Origin: Callorhinchus milii | Taxonomy: Eukaryota | Assembly (NCBI RefSeq): GCF_018977255.1 | Contig: NW_024705390.1 | Coordinates: forward strand, 1 to 49,152 | Direction: 5' to 3' | DNA: 49,152 nt | Shown here: in pieces, positions 1 to 49,152 of the stretch | Layout of the letters: every line of letters begins with the position of its first letter | How positions within the stretch are numbered: position 1 is the stretch's first letter | The notes under the pieces: generated by a model | Told to the model about the DNA's origin: nothing | Database searches by the model: none | What the model saw: the letters and a program-made list of their open reading frames with translations, nothing else | Made by a program: the position numbers and the translations under genes

Positions 1-285
1 ACCCCCCCCCCACCCAATTCGCCCGCTCCGCCATCTCCCGATCACCGAACGGATCGACAAATCCCTTCGGGCCCTGCACCCCCCACCCCCCCCCCCCGAC
101 CTTCTTCTTTACTCCCCAACCCACCACCCGTTGCCCTCTGTGAGTTGATCACATCATTTATCACAATGCATTTATCAGCTGCTACAGAGAAACTCCTCTC
201 ACCGCCCTCCGCGGCGCCCCCACCCCCCCCACCCACCACCACCCACACCCCTCAATTTCTCTCCAAATGGATTGAAGCCTCTTAC

Positions 286-2948
286 TTTTCAGCTTGTGGT
301 CCAAATATTCCAGGACAATTCTAATAATCTGAATAATGGTCAGGATCAGAGCACCAAAAGCCAAGGAGCCGGTGTGATACCTGCAAACAATAATATAATA
401 ATAATAATCCTTGCATTTGGTGTGGCGTATCTTATCGCGTCGTTGAGTCTTCCCCAAGCGCTTCGCGGACTATGCCGTAAAGTGGAATTGGTGGCATTTT
501 GGGCGAAACGCGGCAGCCAATTGAGCACTGCAATGTCCCACGAACAGTCGTGGATTGAGTAAACCCATTTTTTTTTGGGGGGGGGGGGTGGGGGGAGGGA
601 TTATTACCCCCGGGAAGTGATCCATCAATTGACTAACACCCGGGTTCCTACTTACTGTTCGGTAAATAGGGGTATGGAGTAAGGAAACTTGGCTAAGGTT
701 TCCCCACACCCCCCTCGGGAATCCAACCCCAGGTCCTCTCTCTCTCTCTCTTAAAAGCACGGGAGCAGCGTGTGATGACACGGTGGCCATTTTAGGCCGA
801 GGATCCCACGTGCGTAGGCCCTGTGATCTCCCCCGTTTCTGGAATGGAACGTGCACTCTCTCTCTCTCTCTCTCTCTGGAAGGGTGACAACCACTTGCGC
901 TAATATAGCGACCTTCACGGGGGTAGCGTCCCAGAGCGCTCGCTGCTTACCTCGGACCCTACTTTCAGGGAAAGAGGGAGCAGGGTATTAGAAACACTCA
1001 CCTCAGCGCCCGGAAGAAGGAGGAGGTGACGGGGAAATAAGGGATGTCTTGGGGTTTTTTGAAGGCCCAATAGTAGGAGGCGAAAGCCCCGGCCAGGCAG
1101 CACTGCCCCAGGGCGATGACAAAGTTCATGCACCACAAGAATCCCACCACGTTGTAGATCTGGAGATTGAAGAGGTTTCTCTGGAAGAGCCCCTCGGAGT
1201 TGTACTTGTAGAATATACAGCTGGTAGTCTGGCAGTCGTAGTCCGAAGCATTGAAGGCCTGTGCAGACGAGGGAGGCTTTGTTTTACTGCCCTTTTCTTT
1301 GTCCACCCTCCACCCCTGGTGTAAGGCGGGCGCCATGTTGGCTTTGGCGCCTACAAAATGGCTGACCAGCATCACTTCCAGCGCGTGCCGTAACAATAAT
1401 CCTTGGATTTCCTACAGCACCTTTCCACGTCACTGAGGCGTCTCAAAGCGCTTCACGGAATACTTTCCTAAGGTCTCTCCCCGCCCGGGAACCGAACGCG
1501 GGTCCTCTTGCTTGCGAGGCGAGCGCTCCAACCGCTACGCCGCAGGACTCCCAAGTGCAGGAAGCAATGTGGATGGTGCCCAATGACCCGGAAGTCAGGC
1601 ATTTTCCACTGAGCAGCGTGGAAAGCCGACACCGCGCAAGAAAAAGGAAGTCATGCCGCTGCGGCCATTTCACCTCTGGGAAGCGGTCACGGACTGAAAA
1701 CACAAGTCACTACGACTCCACTGTCTCGCTCCTTCCATCACCAACAGCTTGGCCTTCCCAGACGGCTTGATACCCAATTGGGAGTGTAAATACGGAGGGG
1801 GAAAACCTCATTGAGTGGCTGATTGTGAGCAGGCGAGTGTGTGCGTGTTGCGGGTGCGCGCGGCGGCGGGGGTTAATACCGTGGGAGCGCAGCTTTCATT
1901 CCCACTAATGGTGTCACAGTTTGGAGCACTGGTGTTCAGCGCGATGACACGATACAGAGGTTCCCCGGACGTGGCCAAGTAGCTGAATTGACACGAGTTG
2001 AGGAAAAGACGAGCAGTTGCCAGTTGAGATGCACGGAAAGGCTTCACTTGATACCAGGAGAGAGATAACAGCAACAACGACTTGCATTTATATAGCGCCC
2101 TTCCCGTGAGCACTTAACGGTGGGGGGGAGGGGGGCAAGATAATAATAATCCTTGCGCCTCATCATGTGGAGTAAGGAAACTCGCCCAACGGTTCAGTAC
2201 CGCCCGGGAACAAGATTTGGGGAATAGTGGCTGAGAGTGATTTCACCCCAAGCCCCGCACCCACCTCCTCCCCGGCCTTCCCGGAGACAGACCCGATCGC
2301 CGGGCAGTTGAAGTGAAAAAGGATACAGAGCAGTCAACGCCCAATAGGCCACGCAGATGACCAAAAGCACAAAGGTACACAGTGGGTAGGCCAGGGAAGA
2401 CATGATGTGGGCAATCGCTCTGTCGGAAGAAAGGGAGAGAAGGTTTATGGAGACAACACAGGGGAAAGTGCCCAATCGCCCATCCTGTCCACTGCCCGTG
2501 ACAATTTCCCCCGTCCGCCTCACCTCCCCTCATGGCTCGCAACTCCACGTTTGTCTCAACGGCGCGTCGTCTGACTTTGCCCCAGAAACGGGCGTGAGAA
2601 CAGCCGGACAGGAAGTGACAGTGAAAGCACTGACCAGCAACAGAAGTGACATCTCCCAAAGACCTGGAAGTGCCCATCTGTGGCCATTTTTACATTGTAT
2701 CCCCGTTGTAAAGTGGTCTCTTGAGTTTGTGGACCTGAATAATGACGGTATGGGGGGGGTCGGGCGGGGGCGTGGGGGGGGGGGGGCAAGGGGAGGTTGA
2801 CCCAGCTAACGGACCAGGCTACCCCACCACCCTCGCCCCAGCACTTACTTGCTGGCCTCCCCGATGAGGGCGATCGCGATGCGGATTCGCTTCCGTAGGA
2901 AGATCAACAGCAACAGAAAGATAACCTCCAACACGATCAGGATTATAA
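286..2948 (-). CDS. SLC44A4: Choline transporter-like protein 4, five internal coding exons (partial gene): 2849-2948, 2327-2419, 1880-1982, 1002-1258, 286-380
   Basis: All exons have AG/GT ends and compatible phases. They splice to [76 protein letters not shown]...CAPT-AFN...[52 protein letters not shown]...[35 protein letters not shown]. This matches the CTL/SLC44 family; the [15 protein letters not shown] motif and MHC linkage favour A4 over A2/A5. Confidence 0.9.
392..760 (-). mobile_element. tRNA-derived SINE (decayed) in SLC44A4 intron
   Basis: Reverse strand shows a B-box (ggttggattccc), gggaaaccttagccaagtttccttactcca, the body ttgcagtgctcaattggctgccgcgtttcgccc and an (ATT)n tail, all homologous to the intact SINE at 27975-28310. 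Confidence 0.8.
1440..1550 (-). mobile_element. Internally deleted SINE (head joined to tail)
   Basis: Reverse strand reads gagtcctgcggcgtagcggttggagcgctcgcctcgcaagcaagaggacccgcgttcggttccc (tRNA-like head), followed directly by gtgaagcgctttgaga (tail). Confidence 0.65.
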
Positions 2949-3057
2949 CTGGACAAAGAGGAGTTTTCACACTTTACAGGAAATCCTGGGAAGCGCTTTG
3001 AGACGTCCTCCCAATGTGACAAGACGCTGTATGTTTTTGGGTCAGCCGGGCGTCGGC

Positions 3058-3530
3058 GTCTGACCCACGTCACCGCAATCAGCCGCGTGTCTGACCCACG
3101 TCACCGTGATCAGCCGCGTGTCTGACGCACGTCACCGTGATCAGCCGCGTGTCTGACACACGTCACCGAGATCAGCCGCGTGTCTGACCCACGTCACCGC
3201 GATCAGCCGCGTGTCTGACCCACATCACCGCGATCAGCCGCGTGTCTGACCCACATCACCGCGATCAGCCGCGTGTCTGACCCACGTCACCGTGATCAGC
3301 CGCGTGTCTGACCCACGTCACCGTGATCAGCCGCGTGTCTCACCCACGTCACCGTGATCAGCCGCGTGTCTGACCCACGTCACCGTGATCAGCCGCGTGT
3401 CTGACCCACGTCACCGTGATCAGCCGCGTGTCTGACCCACGTCACCGTGATCAGCCGCGTGTCTGACCCACGTCACCGTGATCAGCCGCGTGTCTGACCC
3501 ACGTCACCGTGATCAGCCGCGTGTCTGACC
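3058..3530. repeat. 30-bp minisatellite, about 15 units (tcagccgcgtgtctgacccacgtcaccgtga)
   Basis: Directly visible tandem array. The same unit occurs at 43083-43260, and a 40-bp variant at 19770-19985 and 32250-32410. Confidence 0.95.
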
Positions 3531-4406
3531 AACGTGGAAACCCATCACTGTGCTTAACAGTCCCCAAACCAGGCCTGAGAGTCACACGTGTGTATGTCAC
3601 CTCCACACGGATCTCTCCCCGTGTCTGGGATGGAGTGCTCTCTCTCTCTCTCTCTCTGTGCAGGACACATGGTGGTTACATGACCCTGGAGAGAGTTGGC
3701 CAGAGCCAAGGCTTGGGGACCCCGAGTGTGTGTGTGTGTGTGTGTGTGAGTGAGTGTGTGTGAGTGTGAGTGGTTTGGGGGGGACCCAGAGTGTGTGTGT
3801 GAGTGTGTGAGTGAGTTGTGTGAGTGTGTGTGGTTTGGGGGGGACCCAGAGTGTGCGTTGGGGTAACTGCTGGAGTCTAACCCACTAAACCCACAGCTTA
3901 GCCCCTGAGAGCCCTGTCTCAGTGTGAGTGTGTGTGAGTGTGTGAGTGAGTGTGTGTGACCCCCTGAGAGCCCTGTCTGGCAGCTTCCCGCTGCTTGTCC
4001 AGCGAGGACTGCCCGACCCCTCAGGGCTTTGGCCGCAGGATAGCAGGAGCCGAGTGGGCCACGTGGCTTCCCCAGTGGCCAGTGGTAACCCGCTCAGTGC
4101 CAGGGCCCCGGTGCCAGTGGGCACTGGATGGCCAATACCCTGTGAGCTTCACTGGGATCACTTCCCGGTCTCAGGAAGGACGTCCCCGGTGAGCGCGGGG
4201 GGTGGGGGGGATTCCACTCCCCCAGTGGCCCTGTCACAGCCCAGTCCCTCACTCCCTCCCTCCCTCCCTCACTCCCTCCCTCCCTCCCTCCCTCCCTCAC
4301 TCACTCCCCCACTCCCCCAGTGGCCCTGTCACAGCCCAGTCCTGATCCTCACAGTGGGTTAGTGACTGGGGATCACGAGAGGTTGTGTGGCGCTGACCGG
4401 CTCTTA

Positions 4407-7400
4407 CCTGCGGTTGATCATCGGGGACTTGGCCGCTTTCTTCACCTGTTACCAGAAACAGATGTCAGAGTCAGACCGTCAATGTCTGTAGGTTACAGTC
4501 AGACAGTCACAGGGAAAATGCCTGTATGTCACAGTCAGACAGGAAACGCCTGTGCATTACAGTCAGACAGAAATTGCTGTACATTGTAGGGTTTGACAGT
4601 GAGGTGAGCAGAGAACACGTCACACACGTCCACTTGCAGAGTGTAGTCTGACCCGGTGTACAGCCGCACTGTTATTCACTTACTGGATGGACGGTTGTAC
4701 TGGTGAGTCCCGGGTCCTGTCAATAAACAGACGTCAATTACACACAGACCCAGTGATGCTCGTTCAGCCCTCAAACACACACACATACACACACACACAC
4801 ACAACAGTCAGTTACACACACAGAGACAACACACACATATATAAAACCCAATCTCACACATACAGACAACAGCCGGTCTCACACTCTCACACACAACACT
4901 CAGTAACACAGACAGACAGTGACAGGTGTGGGGCTCAGTGAACCGCAGGACCAATGATGTGATAATTATAATTATAAAACACTGGTTAGGCCTCAACCAC
5001 AGACTGTGGTCAGTTCTGGGCCCCACACTGTAGGGTTAGGGTTAGTTAGAGACTGTGTTCAGTTCTGGGCCCCACACTGTAGGGTTAGAGTTAGTTAGAG
5101 ACTGTGTTCAGTTCTGGGCCCCACACTGTAGGGTTAGGGTTAGTTAGAGACTGTGGTCAGTTCTGGGCCCCACACTGTAGGAAGGATGTCAAGGCATTGG
5201 AGAGTGTGCAAAGGAGATTGACCGCGATGGCACCAGGAATGAGGGCTTCAGTTATCAGGAGAGGCCACAGACGTGAGGATTGTTCTCCTTGGAGCAGAGA
5301 AGGTTCAGAGGAGACTCCAGAAGTTTTGAAAATGATGAGGGGATTCGATAGGGGGAACAAGGAGACACTATTCCCACTGGCGGGTAGGACGGTAACCCCA
5401 GGACACCCATTCAAAATAGTTGTTAAAAGAAACAGAGTGGAGGGGAGGAGACATTTTTATCAGACGCGAGTTGTTGGGATCTGGAATGTATTGCCTGAAA
5501 GGCTGATGGGAGCTGATCAGGGCTATGGGGGGAGAGCGGGGGAGTGGGGTTGATCAGGGCTATGGGGGGAGAGCGGGGGAGTGGGGTTGATCAGGGCTAT
5601 GGGGGGAGAGCGGGGGAGTGGGGTTGATTTGTATCGCACTTTTCAAAGAGACAGACACGATGGGCTGAATGGCCTCCTTCTGTGCTGTATAATTCTATGA
5701 TTCTCTCTGATGATCGGCTCCCGCGACAGTGCCATTTATTCACCTTTTCGCTCTCGTTTTCTTTTCCAGAAGAGAATCCCCACAATCCCAGACACCAGCA
5801 AAGCCCCGATGATGAGGCCCAGGATCCAGGAAGTGGAACCGGCCGGAGTTCTCCCTGTTTTCCCATCTGTTCGGAGTGAACAACAACCAAACTTTCATTA
5901 AGGTCCTGAGAGCGAGAGAGGAGCGGAGTCTGAGAGAGGGAGAGGGTCAGACGATGAGAAGAGACAAACGAGAGAGAATGAGAGAGAGAGAGAGAGAGAG
6001 AGATCTGAAGAGTATTGGAGGACGGGAAGAGAGAGAGGTGAGGAGTATGAGAGAATATTGGAGAACGGGATGAGAAGGGGCGATGGGCGGCTGTTTAGAG
6101 TAGACAGAGAGTTCTCCCGGAGACAGACTGACACCTCATGTTATTCCCGGTTTCCCGCTGTGACCTTATGTGTGTGGATGACCTATGTATGTGGTTGACA
6201 CCCAATCCTCCTCCAGCTGTGACTCCAGATCCCTGATGTCCTGTCAGTTTGTTTGTCAGACATCAAGGACTGGTTGAGCGTAAACTTCCTGTAGCTGAAC
6301 ATCAACAAGACAGAAGCCATACTCCTTGGCTCCCATCGTGTCTCCTGTGGCTCTGACCTCCTCAACCTCCCTGTCCTTTGCCTAAGACTTACTGAACCTG
6401 TACATAACCTGAGCGTCAGCTTCGACCCTCAGCTGTCCTTCCTCCCCCACATCCGGTCCCTGACCAGGACCACTTTCCTCCACCTCCTCCACATTGCCCA
6501 CCTCCGACCTTACCTCACACCCAACACAACCAAAACCCTTGTCCATGTGTTTGTCACCTCCCACCTTGACTATTCCAATGCCCTCCTCTCTGGTCTCCCC
6601 AACCTCACTATCCACAGACCCCAACTAATCCAGAACTCCACCGCCCGTATAACCACCCGCTCGACACACCTCACCCCATCACCCCCATCACCCCCATCAC
6701 CCCGGCCCTCACCAGGCGCCACCGGCTCCCTATCAGAGACACCATCCACTTCAAGATCCTCACACTTGTCTACACGTCCCCGGCACCTCCTTAGTTTCCC
6801 AACCTTTCCTACTCCTCACTCCACCACCCGCCCCCTCCGCTCGGTTGGCTCCGGCCTCCTGCTTGTACCTCGTCCCTTCTGCTCCACCATCAGTGGCTGA
6901 GCTGACAGCCACTACGGTCTGAAACTCTGCAAATCCTTCCCTCAATCCCTCCACATTGCCCCCTCCTTCCCCATTTTCACATCACACCTGAAGACCTTCC
7001 TCTCTGACTGTGCTTACGGTCCCCTCCCCCTCCCCCTGTGTCAGCCCCACCACTGTTAAGTGCTCGAGACGCTGCCCCGTGTGAGGTTGCTGTGTAAACC
7101 CGAGTTGTTGTTGTTGATCTTACCCCACGGCACCTCCAACACCCCCTGGAGGCTGCTGTGCTCCACCAGACAGGAGAAGCCCTGCTCCCCCGCGGAGCCC
7201 GTCTCCAGCTCCATCTGCTTCACTGTCTGAAAGGTGTGGTCGTGGTTGGGTAATACACCGCTGGACTCCACCTCGTGGACAGTGTTGCCGTCCCTTGTCC
7301 AGGTCACCTCGATGGGCCGCGGATAGAAGCCAGTAACAAGACAGGAGAGAAGGGCTCTCCCCCCCACGTCCCTCCTGTAACTGACTGAGACGTCAGGGCG

Positions 7401-9515
7401 GCCTGGGGAGGGGAGCACAGTCACACACAGCTCAGCACTGAGCCCACCCTGACACAGCGAGGCTTAACCATATAATAAGGCCATATTAGTAACAACACAC
7501 ACTCACTCTGTCGCTGGAAGGTGGGTTTTGAATACTGATAATATTCCTCCATCCGATTAAGACAATCATTCTCCAGTTCCTGTTTCCAATACTGATTCAT
7601 GTCTCTGTCGTTGTCCAGTTTCTGTCTCAGGGTCTGAGCCTCGGGAACAGCAGAAATCCATCTCAGGTCGTTTTTGTCAAAGCTGAGAAAATCTTCACCA
7701 TCGAACGCGACTGTGATGTGTCCGTCTGTAGTGCCGTCCTCCCTCACCTCACAGCCAAATACCACCTGGCCATAGTGAGCCCCTGAAATAGCCATTGACA
7801 GCCATTGTGATCAGCGCAGAGTGTGTCTGTCCATCACCGACTGTCTCACACACTCACAGATACACTCACACAATAACAAAGATACACTCACACACACTCC
7901 CTCACACACGTACTGAACACACACAAACACGTGTGCACACACAGTGAACGGCGCTGGATGTTTACAGGGAATATTAAACCACTCACCGCTCGTAATATTC
8001 CTCCTCTTCATCATATACAACATATTCTCCTTCACCGTCATATAATCTGCCTTCACCCTCTCTACACGTATAAAGATGCGCTGTTCTCTAACAGCCGTCT
8101 CTACACCGGGAATCCGACTGACAATTCTCTCACTGTTGCTGTCGTAGTGATAGACCTCAACATCGTCCAACATCGTAGCACGACTGTACTCTGGAAGTTC
8201 TCCGTCCGCTGACACCCACAATTGTAACAATCTCAACACCTGAGGCTCTGTCAGACACAAACACACACACTGGTTGTACGTGTGTAACAGGTCACTGAGT
8301 ACATACTGTTCACACGCTTCACACACACTTGTCACATACAGCACACGCTCGCAACTGTCAAATGCCCACACAGCTCACAGTGTACACACAGCTCACAGTG
8401 TACACACAGGGCACAGTGTACACACAGGGCACAGCTCACAGTGTACACACAGGGCACAGTGTACACACAGCTCACAGTGCACACACAGGGCACAGCTCCC
8501 AATGTACACACAGCTCACAGTGTACACACAGGACACAGCTCACAGTGTACACACAGGACACAGCGTACACACAGCTCACAGTGTACACACAGGACACAGC
8601 GTACACACAGGGCACAGTGTACACACAGGGCACAGTGTACACACAGGGCACAGTGCACACACAGGGCACAGTGCACACACAGGGCACAGTGCACACACAG
8701 GGCATAGCTCACAGTGTACACACAGGGCACAGTTCACAGTGCACACACACGGCACAGCTCACAGTGTACACACAGGGCACAGTGTACACACAGGGCACAG
8801 CGTACACACAGCTCACAGCGTACACACGTACACACAGCTCACAGCTCCCCGCAGCCCTGCGATGGAGCATCAGCCTGGACTGTGAGCTCAGAGTCTCCAA
8901 CTTGTATGTGGTGGGGGGGGTAGGAGGAGAGGGGTTTGCACCCCACAGCCCCTGTAGCTCAGGGGTTAGACCCCTCCCCTCACACCCCACAGCCCCTGTA
9001 GCTCAGGGGTTAGACCCCTCGCCCCACACCCCACAGCCCCTGTAGCTCAGGGGTTAGACCCCTCCCCTCACAAGGCAGAGGATGTGGGTTCGATTCCCGA
9101 GTGGGACAGGACAGGGGGAAACCTTAGGCAGTTTCCTTACTCCCCTAACAACCCAACCCACCCCCACCCGCCCCCACCCCCACCCCCCCCTCACAAACAG
9201 CAGTCAGTGGGAACCTGCGGCTCATCAAATGGTCGATCGCTTTTCCGGTGATGATCCCTTCGACCAAAATAGATTTTGACCGAAAGATTCCGGTGGCTTC
9301 AGCCGCGGCTGTTTGCCCACAACACGTACGTACGGTCACTGCGCTGTCCTGCGAAGGGCTTTGCGACGTCTCGGGAGACGTGAGAAGGCGCCGCGTCAAA
9401 CGCGAGGATTATTATTATTAATATCACTATTATTGTGACAGTCCGACGGCCACTTACTTTGGAGCCCAAAGCACAAGGGCAGGAGGGCAGCGACAGCCGT
9501 CAGGAACAGCTTCAT
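4407..9515 (-). CDS. MHC class I-like heavy chain, copy A. Exons: leader 9458-9515, alpha1 7987-8247, alpha2 7507-7782, alpha3 7124-7402, TM 5744-5866, cyt1 4684-4716, cyt2 4407-4444; no own terminal exon found
   Basis: Signal peptide MKLFLTAVAALLPLCFGLQ. The 261/276/279-nt phase-1 exons carry class I motifs (YHYDS, GCEV...[11 protein letters not shown]...[12 protein letters not shown]...[10 protein letters not shown]...[10 protein letters not shown]). TM is [21 protein letters not shown] followed by KRKRERK. All splice sites are canonical. Confidence 0.92.
5100..5710 (+). mobile_element. CR1-type LINE 3' fragment with embedded 36-bp VNTR (intron 5 of copy A)
   Basis: Translates to CR1 RT C-terminal motifs ([22 protein letters not shown]..., GYGERAGEW) and ends in the CR1 tail gatgggctgaatggcctccttctgtgctgtataattctatgattct. 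Paralogous fragments lie at about 17460-18200, 29285-30850, 40850-41680 and 44810-45490. Confidence 0.85.
6225..7060 (+). mobile_element. L2-type LINE 3' fragment (intron 4 of copy A)
   Basis: Decayed L2 RT C-terminus: [22 protein letters not shown]...[27 protein letters not shown]. Paralogous copies at about 16290-17010, 27665-28850 and 39665-40370; mostly deleted in E. Confidence 0.85.
8370..8840. repeat. Intron-1 minisatellite (18/25-bp units, tgtacacacagggcacagctcacag)
   Basis: Tandem array. The same family lies at 13992-14375, 25805-26212, 35757-36325, 37628-37870, 38170-38350 and 47398-47590. Confidence 0.95.
8940..9420 (+). mobile_element. tRNA-derived SINE with tandemly amplified A-box (3 x 44 bp) in intron 1 of copy A
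   Basis: ccctgtagctcaggggttaga occurs three times, then the B-box ggttcgattccc, gggaaaccttaggcagtttccttactcc and a decayed tail ending (ATT)n. Confidence 0.8.
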
Positions 9516-9650
9516 GGTCCTGTTGGTTGGAGAAGAAGACACGGATCAAATACCACTCTCTCTCAGCTCTGCTCTCACACACTGACTCAGTCTCTGTCTG
9601 CGCTCAAACTGACTCAGTCTCTGACTGATCTCACACTGACTCACTCACCG

Positions 9651-9716
9651 CCAATGGGAGGATCTCGGGAGCCGCTCGTAATGGGTCTCCGGGTAAAGGC
9701 TCTGAAACAGGTTGTG
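9651..9716 (-). promoter_or_regulatory. S-X-Y class I promoter module, copy A
   Basis: Reverse strand: caacctgt (S), cctttacccggagac (X1), attacga (X2-like), cccattgg (Y), about 135 bp upstream of the ATG. Confidence 0.75.
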
Positions 9717-9999
9717 ATCTGTGGTTCCTCCCCGTGGGGGAGTGTGTGTGTGTGTGTGAGAGAGAGAGTGAGTGTGTGTGAGAGGGTGTGAGTGTGTGCG
9801 AGAGGCTGTGAGTGTGTGTGAGAGGGTGTGTGTGAGTGTATAAGTGTGCGATTGTGTGTGTGAGTGTGAATATGACTGTGATTGTGTCAATGTGTCTCAG
9901 TGAGTGAGTGAGTGAGTGAGTGCAGCATCTCCTAAAAAAAACCTACCCTCGACCCGACCCGACCTTCCTGGAACGCGAGTAACACCCCTCCCTCCAACA

Positions 10000-10490
10000 A
10001 GCCCCTCCACTCTCCCCTTGAGCCCCTCCACTCTCCCCTTGAGCCCCTCCACTCTCCCCTTGAGCCCCTCCACTCTCCCCTTGAGCCCCTCCACTCTCCC
10101 CTTGAACCTCCACTCTCCCCTTGAGCCCCTCCACTCTCCCCTTGAGCCCCTCCACTCTCCCCTTGAGCCCCTCCACTCTCCCCTTGAGCCCCTCCACTCT
10201 CCCCTTGAGCCCCTCCACTCTCCCCGTGAGCCCCTCCACTCTCCCCTTGAGCCACTCCCCCCTCGAGCCCCTCCAATTACTACTCGAGCCCATCCACACC
10301 CTTCTCGAGCCCCTCCACTCTCTCCTCGACCCTCTCTGCTCTTTCCTCGATCCCTCCACTCTCTACGCGAGCCCCTCCACTCCCTTCTTGACCCCCTCCA
10401 CTTCCTCCTCGAGCCCCTCCACTCCCCGCTCGAGCCCCTCCACTCCCCGCTCGAGCCCCTCCACTCCCTCGAGCCCCTCCGCTCCCTCCT
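10000..10490. repeat. 21-bp minisatellite (gagcccctccactctcccctt) abutting an L2 ORF2 fragment
   Basis: Tandem array. Paralogues at 24465-24775, 34195-35060 and 48940-49152. Confidence 0.95.
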
Positions 10491-11110
10491 CCAGTCTGGT
10501 TTTCACGGTGACGGCCGACAGCACAGAGACAGCACTCATCAAATTAACAAATGGCGTCCTCTCTCTCTCTCTCTGTGACCAGCGCTCCCACTCCCTCCTC
10601 GACCTCCTCGACCTCTCCCCCACGTTCAACACAGTCGACCACTCCATCCTCCTCCACCGCCTCTCCTCCCTCACCCTCCTCAGTGGGACCGCACTCACAT
10701 GGTTCCAGTCCTACTGACTAACTGCCAACACCACATCTCGGCAAAGGGTCTCTCCCTCCCGCCCACACCCGGGCACCTGCGGGTACCCCAAGGCTCCATC
10801 TTCTTTTGTCATCTACATGTCCCTAACTATCTGACCTGCTGACCCCCCACTCCACCGCCCGCTGCCGCTGCTCGGCTGCCTCCGGCCTCCGGTTTGTCCC
10901 TCACCCCCTCCGCTCCACCATCGGAGCTTTCAGTCACTACACCCCGAAGCTCTCCCCTCAATCCCTGTGCCTTTCCCCCTCCCTCCCCACTCTCAAATCC
11001 GGCCTCAAGACCATCCTTTTTGATGGGGCTTACGGTCTCCTTCCCCCTCCCTCTCCCCCTGCCTCGGGGTCAGACTCCACCACTGTCAAGCGCTCCGGGA
11101 CACCACCCCA
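10490..11110 (+). mobile_element. L2 LINE fragments (RT N-terminal part and 3' end)
   Basis: LQSGF...[11 protein letters not shown]....[20 protein letters not shown].....[10 protein letters not shown] is the L2 RT motif. The inverted paralogue lies at about 23850-24460 and 33930-34190. Confidence 0.8.
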
Positions 11111-11789
11111 CGTCAACAACAACAACAACATTACATGTGTACAGTGCCTTTCACGTCGGGAGGACGTCCCAAGGCACTGGACGGTCACAGCATTTCAGAC
11201 CTGAGCTGCGGTCAGTGAGGGAGAAGGGGGGAGACTGATGGCAACTCAGGGGGAGGGGGTTAGAGCGCAGGGGGGAGGGGGTTACAGCTCAGGGGAGGGG
11301 GGGTTACAGCTCGGAGTGGGGGGGGGATTACGGCTCCGTTGGTAATCACAGACCTCAGGCCCTCCCTCCGCTCAGCCAAGACCCCAAGTCAAGAGTCAGG
11401 GTCTTGACGTGGCCTTGAAAGAGGGGCGGGAGGGAGGCAGCGAGGCGGAGGGACTCCAGGAATGAGGTACAGAGAGCGGGCGGGGGGGGGGGAGGGGGCA
11501 AAACACAATGGCGGTTGGTGGTGGGTGGGGCAGACGGGGTGTGAGTGAGTGGGGGGACATGAAGCCGGGGGCAGGTGGGGAGATGGCAGAGGGCGGTTGG
11601 AGGAGGAGAGGGTGGGGGAGGGGAATCTCTCTCCGGGCCGGATCAGGCCCGCGGGCCGACAGTTGGCCCAGCCTGGCTTCAGGAGCAGTGGGAAGACAAC
11701 TAAACTGTGTGGAGCCGCTCCTCACTGGTCACTGGGGAAAGAGCCGCTTTGCTGTGAGGAAACTGCTGATGGTGTGTGAGAGGGTCAAG

Positions 11790-12215
11790 TGACGGCCCCC
11801 AACGGCTCCCGCCCGCGCTCAGACCACGTGACGGCCCCCAACGGCTCCCGCCCGCGCTCAGACCACGTGACGCCCCCCAACGGCTCCCGCCCGCGCTCAG
11901 ACCACGTGCTCCTCCCCAACTCCCGCTCCCGATTGGCTGGACTCAGACCCACGTGACGCTGCTGCTGCCCAACGGCTCCCGCTCGAGGCTGCGCTCGGCG
12001 CTCAGTGGCAGTTGGAGCCGATCACGTGCCGCCCCCGAGCTGGAGAGGCGGGAAAAAGGCCCCGAGATCCCGACTGTGTCCCCGACATGTGGCGGTGATT
12101 GGACGGACGATCGATGATCAAGCAGTAGCCCCGCCCCCCGCCGGCAGGATGGGCGGAGCATTTGTTATACAGTGAACAACAGGTACAGCCTCGCGGTGGC
12201 ACAGCGGCGGGAAGG
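11790..12215. promoter_or_regulatory. CpG-island-like module with 39-bp E-box (GTCACGTGG) repeats and CCAAT boxes
   Basis: High CpG density, CACGTG in each of three 39-bp units plus two more, and ATTGG at two sites. Inverted paralogues at 22810-23260 and 33540-33925. No downstream coding exon was identified. Confidence 0.5.
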
Positions 12216-12224
12216 AATGGCCTC

Positions 12225-12470
12225 TCTCTCGCTCCCTGCCCGGCCCCGCCCCTCGCTGCCCGGCCCCGCCCCTCGCTGCCCGCCCCGCCCCGCCCCCGCC
12301 CCTCGCTGCCCGGCCCCGCCCCTCGCTGTCCGGCCCCGCCCCTCGCTGCCCGGCCCCGCCCCTCGCTGCCCGGCCCCGCCCCTCGCTGCCCGGCCCCGCC
12401 CCTCGCTGCCCGGCCCCGCCCCTCGCTGCCCGGCCCCGCCCCTCGCTGCCCGGCCCCGCCCCTCGCTGTC
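12225..12470. repeat. 20-bp GC-box minisatellite (cctcgctgcccggccccgcc)
   Basis: Each unit contains GGGGCGGGGC on the minus strand. Inverted paralogues at 13320-13575 and 22370-22810. Confidence 0.95.
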
Positions 12471-12524
12471 CGGCTCACTGTGTGACATGACAGGACACAG
12501 GAGGTGAGGAGGAGCCGCTCCCCT

Positions 12525-13105
12525 CCCCCAACACTGCCCCTCCAACACTGCCCCCCCAACACTGCCCCCCAAAAAACTGCCAACCCAACACTGCCCCCCA
12601 ACACTGCCCCCTCAACACTGCCCCCCCAACACTGCCCCCCAACACTGCCCCCAAAAAACTGCCAACCCAACACTGCCCCCCAACACTGCCCCCCCAACAC
12701 TGCCCCGCACCAACACTGCCACCCCCCAACACTGCCTCCCTCCAACACTGCCCCAACATTGACCCCCCCAACACTGACACTCCCGCAACACTGACCCCCC
12801 CCACACTGCCCCAACACTGCCCCCCACACTGCCCCCCAACACTGCCCCCACCCCAAGATTCCCTCCATCAACACTGCCCCCCCACACTGCCCCCCACACT
12901 GCAACCCCCACACTGCCCCCCCACACTGCCCCAACACTGCCCCAACACTGCCCCCCCACACTGCACCCACACACTGCCCCCCCACACTGCCCCCCCACAC
13001 ACTGCCCCCCACACACTGCCCCAACACTGCCCCTCCCCACACTGCCCCCCCAACACTGCCCCCCACCCCAACATTCCCTCCATCAACACTGCCCCCCACA
13101 CTGCA
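12525..13105. repeat. C-rich minisatellite (ccaacactgccccc variants) at the centre of the A/B head-to-head arrangement
   Basis: Directly visible. A related short array lies at 44490-44573. Confidence 0.9.
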
Positions 13106-13244
13106 ACCCACCCACCGCCCCCCTCCCCCGGTGAACGGTCCCCTCGTGGCGGCCACTCGCTGCGCGGGGGAGTGAGTGGGAGCAATGGCGGCCGTGGCGT
13201 TGCTGCTGTGTGTGTGACAGTGAGTCCCTGTGGAGCGGAGGGGA

Positions 13245-13269
13245 NNNNNNNNNNNNNNNNNNNNNNNNN
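13245..13269. other. Assembly gap (25 N)
   Basis: Run of N; there is also a single N at 43771. Confidence 1.
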
Positions 13270-13666
13270 AAGGGGAGCGGCTCCTCCTCACCTCCTGTGT
13301 CCTGTCACGTCACACAGTGACAGCGAGGGGCGGGGCCGGGCAGCGAGGGGCGGGGCCGGGCAGCGAGGGCGGGGGCCGGGCAGCGAGGGGCGGGGCCGGA
13401 GCAGCGAGGGGCGGGCCGGCAAGCGAAGGGCGGGGCCGGACAGCGAGGGGCGGGGCCGGGCAGCGAGGGGCGGGGCGGGGCAGCGAGGGGCGGGCCGGGC
13501 AGCCAGGGGCGGGGCCGGGCAGCGAGGGGCGGGGCCGGGCAGCCAGGGGCGGGGCCGGGCAGCGAGAGAGCGGGCCGGATCTGCTCCAATCTCCCCCTCC
13601 GCACCCCCCAAAATACACAGAATATACTATAACACACAGTGACAGTCAGAGTCTGGGGCCACTTAC

Positions 13667-13724
13667 TGTGGAGCGCACTGCACACAGGCAGGAGGGCAGC
13701 GAGAGCCATCACAAGGACCTTCAT
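13667..13724 (-). CDS. Class I leader exon ([19 protein letters not shown]), inverted relative to copy B
   Basis: 58-nt phase-1 exon with a GTAAGT donor, identical to the leaders of C (25597-25654) and D (35547-35604) but on the minus strand. Confidence 0.85.
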
Positions 13725-13844
13725 GGTCCTGTTGGATGGTCACTGCAATGTGCCCAACACTGGACCTCACACTGATGGTGTCCAACCGGACCTCAGCTCT
13801 GAGCCCTCCCTCTGATCTCACTCTGTGGCTGAGCTCACACTGAG

Positions 13845-13910
13845 CCAATGGGAGGATCTCGGGAGCTGCTCCCAACTTGTCTCCAGGTAAAAGGCCTGAA
13901 ATAGGTGACC
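13845..13910 (-). promoter_or_regulatory. Divergent S-X-Y promoter module inside the inverted block
   Basis: Reverse strand: cacctat (S-like), ccttttacctggagac (X1), X2 altered to gttggg, cccattgg (Y). Confidence 0.65.
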
Positions 13911-14649
13911 GTTTGGTGGTTTCTCCCTGATTGCAGCGGAGTTCCTTTTCTCAGTCTGTCACCATTCACTGACACTGTTCTCTTCCCTTCCGTGTGTACA
14001 CTGTGAGCTGTGCCCTGTGTGTACGCTGTGCCCTGTGCCCTGTGTGTACACTGTGAGCTGTGCCCTGTGTGTACACTGTGAGCTGTGCCCTGTGTGTACA
14101 CTGTGAGCTGTGCCCTGTGTGTACACTGTGAGCTGTGCCCTGTGTGTACACTGTGAGCTGTGCCCTGTGTGTACACTGTGAGCTGTGCCCTGTGTGTACG
14201 CTGTGCCCTGTGTGCACACTGTGCCCTGTGTGTACGCTGTGCCCTGTGTGTACGCTGTGCCCTGTGTGTACGCTGTGCCCTGTGTGTACGCTGTGCCCTG
14301 TGTGTACGCTGTGCCCTGTGTGTACGCTGTGCCGTGTGTACGCTGTGCCCTGTGTGTACGCTGTGCCGTGTGTACATTGATTCTGTTTGTTTGCTCTCTC
14401 CCCCCCTCCATACTCTCCCACCGCCTCACCCCTGCTCTCCCCCCTGTCCACACTCCCCCCACTCTCCCCGCCTGCTCTCCCCCCTCCCTGCTCTACTCGC
14501 TCCTGCTCTCCCCTCTCCTTGTGTGTACACTTAGTTTGTATGTGTTCAGTGTGCGCTACATGTGCAAAGTGTGTGCAAAGCGTGTGTACAGCATGTTCTC
14601 CATGTGAACTGTGACACATGTACAATCACTGTGTGTTTGTGTCTGACAG

Positions 14650-17600
14650 AGCCTGAGGTGTTGAGATGTTTTGTTACGCTGATATCGGAGGACAACAATT
14701 TTCCGGAGTATCTCGTTGCTGTGATGTTGGAGGATGTTCAGATCTATCACTATGAGAGCAACAGTCGGACAATTGTCATCCGGATTCCCAGTGTACAGAC
14801 GGCTGTTAATGATCATCACTTCAACATATATCTAGAAATATGGAAGTTAGTTCATACGACAATGAAGGAGAATATGCTGTATATGATGGAGAGCAGAAAT
14901 ATCACGAGCGGTGAGTGGTTTAATATTCCCTGTGAACATCCAGCACTGTTCACTGTGTGCGTGTGAGTGTGTGAGAGAGAGAATGTGTGTGTGTGTGAGT
15001 GTGAGACAGTCGGTGATGGACAGACACACTCTGCGCTGATCACAATGGCTGTCAATGGCTATTTCAGGGATTCACTATGTCCAGGTGTTGTCTGGCTGTG
15101 AGGTGAGGGAGGACGGCACTACAGACGGACACCTCACAGTCGCGTTCGATGGTGAAGATTTTCTCAGCTTTGACAAAAACGACCTGAGATGGATTTCTGC
15201 TGTTCCCGAGGCTCAGACCCTGAGACAGAAACTGGAAAATCAGACAGACATGAATAAGTATTTGAAACAGGACCTGGAGAATGATTGTCCGACTCGGATG
15301 GAGGAATACTATCAGCGTTCAAAATCCGCCTTCCAGAGACAGAGTGAGTGTGTGTTGTTACTAATATAAAATCACAGAATCATGTGGCAACTTGTGGCTG
15401 CGGATCACCAACCTTATTTGCCTCATTCCGTGCCTTACGCACACGTACTCCCAAACTGCCTTTGTCTGCACAGCATTTCTTGCTGTCCGATCGCTCCTGT
15501 TTCTGGAATCTTTATTCTCCCCAGTCCTCGCCAGGCGCCACTGCTCCCAGTCACCGAACAGATCAACTTCAAGATCCTCTCACTCGTTGTCAAATCACCT
15601 CCTGCCCTCGCGCCTCCCTATCTCTGTGATTTGCTTGTCCTCCACTCCACCACCCGCTGCCTCCGCTCGGCTGGCTCCAGCCTCCTGATTGTCCCTCGGC
15701 CCCTCCGCTCTGCCATGGGTTGCCGTGCCTTTGGATACCACACCCCGAAACTCTGGAACTCTCTACGCACCATCCCAGACTCACGTCTGCGGATGCAGAA
15801 ACGCCTGTCAAGCCCCCGATTAACAAATCACATATGACAACTGCATTTGGGATTCGATCATTCCCTATATGACCTTATTATATGGTTAAGCCTCGCTGTG
15901 TCAGGGTGGGCTCAGTGCTGAGCTGTGTGTGACTGTGCTCCCCTCCCCAGGCCGCCCTGACGTCTCAGTCAGTTACAGGAGGGACGTGGGGGGGAGAGCC
16001 CTTCTCTCCTGTCTTGTTACTGGCTTCTATCCGCGGCCCATCGAGGTGACCTGGACAAGGGACGGCAACACTGTCCACGAGGTGGAGTCCAGCGGTGTAT
16101 TACCCAACCACGACCACACCTTTCAGACAGTGAAGCAGATGGAGCTGGAGACGGGCTCCGCGGGGGAGCAGGGCTTCTCCTGTCTGGTGGAGCACAGCAG
16201 CCTCCAGGGGGTGTTGGAGGTGCCGTGGGGTAAGATCAACAACAACAACTCGGGGTTACACAGCAACCTCACACGGGGCAGCGTCTCGAGCACTTAACAG
16301 TGGTGGGGCTGACACAGGGGGAGGGGGAGGGGACCGTAAGCACAGTCAGAGAGGAAGGTCTTCAGGTGTGATGTGAAAATGGGGAAGGAGGGGGCAATGT
16401 GGAGGGATTGAGGGAAGGATTTGCAGAGTTTCAGACCGTAGTGGCTGTCAGCTCAGCCACTGATGGTGGAGCAGAAGGGACGAGGTATAAGCAGGAGGCC
16501 GGAGCCAACCGAGCGGAGGGGGCGGGTGGTGGAGTGAGGAGTAGGAAAGGTTGGGAAACTAAGGAGGTGTCGGGGACGTGTAGACAAGTGTGAGGAACTT
16601 GAAGTGGATGTGGTCTCTGATAGGGAGCCGGTGGCGCCTGGTGAGGGCCGGGGTGATGGGGGTGATGGGGGTGATGGGGGTGAGGTGTGTCGAGCGGGTG
16701 GTTATACGGGCGGTGGAGTTCTGGATTAGTTGGGGTCTGTGGATAGTGAGGTTGGGGAGACCAGAGAGGAGGGCATTGGAATAGTCAAGGTGGGAGGTGA
16801 CAAACACATGGACAAGGGTTTTGGTTGTGTTGGGTGTGAGGTAAGGTCGGAGGTGGGCAATGTGGAGGAAAGTGGTCCTGGTCAGGGACCGGATGTGGGG
16901 GAGGAAGGACAGCTGAGGGTCGAAGCTGATGCTCAGGTTATGTACAGGTTCAGTAAGTCTTAGGCAAAGGACAGGGAGGTTGAGGAGGTCAAAGCCACAG
17001 GAGACATACATGGGTCATCAGCATAAATAAGGTCACAGCGGGAAACAGGAATAACATGAGGTGTCAGTCTGTCTCCGGGAGATCTCTCTGTCTTCTCTAA
17101 ACAGCCGCCCATCGCCCCTTCTCATCCAACATTCTCTCATACTCCTCACCTCTCTCTCTTCCCATCCTCCAATACTCTGCAGATCTCTCTCTCTCACTTG
17201 TTGCTTTCTCTCTTCTCGCCCTCTGACCCTCTCCCTCTCTCAGACTCCGCTCCTCTCTCGCTCTCAGGACCTTAATGAAAGTTTGGTTGTTGTTCACTCC
17301 GAACAGATGGGAAAACAGGGAGAACTCCGGCCGGTTCCACTTCCTGGATCCTGGGCCTCATCATCGGGGCTTTGCTGGTGTCTGGGATTGTGGGGATTCT
17401 CTTCTGGAAAAGAAAACGAAAGAAAAAAGATGAATGGCACTGTCGCGGGAACCGATTATCAGAGAGAATCATAGAATTATACAGCACAGAAGGAGGCCAT
17501 TCAGCCCATCGTGTCTGTCTCTTTGAAAAGTGCGATACAAATCAACCCCACTCCCCCGCTCTCCCCCATAGCCCTGATCAACCCCACTCCCCCGCTCTCC

Positions 17601-20103
17601 CCCATAGCCCTGATCAACCCCACTCCCCCGCTCTCCCCCCATAGCCCTGATCAACCCCACTCCCCCGCTCTCTCCCCATAGCCCTGATCAACCCCACTCC
17701 CCGCTCTCCCCCATAGCCCTGATCAACTCCACTCCCCCGCTCGCCCCCCATAGCCCTGATCAACCCCACTCCCCGCGCTCTCCCCCCATAGCCCTGATCA
17801 ACCCCACTCCCCCGCTCTCCCCCCATAGCCTTGATCAGCTCCCAAAAGCCTTTCAGGCAACACATTCCAGATCCCAACAACTCGCGTCTGATAAAATGTC
17901 TCCTCCCCTCCCATCTGTTTCTTTTAACAACTATTTTGAATGGGAGTCCTGGGGTTACCGTCCCACCCGCCAGTGGGAATAGTGTCTCCTTGTTCCCCCT
18001 ATCGAATCCCCTCATCATTTTCAAAACTTCTGGAGTCTCCTCTGAACCTTCTCTGCTCCAAGGAGAACAATCCTCACGTCTGTGGCCTCTCCTGATAACT
18101 GAAGCCCTCATTCCTGGTGCCATCGTGGTCAATCTCCTTTGCACACTCTCCAATGCCTTGACATCAGTCCCAGAAGTGACCACAGTCTATAACTAACCCA
18201 AACCCTACAGTGTGGGGCCCAGAACTGAACACAGTCTGTGGCTGAGTCCTAACCAGTGTTTTATATTTATAATTATCACATCATTGGTCCTGTGGTTCAT
18301 TGACCCCCACACCTGTCACTGTCTGTCTGTGTTACTGAGTGTTGTGTGTGAGAGTGTGAGACCGGCTGTTGTCTGTATGTGTGAGATTGGGTTTTATATA
18401 TGTGTGTGTTGTCTCTGTGTGTGTAACTGACTGTTGTGTGTGTGTGTGTGTGTGTAACTGACTGTTGTGTGTGTGTGTGTTTGAGGACTGAACGAGCATC
18501 ACTGGGTCTGTGTGTAATTGACGTCTGTTTATTGACAGGACCCGGGACTCACCAGTACAGCCGTCCATCCAGTAAGTGAATAACAGTGCGGCTGTACACC
18601 GGGTCAGACTACACTCTGCAAGTGGACGTGTGTGACGTGTTCTCTGCTCACCTCACTGTCAAACCCTACAATGTACAGCAATTTCTGTCTGTCTGACTGA
18701 CTGTCTGACTGTAATGTACAGGCGTTTCCTGTCTGACTGTGACATACAGGCATTTTCCCTGTGACTGACTGACTGTAACATAGAGATATTGTCTCTCTGA
18801 CTCTGACTCCATCTTCTATCTGTTTCTGGTCACAGGTGTAGAAAGCGGCCAATCATCCAATGGTCAATTAACAGGTAAGAGCCGGTCAGCGCCACACGGC
18901 CTCTCGTGATCCCCAGTCACTAACCCGCTGTGAGGATCAGGACTGGGCTGTGACAGTGCCACTGGGGGAGTGGGGGAGTGAGTGAGGGAGTGAGGGACTG
19001 GGCTGTGACAGGGCCACTGGGGGAGTGGGGGAGTGAGTGAGGGAGTGAGGGACTGGGCTGTGACAGGGCCACTGGGGGAGTGGAATCCCCCCCCCGCGCT
19101 CACCGGGGACGTCCTTCCTGAGACCGGGAAGTGATCCCAGTGAAGCTCACAGGGTATTGGCCATCCAGTGCCCACTGGCACCGGGGCCCTGGCACTGAGC
19201 GGGTTACCACTGGCCACTGGGGAAGCCACGCGGCCCACTCGGCTCCTGTTATCCTGCGGCCAAAGCCCTGAGGGGTCGGGCAGTCCTCGCTGGACAAGCA
19301 GCGGGAAGCTGCCAGACAGGGCTCTCAGGGGGTCACACACACTCACTCACACACTCACACACTCACTCTCACACACACACTCACACTGAGACAGGGCTCT
19401 CAGGGGCTAAGCTGTGGGTTTAGTGGGTTAGACTCCAGCAGTTACCCCAACGCACACTCTGGGTCCCCTCCAAACCACACTCACTCACACACTCACACGC
19501 ACTCTCTGGGTCCCCCCCAAACCACTCACACTCACACACACTCACACACTCACACACACACTCGGGGTCCCCCCCAAACCACTCACACACTCACTCACAC
19601 ACACACACACTCGGGGTCCCCAAGCCTTGGCTCTGGCCAACCCTCTCCAGGGTCAGGTAACCACCATGTGTCCTGCACAGAGAGAGAGAGCACTCCATCC
19701 CAGACACGGGGAGAGATCCGTGTGGAGGTGACATACACACGTGTGACTCTCAGGCCTGGTTTGGGGACTGTTAAGCACAGTGATGGTTTCCACGTGTGTC
19801 AGACACGCGGCTGATCACAGTGATGGTTTCCACGTGTGTCAGACACGCGGCTGATCACAGTGATGGTTTCCACGTGTGTCAGACATGCGGCTGATCACAG
19901 TGATGGTTTCCACGTGTGTCAGACACGCGGCTGATCACAGTGATTGTTTCCACGTGTGTCAGACACGCGGCTGATCACAGTCCGTTGTCTCTGTGTGTGA
20001 CCCGGTGATTGGGGACTTAATGACCGTCACTGGTCTCTGTTTGTGAGTGACCTCTGTTTGATTACAGAACCTGGGAGTCTCCAGTCCCACCGTCCATCAG
20101 TCA
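14650..20103 (+). pseudogene. MHC class I-like heavy chain, copy B (leaderless as assembled). Exons: alpha1 14650-14910, alpha2 15068-15343, alpha3 15951-16229, TM 17307-17429 (donor GT>AT), cyt1 18539-18571, cyt2 18836-18874, cyt3 20068-20103, probable last exon from 20405
   Basis: The alpha1-alpha3 reading frames are open with class I motifs. The leader and promoter are inverted and the TM donor is mutated, so functional status is uncertain. Confidence 0.75.
15368..15867 (+). mobile_element. About 500-bp segment containing a decayed L2 3' fragment, present only in intron 3 of copy B
   Basis: Other copies read actaatat-ggcc with a 104-nt intron; B has 500 extra nt bounded by ATAT. It translates to L2-like LPVTEQINFKILSL..LAPPYLCDLL..LRSAGSSLLIVPR..PKLWNSL. 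Confidence 0.75.
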
Positions 20104-20479
20104 GTGAGTAACAGTGAGGCTGAACACGTACCAATGGACATGAACTCAGTGTCTGTGTGACTGTGACGTGTTCCGTGTTCACTTGTATTTCAGAACTCTG
20201 GGATCACAGGTGTTTTGTGACTAACTCCTATGTATAGGCACTGACTGTACTGATGTACAGGAGTTTACTGTGTCTGTTATGTACAGTCGCTTCCTAACCA
20301 ACAGTATTTTACTCTCCAGTTGTCGCCCCTGATTTACCTGTTTCATTAGTATCTGATCAGTAACGTGTGTAATACATACACCCGGTCTCCGGCTTTGTGT
20401 CCAGAGGAGCGGAGCACAAACATACAGAAACCTGTGACTTTTATATTAACAAGAAACTGTGAACTTTATATACACACAC

Positions 20480-20975
20480 GAGCTGTGTAGCTGTGGCTGT
20501 AGCTGTGATTGTAGCTGTGGCTGTTGCTGTTGCTGTGGCTGTAGCTGTGTCTGTAGCTGTGGCTGTGTCTGTAGCTGTGTCTGTAGCTGTGGCTGTAACT
20601 GTGGCTGTGGCTGTGGCTGTGGCTATGGCTGTGGCTGTAGTTGTGGCTGTGGCTGTGGCTGTAGCTGTGTCTGTGGCTGTGGCTGTGCCTGTGGCTATGG
20701 CTGTAGCTGTGGCTATGGCTGTAGCTGTGGCTGTGGCTATGGCTGTGGCTGTGGCTGTAGCTGTGGCTATGGCTGTAGCTGTGTCTGTAGCTGTGGCTAT
20801 GGCTGTAGCTGTGGCTCTGGCTATGGCTGTGGCTGTGGCTATGGCTGTGGCTGTGGCTGTGGCTATGGCTGTAGTTGTGTCTGTGGCTGTGGCTGTGGCT
20901 GTGCCTGTGGCTATGGCTGTAGCTGTGGCTATGGCTGTAGCTGTGGCTGTGGCTGTAGCTGTGGCTGTTGCTGTT
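20480..20975. repeat. Hexanucleotide microsatellite (GCTGTG/GCTGTA/GCTATG)n in the probable 3' UTR of copy B
   Basis: Directly visible; absent from copy C. Confidence 0.95.
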
Positions 20976-21539
20976 AAGTTTCCAACCAAAGGATCCGATG
21001 TGAAATGTGGATTTCAGTATTAAACACTCACAAACCATTTAAAGTGCCACAAACACTGTGTTCACCTTCAGCCAAACTGCCCGACATTTAAACAAGAGTG
21101 TGTTCAGGTCACAGCTCAATGTGCCCTCTCCAAGAAATATGCCCACGACACTCCCCTCTTCTGAGACTTTTCTGATGAGGTACAAATGATGTCTCTCTAT
21201 TAATCGGTGATCGTGTGTCAAACGGAGAGAACTATTACATTTATATGAGAACAGAATATGCAAAAACAGAGACTGTTTCATATCTAAAGAAGAAAAGTGT
21301 GACTTTTATATCAAATGGAGAGAAATGTTGTATTAATATAAAGACAGAGAATGTTTCATGTACAGTGTATATAACCGATTAGATTTATTTGTAGCATTAA
21401 AGGAATGTGTGTGATGTGTAACACGGCTGTACAGGAAGGTTGTGTCACCTGTAACCAGTCTGTGTAACAGCAGCTCATGTGTGTTCTGCGCTGTGATTCA
21501 CAGAACATTTATTCTTTGTGAGTTTCAGCAACAAATCAA

Positions 21540-21545
21540 AATAAA
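21540..21545 (+). terminator. Probable polyadenylation signal AATAAA of copy B (paralogues 32931-32936 in C and 44372-44377 in D)
   Basis: AATAAA lies in a block conserved even in the otherwise diverged D 3' region (atttattctttgt...aatcaaaataaactg...attaatatt.gagc.aaat). Confidence 0.6.
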
Positions 21546-21602
21546 CTGTGACACAAACGGCCAATTAATATTGGAGCCAAATCCATCATTATAAACACAT
21601 GG

Positions 21603-22196
21603 ACTGTAGTGTGTGAGCGAGTGTGAGAGTCACTGTGATCACACTCAGACTGTAGTGTGTGAGCGAGTGTGAGAGTCACTGTGATCACTCTCAGACTGTA
21701 GTGTGAGCGAGTGTGAGCGTCACTGTGATCACACTCAGACTGTAGTGTGTGAGCGAGTGTGAGCGTCACTGTGATCACACTCAGACTGTAGTGTGTGAGC
21801 GAGTGTGAGAGTCACTGTGATCACTCTCAGACTGTAGTGTGTGAGCGAGTGTGAGAGTCACTGTGATCACACTCAGACTGTAGTGTGTGAGCGAGTGTGA
21901 GAGTCACTGTGATCACACTCAGACTGTAGTGTGTGAGCGAGTGTGAGAGTCACAGTGATCACACTCAGACTGTAGTGTGAGCGAGTGCGTCACTGATCAC
22001 AATCAGACTGTAGTGTGTGAGCGAGTGTGAGAGTCACTGTGATCACAGTCAGACTGTAGTGTGTGAGCGAGTGTGAGAGTCACTGTGATCACAGTCAGAC
22101 TGTAGTGTGTGAGCGAGTGTGAGAGTCACTGTGATCACTCTCAGACTGTAGTGTGTGAGCGAGTGTGAGAGTCACTGTGATCACTCTCAGACTGTA
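21603..22196. repeat. 44-46-bp minisatellite (cactgtgatcacactcagactgtagtgtgtgagcgagtgtgagagt), about 13 units
   Basis: Tandem array. About 10 units at 32995-33450 and a single diverged unit at about 44450-44490. Confidence 0.95.
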
Positions 22197-22369
22197 CCCC
22201 CCCCCCGGGGCCGTGCCTCCCCCCCGGGGCCGTGCCCCCCCATCGGGGCCGTGCCCCCCCCGGGGCCGTGCCCCCCCGGGCCGTGCCCCGGGGCCGTGCC
22301 CCCCCGGCCGTGCCCCCCCGGGGCCGTGCCCCCCCCCGGGGCTGTCCTGTCATGTCACACAGTGAGCCG

Positions 22370-23260
22370 GACAGCGAGGCGGGGCCGGGCAGCGAGGGGC
22401 GGGGCCGGGCAGCGAGGGGCGGGGCCGGCAGCGAGGGGCGGGGCCGGGCAGCGAGGGGCGGGGCCGGCAGCGAGGGGCGGGGCCGGACAGCGAGGGGCGG
22501 GGCATGGCAGTGAGGGGCGGGGCATGGCAGTGAGGGGCGGGGCATGGCAGCGAGGGGCGGGGCCGGGCAGCGAGGGGCGGGGCCGGGCAGCGAGGAGCGG
22601 GGCCGGGCAGCGAGGGGCGGGGCCGGGCAGCGAGGGGCGGGGCCGGGCAGCGAGGGGCGGGGCATGGCAGCGAGGGGCGGGGCAGGCAGCGAGGGGCGGG
22701 GCCGGGCAGCGAGGGGCGGGGCCGGGCAGCGAGGGGCGGGGCCGGGCAGCGAGGGGCGGGGCAGGGCAGCGAGGGGCGGGGCAGGGCAGCGAGGGGCGGG
22801 GCCGGGCAGGGAGCGAGAGAGAGGCCATTCCTTCCCGCCGCTGTGCCACCGTGAGGCTGTACCTGTTGTTCACTGTATAACAAATGGATGATCCGTCCAA
22901 TCACCGCCACATGTCGGGGACACAGTCGGGATCTCGGGGCCTTTTTCCCGCCTCTCCAGCTCGGGGGCGGCACGTGATCGGCTCCAACTGCCACTGAGCG
23001 CCGAGCGCAGCCTCGAGCGGGAGCCGTTGGGCAGCAGCAGCGTCACGTGGGTCTGAGTCCAGCCAATCGGGAGCGGGAGTTGGGGGCGTCACGTGGTCTG
23101 AGCGCGGGCGGGAGCCGTTGGGGGGCGTCACGTGGTCTGAGCGCGGGCGGGAGCCGTTGGGGGCCGTCACGTGGTCTGAGCGCGGGCGGGAGCCGTTGGG
23201 GGGCGTCACGTGGTCTGAGCGCGGGCGGGAGCCGTTGGGGGCCGTCACTTGACCCTCTCA
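22370..23260. promoter_or_regulatory. GC-box array plus CpG/E-box module (four 39-bp units), upstream unit of copy C
   Basis: Reverse complement of 11790-12470. CGTCACGTGG occurs at 23087, 23126, 23165 and 23204. Confidence 0.5.
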
Positions 23261-25394
23261 CACACCATCAGCAGTTTCCTCACAGCAAAGCGGCTCTTTC
23301 CCCAGTGACCAGTGAGGAGCGGCTCCACACAGTTGAGTTGTCTTCCCACTGCTCCTGAAGCCAGGCTGGGCCAACTGTCGGCCCGCGGGCCTGATCCGGC
23401 CCGGAGAGAGATTCCCCACCCCTCCCCCACCCTCTCCTCCACCAACCGCCCTCTGCCATCTCCCCACCTGCCCCCGGCTTCATGTCCCCCCACTCACTCA
23501 CACCCCGTCTAGCCCCCCCACCGCCCACCGCCATTGTGTTTTGCCCCCTCCCCCCCCCCCCCCGCCCTCTGTACCTCATTCCTGGAGTCCCTCCGCCTCG
23601 CTGCCTCCCTCCCGCCCCTCTTTCAAGGCCACGTCAAGACCCTGACTCTTGACTTGGGGTCTTGGCTGAGCGGAGGGAGGGCCTGAGGTCTGTGATTACA
23701 AACAGGAGCCGTAACCCCCCCCCACTCCGAGCTGTGACCCCTCCCCCTCAGGTCTGAAATGCTGTGACCGTCCAGTGCCTTGGGACGTCCTCCCGACGTG
23801 AAAGGCGCTGTACACATGTAATGTTGTTGTTGTTGTTGACGTGGGGTGGTGTCCCGGAGCGCTTGACAGTGGTGGAGTCTGACCCCGAGGCAGGGGGAGA
23901 GGGAGGGGGAAGGAGACCGTAACCCCCATCAAAAAGGATGGTCTTGAGGCAGGACTTGAGAGTGGGGAGGGAGGGGGAAAGGCACAGGGATTGAGGGGAG
24001 AGCTTCGGGGTGTAGTGACTGAAAGCTCCGATGGTGGAGCGGAGGGGGTGAGGGACAAACCGGAGGCCGGAGGCAGCCGAGCAGCGGCAGCGGGCGGTGG
24101 AGTGGGGGGTCAGCAGGTCAGATAGTTAGGGACATGTAGATGACAAAAGAAGATGGAGCCTTGGGGTACCCGCAGGTGCCCGGGTGTGGGCGGGAGGGAG
24201 AGACCCTTTGCCGAGATGTGGTGTTGGCAGTTAGTCAGTAGGACTGGAACCATGTGAGTGCGGTCCCACTGAGGAGGGTGAGGGAGGAGAGGCGGTGGAG
24301 GAGGATGGAGTGGTCGACTGTGTTGAACGTGGGGGAGAGGTCGAGGAGGTCGAGGAGGGAGTGGGAGCGCTGGTCACAGAGAGAGAGAGAGAGGACGCCA
24401 TTTGTTAATTTGATGAGCGCTGTCTCTGTGCTGTCGGCCGTCACCGTGAAAACCAGACTGGAGGAGGGAGCGGAGGGGCTCGAGCGGGGAGTGCAGGGGC
24501 TCGAGGAGGAAGTGGAGGGGCTCGAGGAGGAAGTGGAGGGGGCCAAGAAGGGAGTGGAGGGGCTCGCGTAGAGAGTGGAGGGGATCGAGGAAAGAGCGGA
24601 GAGGGTCGAGGAGAGAGTGGAGGGGCTCGAGAAGGGTGTGGATGGGCTCGAGGAGGGAGCGGAGGGGCTCAAGGAGGGAGTGGAGGGGCTCGAGGGGAGA
24701 GTGGAGGGGCTCGAGGGGAGAGTGGAGGGGCTCGAGGGGAGAGTGGAGGGGCTCGAGGGGAGAGTGGAGCAGTTTGTGGAGGGAGGGGTGTAACTCGCGT
24801 TCCAGGGGCTTCGTCAGGAAGGTCGGGTCGAGGGTAGGTTTTTTTTAGGAGATACTGCACTCACTCACTCTCACTCACTCACTCACTCACTCACTCACTC
24901 ACTCACTCACAGACACACTGACAGTCACAATCACAGTCATATTCACACACACACTCACACCCTCTCTCACACACTCACAGCCTCTCGCACACACACACAC
25001 ACCCTCTCACACACACTCACAGCCTCTCCCACACACTCACACCCTCTCTCACACACTCACAGCCTCTCGCACACACACACACACCCTCTCACACACACTC
25101 ACAGCCTCTCACACACTCACACCCTCTCTCACACACACACCCTCTCTCACACACTCACACCCTCTTTCACACACACACGCACCCTCTCACACACACTCAC
25201 AGCCTGTCTCACACACACTCACACCCTCTCTCACACACACACACACCCTCTCAAACACACTCACACCCTCTCTCTCATCACACACACCCTCTCAAACACA
25301 CACACACCCTCTCTCACACACTCACACCCTCTCTCCCACACACTCACACCCTCTCTCTCACACACACACACCCCCACGGGGAGGAACCACAGAT

Positions 25395-25460
25395 CACAAC
25401 CTGTTTCAGAGCCTTTTCCCGGAGACCCGTTACGAGCGGCTCCCGAGATCCTCCCATTGG
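25395..25460 (+). promoter_or_regulatory. S-X-Y class I promoter module, copy C
   Basis: caacctgtttcagagccttttcccggagacccgttacgagcggctcccgagatcctcccattgg, 137 bp before the ATG. Confidence 0.75.
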
Positions 25461-25596
25461 CGGTGAGTGAGTCAGTGTGAGATCAGTCAGAGAGGGAGTG
25501 AGTGAGATCAGAGAGGCCTTAGGGCTGAGGTCCGGTTGGACACCATCAGTGTGAGGTCCAGTGTTGGGCACATTGCAGTGACCATCCAACAGGACC

Positions 25597-28500
25597 ATGA
25601 AGGTCCTTGTGATGGCTCTCGCTGCCCTCCTGCCTGTGTGCAGTGCGCTCCACAGTAAGTGGCCCCAGACTCTGACTGTCACTGTGTGTTATAGTATATT
25701 CTGTGTATTTTGGGGGGTGCGGAGGGGGAGATTGGAGCAGAGATTGCAGCGGAGTTCCTTTTCTCAGTCTGTCACCATTCACTGACACTGTACTCTTCCC
25801 TTCCGTGTGTACACTGTGAGCTGTGCCCTGTGTGTACACTGTGAGCTGTGCCCTGTGTGTACACTGTGAGCTGTGCCCTGTGTGTACACTGTGAGCTGTG
25901 CCCTGTGTGTACGCTGTGCCTTGTGTGTACACTGTGAGCTGTGCCCTGTGTGTACACTGTGAGCTGTGCCGTGTGTATACACTGTGAGCTGTGCCCTGTG
26001 TGTACACTGTGAGCTGTGCCCTGTGTGTACACTGTGAGCTGTGCCGTGTGTGTACACTGTGAGCTGTGCCCTGTGTGTACACTGTGAGCTGTGCCGTGTG
26101 TGTACACTGTGAGCTGTGCCCTGTGTGTACACTGTGAGCTGTGCCCAGTGTGTACACTGTGAGCTGTGCCCTGTGTGTACACTGTGCCCTGTGTGTACAC
26201 TGTGAGCTGTGTGGGCATTTGACAGTTGCGAGCGTGTGCTGTATGTGACAAGTGTGTGTGAAGCGTGTGAACAGTATGTACTCAGTGACCTGTTACACAC
26301 GTACAATCAGTGTGTGTGTTTGTGTCTGACAGAGCCTCAGGTGTTGAGATACTTACACACACTGGTGTCAGCGGACGGAGAACTTCCAGAGTACTACTGT
26401 GCTGTGATGTTGGAGGATGTTGAGATCTATCACTACGACAGCAACAGTGAGAGAATTGTCAGTCGGATTCCCGGTGTTCAGACGGCTGTTAGAGAACAGC
26501 GCTTCCCTGTACGTGTGGAGAGGGTGAAGGCAGATTATATGACGGTGAAGGAGAATATGTTGTATATGATGAAGAGGAGGAATATTACGAGCGGTGAGTG
26601 GTTTAATATTCACTGTAAACATCCAGCGCCGTTCACTGTGTGTGTGTGTTGAGTACATGTGAGTGTGTGTGTGTCTTTGTCATTGTGTGTTTGTGTGAGT
26701 TTCCGTGTATCTGTGTGAGTGTGTGTTTGTGGGTGTGTTGAGTACATGTGAGGGAGACGAGGTGTGTGTCTCTGTCATTGTGTGTGCGGTGTGTGTTTGT
26801 GGTGTACAAGTGTGAGGGGGAGTCAGTGAGTGTTTTTTTCTCTTTGTCAGTGAGTGTGTGAGACAGTCGGTGATGGACAGACACACTCTGCACTGATCAC
26901 AATGGCTGTCAATGGCTATTTCAGGGGCTCACTATGGCCAGGTGTTGTCTGGCTGTGAGGTGAGGGAGGACGGCACTACAGACGGACACATCACAGTCGC
27001 GTTCGATGGGGAAGATTTTCTCAGCTTTGACAAAAACGACCTGAGATGGATTTCTGCTGCTCCCGAGGCTCAGACCCTGAGACGGAAACTGGACAACGAC
27101 AGAGACATGAATCAGTATTGGAAACAGAAACTGGAGAATGATTGTCTTAATCGGATGGAGGAATACTATCAGTATTCAAAGTCCACCTTCCAGCGACAGA
27201 GTGAGTGTGTGTTGTTACTAATATGGCCTTATTATATGGTTAAGCCTCGCTGTGTCAGGGTGGGCTCAGTGCTGAGCTGTGTGTGACTGTGCTCCCCTCC
27301 CCAGGCCGCCCTGACGTCTCAGTCAGTTACAGGAGGGACGTGGGGGGGAGAGCCCTTCTCTCCTGTCTTGTTACTGGCTTCTATCCGCGGCCCATCGAGG
27401 TGACCTGGACAAGGGACGGCAACACTGTCCACGAGGTGGAGTCCAGCGGTGTATTACCCAACCACGACCACACCTTTCAGACAGTGAAGCAGATGGAGCT
27501 GGAGACGGGCTCCGCGGGGGAGCAGGGCTTCTCCTGTCTGGTGGAGCACAGCAGCCTCCAGGGGGTGTTGGAGGTGCCGTGGGGTAAGATCAACAACAAC
27601 AACTCGGGGTTACACAGCAACCTCACACGGGGCAGCGTCTCGAGCACTTAACAGTGGTGGGGCTGACACAGGGGGAGGGGGAGGGGACCGTAAGCACAGT
27701 CAGAGAGGAAGGTCTTCAGGTGTGATGTGAAAATGGGGAAGGAGGGGGCAATGTGGAGGGATTGAGGGAAGGATTTGCAGAGTTTCAGACCGTAGTGGCC
27801 GTCAGCTCGGCCACTGATGGTGGAGCAGAAGGGACGAGGTATAAGCAGGAGGCCGGAGCCAACCGAGCGGAGGGGGCGGGTGGTGGAGTGAGGAGTAGGA
27901 AAGGTTGGGAAACTAAGGAGGTGCCGGGGACGTGTAGACAAGTGTGAGGATCTTGAAGTGGATGTGTTCTCTGAGTCCTGTGGAGTCCTGTAGCTCAGTG
28001 GTTAGAGCACTCGCTTTGCAAGCGAGAGACCTGAGTTCAATTCCAGGCAGAGGGCGAAACCTCGGGCAAGTTTCCTTACTCCACACAGAGCCTAATAATA
28101 ATCCCTCCAAAAAACCAAAAACAATATAATAAAATTGGTCATTTTCAATCTACGACTGTTTGTGGGACATTGCTGTGCGCAATTGGCTGCCGCGTTCGCC
28201 CTCAAATATACAGTCAATTCACTTTACAGTATATTCTGTGAAGCGCTTTGGGACGTCCTCCCGACGTGAAAAGCGCTATATCAAATGCAAGGATTATTAT
28301 TATTATTATTATAGGGAGCCAGTGGCGCCTGGTGAGGGCCGGGGTGATGGGGGTGATAGGTGTGATGGGGGTGAGGTGTGTCGAGCGGGTGGTTATACGG
28401 GCGGTGGAGTTCTGGATTATTTGGGGTCTGTGGATAGTGAGGTTGGGGAGACCAGAGAGGAGGGCATTGGAATAGTCAAGGTGGGAGGTGACAAACACAT

Positions 28501-31500
28501 GGACAAGGGTTTTGGTTGTGTTGGGTGTGAGGTAAGGTCGGAGGTGGGCAATGTGGAGGAAAGTGGTCCTGGTCAGGGACCGGATGTGGGGGGGGAAGGA
28601 CAGCTGAGGGTCGAACCTGACGCTCAGGTTATGTACAGGTTCAGTGAGTCTAAGGCAAAGGGCGGTGAGGTTGAGGAGGTCATAGCCACAGGAGACACGA
28701 TGGGAGCCAAGGAGTATGGCTTCTGTCTTGTTGATGTTCAGCTACAGGAAGTTTACGCTCAACCAGTCCTTGATGTCTGACAAACAAACTGACAGGACAT
28801 CAGGGATCTGGAGTCACAGCTGGAGGAGGATTGGGTGTCAACCACATACATAGGTCATCCACACACATAAGGTCACAGCGGGAAACCGGGAATAACATGA
28901 GGTGTCAGTCTGTCTCCGGGAGAACTCTCTGTCTTCTCTAAACAGCCGCCCATCGCCCCTTCTCATCCCGTTCTCCAATATTCTCTCATACTCCTCACCT
29001 CTCTCTCTTCCCGTCCTCCAATACTCTGCAGATCTCTCTCTCTCTCGATTTGCATTCTCTCATCTCGTCCTCTGACCCTCTCCCTCTCTCAGACTCCTCT
29101 CCTCTCTCACTCTAATGTTGCTGTTCACTCCGAACAGATGGGAAAACAAAGAAAACTCCGTCCGGTTCCACTTCCTGGATCCCGGGCCGGATCATTTTGC
29201 AGGCGTCTGGGATTGTTGTTGGGATTCTCGTCTGAAAATGAGAAAAGGTGAATAAATGGGACCGTCGCGGAGGCCGATTATCAGAGAGAACCACAGAATC
29301 ATACAGCATAGGAGGAGGCCATTCAGCCCATCGTGTCTGTTCCAGCTCTTTGAAAAGTGCTATCAAAATCAACCCCACTCCCCCGCTGTCTCCCCATAGC
29401 CCTGATCAACCCCACTCCCCCGCTCTCTCCCCATAGCCCTGATCAACCCCACTCCCCCGCTCTCTCCCCATAGCCCTGTTCAACCCCACTCCCCCGCTCT
29501 CTCCCCATAGCCCTGTTCAACCCCACTCCCCCGCTCTCTCCCCATAGCCCTGATCAACCCCACTCCCCCGCTCTCTCCCCATAGCCCTGATCAACCCCAC
29601 TCCCCCGCTCTCTCCCCATAGCCCTGATCAACCCCACTCCCCGCTCTCTCCCCATAGCCCTGATCAACCCCACTCCCCCGCTCTCTCCCCATAGCCCTGA
29701 TCAGCTTCCAACAGCCTTTCAGGCAACACATTCCAAATCCCAACAACTCGCTTCTGATAAAATGTCTCCTCCCCTCCCCTCTGTTTCAGGCCTTTATCAC
29801 TGGTCCACACCTTTATCCCCTCAAGGCTGGACTATGGGAACTCTCCCCTCGTCGGCCTTCCCGGCCCTCCCTCCACACGGCAGGTCATTCAGAACTCTGC
29901 AGCTCATGTATTGTCCCGCACCAGACACCGCGCACACATCACTCCCACCCTCGCCCTCACCCTCACTCCCACCCTCGCCCTCACTCCCACCCTCGCTCGC
30001 CTACACTGGCTCCCCATCCTCCAGTGGATCGAATTCAAGATCCTCATCGTCACCTACAAGGCCATTCACAGCCTCGCTCCCTCCTACCTCTCCAACCTAC
30101 TATCCCCCTACCTACCTGCCTGTACCCTCCGTTCCTCTGGCTCCGGTCTGCTCTACGTCCCCCGCCCCAACCGCCCGACCATCTGTGGCCTTCAGCCTCT
30201 CAGCCCCGAGGCTCTGGAACTCCATCCCCAGTGCCTTTGCCGCTTCCTCCCTTTCCTCCTTCAAGGCCGGTCTCAAGACCTTTCTCTTTGACCTTCAGCC
30301 TTCAGCTCCGCTCTCGACTCTCTACCCCCTCCTCACCCCCTCCCTTCCCTCTCCTCACCATGACCATCTCCCCCCTCCTCGCTCCTCCCCTTCCCTCACC
30401 ATTTCCCCCCCTCCTCGCTCCCTCCCTTCCCCCCCCTCACCCTGACCATCTCTCCCATCCTCTCTCCCTCCCTCCCCTCACTCTGACCATTTCCCCCCAA
30501 TGCTCGGGTCCTGACCCAACTGTACAGCGCCTTCGGACGTCCTCCTGATGTGAAAGGCGCTCTATAAATGGAATCTTGTTGTTCTTGTTGTTTCTTTTAA
30601 CAGCTATTTTAAGTCGGTGTCCTCGGGTTACCGACCCACGCGCCAGTGGGAATAGTGTCTCCTTGTACCCCCTATCGAATCCCCTCATCATTTTCAAAAC
30701 TTCTAGAGTCTCCTCTGCTCCAAGGAGAATAATCCTCGCGTCTGTGGCCTCCTGATAACTGAAGCCCTCATTCCTGGTGCCATCGCGGTCAATCTCCTTT
30801 GCACACTCTCCAATGCCTTGACATCCTTCCTACAGTGTGGGGCCCAGAACTGAACACAGTCTCTAACTAACTCTAACCCTACAGTGTGGGGCCCAGAACT
30901 GAACAGTCTCTAACTAACCCAAACCCTATAGTGTGGGGCCCAGAACTGAACACAGTCTGTGTCTCAGGCGTAACCAGTGTTTTATAATTATAACATCACT
31001 GGTCCTGTGGTTCACTGACCCCCACACCCGTCACTGTCTGTCTGTGTTACTGGGTGTTGTGTGTGTGTGACTGTGAGACCGGCTGTTGTCTGTATATGTG
31101 AGACCGGGTTTTATATGTGTGTTGTCTCTGTGTGTGTAACTGACTGTTGTGTGTGTGAGGGCTGAACGAGCATCACTGGGTCTGTGTGTAATTGACGTCT
31201 GTTTATTGACAGGACCCGGGACTCACCAGTACAGCCGTCCATCCAGTAAGTGAATAACAGTGCGGCTGTACACCGGGTCAGACTACACTCTGCAAGTGGA
31301 CGTGTGTGACGTGTTCTCTGCTCACCTCACTGTCAAACCCTACAATGTACAGCAATTTCTGTCTGTCTGACTGACTGTCTGACTGTAATGTACAGGCGTT
31401 TCCTGTCTGACTGTGACATACAGGCATTTTCTCTGTGACTGACTGACTATAACATAGAGATATTGACTGTCTGACTCTGACTCCATCTTTCATCTGTTTC

Positions 31501-32531
31501 TGGTCACAGGTGAAGAAAGCGGCCAATCATCCAATGGTCAATTAACAGGTAAGAGCCGGTCAGCGCCACACGGCCTCTCGTGATCCCCAGTCACTAACCC
31601 GCTGTGAGGATCAGGACTGGGCTGTGACAGTGCCACTGGGGGAGTGGAATCCCCCCCCACCCCCCCCCCGCGCTCACCGGGGACGTCCTTCCTGAGACCA
31701 GGAAGTGATCCCAGTGAAGCTCACAGGGTATTGGCCATCCAGTGCCCACTGGCACCGGGGCCCTGGCACTGAGCGGGTTACCACTGGCCACTGGCGCAGC
31801 CACGCGGCCCACTCGGCTCCTGTTATCCTGCGGCCAAAGCCCTGAGGGGTCGGGCAGTCCTCGCTGGACAAGCAGCGGGAAGCTGCCAGACAGGGCTCTC
31901 AGGGGCAAAGCTGTGGGTTTAGTGGGTTAGACTCCAGCAGTTACCCCAACGCACACTCTGGGTCCCCTCCAAACCACTCACACTCACACACACTCACACA
32001 CACTCACTCACACTCACACACACACACTCTGGGTCCCCCCCAAACCACTCACACACACTCACTCACTCACACACACTCGGGGTCCCCAAGCCTTGGCTCT
32101 GGCCAACCCTCTCCAGGGTCAGGTAAACACCATGTGTCCTGCACAGAGAGAGAGAGAGCACTCCATCCCAGACACGGGGAGAGATCCGTGTGGAGGTGAC
32201 ATACACACGTGTGACTCTCAGGCCTGGTTTGGGGACTGTTAAGCACAGTGATGGTTTCCACGTGTGTCAGACACGCGGCTGATCACAGTGATGGTTTCCA
32301 CGTGTGTCAGACACGCGGCTGATCACAGTGATGGTTTCCACGTGTGTCAGACACGCGGCTGATCACAGTGATGGTTTCCACGTGTGTCAGACACGCGGCT
32401 GATCACAGTCCGTTGTCTCTGTGTGTGACCCGGTGATTGGGGACTTAATGACCGTCACTGGTCTCTGTTTGTGAGTGACCTCTGTTTGATTACAGAACCT
32501 GGGAGTCTCCAGTCCCACCGTCCATCAGTCA
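25597..32531 (+). CDS. MHC class I-like heavy chain, copy C, with truncated TM (stop 29233-29235). Exons: leader 25597-25654, alpha1 26333-26593, alpha2 26925-27200, alpha3 27305-27583, TM 29138-29247, cyt1 31213-31245, cyt2 31510-31548, cyt3 32496-32531, probable last exon from 32621
   Basis: Leader through alpha3 are intact with canonical splice sites. The TM exon translates DGKTKKTPSGSTSWIPGRIILQASGIVVGILV*. Confidence 0.9.
27975..28310 (+). mobile_element. Young full-length tRNA(Ala-TGC)-derived SINE with L2-type tail, private to copy C
   Basis: A-box tagctcagtggttaga, anticodon arm ctcgc-tttgcaa-gcgag, B-box gagttcaattc, body ttgctgtgcgcaattggctgccgcgtt, and tail gcgctttgggacgtcc...gcgctatatcaaatgcaagg(att)n. 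The empty site ctctga/tagggag is seen in A, B and D. Confidence 0.92.
29789..30595 (+). mobile_element. 5'-truncated L2 LINE insertion, private to intron 5 of copy C
   Basis: Encodes LARLHWLPILQWIEFKILIVTYKAIHSLAPSYLSNLL..LRSSGSGLL and ends cagcgccttcggacgtcc...aaaggcgctctataaatggaatcttgttg. It is flanked by tgtttc on both sides; the empty site is seen in B. Confidence 0.85.
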
Positions 32532-35343
32532 GTGAGTAACAGTGAGGCTGAACACGTACCAATGGACATGAACTCAGTGACATGTGTAATAAATAAACCC
32601 AGTCCCTGCTCTTTGTGAAGAGGAGCAGCGCATAAACATACTTTATATTAATTTTTTATACACTTTTTGTGAACATCTTTTATAAACTTGTGACTTTTAT
32701 ATAAAATGAAGAGAATTGTTGTATTTATATAAATACAAAGAATGTTTCATATACAGTGTATATAACCGATTAGATTTATTTGTAGCATTAAAGGAATGTG
32801 TGTGATGTGTAACACGGCTGTACAGGAAGGTTGTGTCACCTGTAACCAGTCTGTGTAACAGCAGCTCATGTGTGTTCTGCGCTGTGATTCACAGAACATT
32901 TATTCTTTGTGAGTTTCAGCAACAAATCAAAATAAACTGTGACACAAACGGCCAATTAATATTGGAGCCAAATCCATCATTATAAACACATGGACTGTAG
33001 TGTGTGAGCGAGTGTGAGAGTCACTGTGATCACACTCAGACTGTAGTGTGAGCGAGTGTGAGAGTCACTGTGATCACACTCAGACTGTAGTGTGTGAGCG
33101 AGTGTGAAAGTCACTGTGATCACACTCAGACTGTAGTGTGAGCGAGTGTGAGAGTCACTGTGATCACACTCAGACTGTAGTGTGAGCGAGTGTGAGAGTC
33201 ACTGTGATCACACTCAGACTGTAGTGTGTGAGCGAGTGTGAGAGTCACTGTGATCACTCTCAGACTGTAGTGTGTGAGCGAGTGTGAGAGTCACTGTGAT
33301 CACTCTCAGACTGTAGTGTGTGAGCGAGTGTGAGTCACTGTGATCACTCTCAGACTGAAGTGTGTGAGCGAGTGTGAGAGTCACTGTGATCACTCTCAGA
33401 CTGTAGTGTGTGAGCGAGTGTGAGTCACTGTGATCACACTCAGACTGTACCCCCCCCCCGGGGCTGTGCCCCCCCCCCGGAGCTGTGCCCCCCCCCGGAG
33501 CTGTGCCCCCCCCCCGGGGCTGTGCCCCCCCCGTGGGGCTGTACCTGTTGCTCACTGTATAACAAATGGATGATCCGTCCAATCACCGCCACATGTCGGG
33601 GACACAGTCGGGATCTCGGGGCCTTTTTCCCGCCTCTCCAGCTCGGGGGCGGCACGTGATCGGCTCCAACTGCCACTGAGCGCCGAGCGCAGCCTCGAGC
33701 GGGAGCCGTTGGGCAGCAGCAGCGTCACGTGGGTCTGAGTCCAGCCAATCGGGAGCGGGAGTTGGGGAGGAGCACGTGGTCTGAGCGCGGGCGGAAGCCG
33801 TTGGGGGGCGTCACGTGGTCTGAGCGCGGGCGGGAGCCGTTGGGGGGCGTCACGTGGTCTGAGCGCGGGCGGGAGCCGTTGGGGGGCGTCACGTGGTCTG
33901 AGCGCGGGCGGGAGCCGTTGGGGGCGGGAGGGAGAGACCCTTTGCCGAGATGTGGTGTTGGCAGTTAGTCAGTAGGACTGGAACCATGTGAGTGCGGTCC
34001 CACTGAGGAGGGTGAGGGAGGAGAGGCGGTGGAGGAGGATGGAGTGGTCGACGGTGTTGAACGTGGGGGAGAGGTCGAGGAGGGAGTGGGAGCGCTGGTC
34101 ACAGAGAGAGAGAGGACGCCATTTGTTAATTTGACGAGTGTTGTCTCTGTGCTGTCGGCCGTCACCGTGAAAACCAGACTGGAGGGACGGGAGGAGGGAG
34201 CGGAGGGGCTCGAGTGCGGAGTGGAGGGGCTCGAGGAGCGAACGGAGGGGCTCGAGTGGGGAGTGGAGGGGCTCGAGGAGGGAGTGGAGGGGCTCGAGGA
34301 GGGAGTGGAGGGGCTCGAGGAGGGAGTGGAGGGGCTCGAGGAGGGAGTGGAGGGACTCGATTGGGGAGTGGAGGGGCTCAAGGAGGGAGCGGAGGGGCTC
34401 GAGGAGGGAGTGGAGGGGCTCGAGGAGGGAGTGGAGGGGCTCGAGGAGGGAGTGGAGGGTTTCGATTGGGGAGCGGAGTGGCTCGAGGTGGGAGCGGAGT
34501 GGCTCGAGGAGGGAGTGGAGGTGCTCGAGGAGGGAGCGGAGGGGCTCGAGGAGGGAGCGGAGGGGCTCGAGGAGGGAACGGAGGGGCTCGAGGAGGGAGC
34601 GGAAGGGCTCGAGGAGGGAGTGGAGCTGCTCGAGGAGGGAGTGGAGGGACTGGATTGGGGAGTGGAGGTGCTTGAGGAGGGAGTGGAGGAGGGAGTGGAG
34701 GGGCTCGAGTGGGGAGTGGAGGGGCTCGGGTGAAGAGTGGAGGGGCTCGAGTGGGGAGTGGAGGGGCTCGAGGAGGGAGTGGAGGAGCTCGGGTGGAGAG
34801 TGGAGGGGCTCGGGTGAAGAGTGGAGGGGCTCAAGTAGGGAGTGGAGGAGCTCGGGTGGAGAGTGGAGGAGCTCGGGTGGAGAGTGGAGGGGCTCAAGTA
34901 GGGAGTGGAGGAGCTCGGGTGGAGAGTGGAGGGGCTCAAGTAGGGAGTGGAGGAGCTCGGGTGGAGAGTGGAGGAGCTCGGGTGAAGAGTGGAGGGGCTC
35001 AAGTAGGGAGTGGAGGAGCTCGGGTGGAGAGTGGAGGGGCTCGAGGCGGGAGTGGAGGGAGAGGTGTAGCACATGTTCCAGGGCCTTGGCCAGGAAGGGT
35101 GGGTTTGAAATGGGTCTGAAATTCGTGAGAGTGGAGGGATCGCGGGTTGGACTTTTGAGGAGATTCTACTCACTCACTCACTCACTCTGACAGACACACG
35201 ACACGATTGACACAGTCACAATCACATCATATACACTCACACACACACACACACACACCCTCTCTCACACACTCACACCCTCTCTCCCACACACTCACAC
35301 CCTCTCTCTCACACACACACCCCCACGGGGAGGAACCACAGAT

Positions 35344-35410
35344 CACAACCTGTTTCAGAGCCTTTTCCCCGGAGACCTGTTACGAGCGGCTCCCGAGATC
35401 CTCCCATTGG
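35344..35410 (+). promoter_or_regulatory. S-X-Y class I promoter module, copy D
   Basis: Near-identical to the module of copy C. Confidence 0.75.
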
Positions 35411-35546
35411 CGGTGAGTGAGTCAGTGTGAGATCAGTCAGAGAGGGAGTGAGTGAGATCAGAGAGGCCTTAGGGCTGAGGTCCGGTTGGACACCATCAGT
35501 GTGAGGTCCAGTGTTGGGCACATTGCAGTGACCATCCAACAGGACC

Positions 35547-38500
35547 ATGAAGGTCCTTGTGATGGCTCTCGCTGCCCTCCTGCCTGTGTGCAGTGCGCTC
35601 CACAGTAAGTGGCCCCAGACTCTGACTGTCACTGTGTGTTATAGTATATTCTGTGTATTTTGGGGGGTGCGGAGGGGGAGATTGGAGCAGAGATTGCAGC
35701 GGAGTTCCTTTTCTCAGTCTGTCACCATTCACTGACACTGTTCTCTTCCCTTCCGTGTGTACACTGTGAGCTGTGCCCTGTGTGTACACTGTGAGCTGTG
35801 CCCTGTGTGTACACTGTGAGCTGTGCCCTGTGTGTGCACTGTGAGCTGTGCCCTGTGTGTACACTGTGAGCTGTGCCCTGTGTGTACACTGTGCCCTGTG
35901 TGTACACTGTGAGCTGTGCCCTGTGTGTACACTGTGAGCTGTGCCCTGTGTGTACACTGTGAGCTGTGCCCTGTGTGTACACTGTGAGCTGTGCCCTGTG
36001 TGTACACTGTGAGCTGTGCCCTGTGTGTACACTGTGAGCTGTGCCCTGTGTGTATGCTGTGCCCTGTGTGTACGCTGTGCCCTGTGTGTACGCTGTGCCC
36101 TGTGTGTACACTGTGCCCTGTGTGTACGCGGTGCCCTGTGTGTACGCGGTGCCCTGTGTGTACGCGGTGCCCTGTGTGTACCCGGTGCCCTCTGTGTGCA
36201 CTGTGAGCTGTGCCGTGTGTACGCGGTGCCCTGTGTGTACGCGGTGCCCTGTGTGTACGCGCTGCCCTGTGTGTACGCGGTGAGCTGTGTGTACACTGTA
36301 CGCTGTGCCCTGTGTGTACACTGTGCCCGATTTCTCCAACCGAACCCCCTACTACCCTGTTCACACCCTGCGTTCAGCGGGCTCCGGCCTGCTTCACCTG
36401 CCCGCCTCGCTCCCGCGACTATTGGCGGGTGGGCCTTCCCGCCACTCTGCCCCCACCCTCTGGAACTCCATCCCGCAGTCCCTCCGCCTCGCACCCTCCC
36501 TCGAGCCCTCCCTCGCCATCTTCAAGACTCACCTCTGGACCCTCCTCTTTGACCGTGCTTTCAATCTCCTGCTACCCCCCTTGCCCTTCACCCTCCTCCA
36601 CCCCGACCCCCGGCTCGGGTGTGTAACTCTGTCTGTCCAGCGCCTTGGAACATCCTCCCGACATGAAAAGCGCTTTACACATGTAATTTTGTGGTGGTGG
36701 TTGTTGTTATAGTTATTTCTCTGTTACAGCACCGAAGGAGACCATTGGCCATTTGTGCCTGTGCCGGTTTGGGGCTGGGAGGGGAGGGGGGGGCGGTGGG
36801 GGTGCAGGGGCTGAGGGGTGAGTGGCTGAGGGAGTGGGGCTGATGTGGAGGGTTTGACGCGGAGGGGATGAGGGGCACAGATATTGAACCTGGGTTCCTT
36901 TTCTCTGTCTGTGAGATTGCTCTCGTTCCCTCCGTGTGTTCACTGTGAGCTCTGTGCGCTGCTGTTGTATTATTGTCATTCCAGAGATGGACACAATACT
37001 CCAACTGAGCCCCAACCAGTGATTTCTAAAGATTTAGCAAAACTTCTTTGCTTTGTACTCTGTGCCTCTATATATAAAGCCAAGGATCCCATAGGCCTTT
37101 TTAACAGTGTGTCGTGTCGTGTCCTGCCACCTTCAAAGGTTCGAGCACGTGAACCCCCAGGTCTCTCGGTTCCTGCACCCCATTTAAAATGATACCATTT
37201 ATCTCGCAATATCTCTCCTCATTCCTCCTGACAAAGAGACTGACACACAGAGAGACAGACACATACACACACAGACTGAGACAAACAGAGACAGACACAA
37301 AGACAGACATACTGAAAACTGACACCGAAAGGCAGAGAGAGAGAGTGAGAGGATGTGTTGTGTGGATGTGATGGACACTCACTCACACAGAGCCACAAAC
37401 CGCCAAACACAAATCGCAGCGGAAGCTTTTACCCGGAGCCACTTTGCCAACGTTTCAAAAGGGAATTGGAAGGCACTTGAAAAGGAAATCATTGGAAGGC
37501 TTTGGGGAGAGGGAAGGGTTGAATATCAAGACCAGCCGATAGGTGTGTGAGATCAGTGAGTGAGAGAGAGTCAGTGTGTGTGGAGTCGCCGAGTGACAGA
37601 GTCAGTGTGTGAGCAGAGTGTCTGATTGAGCTGTGCCCTGTGTGTACACTATGCCCTGCGTGTGCACCGTGCCCTGCGTGTGCACCGTGCCCTGCGTGTG
37701 CACTGTGCCCTGCGTGCGCACTGTGCCCTGCGTGCGCACTGTGCCCTGCGTGCGCACTGTGCCCTGCGTGTACACACTGAGGTGTGTTTACACTCTGAGA
37801 TTTGCCCTGTGTGTACACTGTCTCCTGTGTGTATACTGTGAGCTGTGCCCTGTGTGTACACTATGAGCTAATTGCGCTCTGCATGCGTACTGTGATGTGC
37901 GTTTGCACTGTGTTTGTGAGTGTATACTGTGAGTTGTGTGTACACTTTGAGCTGTGTGTACACTGTGCCCTGGGTACGCAGTGTCCGATCATCCAAAACT
38001 CTGCAGCTCGTGTACTCTCACCACCAGACTCCGTGACCCCATCACTCCCACCCTCGCCCGACCCCACTGGCTCCCCACCCCCCAGAGGATCGAGTTCAAG
38101 ATCCTCGTCCTCACCTTTAAGGTCACCTTGTTGTTGTCCTGCATGTACACTGTGCCCTGGCTATAAACTGGGCCCTGTGTGTACACTGTGTCCTGCGTGG
38201 ATAATGTGAGCTGTGTGTGCACTGATCTGTGTGCTCTGTGCCCTGTGTGTACACTGTGAGCTGTGCCCTGTGTGTACACTGTGAGCTGTGCCCTGTGTGT
38301 ACACTGTGCCCTGTGTGTACACTGTGTCCTGTGTGTACACTGTGAGCTGTGTGGGCATTTGACAGTTGCGAGCGTGTGCTGTATGTGACAAGTGTGTGTG
38401 AAGCGTGTGAACAGTATGTACTCAGTGACCTGTTACACACGTACAACCAGTGTGTGTGTTTGTGTCTGACAGAGCCTCAGGTGTTGAGATTCTTACAAAC

Positions 38501-41500
38501 ACTGGTGTCAGCGGACGGAGAACTTCCAGAGTACTACTGTGCTGCGATGTTGGATGATGTTGAGATCTATCACTACGACAGCAACAGTGAGAGAATTGTC
38601 AGTCGGATTCCCAGTGTACAGACGGCTGTTAGAGAACAGCGCTTCCCTATACGTGTGGAGGAGGTGAAGACAGATTATATGTGGTTGAAGGAGAAAATGT
38701 TGTATATGATGAAGAGCAGGAATATTATGAGCGGTGAGTGGTTTAATATTCTCAGTGAACATCCAGCACCGTTCACTGTGTGTGAGTGTGTGTGTTGAGA
38801 ACGTGTGTGAGGGAGAGTGAGTGTGTGTGAGTGTCTCTGTGATTATGTGTGTGAGTGTGTGAGACGGTCGGTGATGGACAGACACACTCTGCGCTGACAC
38901 AATGGCTGTCAATGGCTATTTCAGGGGCTCACTATGCCCAGGCGATAACTGGCTGTGAGGTGAGGGAGGACGGCACTACAGACGAACACTTCACAGTCGC
39001 ATTCGATGGTGAAGATTTTCTCAGCTTTGACAAAAACGACCTGAGATGGATTTCTGCTGTTCCCGAGGCTCAGACCCTGAGACAGAAACTGGACAACGAC
39101 AGAGACATGAATCAGGATTGGAAACAGGTCCTGGAGAATGATTGTCCTACTTGGATGGAGGAATACTATCAGTATTCAAAGTCCACCTTCCAGCGACAGA
39201 GTGAGTGTGTGTTGTTACTAATATGGCCTTATTATATGGTTAAGCCTCGCTGTGTCAGGGTGGGCTCAGTGCTGAGCTGTGTGTGACTGTGCTCCCCTCC
39301 CCAGGCCGCCCTGACGTCTCAGTCAGTTACAGGAGGGACGTGGGGGGGAGAGCCCTTCTCTCCTGTCTTGTTACTGGCTTCTATCCGCGGCCCATCGAGG
39401 TGACCTGGACAAGGGACGGCAACACTGTCCACGAGGTGGAGTCCAGCGGTGTATTACCCAACCACGACCACACCTTTCAGACAGTGAAGCAGATGGAGCT
39501 GGAGACGGGCTCCGCGGGGGAGCAGGGCTTCTCCTGTCTGGTGGAGCACAGCAGCCTCCAGGGGGTGTTGGAGGTGCCGTGGGGTAAGATCAACAACAAC
39601 AACTCGGGTTACACAGCAACCTCACACGGGGCAGCGTCTCGAGCACTTAACAGTGGTGGGGCTGACACAGGGGGAGGGGGAGGGGACCGTAAGCACAGTC
39701 AGAGAGGAAGGTCTTCAGGTGTGATGTGAAAATGGGGAAGGAGGGGGCAATGTGGAGGGATTGAGGGAAGGATTTGCAGAGTTTCAGACTGTAGTGGCTG
39801 TCAGACAAGTGTGAGGATCTTGAAGTGGATGGTCTCTCTGATAGGGAGCCAGTGGCGCCTGGTGAGGGCCGGGGTGATGGGGGTGATGGGGTGAGGTGTG
39901 TCGAGCGGGTGGTTATACGGGCGGTGGAGTTCTGGATTAGTTGGGGTCTGTGGATAGTGAGGTTGGGGAGACCAGAGAGGAGGGCATTGGAATAGTCAAG
40001 GTGGGAGGTGACAAACACATGGACAAGGGTTTTGGTTGTGTTGGGTGTGAGGTAAGGTCGGAGGTGGGCAATGTGGAGGAGGTGGAGGAAAGTGGTCCTG
40101 GTCAGGGACCGGATGTGGGGGAGGAAGGACAGCTGAGGGTCGAACCTGACGCTCAGGTTATGTACAGGTTCAGTGAGTCTAAGGCAAAGGGCGGTGAGGT
40201 TGAGGAGGTCAGAGCCACAGGAGACACGATGGGAGCCAAGGAGTATGGCTTCTGTCTTGTTGATGTTCAGCTACGGGAAGTTTACGCTCAACCAGTCCTT
40301 GATGTCTGACAAACAAACTGACAGGACATCAGGGATCTGGAGTCACAGCTGGAGGAGGATTGGGTGTCAACCACATACATAGGTCATCCACACACATAAG
40401 GTCACAGCGGGAAACCGGGAATAACATGAGGTGTCAGTCTGTCTCCGGGAGAACTCTCTGTCTACTCTAAACAGCCGCCCATCGCCCCTTCTCATCCCAT
40501 TCTCCAATATTCTCTCATACTCCTCACCTCTCTCTCTTCCCGTCCTCCAATACTCTGCAGATCTCTCTCTCTCTCTCTCACTTGTTGCTTTCTCTCTTCT
40601 CATCCTCTGACCCTCTCCCTCTCTCAGACTCCGCTCCTCTCTCACTCTCAGGACCTTAATGAAAGTTTGGTTGTTGTTCACTCCGAACAGATGGGAAAAC
40701 AGGGAGAACTCCGGCCGGTTCCACTTCCTGGATCCTGGGCCTCATCATCGGGGCTTTGCTGGTGTCTGGGATTGTGGAGATTCTCGTCTGGAAAAGAAAA
40801 CGAGAGCGAAAAGGTGAATAAATGGGACTGTCGCGGGAGCCGATTATCAGAGAGAATCATAGAATTATACAGCACAGAAGGAGGCCATTCAGCCCATCGT
40901 GTCTGTCTCTTTGAAAAGTGCGATACAAATCAACCCCACTCCCCCGCTCTCCCCCCATAGCCCTGATCAACCCCACTCCCCCGCTCTCCCCCCATAGCCC
41001 TGATCAACCCCACTCCCCCGCTCTCCCCCATAGCCCTGATCAACCCCACTCCCCCGCTCTCCCCCCATAGCCCTGATCAACCCCACTCCCCCGCTCTCCC
41101 CCGATCAACCCCACTCCCCCGCTCTCCCCCCATAGCCCTGATCAACCCCACTCCCCCGCTCTCTCCCCATAGCCCTGATCAACCCCACTCCCCCGCTCTC
41201 CCCCCATAGCCCTGATCAACCCCACTCCCCCGCTCTTCCCCATAGCCCTGATCAACCCCACTCCCCCGCTCTCCCCCATAGCCCTGATCAACCCCACTCC
41301 CCCGCTCTCCCCCCATAGCCCTGATCAACCCCACTCCCCCGCTCTCCCCCATAGCCCTGATCAACCCCACTCCCCCGCTCTCCCCCATAGCCCTGATCAA
41401 CCCCACTCCCCCGCTCTCTCCCATAGCCCTGATCAACCCCACTCCCCCGCTCTCCCCAAGCCCTGATCAACCCCCAGTGGGAATTCTCCTTGTTCCGCCT

Positions 41501-43365
41501 ATCGAATCCCCTCATCATTTTCAAAACTTCTGGAGTCTCCTCTGAACCTTCTCTGCTCCAAGGAGAATAATCCTCACGTCTGTGGCCTCTCCTGATAACT
41601 GAAGCCCTCATTCCTGGTGCCATCGCGGTCAATCTCCTTTGCACACTCTCCAATGCCTTGACATCCTTCCTACAGTGTGGGGCCCAGAACTGAACACAGT
41701 CTGTGTCTGAGGCGTAACCAGTGTTTTATAATAATAATTATCACATCACTGGTCCTGTGGTTCACTGACCCCCACACCCGTCACTGTCTGTCTGTGTTAC
41801 TGGGTGTTGTGTGTGAGAGTGTGAGACCGGCTGTTGTCTCTCTATGTGTGAGACCGGGTTTTATATGTGTGTGTTGTCTCTCTGTGTGTAACTGACTGTT
41901 GTGTGTATGTGTGTGTGTGTGTTTGAGGGCTGAACGAGCATCACTGGGTCTGTGTGTAATTGACGTCTGTTTATTGACAGGACCCGGGACTCACCAGTAC
42001 AGCCGTCCATCCAGTAAGTGAATAACAGTGCGGCTGTACACCGGGTCAGACTACACTCTGCAAGTGGACGTGTGTGACGTGTTCTCTGCTCACCTCACTG
42101 TCAAACCCTACAATGTACAGCAATTTCTGTCTGTCTGACTGACTGTCTGACTGTAATGTACAGGCGTTTCCTGTCTGACTGTGACATACAGGCATTTTCC
42201 CTGTGACTGACTGACTATAACATAGAGATATTGACTGTCTGACTCTGACTCCATCTTTTATCTGTTTCTGGTCACAGGTGAAGAAAGCGGCCAATCATCC
42301 AATGGTCAATTAACAGGTAAGAGCCGGTCAGCGCCACACGGCCTCTCGTGATCCCCAGTCACTAACCCGCTGTGAGGATCAGGACTGGGCTGTGACAGTG
42401 CCACTGGGGGAGTGGGGGAGTGAGTGAGGGAGTGAGGGACTGGGCTGTGACAGGGCCACTGGGGGAGTGGAATCCCCCCCCCCCATCCCCCCCCCCCCGC
42501 GCTCACCGGGGACGTCCTTCCTGAGACCGGGAAGTGATCCCAGTGAAGCTCACAGGGTATTGGCCATCCAGTGCCCACTGGCACCGGGGCCCTGGCACTG
42601 AGCGGGTTACCACTGGCCACTGGGGCAGCCACGCGGCCCACTCGGCTCCTGTTATCCTGCGGCCAAAGCCCTGAGGGGTCGGGCAGTCCTCGCTGGACAA
42701 GCAGCGGGAAGCTGCCAGACAGGGCTCTCAGGGGCAAAGCTGTGGGTTTAGTGGGTTAGACTCCAGCAGTTACCCCAACGCACACTCTGGGTCCCCCCCA
42801 AACCACTCACACTCACACACACACACTCACACACACACACACACACACACTCACACACACACACACACACACTCACACTCACTCACACACACTCGGGGTC
42901 CCCAAGCCTTGGCTCTGGCCAACCCTCTCCAGGATCAGGTAAACACCATGTGTCCTGCACAGAGAGAGAGAGAGAGAGAGCACTCCATCCCAGACACGGG
43001 GAGAGATCCGTGTGGAGGTGACATACACACGTGTGACTCTCAGGCCTGGTTTGGGGACTGTTAAGCACAGTGATGAGTTTGTGTGGGTCAGACACGCGGC
43101 TGATCACGGTGACGTGGGTCAGACACGCGGCTGATCGCGGTGACGTGGGTCAGACACGCGGCTGATCGCGGTGAAGTGGGTCAGACACGCGGCTGATCGC
43201 GGTGATGTGGGTCAGACACGCGGCTGATCGCGGTGACGGGTTTCCATGTGGGTCAGACACCCGGTGTGATGGACAGCACGAGGTCACAGCACATTGCCTG
43301 CAGATGGTGTGAGACTAACCAGGAGTTTGGGTGTATTTTTGTTCTCAGGAACCCGGAGCGAGTGA
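35547..43365 (+). CDS. MHC class I-like heavy chain, copy D. Exons: leader 35547-35604, alpha1 38473-38733, alpha2 38925-39200, alpha3 39305-39583, TM 40691-40813, cyt1 41981-42013, cyt2 42278-42316, probable terminal exon from 43349 (GTRSE*, stop 43363-43365)
   Basis: All exons are open with canonical splice sites. The terminal exon is inferred from the acceptor tttttgttctcag and is the least certain part. Confidence 0.88.
36330..36680 (+). mobile_element. L2 3' fragment in intron 1 of copy D
   Basis: Translates [46 protein letters not shown] and ends in the shared tail cagcgccttggaacatcc...gaaaagcgcttt. Confidence 0.75.
36985..37215 (-). mobile_element. CR1 RT fragment in intron 1 of copy D
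   Basis: The reverse strand gives [14 protein letters not shown]...[16 protein letters not shown]...LEYCVHLW across frameshifts. Confidence 0.8.
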
Positions 43366-43824
43366 GGAACGGAGAATGGAGGAGCGGAGCTGAGGGACTG
43401 AGAGGAGCACAAGCGAAGGCCTGAGGGTCCTGGTGTCTCCTTTGCTCTCAGTCACTGATTCTCTCTGAGCGTCACTGGTATAACAGCAGATTCTGTTCAC
43501 ACTGACGGTGCCTTATCACATCATTGAGACGTCTCAAGTGAAGTGAATTGACTGTATTTGTGGGCGAAACATCACATTTAAAAATTCAAGATTCTCTATT
43601 AATAGTAATATCAATAACACAATGATATAAAAATATAGAGAGTGTATCTCGGGAATTGTAGAAAACTGTTGGAGTACTGAGAGTCTGTGTCTCTGTCCCT
43701 CTCTCTCTGTCTCTCTCTCTGTCTCTGTGTGTGTCTCTCTCTCTGTGTCTCTCTGTCTTCCCGTTCCCCCNTCTGTATCTCTGTCCATCTGTGACACCAG
43801 TTGTCACCAGCAACTGGGGGAGGG

Positions 43825-44045
43825 GGAGAGGGCAACAGCGGAGGGGGAGAGGGCAACAGCGGAGGGGGAGAGGGCAACAGCGGAGGGAGGAGAGGGCAAC
43901 AGCGGAGGGGGAGAGGGCAACAGCGGGAGGGGAGAGGGCAACAGCGGAGGGGGAGAGGGCAACAGCGGAGGGAGGAGAGGGCAACAGCGGAGGGAGGAGA
44001 GGGCAACAGCGGAGGGGGAGAGGGCAACAGCGGAGGGAGGAGAGG
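43825..44045. repeat. 21-bp purine-rich minisatellite (gagggcaacagcggagggg(g)a)
   Basis: Directly visible, about 10 units, in the 3' region of D. Confidence 0.9.
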
Positions 44046-45518
44046 GGAATAGTGGAGGGGGGAGAGGGGAAAGGGGGTAATTGTGGGCTCGTGTGGAGAA
44101 TAAACACGGACACGGATGGGTTGGGCCTCATTCGCTGTTGGATTGTGTTTAATTCTCTGTATGTACGTCAGTCAATACTGTCGTTGTTGGGGTGTGAGTG
44201 TTGGTGTGTAAACACGTGTCATCTCAGGGGTTTCCGTGTGTCGGTGGCTGTGTCTCTGGTTTGTGACACACACGGCTGATCAAAACAAGCGTGTAACGTG
44301 TCACAAGTATGTGTGGGTGTGAATTGGGCTGTGATTCGGGCGATTTATTCTTTGTCAATTTCAAGGAATCAAAATAAACTGAAAATGGTTCATTAATATT
44401 TGAGCAAAATTTGTGATGATATTAATGGGTAAAACAACTCAATGTTTCTCACACTCAGACTGGAGTGTGTGAGTGAGTGTGAGGCTCACAGTGCCCCCCC
44501 CACACCCCCACACTGCCCCCCCCCACACCTGCCCCCCCCCCCCCACACTGCCCCCCCCACAGCCCCCCCCACACTCGTTCAGCCCTCACACACACACACA
44601 CACATACACACAACAGTCAGTTACACACAGAGAGACAACACACACATATATAAAACCCAGTCTCACACATACAGACAACAGCCGGTCTCACACTCTCACA
44701 CACAACACTCAGTAACACAGACAGACAGTGACAGGTGTGGGGGTCAGTGAACCACAGGACCAGTGATGTGATAATTATAGTTATAAAACACTGGTTAGGC
44801 CTCAACCACAGACGGTGTTCGGTTCTGGGCCCCACACTGTAGGGTTAGAGTTAGTTAGAGACTGTGTCCAGTTCTGGGCCCCACACTGTAGGAAGGATGT
44901 CAAGGCATTGGAGAGTGTGCAAAGGAGACTGACCGCGATGGCACCAGGAATGGCACCGGTGACCCGAGGACACCCATTCAAAATAGTTGTTAAAAGAAAC
45001 AGAGTGGAGGGGAGGAGACATTTTATCAGACGCAAGTTGTTGGGATCTGGAATGTGTTGCCTGAAAGGCTGGTGGGAGCTGATCAGGGCTATGGGGAGAG
45101 AGCGGGGGAGTGGGGTTGATCAGGGCTATGGGGAGAGAGCGGTGGAGGGGTTGATCAGGGCTATGGGAACAGTGGGGGAGTGGGGTTGATCATGGCTATG
45201 GGATAGAGCGGGGGTTGGGGTTGATCAGGGCTATGGGGGAGAGCGGGGGAGTGGGGTTGATCAGGGCTGTGGGGGAGAGCGGGGGAGTGGGTTGATCAGG
45301 GCTATGGGAGAGAGCGGGGGAGTGGGGTTGATCAGGGCTATGGGAGAGAGCGGGGAGTGGGGTTGATCAGGGCTATGGGGGAGAGCGGGGGAGTGGGGTT
45401 GATTTGGATCGCACTTTTCAAAGAGACAGACACGATGGGCTGAATGGCCTCCTTCTGTGCTGTATAATTCTATGATTCTCTCTGATAATCGGCTCTCGCG
45501 ACAGTCCCATTTATTCAC

Positions 45519-48434
45519 CTTTTCGCTCTCGTTTTCTTTTCCAGAAGAGAATCCCCACAATCCCAGACACCAGCAAAGCCCCGATGATGAGGCCCAGGAT
45601 CCAGGAAGTGGAACCGGCCGGAGTTCTCCCTGTTTTCCCATCTGTTCGGAGTGAACAACAACCAAACTTTCATTAAGGTCCTGAGAGCGAGAGAGGAGCG
45701 GAGTCTGAGAGAGGGAGAGGGTCAGAGGGCGAGAAGAGAGAAACGAGAGAGAGAGAGATCTGCAGAGTATTGGAGGACGGGAAGAGAGAGAGGTGAGGAG
45801 TATGAGAGAATATTGGAGAATGGGATGAGAAGGGCGGATGGGCGGCTGTTTAGAGAAGACAGAGAGTTCTCCCGGAGACAGACGGACACCTCATGTTATT
45901 CCCGGTTTCCCGCTGTGACCTTATGTGTGTGGATGACCTATGTATGTGGTTGACACCCAATCCTCCTCCAGCTGTGACTCCAGATCCCTGATGTCCTGTC
46001 AGTTTGTTTGTCAGACATCAAGGACTGGTTGAGAGTAAACTTCCCGTAACACTTACTGAAAGGTCCCCTCCCCCTCCCCGTGTCAGCCCCACCACTGTTA
46101 AGTGCTCGAGACGCTGCCCCGTGTGAGGTTGCTGTGTAAACCCGAGTTGTTGTTGTTGATCTTACCCCACGGCACCTCCAACACCCCCTGGAGGCTGCTG
46201 TGCTCCACCAGACAGGAGAAGCCCTGATCCCCCGCGGAGCCCGTCTCCAGCTCCATCTGCTTCACTGTCTGAAAGGTGTGGTCGTGGTTGGGTAATACAC
46301 CGCTGGACTCCACCTCGTGGACAGTGTTGCCGTCCCTTGTCCAGGTCACCTCGATGGGCCGCGGATAGAAGCCAGTAACAAGACAGGAGAGAAGGGCTCT
46401 CCCCCCCACGTCCCTCCTGTAACTGACTGAGACGTCAGGGCGGCCTGGGGAGGGGAGCACAGTCACACACAGCTCAGCACTGAGCCCACCCTGACACAGC
46501 GAGGCTTAACCATATAATAAGGCCATATTAGTAACAACACACACTCACTCTGTCGCTGGAAGGTGGACTTTGAATACTGATAGTATTCCTCCATCCAAGT
46601 AGGACAGTCATTCTCCAGGACCTGTTTGCAATACTGATTGATGTCTGTGTCATTGTCCAGTTTCCGTCTCAGGGTCTGAGCCTCGGGAACAGCAGAAATC
46701 CATCTCAGGTCGTTTTTGTCAAAGCTGAGAAAATCTTCACCATCAAACGCCATTGTGAAGTGTTCGTATGTAGTGCCGTCCTCCCTCACCTCACAGCCAG
46801 TTATCGCCTGGGCATAGTGAGCCCCTGAAATAGCCATTGACAGCCATTGTGATCAGCGCAGAGTGTGTCTGTCCATCACCGACCGTCTCACACACTCACA
46901 CACATAATGACAGGGACACTCACACACACTCACTCTCCCTCACAGATGTAGTCAACACACACACACACACACAGTGAACAGTGCTGGATGTTCACAGGGA
47001 GTATTGAGCCACTCACCGCTCATAATATTCCTGCTCTTCATCATATACAACATTTTCTCCTTCAACGTCACATAATGTCTCTTCACCCCCTCTACATGTA
47101 CAAGGAAGTGCTGTTCTCTAACAGCCGTCTGTACACCGGGAATCCGACTGACAATTCTCTCACTGTTGCTGTCGTAGTGATAGATCTCAACATCCTCCAA
47201 CATCGCAGCACGACTGTACTCTGGAAGTTCTCCGTCCGCTGACACCAGTGTGTGTAACAATCTCAACACCTGAGGCTCTGTCAGACACAAACACACACAC
47301 TGATTGTACGTGTGTAACAGGTCACTGAGTACATACTGTTCACACACTTCACACACACTTGTCACATACAGCACACGCTCGCAACTGTCAAATGCCCACA
47401 CAGCTCACAGTGTACACACAGGGCACAGTGTACACACAGGGCACAGTGTACACACAGCTCACAGTGTACACACAGCTCACAGTGTACACACAGCTCACAG
47501 TGTACACACAGGGCACAGTCTACACACAGGACACAAGTGTACACACAGGGCACAGCTCACAGCGTACACACGTACACACAGCTCACAGCTCCCTGCAGCC
47601 CTGCGATGACTGTGAGCTCAGTCACGCTGTGGGGGGAGGGGGGGGGGTAGGAGGAGAGGGGTTCGCACCCCACAGCCCCTGTAGCTCAGGGGTTAGACCC
47701 CTCGCACCCCACAGCCCCTGTAGCTCAGGGGTTACACCCCTCCCCTCACCCCCACAGCCCCTGTAGCTCAGGGGTTAGACCCCTCCCCTCACCCCCACAG
47801 CCCCTGTAGCTCAGGGGTTAGACCCCTCACCCCACACCCCACAGCCCCTGTAGCTCAGCGGTTAGACCCCTCCCCTCACAAGGCAGAGGATGTGGGTTGG
47901 ATTCCCGAGTGGGACAGGACAGGGGGAAACCTTAGGCAGTTTCCTTACCCACCCCCACCCACACCCCACACCCCACCCCAGCCCCACCCCCCCACCCACA
48001 CACCCCCCCCCCCACACCCCCACCCCCCCCCCCACCCACCCCCAAGCCCACCCCCCCCCCCGCCACCCACCCCCACCCCCCACCCCCCCCCACCCACCCC
48101 CACCCCACCCACTCACGAACAGCAGTCAGTGGGAACCTGCAGCTCATCAAATGGTCGATCGCTTTTCCGGTGATGATCCCTTCGACCAAAATAGATTTTG
48201 ACCGAAAGATTCCGGTGGCTTCAGCCGCGGCTGTTTTCCCACAACACGTACGTACGGTCACTGCGCTGTCCTGCGAAGGGCTTTGCGACGTCTCAGGAGA
48301 CGTGAGAAGGCGCCGCGTCAAACGCGAGGATTATTATTAATATCACTATTATTGTGACAGTCCGACGGCCACTTACTTTGGAGCCCAAAGCACAAGGGCA
48401 GGAGGGCAGCGACAGCCGTCAGGAACAGCTTCAT
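45519..48434 (-). CDS. MHC class I-like heavy chain, copy E, lacking cytoplasmic exons. Exons: leader 48377-48434, alpha1 47017-47277, alpha2 46549-46824, alpha3 46166-46444, TM 45519-45641
   Basis: Open exons with canonical sites and the same leader as A. Homology to the other copies stops at 44574, about 43 nt before the cyt1 acceptor. Confidence 0.88.
47665..48340 (+). mobile_element. tRNA-derived SINE with five A-box units in intron 1 of copy E
   Basis: Paralogue of 8940-9420 with five units of ccctgtagctcaggggttaga. Confidence 0.8.
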
Positions 48435-48552
48435 GGTCCTGTTGGCTGTCACTGCAATGTGCCCAACACTGGACCTCACACTGAGAGCCTCTCAGCTCTG
48501 GTCTCAGACACTGACTTAGTCTCTGACTGATCTCACACTGACTCACTCACCG

Positions 48553-48618
48553 CCAATGGGAGGATCTCGGGAGCCGCTCGTAACGGGTCTCCGGGAAAAG
48601 GCTCTGAAACAGGTTGTG
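48553..48618 (-). promoter_or_regulatory. S-X-Y class I promoter module, copy E
   Basis: Reverse complement of the module of copy C. Confidence 0.75.
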
Positions 48619-49152
48619 ATCTGTGGTTCCTCCCCGTGGGGGGGTGTGTGTGTGAGAGAGAGAGGGTGTGCGTGTGTGAGAGGGTGTGAGTGTGTGTGTG
48701 TGTGTGTCTGAGTGTATAAGTGTGCGATTGTGTGTGTGAGTGTGAATATGACTGTGATTGTGACTGTCAGTGTGTCTGTCTGTGACTGTCTGAGTGTTTG
48801 TGTGACTGTCTGAGTGTCTGAGTGAGTGAGTGTCTGAGTGAGTGAGTGAGTGAGTGCAGTATCTCCTAAAAAAAAACTACCCTCGATCCGACGTTCCTGA
48901 CGAAGCCCCTGGAACGCGAGTTACACCCCTCCCTCCACAAACTGCTCCACTCTCCCCTTGAGCCCCTCCACTCTCCCCTTGAGCCACTCTACTCCCCTCT
49001 CGAGCCCCTCCACTCCCCACTCGAGCCCCTCCACTCCCCACTCGAGCCCCTCCACACCCTTCTCGAGCCCCTCCATTCCCTTCTCGAGCCCCTCCACTCT
49101 CCTCGACCCTCTCCGCTCTTTCCTCGATCCCCTCCACTCTCTACGCGATCCC

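Follow-up and report, generated by a model that had tools for sequence, protein, structure and literature searches.

In the analysed window, the whole stretch of 49,152 nucleotides studied here, the MHC class I gene copy A and the 3' half of the choline-transporter gene SLC44A4 meet at a duplication, rearrangement or assembly boundary and do not form a fusion gene. RNA data show that the two are not spliced together. The anatomy of the locus, the lack of a chimeric junction among the RNA sampled and the constraint under which the transporter exons stand are observed, while the cause of the boundary is inferred. We consider it rather probable that copy A and SLC44A4 are separate genes which are not spliced to each other, the array join between them being mis-oriented, collapsed or structurally variant. 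The most likely cause of the boundary would be an array join that was mis-oriented or collapsed in the draft assembly, or a structure that differs between animals.

All sequence features given in a preliminary description of this DNA are present, its coordinates being off by 1-2 nt. Copy A consists of the following recognisable exons:

~8249-7985, minus strand, class I copy A alpha1 exon, AG/GT borders
7784-7509, minus strand, class I copy A alpha2 exon, AG/GT borders
7402-7127, minus strand, class I copy A alpha3 exon, AG/GT borders
5744..5866, minus strand, copy A TM exon, phase 1 to 1, AG/GT (sequence and RNA)
4684..4716, minus strand, copy A cyt1 exon, 33 nt, GPGTHQYNRPS, phase 1 to 1
4408..4445, minus strand, copy A cyt2 exon, 38 nt, SEESGQVPDDQPQ, exit phase 0

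Directly 3' of the TM donor of copy A stands GTGAATAAA, in which an in-frame stop and a poly(A) signal overlap, and this motif is kept in copies A, C, D and E; the AATAAA of copy A is located at 5735, those of copy E at 45510 and 44344. Alignment of four 3' flanks showed that cyt2 comprises 39 nt with exit phase 1 in copies B, C and D, the cyt2 exon of copy A being 1 nt shorter. The class I exons match Pfam MHC_I (E 1e-15) and C1-set (E 8e-18), and given the Pfam matches the co-occurrence of SLC44A4 and class I exons is no chance pattern.

The acceptor of the first SLC44A4 exon lies 1460 nt from cyt2 of copy A on the same strand, and five exons of this gene were located:

2849..2948, minus strand, SLC44A4 exon a, CTL4 residues ~322-354, entry phase 1, begins TTATAA (tblastn with shark CTL4, P0002, and alignment)
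2327..2419, minus strand, SLC44A4 exon b (tblastn)
1880..1982, minus strand, SLC44A4 exon c (tblastn)
1002..1258, minus strand, SLC44A4 exon d (tblastn; Pfam PF04515, E 2.4e-14; best whole-library matches are CTL4 proteins)
286..380, minus strand, SLC44A4 exon e (tblastn, 91% identity to P0002 residues 506-537)

Together exons a-e correspond to residues ~320-537 of P0002, and the gene runs on past the window start, beyond exon e. The introns between them measure 429, 344, 621 and 621 nt, in line with the 0.3-0.6 kb described before, and CTL4 residues 1-315 gave no tblastn match at E<10 anywhere in the 49-kb window, so that the earlier statement that no upstream SLC44A4 exon is recognisable also stands. 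The spliced peptide of 215 aa shares 80-82% identity with shark and bichir CTL4 and is placed by a tree among early-diverging vertebrates, next to bichir and beside sharks and rays. It does not deviate at any of 112 conserved CTL4 columns, i.e. columns at least 90% conserved across 149 CTL4 proteins, and the exons, reported earlier as free of lesions, contain neither frameshift nor stop and have intact splice sites, ruling out a long period without selection. The DNA depth is 7-16 on the SLC44A4 exons (7-10 on exon b) versus ~10 per copy on A-specific segments, i.e. exons a-e are at single-copy level in one DNA run. Being single-copy and fully conserved, exons a-e are part of the animal's working, constrained orthologue, the front half of which must lie elsewhere. 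A recent partial duplicate, one of the alternatives raised previously, is disfavoured by the same two observations.

The interval between the two genes can be divided into three segments:

3536..4407, minus strand, class I 3' flank common to copies A-D (self-comparison, alignment)
3058..3535, no strand, 31-bp minisatellite, 15.4 copies (TRF, self-blast, alignment)
2949..3057, minus strand, junction segment (sequence, repeat comparison, contigs)

From 4407 to 2949 the minus strand contains neither AATAAA nor ATTAAA, and a stop-bearing last exon for copy A was not found after cyt2 in the interval, confirming two observations made before. Twelve other poly(A) variants were tried, the sole match in this span being AAGAAA, inside cyt2. 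In a self-comparison the flank of copy A is 85-90% identical to 18169-19981, 30589-32409 and 41669-43264, and the region homologous to 3536..4407 forms, in copies B and C and probably in D, the intron that separates cyt2 from the predicted last exon. The alignment of the copy A flank (4407-3058) with those of B, C and D extends through the array, array included. This minisatellite, 478 bp in copy A, closes the class I duplication unit; its counterparts by self-blast are 43083-43264, 19792-19981 and 32260-32409, the D array sharing the 31-bp unit of A and the B and C arrays being a 40-bp variant.

The junction segment starts with ~20 nt of post-array sequence (GCCGACGCCCGGCTGA; compare ACACCCGGTGTGA in copy D), followed by a 5'-truncated antisense tRNA-type SINE and finally by the polypyrimidine tract and AG of exon a. 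Within the junction segment, 2970-3032 shares 84% identity with a repeat at 28220-28281. RNA contig X3 record 17 matches 2994-3069 with 0 mismatches and has 54 nt more, and DNA contig X9 record 29 matches 2799-3010, again with 0 mismatches. As both match a diverged SINE copy without mismatch, at least the order array end, SINE, exon a is real DNA, and doubt is confined to which class I body stands upstream of the 478-bp array. With a SINE and the SLC44A4 acceptor at the position where the sister copies have their predicted last exon, the interval represents a breakpoint bordering the class I cluster.

Splicing was followed in three RNA runs (X1, X3 and X17) and compared with DNA run X9. A-type mRNA comprising TM, cyt1 and cyt2 is abundant, with a depth of 87 (86.9) in X17. 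The TM-to-cyt1 joint (4715/5743) and pieces 5743-5867 are present in X1, X3 and X17 and absent from X9; the 34 nt on one side of this joint are 32 nt plus 2 fortuitous cyt2 bases. Among the joints listed, the TM donor is joined to cyt1 only and cyt1 to cyt2 only. X1 record 2 (291 nt), a minor contig, lies on the A-specific segment 4527-4407 with 1 mismatch and stops at the cyt2 donor; its match to the genome ends one base beyond the exon, indicating that the next base is G and the following base is not T. In X17 the depth is 14.8 in bin 4601-4800, corresponding to 86.9 x 34 nt, and 16.1 in bin 4401-4600, corresponding to 86.9 x 37 nt, i.e. 36 nt plus one fortuitous G, so that cyt2 is followed by G and then non-T in the dominant contig, too. 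The exactness of piece ends was confirmed on the TM piece 5743-5867. As exon a starts with TT, the exon joined to cyt2 is not SLC44A4 exon a.

The RNA depth is 0 on 2201-2800, which includes exon b, as well as on 3601-3800 and 4201-4400 in all three RNA runs, the X17 depth on 3401-3600 is only 4.08, and coverage across the flank 3536-4407 is low or zero. Consequently, no acceptor followed by G in 3201-4407 fits as next exon. The only sites left further down are the weak acceptors 2985 and 3007, which both start with G then A; excluding them assumes that the longest RNA pieces are among the pieces listed. Among these, no piece above 55-78 nt lies on exon a in X1, X3 or X17 and no long piece lies on exon c, which is touched, over 8 nt, only by an unspliced contig with a depth of 2.5. 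The RNA runs were picked via class I and repeat content, their tissues may simply not express SLC44A4, and three runs without any SLC44A4 expression are uninformative on the normal partner of exon a.

For the sister copies, last exons were predicted from the sequence:

20068..20111, plus strand, predicted last coding exon of copy B (sequence, alignment, blast)
32496..32593, plus strand, predicted last exon of copy C, 98.9% identical to that of B
43349..43393, plus strand, candidate last exon after copy D, strong acceptor TTTTTGTTCTCAG followed by GAACCC (sequence and phase arithmetic)

The predicted exon of copy B starts 86 nt past the minisatellite, reads EPGSLQSHRPSVSE and then stop when entered in phase 1, and is paralogous (78%) to the region of the cyt1 exon (blast to 4778-4656). 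The cyt1-like exon of copy C is likewise located 86 nt after the array, with AATAAA at 32588. The exon at 43349 exceeds the B/C exon by 1 nt at the 5' end. It gives GTRSE and a stop in phase 1, the phase of D itself, and 14 residues before a stop in phase 0, which corresponds to the frame of B and C. Its first two bases are G and A, matching what the RNA requires of the unseen last exon of copy A. Copies of these three exons were not found downstream of copy A by blast, and the homologous E-P-G frame is kept only by pairing cyt2 of A with the 43349 exon. One base, the phase argument and parsimony thus make this exon a candidate for the true last exon of copy A.

The 1.46-kb interval is the ordinary 3' flank of a class I duplication unit, ending at the 31-bp minisatellite. 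Last coding exon, stop and poly(A) signal are predicted just past the array for B and C and probably D, and A-type mRNA uses the cyt2 donor to reach an exon starting with G and non-T. One specific option is a flip of the ~40-kb block that the inverted 3' flanks of A and D delimit; copy A would then have as its true last exon the phase-0 'EPG...' exon that the assembly positions after D, at 43349. Inversion between inverted repeats can split a gene, as in the factor VIII intron 22 inversion. As in such inversions, or in mis-oriented contigs of draft assemblies that inverted repeats flank, copies A and D are inverted repeats of ~5 kb with 88-97% identity, whose 3' flanks and arrays point towards one another over a distance of ~40 kb. 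Flipping the block would pair cyt2 of A (exit phase 0) with the phase-0 exon, as suggested by phase, one base and parsimony.

The assembly has defects, namely a gap of 25 N (13245-13269), one further N at 43771 and a copy E whose 3' end is replaced by poly-G-rich sequence, and the C. milii assembly has been described as highly fragmented (Verissimo et al. 2023, PMC10751288). A misjoin is opposed by the contigs that back the order array end, SINE, exon a and by the adjacency of copy A and SLC44A4 inside one gap-free contig (1-13244); long reads, if they underlie the assembly, would have spanned the array. The caveat of misassembly voiced in the preliminary description gains weight, the last exon of A not being where the assembly needs it.

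With a correct assembly, the whole class I block, comprising copies A-E and at least 46 kb, might instead be nested in one intron of a working SLC44A4, whose exons 1-10 would lie on the minus strand past the end of the window. Copy A would then be the last unit, its own last exon lost at the insertion boundary and its mRNA ending at a cryptic site, i.e. the SINE-derived acceptor 2985 (GATTTCC, DFL then stop), 3007 or a site further downstream. We regard this as doubtful. A 5' half must exist, given the constrained single-copy exons, the local junction is backed by contigs of two independent studies, the adjacency lies within one contig without a gap, and shark SLC44A4 spans 87 kb, so that long introns are tolerated in this gene. 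Both acceptors, 2985 and 3007, have the initial G then A that the RNA demands, and the X17 depth in 2801-3200 is compatible with a 26-nt piece there. However, both sites lack a poly(A) signal, and a 170-nt collinear piece starting from either, expected among the longest X1 pieces, is absent among the pieces listed. Such an exon would also extend into exon a and reach the strong donor of the latter, but the RNA depth on exon b is zero. Moreover, 46 kb without an upstream exon contrasts with other introns of 0.3-0.6 kb, no gene is called within Chiloscyllium SLC44A4, and transcripts of the host would need to pass through sense-strand class I genes with AATAAA (A 5735; E 45510, 44344). EVI2A, EVI2B and OMG are nested in an NF1 intron on the opposite strand; similar nesting would explain an intact host 3' half beside unrelated genes, but here two of the five class I copies are on the strand of the host and no upstream host exon is visible in the window.

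A rearrangement (deletion, inversion between inverted class I copies or cluster growth) that cut SLC44A4 in two is improbable. Exons a-e would then be unexpressed, either as a 3' half orphaned recently or as an old partial duplicate, and copy A would be 3'-truncated. The zero RNA depth of exon b would fit, and so would the lack of long pieces on exons a and c among those listed from three runs and protein searches that yielded no elephant-shark CTL4 of 73-231 aa or 395-1256 aa, and truncated genes are common at duplication borders in MHC regions. Against it stand the undeviating conserved columns, open frames and intact splice sites, the DNA depth, which speaks against a recent duplicate, and the choice of RNA runs by class I and repeat content, possibly from SLC44A4-silent tissues. 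Splicing of copy A transcripts into exon a, finally, is very improbable. The preliminary description had correctly calculated that cyt2 (phase 0) joined to exon a gives TTA TAA, L then stop (...QPQL-stop), with the transporter exons as 3' UTR, and that the TM and cyt1 donors (phase 1) are in frame with CTL4, giving a class I ectodomain plus CTL4 C-terminal helices. The phases fit, the strand is shared, the 1.46 kb between lacks a poly(A) signal or competing strong acceptor, and an RNA contig crossing the array end into the SINE demonstrates some transcription within 46 nt of exon a. Several conjoined or read-through genes are annotated in the human MHC class III region, and the shared strand, missing poly(A) signal and strong downstream acceptor resemble them. 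Unlike there, chimeric RNA from A to exon a was sought and not found among the joints and pieces listed for the X1, X3 and X17 contigs, and the last donor of the upstream gene joins a different exon, G instead of the T of exon a following cyt2 in the dominant X17 and the X1 contigs. Despite an A-type depth of 87, exon b RNA is zero and no long exon a piece is among those listed, and the TM and cyt1 donors are seen only with cyt1 and cyt2, respectively, among the joints listed. A stop codon upstream of several exon junctions would, in addition, mark the mRNA for nonsense-mediated decay. Fusion and UTR capture are thus contradicted by the RNA, and a gene joining A and SLC44A4 is largely rejected for the sampled libraries.

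Truncated genes at the borders of MHC segmental duplications are exemplified by the human RCCX module (C4-CYP21-TNX), in which TNXA and STK19P are partial. As in RCCX and in primate class I duplication blocks, an MHC multigene family has grown here by repeated duplication of a several-kb unit, which ends at a repeat, with an unrelated neighbour gene being partial right at the border. In contrast to RCCX-type borders, the partial neighbour is single-copy and fully conserved and hence is not a decayed extra copy, and the class I units occur in both orientations.

The interval between the last recognisable exon of MHC class I copy A and the nearest SLC44A4 exon is the boundary of the class I cluster, located at a minisatellite that closes copy A's duplication unit and abutting an SLC44A4 intron. 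Self-comparison of the window identified five class I copies (A to E), and five minus-strand SLC44A4 exons (a to e) are located downstream of copy A. The preliminary description had reported copy A as adjoining same-strand SLC44A4 exons, and both the exon calls and the matches to P0002, the CTL4 (SLC44A4) protein of the shark Chiloscyllium, confirm this arrangement, the splice phases of copy A and exon a being as described there.

Class I copies, exons of copy A and adjoining SLC44A4 exons
about 8600 to 3058, minus strand, class I copy A (self-comparison)
14548 to about 20400, plus strand, class I copy B (self-comparison)
25821 to about 32600, plus strand, class I copy C (self-comparison)
38135 to about 43400, plus strand, class I copy D (self-comparison)
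47588 to 44574, minus strand, class I copy E (self-comparison)
5866-5744, minus strand, transmembrane (TM) exon of copy A (sequence)
4716-4684, minus strand, first cytoplasmic exon (cyt1) of copy A (sequence)
4445-4408, minus strand, second cytoplasmic exon (cyt2) of copy A (sequence)
2948-2849, 2419-2327, 1982-1880, 1258-1002 and 380-286, minus strand, SLC44A4 exons a, b, c, d and e (match to P0002 residues ~320-537)

The alpha1, alpha2, alpha3, TM, cyt1 and cyt2 exons of copy A are all intact with canonical AG/GT borders. Pfam assigned the alpha2 exon to MHC_I (PF00129, E 9.6e-16) and alpha3 to the C1-set Ig domains (E 8.4e-18). As the alpha1 exon gave only a weak, sub-threshold match (MHC_II_alpha, E 0.009), this domain is very divergent and probably nonclassical. 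Copy A has the hallmarks of a class I heavy chain, i.e. an alpha1/alpha2 superdomain and a C1-set domain with TM and cytoplasmic exons joined by phase-1 splicing. Neither a stop-bearing last exon of its own nor a poly(A) signal was found between 4407 and 2949, and it was confirmed that AATAAA and ATTAAA are absent from the minus strand from the donor of cyt2 to the acceptor of exon a.

Alignment of the 3' flanks of copies A, B, C and D revealed that 4407-3058 of copy A is the flank common to the class I duplication unit, with a 97-nt stretch being identical in all four copies. In copy A the flank terminates in the minisatellite (3058-3535; 31-bp unit, 15.4 copies, TRF), whose unit is 31 bp in A and D and a 40-bp variant in B and C. 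A good acceptor follows the array by 86 nt in copies B and C (...GATTACAG/AACCTGGG), and the predicted last exon, entered in the phase of the 39-nt cyt2, reads EPGSLQSHRPSVSE followed by a stop; a poly(A) signal, AATAAA, is located ~90 nt further on in C, with AATACA at the matching place in B. This predicted last coding exon (B, 20068-20111; C, 32496-32539) is a 78% paralogue of the cyt1 exon 4716-4684 plus flanks, a similarity suggesting that the class I unit has duplicated its cytoplasmic-exon module internally. Copy D carries a very strong acceptor 85 nt past its array (TTTTTGTTCTCAG/GAACCC, at 43349), and the candidate exon at 43349 begins GAACCCGGAGCG. The interval thus corresponds to an intron in B and C, and probably in D, with the predicted last exon sitting past the array, where it was overlooked by a reader working without tools. 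Past the array of copy A only ~20 nt resemble the post-array sequence of D, followed by a 5'-truncated antisense tRNA-type SINE and then the acceptor of SLC44A4 exon a with its polypyrimidine tract and AG; neither the B/C nor the D type of last exon is copied downstream of A within the window.

The 3' flank of copy A (4408-3058) is a mosaic as compared to B, C and D: cyt2 sets A apart from the other three, a 75-nt indel at 3979-3900 pairs A and B versus C and D, and the array unit pairs A and D versus B and C. This pattern fits frequent gene conversion or recombination among the class I copies.

Read data from three RNA runs (X1, X3 and X17) and from X9, a run behaving like whole-genome DNA with a depth of ~10 per copy, were examined over positions 1-6000. 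X1, X3 and X17 all showed the TM-to-cyt1 splice (joint 4715/5743), which X9 lacked, and cyt1-to-cyt2 splicing was also found in RNA contigs. An X1 contig of 291 nt (record 2) matches 4527-4407 with one mismatch and derives from copy A, as this stretch holds A-specific indels and the diverged cyt2 of A. It departs from the genome one base past the end of cyt2 (...CAACCGCAG) and continues for 170 nt, for which there was no placement among the pieces listed for 1-6000. The ends of such pieces are exact, the TM piece 5743-5867 comprising the 123-nt exon and one chance-matching base on each side, and therefore the base after cyt2 is G and the next base is not T. In X17, the dominant class I contig (record 16, 749 nt, depth 86.9) leads to the same result, as it accounts for the depth of 14.8 in bin 4601-4800 (86.9 x 34/200) and of 16.1 in bin 4401-4600 (86.9 x 37/200, corresponding to 36 nt of cyt2 and a further matching G). 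The class I copy chiefly expressed in X17 is thus A, with an mRNA reading TM-cyt1-cyt2-G..., then 26 more bases.

These data contradict the chimeric class I-SLC44A4 junction considered in the preliminary description. Exon a starts with TT, whereas A-type cyt2 is followed by G and a base other than T. None of the three RNA runs had any coverage (depth 0) on 2201-2800, which holds exon b and its introns, on 3601-3800 or on 4201-4400, and X17 reached only 4.08 on 3401-3600. Exon a was absent from the RNA pieces listed, though a 100-nt piece would outsize most of the pieces shown, and the depth ratio across runs in bin 2801-3000 tracks SINE bins rather than class I exons. The RNA touching exon c was solely one unspliced contig with a depth of 2.5, and none of the joints listed connects a class I exon to an SLC44A4 exon.

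Every AG followed by G between 4407 and 2949 was scanned as candidate acceptor of the last exon. A hidden exon within 4407-3058 (sites 3685, 3574, 4347, 4019 and others) was rejected on the basis of zero or too low RNA depth in the respective bins, leaving two weak SINE-derived sites, 2985 and 3007. An exon starting at either of them would continue into exon a and its donor, which is at odds with exon b being empty. A last exon of copy A does exist, and nothing in 3201-4407 fits as such.

Two further RNA signals were discarded. The RNA-only joint 2189/3536 skips 1346 nt and occurs in X1, X3 and X17 at depths of 31-87, but not in the DNA run; as its ends (CG..GT) are non-canonical and one of its sides falls in a SINE, it is probably repeat noise. 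The X1 depth of 28.6 on exon d drops to 0 at position 1070, indicating a short high-depth word match instead of SLC44A4 expression. The minisatellite (3201-3600) is over-represented in RNA contigs relative to the conserved flank 4001-4200, the X3 RNA/DNA depth ratio being up to 0.65 versus 0.016, and an X3 RNA contig spans the array end (2994-3069), though X3 has no A-specific flank coverage.

The SLC44A4 exons carry the choline-transporter-like domain PF04515 (Pfam), and their best matches are named CTL4 (74-82% identity, versus ~55% for CTL2), the nearest relatives being CTL4 and not CTL1, CTL2 or CTL5. Spliced together, exons a-e encode 215 residues with an identity of 80% to Chiloscyllium, 82% to Heptranchias and 82% to bichir CTL4, and in the tree this peptide branches among early-diverging lineages, next to bichir and beside sharks and rays. 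In an alignment of 149 vertebrate CTL4 proteins it showed 0 deviations at the 79 columns with at least 98% conservation, the 100 with at least 95% and the 112 with at least 90%, the median of other species being 0-1 (1 for the 112-column set), as expected under purifying selection. As, in addition, the DNA depth over the SLC44A4 exons (7-16) is at single-copy level, they are neither a decayed relic nor a recent extra copy, and the partial duplicate proposed earlier finds no support in the latter sense. Exons a-e rather look like part of the animal's one working SLC44A4.

A tblastn search with P0002 yielded no match to CTL4 residues 1-315 in the 49 kb even at E<10, in agreement with the earlier statement that no upstream SLC44A4 exon is recognisable, and the remaining ~180 residues downstream fall outside the window, which thus lacks a complete gene. 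Spliced SLC44A4 coverage was absent from the three RNA runs, which had been chosen via their class I and repeat content. Homologous-protein searches (queries: alignment A1, P0002 region 316-537 and the exon d ORF) returned only other species, and among proteins of 73-231 aa and 395-1256 aa none was a CTL4 from the elephant shark. This would fit a gene broken in the available assemblies, though purely as negative evidence. Two Logan-derived sequences, P0158 and P0159, were rejected as chimaera copies as the tree groups them with paddlefish and lungfish, and the source contig of P0159 (L001) is plain cDNA. The SLC44A4 introns (390-760, 1391-1560, 2095-2215 and 2970-3040) are packed with one very abundant tRNA-type SINE, whose word depths of 10^4-10^5 in RNA and DNA runs alike swamp depth readings near exons a and e.

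The junction from the array end via the SINE to exon a is matched exactly by contigs of two other studies, X3 record 17 (2994-3069) and X9 record 29 (2799-3010). It is real DNA, since these are exact matches to a diverged SINE copy. Whether the body of copy A is the true upstream neighbour of the array is doubtful, as the last exon of the A-type mRNA is missing here, X3 has a depth of 13.6 on the junction and zero on every A-specific segment of the flank, the region contains a gap of 25 N and a single stray N as well as poly-G-rich sequence at the 3' end of copy E, and the C. milii assembly has been described as highly fragmented (Verissimo et al. 2023, PMC10751288).

The cyt2 exon of copy A lacks one base relative to that of B, C and D, resulting in a phase 0 exit, whereas the candidate exon at 43349 has one additional base at its 5' end compared to the B/C exon. 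The homologous E-P-G frame is preserved solely if A's cyt2 is paired with the 43349 exon (19 protein letters not shown, then stop); copy D's own cyt2 (phase 1) spliced into 43349-43393 gives GTRSE and then a stop. Moreover, the 43349 exon starts with G, then A, matching what the RNA requires of copy A's next exon. A and D are inverted repeats with their 3' flanks and arrays facing each other. Phase and sequence hint that the 3' ends of A and D are swapped in the assembly, or that the intervening block inverts. The last exon of copy A would then be the 43349 exon now placed after copy D, and the 40-kb block between A and D may be flipped or mis-oriented, or may represent a real inversion polymorphism, any of which would account for these features.

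In a rival reading the assembly is correct and the class I cluster, inside which the window ends, is nested in a giant SLC44A4 intron. In Chiloscyllium, where SLC44A4 covers 87 kb, no further gene is called inside it or up to 10 kb away. Nesting requires a cryptic 3' end for copy A as well as transcription of the host gene across sense-strand class I genes, and we regard it as unlikely. That SLC44A4, the exons of which show no deviation at conserved columns, was recently severed appears quite improbable. Truncated genes of the RCCX type at MHC duplication borders are similar in that a partial gene sits at a border, but the partial gene here is a conserved single copy. The layout is also that of conjoined genes, but the locus fails the RNA test that defines them, and a class I-SLC44A4 fusion, solely as a rare product or in an unsampled tissue, has hardly any likelihood. 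Equally far-fetched is a scenario where the cluster lies inside, or has recently split, the only SLC44A4 and the A-D block exists in two orientations, in one of which a copy with phase-1 cyt2 faces the phase-1 SLC44A4 exon and an in-frame class I ectodomain with the C-terminal membrane helices of CTL4 is made in some tissue or haplotype.

Copy A should not be modelled as continuing into SLC44A4, and annotation of the class I copies has to consider that their last exons lie past an easily missed array. The main value of the locus lies in the suspect join and in the class I-SLC44A4 synteny point. The holocephalan MHC is poorly assembled, and 3058-3535, with its partner array 43083-43264, is a concrete and checkable suspect join. 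Direct proximity of a nonclassical class I cluster to SLC44A4, a class III gene, would constitute a difference in synteny from sharks (Chiloscyllium), and if the cluster were nested in an intron of a working SLC44A4, a multigene immune family would, unusually, have expanded within a housekeeping transporter gene.

In copy A the TM donor reads AAAAG/GTGAATAAA (5744-5733), as it does at the same place in C (~29250), D (~40815) and E (~45512), and retention of the TM intron gives the frame ...KRKRERK-G-E-stop, with the stop overlapping a canonical AATAAA. Intronic polyadenylation after the TM exon could, from this arrangement, produce a short-tailed class I isoform. In copy B a 4-bp deletion removes both the GT donor and the AATAAA signal, and the TM exon of copy C (29124-29290) is 80% identical to that of copy A with several indels. 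Homology of copy E is lost 40 bp before cyt1 and gives way to poly-G-rich sequence (44340-44580), after which a candidate last exon (acceptor ...cactccag/TCTGAG), if entered in the TM phase, encodes V and then a stop; AATAAA is located at 44349-44344 of the minus strand.

Follow-up and report, generated by a model that had tools for sequence, protein, structure and literature searches.

Five class I genes beside SLC44A4 in Callorhinchus milii: a probable case of young class Ib paralogues that duplicate, convert one another in segments and partly decay

Background

In class I molecules disulfides join residues 101-164 of alpha2 and 203-259 of alpha3 (reference numbering), alpha3 docks beta2-microglobulin and a co-receptor, and eight classical residues (Y7, Y59, Y84, T143, K146, W147, Y159 and Y171) bind the ends of the peptide. 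The mouse H2-Q region encodes both GPI-anchored Qa-2 and secreted Q10; the lesions of the Qa-2 transmembrane (TM) exon comprise a charged TM residue and a truncated tail, and Qa-2 binds peptides in the classical manner. Callorhinchus milii is the slowest-evolving jawed vertebrate known, and SLC44A4 is a marker gene of MHC class III. Expanded class Ib families with varied grooves have been described as UEA/UBA in sharks and XNC in Xenopus, with UEA and UBA lying inside the elasmobranch MHC and the XNC cluster at a chromosome end (PMC10751288, PMC12562908). In the white shark SLC44A4 adjoins EHMT2 and C2/Bf (PMC10751288 supplement). Holocephalans are the least-known branch for MHC organization; a 2023 survey across cartilaginous fishes did not place the MHC proper of C. 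milii, and its supplements hold no UDA/UEA labels and no MHC map for this species (PMC10751288).

A class Ib cluster next to a class III marker

We analyzed a 49,152-nt stretch of C. milii DNA (NW_024705390.1; hereafter the window), onto which the RefSeq proteins XP_042202283-89 map. It contains five class I genes, A to E, and the cluster adjoins the class III marker SLC44A4 (Table 1). The exon plan leader/alpha1/alpha2/alpha3/TM/exon 6/exon 7 (58/261/276/279/123/33/38-39 nt) is that of class I, the three ectodomain lengths being intact in each of the five copies, and none of the 15 ectodomain exons has lost its open frame or its splice sites (AG/GT borders, phase-1 junctions). Pfam searches matched alpha2 to MHC_I (1e-16) and alpha3 to C1-set (1e-17), as expected of an MHC class I heavy chain, while a search with alpha1 alone gave no match. 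Consistent with this, an AF2 model (pLDDT 81) has a TM-score of 0.9 against chicken BF2, its top structural matches being class I and MR1 molecules, and the disulfide cysteines are kept in 5/5 copies at mature positions 98 and 161 (alpha2) and 200 and 257 (alpha3). The residues that bind peptide ends are mostly replaced: K146 and Y171, plus Y7 in C, are retained (2-3/8 by hand numbering), which sets these genes apart from classical class Ia. The five-gene nonclassical family in a basal jawed vertebrate that a preliminary description had recognized is thereby supported, with C. milii as its host.

Table 1. Features of the window
Feature	Position	Strand	Remarks
SLC44A4-like choline transporter, 3' part	249..3225	-	Pfam Choline_transpo, ORFs; 241 residues called
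Gene A (XP_042202287.1)	4408..9515	-	leader 9515-9458; RefSeq and exon mapping
A ectodomain exons	alpha1 8247-7987, alpha2 7782-7507, alpha3 7402-7124	-	open, AG/GT
A tail	TM exon 5866-5744, exon 6 4716-4684, exon 7 4445-4408 (38 nt)	-	
Assembly gap	13245..13269	.	head-to-head junction, upstream flanks of A and B; no exon touched
Promoter-plus-leader cassette, C/D type	13580..13906	-	ATG 13724; inverted relative to gene B
Gene B (XP_042202288.1)	14650..18874	+	probable pseudogene
B ectodomain exons	alpha1 14650-14910, alpha2 15068-15343, alpha3 15951-16229	+	
B intron 3 SINE-like insertion	~15370-15866	.	roughly 500 bp
B tail	TM exon from 17307, stop 17644, exon 6 18539-18571, exon 7 18836-18874	+	
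Gene C (XP_042202286.1)	25597..31548	+	leader 25597-25654
C ectodomain exons	alpha1 26333-26593, alpha2 26925-27200, alpha3 27305-27583	+	
C tail	TM exon 29138-29235, exon 6 31213-31245, exon 7 31510-31548	+	TM exon remodelled, ends TGA; exons 6 and 7 after stop
Gene D (XP_042202283-85)	35547..43393	+	leader 35547-35604
D ectodomain exons	alpha1 38473-38733, alpha2 38925-39200, alpha3 39305-39583	+	
D tail	TM exon 40691-40813, exon 6 41981-42013, exon 7 42278-42316 (39 nt), terminal exon 43349-43393	+	
Gene E (XP_042202289.1)	45511..48434	-	leader 48434-48377
E ectodomain exons	alpha1 47277-47017, alpha2 46824-46549, alpha3 46444-46166	-	
E TM exon	45641-45519	-	intact, protein same as A; then read-through GE-stop

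A homogenized alpha3 tract amid diverging grooves

The preliminary description had reported one alpha3 protein in A-D with a single E>D change in E, and this holds even for the DNA: A-D show 0/279 differences in the alpha3 exon, and E shows 1/279, a nonsynonymous G>T. The identity extends into noncoding sequence, with 0-1/84 differences among copies over the final 100 columns of intron 3 and 0-4/300 at the start of intron 4, in contrast to intron 1 with 8-11/250 among A, C, D and E and ~40% for B. Moreover, B is 74-80% identical to the other copies in alpha1 and 100% identical in alpha3. The family thus combines the marks of homogenization by gene conversion: noncoding flanks as identical as the exon, conflicting segment phylogenies, and a 24-27% diverged alpha1 in B as against 0% in alpha3. 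Because the introns flanking alpha3 are identical as well, the pattern reflects gene conversion and not purifying selection alone; judging from the nucleotides, the invariant alpha3 is explained by conversion that spans introns too, a familiar trait of class I families. The conversion tract probably spans exon 4 together with the adjoining parts of introns 3 and 4, holding alpha3 constant across copies, so that every product would present one common membrane-proximal domain. Part of the ~0.7-1.4 kb of perfect identity could come from assembly polishing across copies.

Outside this tract the copies are 3-11% apart and carry private indels and TE insertions. Their relationships change along the gene: the 5' flank, leader and intron 1 group A with E and C with D, whereas alpha2 groups A with C and D with E. 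The 5' part has 40 sites supporting AE|CD versus 3 supporting AC|DE, and intron 2 plus alpha2 has 0 versus 15 (Fisher p = 2.7e-11). The recent radiation and the recombination proposed earlier are both supported, in that the copies are young mosaics whose nearest neighbor changes with the segment and which have exchanged sequence at the scale of segments.

The alpha1 exon is 6-11% diverged, as against 3-4% in the neighboring intron. Among A, C, D and E its dN/dS is 1.1-4.6 and dN exceeds dS in 6/6 pairs, the single significant pairwise test being AE (p = 0.026). In alpha2 the ratio is 0.4-1.2 and near 1 domain-wide; this, together with the one significant alpha1 pair, means that relaxed constraint also fits. 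Between B and the other copies dN/dS is 0.6-1.0. In line with the preliminary description, the alpha1/alpha2 differences fall mostly at groove positions: 27/44 variable residues are groove-equivalent, over 50 such positions (OR 7.6, p = 7e-8). Groove and anchor numbering was assigned by hand from HLA-A2 positions, since the koala sequence meant as an HLA ruler is ZAG-like. The near-universal N-glycosylation site at N86 is lost in D and E, and D has no sequon at all. At the groove-equivalent positions of alpha1 and alpha2, most of the differences that have accumulated appear to change the amino acid and, given the 2-3/8 retained anchors, the copies probably bind different non-classical ligands or receptors.

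Private lesions in the 3' exons

Four of the five C-termini conform in outline to the preliminary description, which had given A a normal TM, B a read-through tail, C a truncated or GPI-like end and D a Glu in the TM. In A the TM exon and exons 6 and 7 are intact, and A would represent the full-length, expressed type: the cDNA-derived V9KN34 shares its tail type and is ~95% identical to it in alpha2, where 5 residues differ, though it matches 0/5 copies exactly. In B a 4-bp deletion takes the TM-exon donor and leads to read-through as far as the stop. The 5' end of B is also unusual: plus-strand position 13929 is the first of intron 1, the leader cassette that precedes it is 90% identical in reverse orientation to C 25399-25741, and the RefSeq model has no signal peptide. 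No inverted repeats of at least 40 bp were found around this cassette. With an inverted leader, a lost donor and a SINE insertion in intron 3, B is most likely dead.

The TM exon of C has undergone a 6-bp deletion and a 3-bp insertion, both of which keep the frame, and a TGG>TGA change, so that the protein stops after WIPGRIILQASGIVVGILV. Of the five copies C has diverged furthest in this region (86-90% versus 96-100% among the others), with a further 18-bp deletion near the acceptor and more indels in the flanks; these flank lesions look like decay. Read by eye, the end PSGSTS-WIPGR-IILQASGIVVGILV-stop is a loose fit to a GPI signal pattern; its last 14 residues have a mean hydropathy of 2.49, and the best 19-residue window reaches 1.68 versus 2.74 in A. 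C would stop inside a weakened TM segment, with GPI anchoring, secretion or degradation as possible fates.

In D the Glu results from a Gly>Glu change. The preliminary description had further credited D with its own last exon, and D does end there in GTRSE-stop, but that exon is the shared family terminal exon read in another frame: in frame 0 it encodes the 14-residue A-type cDNA tail, and D reads GTRSE because exon 7 measures 39 nt (as in B and C) rather than the 38 nt of A. A search near A, B, C and E (blastn, word size 9) left the one downstream of D as the sole copy. D is predicted to be full length, its TM carrying a Glu and its short tail being read in a shifted frame. For E, the earlier statement that tail exons are lacking has to be corrected, as the TM exon is intact and the gene lacks only exons 6, 7 and any terminal exon; its homology to D ends ~45 bp before exon 6. 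E could make a tail-less TM form only. Additionally, A, C, D and E each have an AATAAA 4 nt past the donor of the TM exon, which could be a source of tail-less forms.

Relationship to other class I lineages

A phylogeny, as suggested in the preliminary description, finds the closest group to the family in a class Ib lineage that is conserved as a single copy in elasmobranchs and carries the annotation 'MR1-like' (e.g. XP_060706688.1 of Hemiscyllium and XP_051899694.1 of Pristis) in trees that include no named UDA/UFA sequences; presumably this lineage is one of the published single-copy lineages UDA/UFA. Support for the grouping is 88/76 for alpha1-alpha2, 94/87 for alpha3, and 91/89 and 98/93 for alpha1 to alpha3, but AU tests do not reject alternative placements (p = 0.17-0.46). 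The two groups have in common the motif LPEYS..ML(D/E)D and a second, 10-residue motif, and for both the best solved match is shark UGA (PDB 9ch4). They differ in being only 30-37% identical, in copy number (one per shark or ray species, with 57-87% identity among these, against a multicopy family in C. milii) and in the alpha1 helix, which is very hydrophobic in the elasmobranch lineage and charged in the C. milii genes. A CD1-like reading based on the UGA match was dropped, because the helices of the C. milii genes carry charges and are not hydrophobic. Searched with a profile of the elasmobranch lineage, the scored subset of candidates yielded no C. milii orthologue, the only match there being the classical-type V9KZ04.

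Weighing the alternatives

We consider it probable that these are five young class Ib paralogues of C. milii beside SLC44A4, and that their evolution proceeds through duplication, gene conversion in segments and a degree of decay. The preliminary description had gone further and suggested that exon-scale recombination might reassort surface form (TM, GPI, soluble) independently of ligand specificity, which would amount to an adaptive, functional repertoire like the mouse Q region. Segmental exchange is indeed real, all five C-termini differ, the C end resembles a GPI signal (small-residue PSGSTS, a short spacer, a 14-residue hydrophobic end and no cytoplasmic tail) after two frame-preserving indels, and the AATAAA could yield tail-less forms. 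Yet the odd tails each trace to one lesion private to the copy concerned, be it a point change, small indels or a deletion. No variant recurs in a second copy with another groove; anchor exchange is thus not observed, and shuffling of anchors as modules is not supported. The divergence and extra deletion around the TM exon of C, the loss of the 3' exons of E where homology truncates at a repeat-rich junction, and the three independent defects of B likewise speak against it, and we regard independent shuffling as quite unlikely; the 3' ends would have diverged through private lesions rather than swapped modules. These lesions, 3' in B, C and E and 5' in B, might instead mark one expressed A-type gene among dying duplicates, the groove differences reflecting neutral drift and conversion from diverged donors. 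The alpha2 dN/dS of ~1, the 0.6-1.0 of B versus the others, the lost glycosylation sites of D and E and an A-like sequence as the sole cDNA found would agree with this. We hold it to be unlikely, as every ectodomain exon is open with intact splice sites, all structural cysteines are retained, alpha1 dN exceeds dS in every pair of A, C, D and E, and the changes concentrate at groove-equivalent positions instead of being evenly spread.

The assembly itself might have produced the copy number, the alpha3 identity or the odd arrangements through haplotype duplication, collapse or consensus polishing of a repeat-rich scaffold. The gap lies at a palindromic junction, with a 20-bp GC-rich minisatellite on both sides in opposite orientation, a single N occurs at 43771, and the C. 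milii assembly has been called highly fragmented (PMC10751288). The terminal exon of A is present in the RefSeq protein yet absent from the window, and 310 bp separate the inverted cassette of B from the gap, which leaves the quality of the assembly here in doubt; how A is placed and oriented with respect to B-E depends on the scaffold join. As a general explanation an artefact is very unlikely: the 3-11% divergence outside the alpha3 tract, with its private indels and TE insertions, is far above the usual haplotype difference, and additional paralogues whose alpha3 is almost unchanged come from an older independent assembly (P0004 group). We are also doubtful of a more ambitious version of the phylogenetic result, in which an ancient class Ib lineage with a single copy, sister of the conserved elasmobranch 'MR1-like' lineage related to lipid-binding UGA, expanded specifically in holocephalans and now has several expressed copies, positively selected grooves, TM, tail-less and GPI or secreted forms, and one converted alpha3. 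If true, this basal jawed vertebrate lineage would possess a polygenic system displaying ligands to innate-like T or NK cells.

Comparison with known systems

Neighboring copies that hold one membrane-proximal domain identical through copying among genes, while grooves and tails diverge, represent a real yet fairly ordinary evolutionary mode for such immune gene families, and the general picture of class Ib evolution is unchanged by this cluster. The scaffold offers a clean, countable case of alpha3 homogenization with groove diversification, and it supplies copy-specific markers for expression studies as well as candidates for ligand and receptor work. Like the multicopy shark UEA/UBA and Xenopus mhc1-uba (XNC), the family is an expanded class Ib group with varied grooves; the elasmobranch multicopy group is monophyletic (100/100) and apart from it in the trees. 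The classical UAA type (C. milii V9KZ04, Heterodontus AAC60348) has the same exon plan, disulfide cysteines and fold, but differs at the peptide-end-binding residues that the family has largely lost, and V9KZ04 groups with classical sequences away from the family. The likeness to the mouse Q region drawn in the preliminary description is fair as an analogy, and goes no further. Both loci hold tandem young class Ib paralogues with a conserved alpha3, and in both small TM-exon lesions alter the surface form, as predicted from sequence in C. milii. The C. milii cluster differs in its independent holocephalan origin, in GPI anchoring or secretion that is at most a possibility, and in grooves without most peptide-end-binding residues, whereas Qa-2 is a classical peptide binder.

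Gene content and exon structure

Using an ORF listing, self-BLAST and a five-way alignment we delineated five collinear nonclassical class I gene units, with A and E on the minus strand and B, C and D on the plus strand (Table). All five have alpha1, alpha2 and alpha3 exons of 261, 276 and 279 nt that are open, bounded by AG/GT and joined in phase 1. Pfam searches assigned alpha2 to MHC_I and alpha3 to C1-set; alpha1 searched alone against Pfam gave no match, being too diverged. An AlphaFold model of A, built on a 55-sequence alignment (mean pLDDT 81), gave TM-scores of 0.8-0.9 to chicken BF2, fish, shark and MR1 heavy chains. The proteins XP_042202283 to XP_042202289 are all encoded in the window (record MU250313.1, GCA_018977255.1). 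A search with the alpha2 exon of D, combined with cluster look-ups, equated this copy with the 394-residue protein XP_042202284.1, and in RefSeq each of the five genes has a name from automatic annotation (ZAG-like, MR1-like, F10-like). The host is indeed a basal jawed vertebrate, Callorhinchus milii.

Table. Positions of features in and around the five class I genes
Feature	Position	Strand	Remark
SLC44A4-like choline transporter	249-3225	minus	3' part only, 241 residues called
TE-like ORF fragment (...MMRGFDRGNKETLFPLAG...)	5104-5553 (+), 17614-18183 (-), 41288-41653 (-), 44815-45189 (+)
AATAAA after TM-exon donor	5743-5732 (A), 40814-40825 (D), 45518-45507 (E), near 29250 (C)
tRNA-Val(CAC)	9036-9108	+	ARAGORN; intron 1 of A
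Leader MKLFLTAVAALLPLCFGLQ	9515-9458 (A), 48434-48377 (E)	minus
Assembly gap	13245-13269		25 N; between upstream flanks of A and B
Third C/D-type promoter-leader cassette	13580-13906		directed away from gene B
Second leader type	25597 (C), 35547 (D)	plus	19 residues
tRNA-Ala(TGC)	27985-28055	+	ARAGORN; TE-rich intron 4 of C
Terminal exon	43349-43393		downstream of D

Homogenisation of alpha3 and segmental exchange

The exon alignment upholds the invariant alpha3 of the preliminary description: the exon is identical in A-D, and E differs by one G>T change (E>D). At the end of intron 3, 0-1 of the 84 bases compared in the final 100 alignment columns differ; the first 300 columns of intron 4 have 0-4 differences, and A-D stay near-identical through most of intron 4. 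Copies that are nearly identical around alpha3 diverge by 3-4% in intron 1, and B differs from the other copies by 24-27% in alpha1 and by about 40% in intron 1. Because this non-coding identity adjoins diverged segments, the alpha3 identity is, as judged from the alignments, a product of gene conversion, and purifying selection on the protein is not needed to account for it. An older C. milii assembly contains a second subgroup (P0004, P0005, P0156-P0163 and P0252), about 75% identical in alpha1-alpha2 and nearly the same in alpha3 and intron 4, in which even the read-through intron 4 peptide matches the window copies. The family therefore has more than five members, and its homogenisation is family-wide, reaching beyond the window. 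The alpha3 of V9KZ04, a classical-type C. milii gene, is quite unlike that of A-E.

Sliding-window identities revealed that partners switch along the gene. In the promoter and leader the closest partners are C and D (99-100%), and likewise A and E. Parts of intron 1 show the pairs A/E and B/C, whereas in alpha2 the pairs become A/C and D/E. Around the TM, C stands apart (86-90%) from a group formed by the four other copies, A, B, D and E (96-100%), and exon 7 groups B, C and D against A. We counted informative sites as those splitting A, C, D and E 2:2. Across the 5' flank, leader and intron 1, sites pairing A with E and C with D number 40 versus 3 pairing A with C and D with E; across intron 2 and alpha2 the counts are 0 versus 15 (Fisher p = 2.7e-11 for the contrast between the two parts). 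These conflicting counts demonstrate segment-scale exchange, as the segmental recombination first proposed would have it.

Tails and TM exons

The preliminary description had gone further, proposing that membrane anchors (TM, GPI or soluble) are shuffled independently of the grooves. Every odd tail is confined to one copy and stems from small private lesions, and among the five copies we saw no tail type combined with a second groove through transfer; independent shuffling is not borne out, and as an interpretation of these sequences it overreaches.

The TM exons of A and E encode the same 41-residue stretch, and that of D has GIVE in place of GIVG. In B, 4 bases (GTGA) are missing at the donor and the frame continues into the intron. 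C combines a 6-bp deletion, a 3-bp insertion and TGG>TGA to end in ...WIPGRIILQASGIVVGILV, with further losses of 10 bp past the stop and 18 bp by the acceptor. The read-through of B and the truncation of C stand as first described; the end of C loosely fits a GPI signal. The two indels ahead of its stop preserve the frame, but since no other copy is as diverged across the TM exon region, which in C also carries several indels, it looks more like decay than design. In B the leader is inverted, the TM-exon donor is gone, intron 3 holds a SINE-like insertion of ~500 bp and alpha1 is more diverged than in any other copy; we read B as a pseudogene in which conversion recently replaced alpha3.

Exon 6 (GPGTHQY[S/N]RPS) is found in A, B, C and D, and exon 7 is one nucleotide shorter in A (38 nt) than in B, C and D (39 nt). 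The window holds a single copy of the terminal exon. Behind the 38-nt exon 7 it gives a 14-residue tail, as in V9KN34 (an A-like cDNA-derived protein) and the RefSeq A protein; behind the 39-nt version it gives GTRSE-stop, as in D. Since this exon lies only downstream of D, the RefSeq A protein has 14 residues that are not encoded near A; the gene call for A stops at 4408, and its translation does not give the RefSeq protein. The early observations were largely right, including the Glu in the TM of D, with two corrections: D has no last exon of its own, the frame being set by exon 7 length, and E is not devoid of tail exons, its TM exon being intact. Homology of E to the other copies stops about 45 bp short of exon 6, in a G-rich repeat, and its sole predicted product has the C-terminus KRKRERKGE. 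A single N at 43771 falls in the repeat-rich DNA that separates D from E, two genes with converging 3' ends; it is here that the 3' exons of E are missing. In A, C, D and E an AATAAA lies 4 nt past the TM-exon donor (GGTGAATAAATGG), and in B the 4-bp donor deletion removed it; this motif could be an intronic polyadenylation site yielding tail-less ...KRKRERKGE products.

Leaders, the 5' end of B and neighboring DNA

Leaders are of two types. Intron 1 of B starts at 13929, next to the oppositely directed third cassette, and because this cassette points away from the gene the RefSeq model of B is without a signal peptide. The segment 13580-13928 is a clean in-place inversion of ~330-350 bp that takes in the promoter and leader exon together with 87 bp from the start of intron 1, with the inverted cassette 310 bp from the assembly gap; a search for flanking inverted repeats of at least 40 bp found none.

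A 20-bp GC-rich minisatellite (CAGCGAGGGGCGGGGCCGGG) flanks the gap on both sides in opposite orientation (12232-12474 and 13321-13578) and recurs ~3 kb upstream of C (22155-22880). Its unit has the Sp1-box-like GGGGCGGGG. Each array is oriented as its gene; those of A and C are some 3 kb upstream, and that of B immediately precedes its cassette. The gap falls at a palindrome-like, head-to-head junction on which no exon depends; what does depend on it is the position of A and SLC44A4 relative to B-E. The SLC44A4-like part shares the strand of A and starts about 1.2 kb past the end of that gene; the 5' half of the transporter gene is absent from the window. As both this half and the terminal exon of A are missing, the stretch may be misassembled or rearranged. 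The ARAGORN tRNA calls may be SINE heads rather than genes. The TE-like ORF fragment is antisense in intron 5 of several copies, beside a 36-37-bp tandem array; being shared, it predates the duplications.

Groove variation

In alpha1, each of the six pairs formed by A, C, D and E has a higher dN than dS (ratio 1.1-4.6), individually significant in the AE pair only (p = 0.026); the alpha2 ratios are 0.4-1.2. The alpha1 exon diverges by 6-11% versus 3-4% in the preceding 300 bp of intron. Variable residues group in the first strand, second strand and first two thirds of the helix of alpha1, and in the first two strands and helix of alpha2. By a hand-made HLA-A2-style numbering, which we take to be approximate (anchors P20, N86, C101, W133, K146 and C164), 27 of the 44 variable residues occupy the 50 groove-equivalent positions (odds ratio 7.6, p = 7e-8). 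Both the recent radiation and the groove variation were rightly recognized at the outset. Of the eight classical peptide-end-holding residues, the same hand numbering finds K146 and Y171 kept, plus Y7 in C; with most of them gone, the grooves are nonclassical. The N86 site is lost from D and E, where NIM replaces the near-universal sequon NIT, and the whole D ectodomain has no N-glycosylation sequon. The alpha2 helix bears an extra sequon in E (NDT) and in B (NQT), and an extra cysteine is present in C and D, in E and in B, one in each.

Relationships and comparison with known systems

Outside C. milii nothing exceeded 30-38% identity in alpha1-alpha2. Among chondrichthyans, the best matches fall in a lineage represented by a single gene in each shark or ray species, named MR1-like in RefSeq and 57-87% identical across these species. 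Maximum-likelihood trees recovered the C. milii family as monophyletic (100/100) and grouped it with this conserved lineage with support of 88/76 (alpha1-alpha2), 94/87 (alpha3), and 91/89 and 98/93 (alpha1 to alpha3). Two other placements survive AU tests (p = 0.17-0.46), and the program warns of long branches. By sequence, the solved structure that best matches gene A, and also the conserved lineage, is PDB 9ch4, the shark nonclassical UGA (released in 2026). A 2025 review (PMC12562908) describes UFA and UGA as lipid-binding and CD1-like, and lists both, together with UDA, as single-copy. According to a 2023 survey (PMC10751288), some class Ib lineages are common to elasmobranchs and holocephalans; the C. 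milii MHC proper is not mapped there.

The main interest of the cluster lies in the scarcity of holocephalan MHC data. Like the mouse Q region, Xenopus XNC and shark UEA, the C. milii cluster combines an alpha3 homogenised by conversion with a groove that varies and with assorted lesions in the TM exon, a pattern already well known from other class Ib families.

Follow-up and report, generated by a model that had tools for sequence, protein, structure and literature searches.

The analyzed window comprises 49,152 nucleotides of Callorhinchus milii scaffold MU250313.1 (assembly GCA_018977255.1) and contains five class I paralogs, which were identified by self-comparison and tblastn and are designated A to E here. 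Gene A (CDS 4408-9515) is encoded on the minus strand, the genes B (from 13929), C (ATG at 25597), and D (ATG near 35547) on the plus strand, and gene E (leader near 48430) again on the minus strand. Exons of paralog C matched the Pfam domains MHC_I (alpha2, 4.8e-16) and C1-set (alpha3, 1.1e-17), and the matches found in a PDB search were class I chains from fish, lizard, and bird. As the family shares 30-37% identity with class I proteins from other species, the five genes look like a lineage-specific nonclassical class I group. The alpha3 exon regions of A, B, C, and D (7059-7463, 15890-16294, 27244-27648, and 39244-39609) encode identical protein, and the dN/dS of alpha1 among A, C, D, and E exceeds 1, with values of up to 4.6 that are based on small counts. 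Strong homogenization (alpha3) is found beside diversification (alpha1) in this family.

The units upstream of A and C follow the same order, namely a GC-rich 20-mer minisatellite, approximately 2.5 kb of upstream sequence, 21-mer repeats, a CA/CT microsatellite, and the core promoter. Sequence comparison and annotation place A's own promoter and leader exon at 9435-9733 on the minus strand (ATG at 9515, MKLFLTAVAALLPLCFGLQ). On the B side, an arm at 13270-13579 (plus strand) consists of a unique stretch of 30 nt and a 20-mer minisatellite of the G-quadruplex type. The A-side arm at 12228-12555 (minus strand) holds the same 30 nt and the minisatellite in inverted orientation, followed outward by the full 2.5-kb upstream region of A. 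Identity between the arms is 90.6% (12228-12524 versus 13570-13271), the 30-nt stretch is not present in C, and both arm arrays are rich in G-quadruplex motifs. From their alignment, A and B look like the arms of an inverted duplication with a spacer of about 0.7 kb. This spacer contains a C-rich 13-mer array and a 25-N assembly gap (13245-13269) between the A contig and the B contig; 25 N is the mark that PBJelly leaves for a gap that was extended but not closed. The C-rich array (CCCCCAACACTGC, 12525-13065) comprises about 40 copies with 14% indels, is confined to the A-B spacer, and has G-quadruplex potential on the minus strand.

Adjoining the B-side arm, a block of 349 bp (13580-13928) carries the core promoter, the 5'UTR, the leader exon, and the first 87 nt of intron 1 of the B lineage on the minus strand, that is, in reverse orientation with respect to gene B. 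This assignment is based on collinearity with C and D: the reverse complement of the block aligns with 25399-25741 in C and with 35348-35691 in D (E 1e-133). Direct translation of the leader coding exon (13667-13724, minus strand) gave 19 residues plus 1 nt, that is, phase 1. The exon starts with an ATG at 13724, its coding part ends at 13667 with ...GCGCTCCACA, and a GTAAGT donor follows (GT at 13666-13665). The encoded leader (MKVLVMAL...) does not differ from those of C (XP_042202286) and D (isoform X3).

The part of intron 1 within the block (13580-13666, minus strand) ends at a breakpoint J and is identical to C and D through 25741 and 35691, the positions of J in these two genes. The forward sequence of B picks up at 13929, which equals J+1, and both novel junctions map to adjacent bases (J and J+1) of two intact paralogs. 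The junction 27-mer GAGATTGGAGCAGA|GATTGCAGCGGAG has exactly two occurrences, one in C (25728-25754) and one in D (35678-35704), at a chance expectation of 0. No difference from C or D was found over the 218 nt leading up to J (13580-13797), and the 96 nt at 13929-14024 are identical to D, starting at 35692; the 314 nt spanning the break hence show zero differences from D. An earlier note on this DNA had described a precise inversion of 13580-13928, the flipping of which restores intron 1 to the base. The collinearity and the adjacency of J and J+1 uphold this description, and its coordinates are correct throughout.

Direct reading of the junctions revealed no microhomology at 13579/13580 and 1 nt at 13928/13929, by which the right junction is ambiguous. 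A fold-back palindrome is absent from either junction, where neither flank resembles the reverse complement of the other. Inverted repeats or recombination sites were not found at the block ends, as the earlier note had stated: the search returned short pairs of 8-13 nt only, none of them located at the breakpoints. The minisatellite of B (13321-13578) directly adjoins the reversed block; in C, the same array is situated 2.55 kb upstream of the promoter. The intervening stretch of about 2.55 kb between the end of the minisatellite and the promoter boundary has been lost from B, while A (10171-12228) and C (22826-25377) retain it. A loss at the same breakpoint had been noticed before and estimated at roughly 3 kb; the loss is confirmed, and its size is to be corrected to the smaller value. 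Separately, 120 nt to the left of the gap had by eye resembled a second reversed leader remnant, and sensitive blastn gave no match between them and the block.

An alignment of the five promoters was used to assess whose promoter the block contains. Its promoter part (13798-13928, 131 nt, minus strand) is specific to B, with 19-26 mismatches and a 10-nt deletion relative to the promoters of A, C, D, and E, which differ from one another at just 1-12 positions. Of the SXY boxes named in the earlier note, only the ATTGG (Y/CCAAT) box is recognizable in every one of the five promoters, including that of the block, where the 10-nt deletion follows the box and a one-base insertion alters the first conserved element. 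In alpha1, B is the most diverged paralog as well, with 62% protein identity to C, and with a dS of 0.35-0.44 and a dN/dS of 0.6-1.0 versus the others. Since the block promoter matches no other copy and its divergence is about that of the alpha1 region of B, it is, on sequence grounds, gene B's own promoter. Homogenization with C and D has affected the leader part and the beginning of intron 1, as well as the alpha3 and the transmembrane exon. The unique promoter had previously been put forward as an argument against a duplicated read. This argument is valid, but it still allows an error in orientation.

Downstream of the block, the rest of intron 1 of B extends from J+1 to the alpha1 acceptor (13929-14649, plus strand) and includes a 25-mer minisatellite at 13992-14375. 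The alpha1 exon (14650-14910, plus strand) begins with AGCCTGAGGTGTTGAGATGT... and has an open frame. According to tblastn, the alpha2 and alpha3 exons are open, too, and the alpha3 protein equals that of C. A leader in sense orientation was not found upstream of B; five leader copies are present in the window, and the one nearest to B is antisense. B is thus leaderless as assembled, as had been claimed before, and the NCBI model of B (XP_042202288), which has no leader either, bears this out independently. The CDS of this model starts with a 12-nt exon (ATGGGTCTCCGG, 9681-9692, plus strand) that is located on the opposite strand within A's promoter and precedes the next exon by 4.8 kb. It is spliced to 14534, from where the intron is read through into alpha1, and the product has no signal peptide. 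This first exon looks like a makeshift of gene modeling and not like a real start.

A second lesion of B was found at 17429-17430 (plus strand) in the five-gene alignment. Four nucleotides (GTGA) are deleted there that serve in A, C, D, and E as the transmembrane-exon splice donor. Because the GT donor is missing, the NCBI model of B continues into intron sequence and terminates in a shifted frame; XP_042202288 is a makeshift model and unfit for use as a protein sequence. As B has no leader as assembled and has lost the donor of the transmembrane exon, it is probably a recently beheaded pseudogene or a null allele in this haplotype. A protein search for transcript fragments with the alpha1 ORF of B yielded no alpha1-bearing candidate of 79-250 amino acids in the database. 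The intron between alpha2 and alpha3 of B contains an insertion of 500 bp (15367-15867) that the other four genes do not have. Its translation resembles a repeat in the 29.7-30.3 kb region of C, and it is probably a transposable element.

Our preferred explanation, which we consider somewhat better than an even chance, is that one deletion-inversion with three breaks turned B's own promoter and leader exon around. The first break would have occurred at the promoter-proximal end of the G-quadruplex-forming 20-mer minisatellite, the second at the boundary between the CA/CT microsatellite and the core promoter, and the third 87 nt into intron 1. Between the first and the second break, 2.55 kb would have been lost; between the second and the third, 349 bp would have been reinserted in reverse orientation through blunt joins, in the manner of end-joining or template-switch events. 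Such a rearrangement would have left B without promoter, start codon, and signal peptide in cis, with the alpha1-alpha3 exons still open, and its expression would be lost. Two of the three breaks are located at the edges of tandem repeats, in a context of inverted repeats and G-quadruplex-rich sequence. Repair probably proceeded by end joining or template switching; this attribution, like that to the fragility of G-quadruplex-forming and palindromic DNA, follows general knowledge of such events. When all explanations that assume a real inversion are taken together, it is fairly probable that the inversion exists in the animal.

A two-step course, with an inversion of 2.9 kb followed by a deletion of 2.55 kb, is possible. 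One complex event is more economical, since the deletion of the two-step course must end exactly at J+1. As possible causes, NAHR, fold-back reads, and repeat collapse are all ruled out by the junction anatomy, which comprises neither inverted repeats nor palindromes.

Judging from the substitutions, the rearrangement is probably young. Since not a single substitution is present in the 314 nt around the break, the last homogenization with C and D probably preceded the rearrangement. The extracellular exons that remain in B are still open, which likewise suggests a recent event. The identical tracts could also have arisen by gene conversion after the inversion and are therefore no proof of youth.

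The strongest competitor of the single deletion-inversion is an assembly artefact, which we regard as possible but clearly less likely. B would then be normal in the animal, with forward promoter, leader, and upstream region, and the B contig would have been misbuilt over its initial ~660 bases (13270-13928), either at the contig end or in the course of gap filling. This is plausible because the 25-N gap, by which the A and B contigs are split, lies only 311 bp to the left of the block and hence near a contig end. An artefact, however, requires two wrong junctions at the adjacent bases J and J+1 by coincidence. The single assembly examined is of the PacBio CLR type and was produced with FALCON, Quiver, Pilon, HiRise, and PBJelly in this order, with gap filling after polishing (PMC8302630 supplement). 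Both the PBJelly extension after polishing and the proximity-ligation joins of short contigs would favor errors of this kind, as would the repeat-rich scaffold, with minisatellites and an inverted repeat around the block. Yet neither junction is a fold-back palindrome, as a missed-adapter read would give, and a repeat collapse is unable to split a repeat at one point and to flip one half of it. Indels are more frequent in the minisatellite arrays next to the gap (3-7%) than in the array of C (1%), which fits a poorly built contig end, but over 314 nt the block and the sequence flanking it are free of errors and therefore not of raw-read quality. The open extracellular exons of B would suit a working gene with a merely misassembled 5' end; the separate lesion in the transmembrane-exon donor speaks against such a gene. 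Two ATG-started ORFs that span the junctions (13308-13724 and 13838-14377, both on the minus strand) were subjected to an exact look-up in public assemblies, which returned no record. If the block is an artefact, it marks an error in MU250313.1 that affects the annotation of an MHC-linked cluster.

Considerably less probable is a capture of the promoter by gene A, in which the inversion would be real and the flipped block would supply A with an additional upstream promoter and an alternative first exon, the latter spliced to the A alpha1 acceptor at 8247 (minus strand, phase 1). A still more specific version, according to which the inversion is also polymorphic and the captured B-lineage promoter confers a different regulation on A, deserves slightly less credence. 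The geometry is compatible with a capture: the block faces A, and the leader donor at 13666 and the acceptor at 8247, 5,420 nt downstream, are both phase 1 and would join in frame. Within the determined sequence of the minus strand from 13580 to 9515, neither AATAAA nor ATTAAA occurs. A transcript would nevertheless have to cross about 4 kb of G-quadruplex-rich repeats and an unsequenced gap and then A's own promoter. The adjacency of A and B itself depends on a scaffold join: as A and B are on different contigs, their head-to-head order and the 5.4-kb distance are results of scaffolding. Moreover, the B-lineage promoter is unlike the other four in its first conserved element and in its spacing.

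Transcript and protein models gave a similarly divided picture of a capture. Alternative first coding exons are modeled within the family (D isoforms X1 and X2, 37353-37541), and A or an allele of A is transcribed, as V9KN34, the one transcript-derived protein of this kind, clusters with A. V9KN34 says nothing on the leader, because it starts in the intron before alpha2. In RefSeq, by contrast, A has one protein, XP_042202287, with A's own leader, and no annotated isoform joins the MKVLVMAL leader to the alpha1 of A. The A alpha1 exon encodes PQVLRLLQLW and starts with AGCCTCAGGTGTTGAGATTG, and A's own leader ends with ...GGCTCCAAA. Both leaders end in A and join AG to give the same AAG codon, which leaves the mature A protein unaltered. 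Therefore, any effect of a capture could only be regulatory, and the flipped promoter, if it fires, would at most add A transcripts that encode the same mature protein. The suggestion of the earlier note that A gains a second promoter and leader thus stands with regard to the geometry (phase, frame, and absence of a polyA signal) and is opposed by the single own-leader A protein in RefSeq. If true, a single rearrangement would have both switched off a nonclassical class I gene and altered how the neighboring gene is expressed.

A reversible switch, in which repeated flipping of the block would assign a single promoter to either A or B and which had earlier been called conceivable, has only the geometry of one promoter between two divergent genes in its favor and is very unlikely, as the block ends have no inverted repeats or recombination signals, the accompanying deletion of 2.55 kb is irreversible, the genes annotated within the first 28.5 kb of the window include none of the recombinase type, and, to our knowledge, no vertebrate promoter switch of this kind is known. 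The preference for a one-off deletion-inversion over such a switch, expressed in the same note, agrees with the missing end repeats, the blunt junctions, and the base-reciprocal break found here.

The closest known counterparts are structural variants of the deletion-inversion type ('delINV'). Like the B locus, they comprise a short segment reversed in place with an adjacent loss at one breakpoint and a disrupted gene, and their junctions are blunt or show 1-nt microhomology without flanking inverted repeats. In contrast to them, the breaks described here are located at the edges of minisatellites and microsatellites, in a head-to-head duplicated pair, and are known from one assembly only. The 5'-truncated or promoterless MHC class I pseudogenes of birth-and-death evolution also offer a parallel, as one paralog of a tandem or inverted array loses its 5' end, its neighbors stay intact, and gene conversion keeps the other exons identical; B differs from them in that its 5' end has been kept backwards and its extracellular exons are open. 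Inversions of the F8 intron 22 type similarly detach the promoter and one or more first exons from the remainder of the gene. They are, however, recurrent and arise by homologous recombination between long inverted repeats, whereas the B locus has no flanking repeats and includes a deletion. The bacterial fimS/hin switches share the short promoter-bearing segment between oppositely oriented genes, but the present case concerns a vertebrate genome with no flanking inverted repeats, no recombinase, and an irreversible deletion.

Taken together, the 5' end of B is most likely the product of an ordinary gene-killing deletion-inversion or, less likely, of an assembly error, and not a switch. If real, it represents an early stage in the death of a gene belonging to a rapidly evolving shark class I family, with a promoter and a leader that are perfect but face the wrong way. 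Real or artefact, the block indicates no new mechanism.

Some further observations concern other members of the family. A sixth paralog (P0013, P0046, P0001, and P0004) outside the window has the MKVLVMAL leader and a different alpha1 (…LFQTLVSGDGGLPEYSC…). It is represented by older-assembly or UniProt models only, has no NCBI gene in this record, and may be an allele, a missing copy, or a haplotype difference; P0013 was looked up as a route to the older assembly, and no record was found. A single N is located at 43771, between the 3' ends of D and E. The motif 'IAAE', which occurs in the D isoforms X1 and X2 and in an older-assembly model, was considered as a translation from J+1 and turned out to belong to one contiguous D exon (37353-37541). 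This alternative first coding exon of 63 codons lies within the enlarged intron 1 of D and replaces the signal-peptide leader in X1 and X2, the products of which would have no normal leader.

Follow-up and report, generated by a model that had tools for sequence, protein, structure and literature searches.

The window analyzed here, a stretch of 49,152 nucleotides from the elephant fish Callorhinchus milii, contains five MHC class I genes (copies A to E), all of them nonclassical and intact. They probably belong to a class I family that evolves in two modes, in which the alpha3 region is homogenized between copies and the groove is diversified by selection, each copy being suited to a ligand of its own that is not anchored in the classical manner.

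RESULTS

Gene structure, identity, and expression

The five genes were located by tblastn and exon mapping and lie within 49 kb; besides them, the window contains only a fragment of a choline transporter gene (SLC44-type). Each domain is encoded by one exon, the introns are in phase 1 with split codons, and the alpha1, alpha2, and alpha3 exons of all copies are open, with AG/GT splice sites. The individual features are the following.

9459–9515, minus strand: copy A leader exon (tblastn with the P0015 leader, 100%)
7987–8247, minus strand: copy A alpha1 exon (tblastn and exon mapping, AG/GT)
7507–7782, minus strand: copy A alpha2 exon (tblastn and exon mapping)
7124–7402, minus strand: copy A alpha3 exon (limits set from the alpha2 end plus a 104-nt intron; B, C, and D are identical to A here)
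14650–14910, plus strand: copy B alpha1 exon (most divergent copy, 64–71 of 261 nt)
15068–15343, plus strand: copy B alpha2 exon (exon mapping)
15951–16229, plus strand: copy B alpha3 exon (preceding intron with an insertion of ~500 bp)
25597–25653, plus strand: copy C leader exon (leader search)
26333–26593, plus strand: copy C alpha1 exon (exon mapping)
26518–26520, plus strand: recombination breakpoint in alpha1 (copy C coordinates; informative sites)
26925–27200, plus strand: copy C alpha2 exon (exon mapping; an identical RNA contig is spliced to alpha3)
27153–28600, plus strand: homogenized block comprising the alpha2 end, intron 3, alpha3, and most of intron 4 (0–2% among copies; right edge approximate)
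27305–27583, plus strand: copy C alpha3 exon (within the homogenized block)
35547–35603, plus strand: copy D canonical leader exon (alpha1 lies 2.9 kb downstream)
38473–38733, plus strand: copy D alpha1 exon (RNA joint 38732>38924)
38925–39200, plus strand: copy D alpha2 exon (RNA joints)
39305–39583, plus strand: copy D alpha3 exon (RNA joint 39200>39305; onward splicing from 39583)
40690–40818, plus strand: copy D connecting-peptide/transmembrane exon (exon search)
48378–48434, minus strand: copy E leader exon (leader search)
47017–47277, minus strand: copy E alpha1 exon (exon mapping)
46549–46824, minus strand: copy E alpha2 exon (exon mapping)
46166–46444, minus strand: copy E alpha3 exon (1 nt off the other copies)

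No leader in the gene's own orientation was found for copy B, which is adjoined by an inverted leader cassette, and the membrane exon of copy C is altered. Thus, some copies are possibly non-functional. The assembly has gaps at 13245–13269 and 43771. Correctly spliced RNA contigs were found for D-like, C, and A-like copies, and one RNA sample (X1) contained both D-like and C sequences.

NCBI lists C. milii proteins that are identical to copies B, C, D, and E. Pfam recognized alpha2 as MHC_I (1.7e-15) and alpha3 as C1-set (4e-18); alpha1 was not recognized by Pfam. The AlphaFold model (pLDDT 89.7) matched chicken BF2 in Foldseek with a TM score of 0.88–0.89. The proteins have the MHC class I fold, with an alpha1/alpha2 platform and a C1-set alpha3, and carry the Cys101/Cys164 pair and the alpha3 cysteines of an MHC class I heavy chain. 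The N86 site reads N-I-T, N-I-M, or N-I-S among the copies; D and E have N-I-M, which is no sequon. A profile search with alpha1 matched only 13 proteins in 1.84 billion, and a second homolog search at a looser threshold returned the same 17 proteins, with nothing gained. The nearest non-chimaera protein found, from a sawfish, shares only 36% identity. Further family members lie outside the window, namely a sixth paralog, F, and the cDNA-derived protein V9KN34, which differs from copy A in only five alpha2 residues. Compared at the protein level only, both have additional residues at the same variable positions. With several tandem paralogs and divergent grooves, the genes form a multicopy class Ib cluster.

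Homogenization and exchange between copies

Sequence differences are distributed very unevenly along the genes. Between copies, alpha3 differs at 0–1 of 279 positions and intron 3 at 0–1 of 104, and the divergence of intron 4 is 2–4%. Among A, C, D, and E, 16–28 of 261 positions differ in alpha1 and 10–25 of 276 in alpha2. Informative sites revealed a recombination breakpoint in alpha1: upstream of 26518, seven sites group A with E and C with D, and downstream of the breakpoint, 21 sites group A with C and D with E through intron 2 and alpha2. A single tree for alpha1 plus alpha2 was rejected, two partition trees being better by 47.7 lnL units. Further undetected exchange tracts are likely in the cluster.

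Variable positions in the groove

HLA numbering was derived from HMMER alignments with class I chains of fish and sharks whose structures are solved, from N86 and Cys101/Cys164, and from the AlphaFold secondary structure. Against the solved structures, only the sheet half of the alpha1 profile was aligned; because HMMER failed to align the helix, the alpha1 helix was numbered from N86 and the predicted secondary structure. A top match of the alpha1 profile to a designed Kelch-like protein was discarded as spurious. Under this independent numbering, all 22 HLA positions that the preliminary description had named as variable do vary.

The variable sites are enriched on the groove. On the published HLA pocket list of 34 positions (PMC8589423), 21 of 34 pocket positions vary among A, C, D, and E, compared with 23 of 143 others (Fisher p = 2.6e-7). 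The 28 sites with P(omega > 1) above 0.5 in the site models described below include 22 in the antigen recognition site (p = 1e-7). A broader list of 59 positions, which we take to represent the antigen recognition site, gave 30 of 59 variable positions against 14 of 118 (p = 4e-8), and the published 34-position list gives the same answer. Sixteen of the 28 sites belong to the floor or to inward-facing pockets (7, 9, 24, 26, 95, 99, 114, 116, 63, 66, 67, 70, 73, 74, 156, and 159), and six are located on the helix tops (61, 62, 69, 145, 150, and 151). The changes are densest at positions corresponding to HLA pockets A to D, namely all of these floor and inward-facing positions except 26, and the F-pocket end is invariant (80, 81, 123, 143, 146, and 147). 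Charge-radical substitutions are frequent, for example R/E/G/I at position 66 and E/K/V/D at position 159. Free cysteines occur in the groove at position 24 in C, D, and F, at 7 in B, and at 156 in E.

Of the eight residues that classically anchor the peptide ends (Y7, Y59, Y84, T143, K146, W147, Y159, and Y171), six are lost; the residues found include L/C/Y/F/L at position 7, R/H at 59, L at 143, L at 147, and E/D/K/V/V at 159. That the alignment keeps only K146 and Y171 supports the earlier statement that these paralogs cannot bind peptides classically. Judged from the sequences, the loss of six of the eight anchors together with the charge-radical substitutions makes it most likely that each paralog binds a different, non-classically anchored, putative ligand.

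Selection on the groove might also be real and yet be driven by a receptor or a pathogen protein on top of the alpha1/alpha2 platform, in the style of an NK-receptor ligand or a viral evasin, instead of a groove ligand. Many class I-like molecules operate without a ligand, the classical peptide anchors are lost here, and 6 of the 28 candidates lie on top of the helices. We nevertheless consider this alternative unlikely, as 16 of the 28 belong to the groove floor or point into the pockets, positions that a closed, ligand-free platform would bury, and a buried core rarely tolerates a change of charge.

Tests for positive selection

The preliminary description had based its case on a by-eye comparison of C and D. 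Its counts of 13 amino-acid-changing codons and 1 silent codon in alpha1, and of 13 and 2 in alpha2, were reproduced exactly by our recount, as was the lack of differences in alpha3 (0/279) and the preceding intron (0/104). The resulting 26:3 ratio is, however, a weak argument for selection (neutral expectation 2.87:1, binomial p = 0.037), and we dropped it as proof, the whole-domain tests being non-significant. The C–D whole-domain dN/dS of 1.89 is not significantly above 1 (p = 0.16), and the whole-domain omega is about 1 (M0, 1.19; p = 0.43).

Codon models were therefore judged by site class and by position; they were fitted with our own implementation rather than with PAML or HyPhy, on only five sequences from one assembly, and have nominal chi-square p-values. 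The site models used a separate tree on each side of the alpha1 breakpoint. With recombination thus allowed for, the omega > 1 class remained in the M7/M8-type check that had been proposed (2dlnL = 28.1). The comparisons M1a–M2a, M7–M8, and M8a–M8 all gave a 2dlnL of ~28.1 (p ~8e-7 for M1a–M2a and M7–M8), with ~19% of codons at an omega of ~6.8. An artifact of multi-nucleotide mutation was modeled and rejected, the signal being reduced and not abolished: M1a was rejected with p = 3e-5 under the multi-hit model, p = 0.0015 with site-rate variation, and p = 0.003 with both. When the divergent copy B was removed, the signal was weaker but kept (p = 3e-5 down to 0.01–0.016).

A fixed-site model with the published pocket list gave an omega of 3.25 inside the pockets (p = 0.010) versus 0.87 outside. 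For C and D, the antigen-recognition-site codons showed a dN of 0.182 and a dS of 0.016 (p = 0.007), with an omega of 0.48 outside; this test is free of recombination inflation because the comparison is pairwise. Omega outside the groove (0.73–0.87) is not significantly below 1, so that constraint is supported indirectly only. Neither GC nor CpG bias was detected: nonsynonymous W>S and S>W changes are balanced (14 vs 13), and CpG transitions account for 4 of 41 nonsynonymous versus 4 of 12 synonymous changes. With this balance and the low CpG share among nonsynonymous changes, GC-biased conversion and CpG decay were rejected as causes. Across at least 141 substitutions, there are no stop codons or frameshifts (P = 0.002 for no stop codon). 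We conclude that the genes are under diversifying selection, as a groove-enriched codon class with omega > 1 persists after recombination, multi-hits, and rate variation have been taken into account.

It is improbable that redundant duplicates merely drift under relaxed constraint, with conversion homogenizing alpha3 and most introns and with a replacement excess that arises incidentally because conversion is patchy, some changes span several nucleotides, and silent sites are scarce. M1a is still rejected in the presence of rate variation and multi-hits (p = 0.003–0.01), even if the likelihood-ratio statistic is then ~12 instead of 28. The whole-domain omega of ~1 and the values outside the groove, which are not significantly below 1, would suit such drift, as would the lack of a correctly oriented leader in B and the altered membrane exon in C; against these stand the omega of 3.25 in pockets defined a priori and a groove dN of 9–24%, which is 3–9 times higher than the intron divergence of 2–4%. 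The pairwise tests are immune to recombination inflation, the copies are free of stops and frameshifts and yield spliced transcripts, and the variable sites track helix periodicity and floor positions, not contiguous tracts. Least probable of all is that some paralogs are alleles or haplotigs set side by side by the assembler, with fewer loci and a signal of allelic balancing selection: the two assembly gaps, the inverted leader cassette beside B, and the closeness of V9KN34 to A (five alpha2 residues) would fit, but five copies exceed two haplotypes' worth, flanking introns, insertions, and membrane exons are not the same in all copies, and RNA sample X1 alone contains both D-like and C sequences.

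DISCUSSION

We favor homogenization of the alpha3 region combined with selected diversification of the groove. Gene conversion or unequal crossing-over may have rendered the block from the alpha2 end to most of intron 4 near-identical in all copies, and the initial two-thirds of alpha1 have been exchanged among copies at least once. Selection would maintain the copy differences at the groove-lining residues of alpha1 and alpha2. We infer that a ligand is the selective agent, that the chains pair with beta2-microglobulin, and that alpha3 is homogenized because the block preserves a common partner surface, e.g., for beta2-microglobulin or a co-receptor. Only with considerable reserve would we go as far as a chimaera-specific germline panel, with a fixed F-pocket end and an identical alpha3 in common, with A to D pockets that differ by copy in charge or hydrophobicity, and with a free groove cysteine in several copies, each copy presenting a distinct class of non-peptide or modified ligand to innate-like T cells; such a panel would have evolved independently, as a counterpart of CD1, MR1, and XNC at the root of the jawed vertebrate tree.

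Divergence in the groove had at first been regarded as unusual for nonclassical genes. This view is overstated: in multigene nonclassical families, paralogs that differ there are nothing out of the ordinary. In 2021, Almeida and coworkers reportedly described UEA and UBA as multicopy nonclassical class I lineages of sharks; to our knowledge, UEA has been reported absent from chimaeras. The elephant fish genes resemble UEA and UBA as a multigene class Ib cluster of a cartilaginous fish in which peptide-end residues are lost and groove chemistry differs by gene. In sharks, these MHC-region multigene families have lost peptide-end residues, and their groove chemistry is distinct between genes or sublineages (Verissimo et al., 2023, PMC10751288; PMC12562908). 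The likeness is one of features and not an established orthology to UEA, UBA, or UDA, the nearest non-chimaera match being the sawfish protein with its 36% identity. The literature that we searched contained no formal test of omega > 1 for the shark UEA and UBA families.

In Xenopus, the alpha3 domains of the XNC genes are strikingly conserved between genes, and some members restrict semi-invariant T cells; as far as we know, the XNC genes are not MHC-linked. The elephant fish family is similar in kind. The XNC (mhc1-uba) family is a large one of 23–29 heterogeneous nonclassical class I genes, molded by duplication and recombination (PMC12562908). Xenopus belongs, however, to another vertebrate class, and in sequence terms only the class I fold is common to both.

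Classical class I genes (HLA-A/B/C, shark UAA) share with the elephant fish copies the Hughes–Nei pattern of dN > dS in the groove and dN < dS elsewhere, introns that are more uniform than exons 2 and 3, and a mosaic exon 2. In contrast, our comparison is between loci and not allelic, the F-pocket end is invariant, and the copies lack the peptide-end residues of class Ia, six of the eight anchors being missing. Copies B, D, and E bear automatic NCBI names of MR1 and zinc-alpha-2-glycoprotein (ZAG), with which they share ~30% identity and the fold; the elephant fish model is matched as well or better by classical class I chains of chicken and fish. MR1 is defined by Lys43, which forms a Schiff base with the ligand, whereas all copies have Ile at position 43. 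ZAG is soluble, whereas the elephant fish genes have transmembrane exons.

Chimaeras are the least-studied branch among the oldest living jawed vertebrates. Holocephalans have been called 'data-deficient' for MHC (Verissimo et al., 2023, PMC10751288). The finding is unsurprising in kind; its value is that of a clear case with statistical support, in which the recombination breakpoint is mapped and the homogenized block defined. If the favored explanation is true, chimaeras would have a class Ib family of their own that is actively diversified at the groove while alpha3 is kept uniform. Particular genes would then be singled out for testing, along with particular residues, namely the free cysteines and positions 66 (R/E/G/I) and 159 (E/K/V/D). 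Ligand-specialized panels of nonclassical class I molecules, as in frogs and sharks, would then have arisen in holocephalans too.

Gene copies and residue numbering

The five nonclassical MHC class I copies (A to E) were located by tblastn with the exons of copy C as the query.

Class I copies (alpha1 to alpha3, tblastn) and a neighbouring gene fragment
7124-8247, minus strand, copy A
14650-16229, plus strand, copy B
26333-27583, plus strand, copy C
38473-39583, plus strand, copy D
46166-47277, minus strand, copy E
998-1396, minus strand, SLC44-type (choline-transporter) gene fragment (ORF; Pfam Choline_transpo, 4e-15), adjoining copy A

All 15 alpha1, alpha2 and alpha3 exons were open and of equal length between copies, with AG/GT boundaries and phase-1 split codons. 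Pfam assigned alpha2 to MHC_I and alpha3 to C1-set; alpha1 had no Pfam match. Copies B, C, D, and E are identical to named NCBI Callorhinchus milii proteins, automatically labelled 'MR1-like', 'F10 alpha chain-like' and 'zinc-alpha-2-glycoprotein-like'. The SLC44-type exon would fit an MHC class III setting.

Residues were numbered as HLA equivalents, independently of the preliminary description. HMMER alignments to class I structures of carp, frog, and nurse shark were colinear for alpha2 and for the sheet half of alpha1. The alpha1 helix, whose numbering is partly inferred, was positioned by means of the N86 glycosylation motif. Relative to HLA, one-residue deletions fall in loops 14-19, ~41-46, and ~108 and at residue 90, and the alpha2-helix kink has one additional residue. 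The AlphaFold model built for copy D (pLDDT 89.7) has all its strands and helices where the numbering predicts, and Foldseek returned a TM score of 0.88-0.89 against chicken classical class I. All 22 HLA positions previously listed as variable across the copies were also variable under this numbering.

Probable selection at particular groove positions

The preliminary description had proposed positive selection on the groove from a codon count for C versus D, which we reproduced exactly: 13 changed codons and 1 silent in alpha1, 13 and 2 in alpha2, and no differences in alpha3 (279 nt) or the preceding intron 3 (104 nt). This raw replacement:silent codon ratio is weak evidence of selection. 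Since neutrality predicts 2.87 replacements per silent change (kappa 2.7), the observed 26:3 reaches only p = 0.037. Whole-domain Nei-Gojobori dN/dS was 1.89 for C-D (p = 0.16) and 0.7 to 1.9 for all pairs, and a one-ratio codon model gave an omega of 1.19, not different from 1.

The selection signal lies at particular sites. Of the 34 HLA pocket positions given by Nguyen et al. (PMC8589423), 21 varied among copies A, C, D, and E, versus 23 of 143 others (p = 2.6e-7). When F, a sixth paralogue from an older assembly, was included, three or more residues occurred at 17/34 pocket positions versus 15/143 others (p = 1e-6); F brings new residues at already hypervariable positions. Copy A and the transcriptome-derived protein V9KN34 differ by five residues in alpha2, of which three (114, 155, 159) occupy pocket positions. 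Between C and D, dN was 0.182 and dS 0.016 at antigen-recognition-site codons (p = 0.007), with an omega of 0.48 at the codons outside; recombination is unable to inflate such pairwise comparisons.

Likelihood models were fitted with self-written code, not PAML or HyPhy, and their p-values are uncalibrated by simulation. With sites fixed beforehand, omega at the published pocket positions was 3.25 (p = 0.010), or 3.46 with multi-hits (p = 0.015); it was 0.87 outside them, and 2.15 for a broader antigen-recognition-site list (p = 0.024). Site models, applied to five sequences of one assembly with a separate tree per recombination partition, favoured M2a over M1a (2dlnL 28.1, p = 8e-7), with 19% of codons at an omega of 6.8. 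M8 was likewise favoured over M7 (about 28.1, p = 8e-7) and over M8a (about 28.1, p = 1e-7).

M1a versus M2a under further settings (2dlnL; p); the two site-rate classes apply equally to silent and replacement changes
All copies, double/triple-nucleotide changes: 20.6; 3e-5
All copies, rate classes: 13.1; 0.0015
All copies, both: 11.6; 0.003
Copy B left out, plain: 21.0; 3e-5
Copy B left out, multi-hit: 14.0; 9e-4
Copy B left out, rate classes: 8.2; 0.016
Copy B left out, both: 9.3; 0.01

Posteriors exceeded 0.95 at HLA equivalents 7, 9, 23, 61, 66, 69, 98, and 159, and 0.8 additionally at 10, 24, 151, and 156. The expected enrichment on the groove was borne out (p = 1e-7): of the 28 sites with a posterior above 0.5, 22 belong to the antigen recognition site. 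The F-pocket end (80, 81, 123, 143, 146, 147) shows no variation, and pockets A to D are hypervariable.

Of the 28 candidate sites, 16 lie on the floor or face inward, and the substitutions are radical in charge. We infer that a bound ligand drives selection; a receptor or pathogen may act in its place, with lower probability. The doubt cast earlier on classical peptide binding is supported: only K146 and Y171 are kept of eight classical peptide-end anchors, and thus classical peptide anchoring is, judged from sequence, unlikely. Unpaired cysteines, unusual in class I, occupy groove-lining positions 24 (C, D, F), 7 (B), and 156 (E) and could be relevant to ligand chemistry. In D and E, the sequon N-I-T reads N-I-M (alpha1 columns 83-85, HLA 86-88), so both would lack the conserved N86 glycan.

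Recombination, mutation bias and constraint

Informative sites change from AE/CD to AC/DE between 26517 and 26521, within alpha1, and the latter grouping persists across intron 2 and alpha2; two trees beat one by 47.7 log-likelihood units. Mutation bias is no explanation for the selection signal. Polarised replacement changes numbered 14 W>S versus 13 S>W, and CpG transitions made up 4 of 41 replacement versus 4 of 12 silent changes.

Relaxed constraint alone is a less likely explanation. Across at least 141 substitutions, none created a stop codon (P = 0.002 under neutrality). Divergence between copies is only 2-4% in intron 4 and mostly 0-3% in intron flanks, and groove dN is 9-24%. At the start of intron 2, 3-8 of the initial 53 nt (6-15%) differ among A, C, D, and E, near exon level.

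Transcripts and flanking exons

In Logan contigs from RNA runs, GT..AG joints coincide exactly with the predicted exon borders: alpha1-alpha2 in D-like contigs, alpha2-alpha3 in one A-like contig and one identical to copy C alpha2, and alpha3 into the membrane exon. At position 38699, contigs of runs X1 and X2 carry C, not G, which replaces Met with Ile at the equivalent of HLA-78 in a D-like transcript; the variant represents either an allele of D or an additional paralogue. One X1 contig joins the alpha1 exon of copy D (contig match at 38471-38528) to an upstream exon at 37353-37541, the N-terminus of NCBI's 'isoform X2' model. This exon lacks an evident signal peptide, and copy D may therefore have a leaderless isoform; its canonical leader (35547-35603) lies further upstream.

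Leader and transmembrane exons were mapped, and the leaders of A, C, D, and E are canonical. At 13668-13724 (minus strand), opposite in strand to copy B, lies a leader exon that matches those of C and D exactly. Copy B thus lacks a leader in its own orientation, and its NCBI model begins with read-through of upstream sequence. The cassette lies close to an assembly gap (N run, 13245-13269) and may be a true inversion or an assembly artefact. Copy B alone has an insertion of ~500 bp in the alpha2-alpha3 intron (15344-15950), which looks like a SINE-type repeat of a kind present elsewhere in the window. In copy C, the connecting-peptide/transmembrane exon (29137-29232) is altered, reading ...WIPGRIILQASGIVVGILV and then a stop, with neither the basic stop-transfer nor the cytoplasmic tail that the other copies have. 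A TGTGTACACTGTGAGCTGTGCCC-like tandem repeat (unit roughly 25-50 bp), differing in length from copy to copy, lies directly upstream of every alpha1 exon.

Tandem repeats upstream of alpha1
8370-8850
13990-14370
25800-26210
35750-36330
47400-47590

Discussion

The best-supported picture for the cluster combines birth-and-death, conversion and diversifying selection. The class Ib genes would evolve by birth-and-death and exchange segments within alpha1; conversion would homogenise the alpha3 block (end of alpha2, intron 3, alpha3, and most of intron 4), and diversifying selection would hold the groove of each copy distinct. An assembly artefact is a less likely explanation.

The family appears isolated in sequence comparisons: the closest non-chimaera protein found is 36% identical, and an alpha1 profile search found only 13 proteins among 1.84 billion. 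A search of the accessible literature, short of the two original descriptions of nonclassical lineages in sharks, found no paper analysing this cluster. The signature matches that of Hughes and Nei for classical class I, but in the elephant fish it lies between loci. The pattern agrees with those described for shark UEA/UBA and the Xenopus XNC families (PMC10751288, PMC12562908).

Follow-up and report, generated by a model that had tools for sequence, protein, structure and literature searches.

In the mouse, the nonclassical class I (class Ib) molecules encoded by Q6 and Q8 are transmembrane proteins whereas those encoded by Q7 and Q9 carry a GPI anchor, and when exon 5 is lost the product is soluble (PMC6292030). 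Mouse H2-Q10 and the soluble class I molecule of the rat are water-soluble class Ib chains. The solubility of Q10 results from a lesion in its transmembrane (TM) exon, the hydrophobic segment being lost by a frameshift, and the GPI switch of Qa-2 (H2-Q7/Q9) goes back to an exon 5 lesion which leaves the cytoplasmic exons downstream untranslated. In the ULBP/RAET1 ligands and in CEACAM, a stop located in or near the TM segment converts type I proteins to the GPI-anchored form. A survey of exon 5 in BALB/c mice revealed strong divergence between groups, with a few exons carrying stops or frameshifts that prevent membrane spanning; most of the variants keep the connecting peptide, the TM segment and the basic anchor motif, and this retention was interpreted as a mark of selection (PMC2189523). 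Among fish, the Atlantic salmon class I gene Sasa-ULA is described in one report as encoding a soluble molecule (PMC2846915). In the literature searched, nothing relevant was found on GPI-linked class I molecules in sharks or chimaeras.

The DNA analyzed here (the window, 49,152 bp) was identified by exact sequence look-up as the whole of the unplaced scaffold MU250313.1 of the Callorhinchus milii assembly GCA_018977255.1. This scaffold is repeat-rich, comprises five near-identical units with one gap of 25 N, and carries one MHC class I gene in five paralogous copies, A to E (Table 1). Both the alpha1/alpha2 MHC_I domain and the Ig C1-set alpha3 domain of a class I chain were found, since Pfam analysis of protein P0152 gave 80 bits for MHC_I (PF00129, cut-off 28.3) and 63 bits for C1-set (PF07654, cut-off 21). 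The gene has one exon per domain, all in phase 1, consisting of a leader of 58 nt, alpha1 (261 nt), alpha2 (276 nt), alpha3 (279 nt), a TM exon of 123 nt (110 nt in copy C) and two further exons of 33 and 39 nt. In a full-length protein search, the nearest class I proteins from outside chimaeras were at most 37% identical, which indicates that the A to E family represents a chimaera-specific nonclassical class I lineage. In each of the five copies the alpha1 to alpha3 exons have an open frame and canonical splice sites; those of the TM exon are canonical as well, except in B, where the donor was lost. Copy B also has no leader on its own strand, and the unit of copy E is devoid of exons 6 and 7, its RefSeq model running on into the intron. 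As assembled, copy C has no counterpart of the terminal coding exon found 3' of copy D.

Table 1. Positions in the window of the class I gene copies, of the lesions in the copy C anchor exon and of the surrounding sequence features.
Feature	Position	Strand	Remarks
Copy A, alpha1 exon	8247-7987	minus	
Copy A, TM exon	5866-5744	minus	Intact; comparator
Copy B, alpha1 exon	14650-14910	plus	
Copy B, TM exon	17307-17429	plus	Coding part intact; donor GT lost (AAAAAG/AT)
Copy C, leader exon	25597-25654	plus	19 aa; ends in phase 1
Copy C, alpha1 exon	26333-26593	plus	261 nt; open; AG/GT intact
Copy C, alpha2 exon	26925-27200	plus	276 nt; open
Copy C, alpha3 exon	27305-27583	plus	279 nt
CT-rich low-complexity stretch	29059-29109		5' edge of the island
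Copy-C-specific divergence island	29098-29390	plus	About 300 bp; also indels of -18, -6, +3 and -10
Copy C, connecting-peptide/TM exon	29138-29247	plus	110 nt vs 123
Premature stop TGA	29233-29235	plus	Ancestral TGG (Trp), G>A at 29235; end of the RefSeq CDS
Second in-frame TGA	29239-29241	plus	Via A>T at 29239; then the 10-nt deletion
AATAAA hexamer	29251-29256	plus	4 nt into the intron; shared by A, C, D and E, lost in B; possible intronic poly(A) signal
37-bp minisatellite	29368-29703		9.1 copies; overlaps the 3' edge of the island (29368-29390)
Copy C, cytoplasmic exon 6	31213-31245	plus	33 nt; phase 1-1; 11 aa; intact
Copy C, cytoplasmic exon 7	31510-31548	plus	39 nt; phase 1-1; (S/G)+12 aa; intact
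Copy D, leader exon	35547-35604	plus	
Copy D, TM exon	40691-40813	plus	Intact; comparator
Terminal coding exon	43349-43393	plus	Sole one in the window; 3' of D, outside the repeat unit
Copy E, alpha1 exon	47277-47017	minus	
Copy E, TM exon	45641-45519	minus	Intact; duplicon stops before exons 6-7

Lesions in the anchor exon of copy C were called by aligning it with the four paralogous exons of A, B, D and E, each of which has 123 nt and ends in (G/E)IL(F/V)WKRKRERK. The copy C exon is bounded by an acceptor AG at 29136-29137 and a donor GT at 29248-29249, and in phase 1 it reads (G)AT, coding for Asp, followed by GKTKKTPSGSTSWIPGRIILQASGIVVGILV, a TGA stop, AAA, a second TGA and GAA AAG. Upstream of the stop there is a deletion of 6 nt after position 29195 and, in a TTG-repeat context, an insertion of 3 nt in the TTGTTGTTG run (29213-29221); downstream of it, 10 nt are deleted after position 29241. 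In addition, 11 substitutions precede the stop, one of them common to copy D, and the junction between alpha3 and exon 5 reads ACAAAGAAAAC in copy C vs ACAGGGAGAAC in the other copies. The stop, the in-frame indels before it, and the 10-nt deletion and second TGA after it had been proposed in the initial annotation, and the alignment with the four paralogues agrees on each of them. An 18-nt deletion was also observed in the intron just 5' of the acceptor of this exon; it is non-coding, yet a multiple of three. Introns 4 and 5 of copy C contain insertions of their own, which were considered as a replacement TM exon and turned out to be dispersed repeats.

The anchor exon of copy C is stop-truncated, and the lesion is real and of the Qa-2/Q10 type. 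The appeal to GPI-linked Qa-2 and secreted Q10 as class Ib precedents is borne out by the literature. With Qa-2, copy C shares membership of a tandem cluster of near-duplicate nonclassical class I genes, but the lineages are unrelated; moreover, the GPI linkage and expression of Qa-2 were shown experimentally whereas those of copy C are putative, and its exon bears no sign of constraint. H2-Q10 and the rat soluble molecule offer a parallel to copy C as class Ib chains that became water-soluble, although Q10 has no hydrophobic segment and copy C retains a hydrophobic end of 14 residues. In contrast to most BALB/c exon 5 variants, copy C has lost the basic anchor motif. Sasa-ULA belongs to a teleost lineage, unlike chimaera copy C, and ULBP/RAET1 and CEACAM followed the same general route as that proposed for copy C but are different families.

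Outside the anchor exon, a search of copy C for pseudogene lesions found the other exons open, every AG and GT present and the promoter sound. The promoter and leader region (25399-25912) is 99.2% identical to that of copy D, and the alpha3 exon does not vary among copies A to D, E being off by one base. An N-terminal signal peptide, with a hydrophobic core and a c-region of small residues, can be read from the sequence. Exons 6 and 7 were located by means of the copy D RefSeq models XP_042202283-5; the 14-residue peptide encoded by exon 7 equals that of D, and exon 6 remains untranslated if the TM exon is included. The RefSeq entry XP_042202286.1 is the same truncated product as that derived here (323 aa, ending in ...GILV), and the gene is labelled protein-coding. 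The intactness of the rest of copy C could be due to gene conversion.

We compared the truncated C-terminus with the five-part layout of GPI signals given in the NetGPI paper, which consists of a polar linker, a small omega residue, G, A or S at omega+2, a spacer from omega+3 to about omega+9 and a hydrophobic region from about omega+10; Ser is the commonest omega residue, being present in 27 of 50 verified sites. In copy C, the polar linker DGKTKKTP is followed by a candidate omega site at S300-G301-S302 (Ser at both omega and omega+2), by the spacer TSWIPGR at omega+3 to +9, with a mean hydropathy of -0.63, and by IILQASGIVVGILV, which runs from omega+10 to the C-terminus. This last stretch has 14 uncharged residues with a mean hydropathy of 2.49 and no cytoplasmic residues after it; it is on the short side for a GPI signal and includes a Gln. 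The earlier suggestion that the copy C C-terminus is GPI-signal-like was upheld, as a match of layout and not a prediction: signal peptide, omega and omega+2 residues, polar spacer and C-terminal hydrophobic stretch were all present. Compared with the canonical exon, the longest stretch free of charges and Pro decreased from 26 to 14 residues and the best 19-residue hydropathy window from 2.74 to 1.68, which makes a stable membrane span by this tail unlikely. If translated, the chain would, judged by its layout, most plausibly enter the GPI pathway; this concerns the mechanism and says nothing on actual use of the gene.

Copy-C-specific divergence is not limited to the anchor exon but forms an island of about 300 bp around it. 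Inside it, 30 of 284 sites differ (10.6%) vs 46 of 2019 (2.3%) in the surrounding introns (Fisher p=8.6e-10). Copy C differs there by 10.7-12.8% from the four other copies, and these by 1.4-3.1% from one another. Just 5' of the island, copy C differs by 2-4% from A, D and E; in exons 6-7 it differs by 0.5% from D, and in the alpha3 exon and its flanks the copies differ by at most 0.5%. A donor for the island was sought within the window and none was found; as an alternative, the segment may be an import from a more distant, unseen paralogue.

The pattern of indels around the stop had been taken to mean that the frame upstream of it is still constrained, a claim which was not supported here. 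Inside the island, 13 of 107 exon sites and 17 of 182 intron sites had diverged (p=0.55), and the pre-stop changes were nonsynonymous and synonymous in a 9:2 ratio, with about 69% nonsynonymous expected (p=0.29, on small counts). The chance of two in-frame indels is about 0.05-0.1, and three of the four indels in the island, including the non-coding one of 18 nt, are multiples of three. With the same divergence in exon and intron and no deficit of amino-acid changes, an absence of constraint on this exon is the most parsimonious reading. None of the tests run here left surviving evidence that selection made or keeps the copy C tail.

We also simulated neutral outcomes by giving the ancestral exon the same stop and ten random substitutions and scoring the products for the GPI layout. 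A strict layout was obtained in 17% of the cases and a lenient one in 35-40%; when two indels of random length were added, the values were 5% and 8%, respectively. The layout thresholds were chosen after seeing copy C, so that any bias in these values favours the GPI reading. The ancestral connecting peptide already has A-G-S-T-S followed by a hydrophobic run, and therefore any late stop gives a GPI-like C-terminus. Thus, a switch from anchor to GPI is easy to evolve, but for the same reason the resemblance is weak evidence of design.

Regarding splicing, the alpha3 exon of copy C ends in ...CCG TGG G and exon 6 opens with GA CCC, so that the TM exon is flanked by phase 1 on both sides and its skipping is in frame, as the initial annotation had stated; the TM exon, exon 6 and exon 7 are all phase 1-1. 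The last 16 intron nucleotides before the TM exon carry no copy-C change, the nearest one being a T>C at 29121, 17 nt upstream; a branch-like CTAAT is still there despite the 18-nt deletion, and the donor carries no change. Preservation of the splice signals was rejected as an argument for constraint, given that 1 of 32 core positions changed vs about 3.4 expected (P about 0.15, not significant). In a message spliced to both exons 6 and 7, 84 nt separate the stop from the exon 7 donor downstream of it, which is within the range of nonsense-mediated decay (NMD), and the caveat that the stop precedes further junctions and may trigger NMD holds for the fully spliced message. As a speculation, the AATAAA hexamer at the start of the intron could end the copy C message, which would so escape NMD.

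A homology search with alpha3 and the tail of copy C returned one unrelated UniRef fragment and no transcript-derived match; this blank is uninformative because the database seemingly holds no RNA-derived chimaera sequences for this family. Exact look-up of the copy C sequence returned the genomic scaffold alone. V9KN34, the sole cDNA-derived protein of the family, has a canonical anchor and tail. Among the 14 C. milii relatives listed in the full-length search, all of those reaching the TM exon have a canonical anchor instead of the copy-C-type tail. A language-model atlas search with the tail gave scores of at most 0.80, mostly for C1-set fragments; a ULBP3 cluster scored 0.70, below the lead threshold, and was set aside.

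As no test rejected neutrality, the reading of these sequences that we tentatively rank first is unconstrained decay of the copy C anchor exon. Gene conversion would hold most of copy C near-identical to its neighbours, while the repeat-bracketed segment of about 300 bp around the anchor exon would escape homogenization and gather its divergence of about 11%, four indels and the change of Trp to stop. The anchor exon would then be evolving without constraint, amounting to an anchor knock-out, the remaining exons would stay open through conversion and not through selection on copy C, and the GPI-like appearance of the tail would be largely a by-product. We infer an absence of selection, and hence the truncated tail probably lacks a selected function. 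Decay is consistent with the other 3' lesions in the cluster (a lost donor and no leader on its strand in B, lack of exons 6-7 in E), with the NMD-range stop and the missing copy C terminal exon, and with the canonical anchor of V9KN34. Against it stand the otherwise intact copy C, the two in-frame indels before the stop and a tail that fits the GPI layout position by position; with fully random indels, 5-8% of the simulations were GPI-like. The RefSeq protein-coding call also speaks against decay, as does the fact that mouse class I genes with exon 5 lesions (Qa-2, Q10) are expressed and functional. The persistence of a divergent island amid homogenized flanks could reflect selection.

A serious, though less likely, rival is that copy C is expressed and that its 323-aa chain is cut near Ser300 (S-G-S) and transferred to a GPI anchor, as in Qa-2. 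The changes L>P, L>R and L>Q together with the 2-residue deletion would have made a polar spacer from the initial third of the former helix, leaving a hydrophobic signal of 14 residues. The match of linker, omega Ser, spacer and IILQASGIVVGILV is exact, the gene has a signal peptide and a D-like promoter and is otherwise intact, both pre-stop indels are in frame, and in the mouse Q7/Q9 are GPI-linked with a soluble form through loss of exon 5; however, constraint on the exon is not apparent, 17-40% of the neutral simulations reach such a layout by chance, the hydrophobic end is short and has a Gln, the transcript may meet NMD and copy C has no terminal exon. A broader proposal, which we likewise regard as less likely, is that copy C would be the first GPI-anchored (by skipping, secreted) class I molecule known in cartilaginous fish, independent of Qa-2 but reached by the same exon 5 nonsense route, that the island would be kept against conversion by selection for anchor type, and that the cluster would deliberately diversify the way its products attach to the membrane while the alpha3 domain stays invariant.

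A soluble class I chain, produced either by skipping of the TM exon or from a 14-residue stub that is neither anchored nor GPI-processed, appears quite unlikely. Skipping would keep the frame, as the TM exon and the two cytoplasmic exons (33 and 39 nt) share 1-1 phases, and mouse (Q10, and Qa-2 without exon 5) and salmon (ULA) provide precedents for soluble class I molecules, but since acceptor, branch-like motif and donor are kept in copy C nothing in the sequence leads one to expect skipping. Uncleaved hydrophobic C-termini, for their part, are usually retained in the cell rather than secreted.

We consider very improbable a tail-less transmembrane anchor in which WIPGRIILQASGIVVGILV would span the membrane with its Arg near the outer face, as in adaptor-pairing receptors: the 19-residue window of 1.68 marginally exceeds the classical threshold of 1.6, but canonical copies score 2.74, just 14 uncharged residues follow the Arg, the segment contains Pro and Gly, and cytoplasmic stop-transfer residues are missing. 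Finally, an assembly or haplotype artefact is hardly credible, despite an unplaced, repeat-rich 49-kb scaffold with five near-identical units and a 25-N gap, since 30 substitutions of mixed type and four indels in clean unique sequence, with no gap nearby, do not look like the errors that collapsed repeats or long reads produce.

Whether copy C decays without constraint or is expressed, XP_042202286.1 is to be read as an anchor-truncated chain. If the anchor exon is decaying, copy C would be a clean example of gene conversion keeping the other exons of a dead copy open while a repeat-bounded segment escapes, and would caution against inferring function from an 'otherwise intact' gene in a multigene family. 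Should copy C be expressed, the chimaera class Ib cluster would contain paralogues with differing membrane behaviour, and lipid-anchored or soluble class I molecules would have arisen by the same exon 5 route in lineages separated by more than 400 million years.

The five MHC class I gene copies (A-E) differ from one another by no more than 0.5% across the alpha3 exon together with some 220 nt of the intron downstream of it (27305-27805 in copy C and the equivalent stretches in A, B, D and E), whereas alpha1 differs by 6-27% between them. The low divergence of the alpha3 stretch reflects strong, localised gene-conversion homogenisation. By comparing the first two leaders listed in the table with the other three, we distinguished two types in the cluster: MKLFLTAVAALLPLCFGLQ, which serves A, and another of 20 residues, used by C and D and present in an inverted cassette as well. 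The existence of two leader types suggests two promoter lineages. Copy B lacks a leader exon in its own orientation; the cassette closest to it (13580-13906) is inverted.

Positions of leaders, seventh exons and minisatellite arrays in the cluster
Feature	Position	Strand	Length
Leader	9459-9515	(-)	
Leader	48378-48434	(-)	
Leader	25597		
Leader	35547		
Leader	13724	(-)	
Exon 7 of A	4445-4408		38 nt
Exon 7 of D	42278-42316		39 nt
37-bp minisatellite	29368-29703		
37-bp minisatellite	40929-41474		
37-bp minisatellite	17541-17837		
37-bp minisatellite	45072-45403	(-)	
37-bp minisatellite	~5514-5630	(-)	

Because the seventh exons of A and D differ in length by 1 nt, the terminal exon at 43349-43393 is read in two frames, A-type messages giving the 14-residue ending found in V9KN34, the only cDNA-derived protein of this class I family, and D-type messages giving ...GTRSE*. 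The terminal exon that closes the RefSeq model of copy A is absent from A's strand in this scaffold. At the 3' end of copy E (44574-45519), the duplication unit stops short of cytoplasmic exons 6-7; its product would be a tail-less transmembrane (TM) form, since the RefSeq model runs from the TM exon into the intron and ends in ...KRKRERKGE. In copy B, the TM-exon donor was removed by a 4-nt deletion (17425-17437; AAAAAG followed by ATGAATGG), and the RefSeq model XP_042202288.1 likewise runs on into the intron past this exon.

The predicted transmembrane helix of copy D contains a glutamate (GGG>GAG at 40777-40779; ...SGIVEILVW). Such a charged intrahelical residue resembles the situation in adaptor-pairing receptors or in mouse nonclassical Qa-2, whose TM segment contains an aspartate.

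Downstream of all five TM exons lies the 37-bp minisatellite (ATCAACCCCACTCCCCCGCTCTCTCCCCATAGCCCTG), in arrays of about 3 to 15 copies each. A canonical AATAAA is located in copy C at 29251-29256, 4 nt into the intron that follows the TM exon (GTGAATAAATGG), with equivalents in A, D and E and loss in B. This intronic hexamer could support short, tail-less messages.
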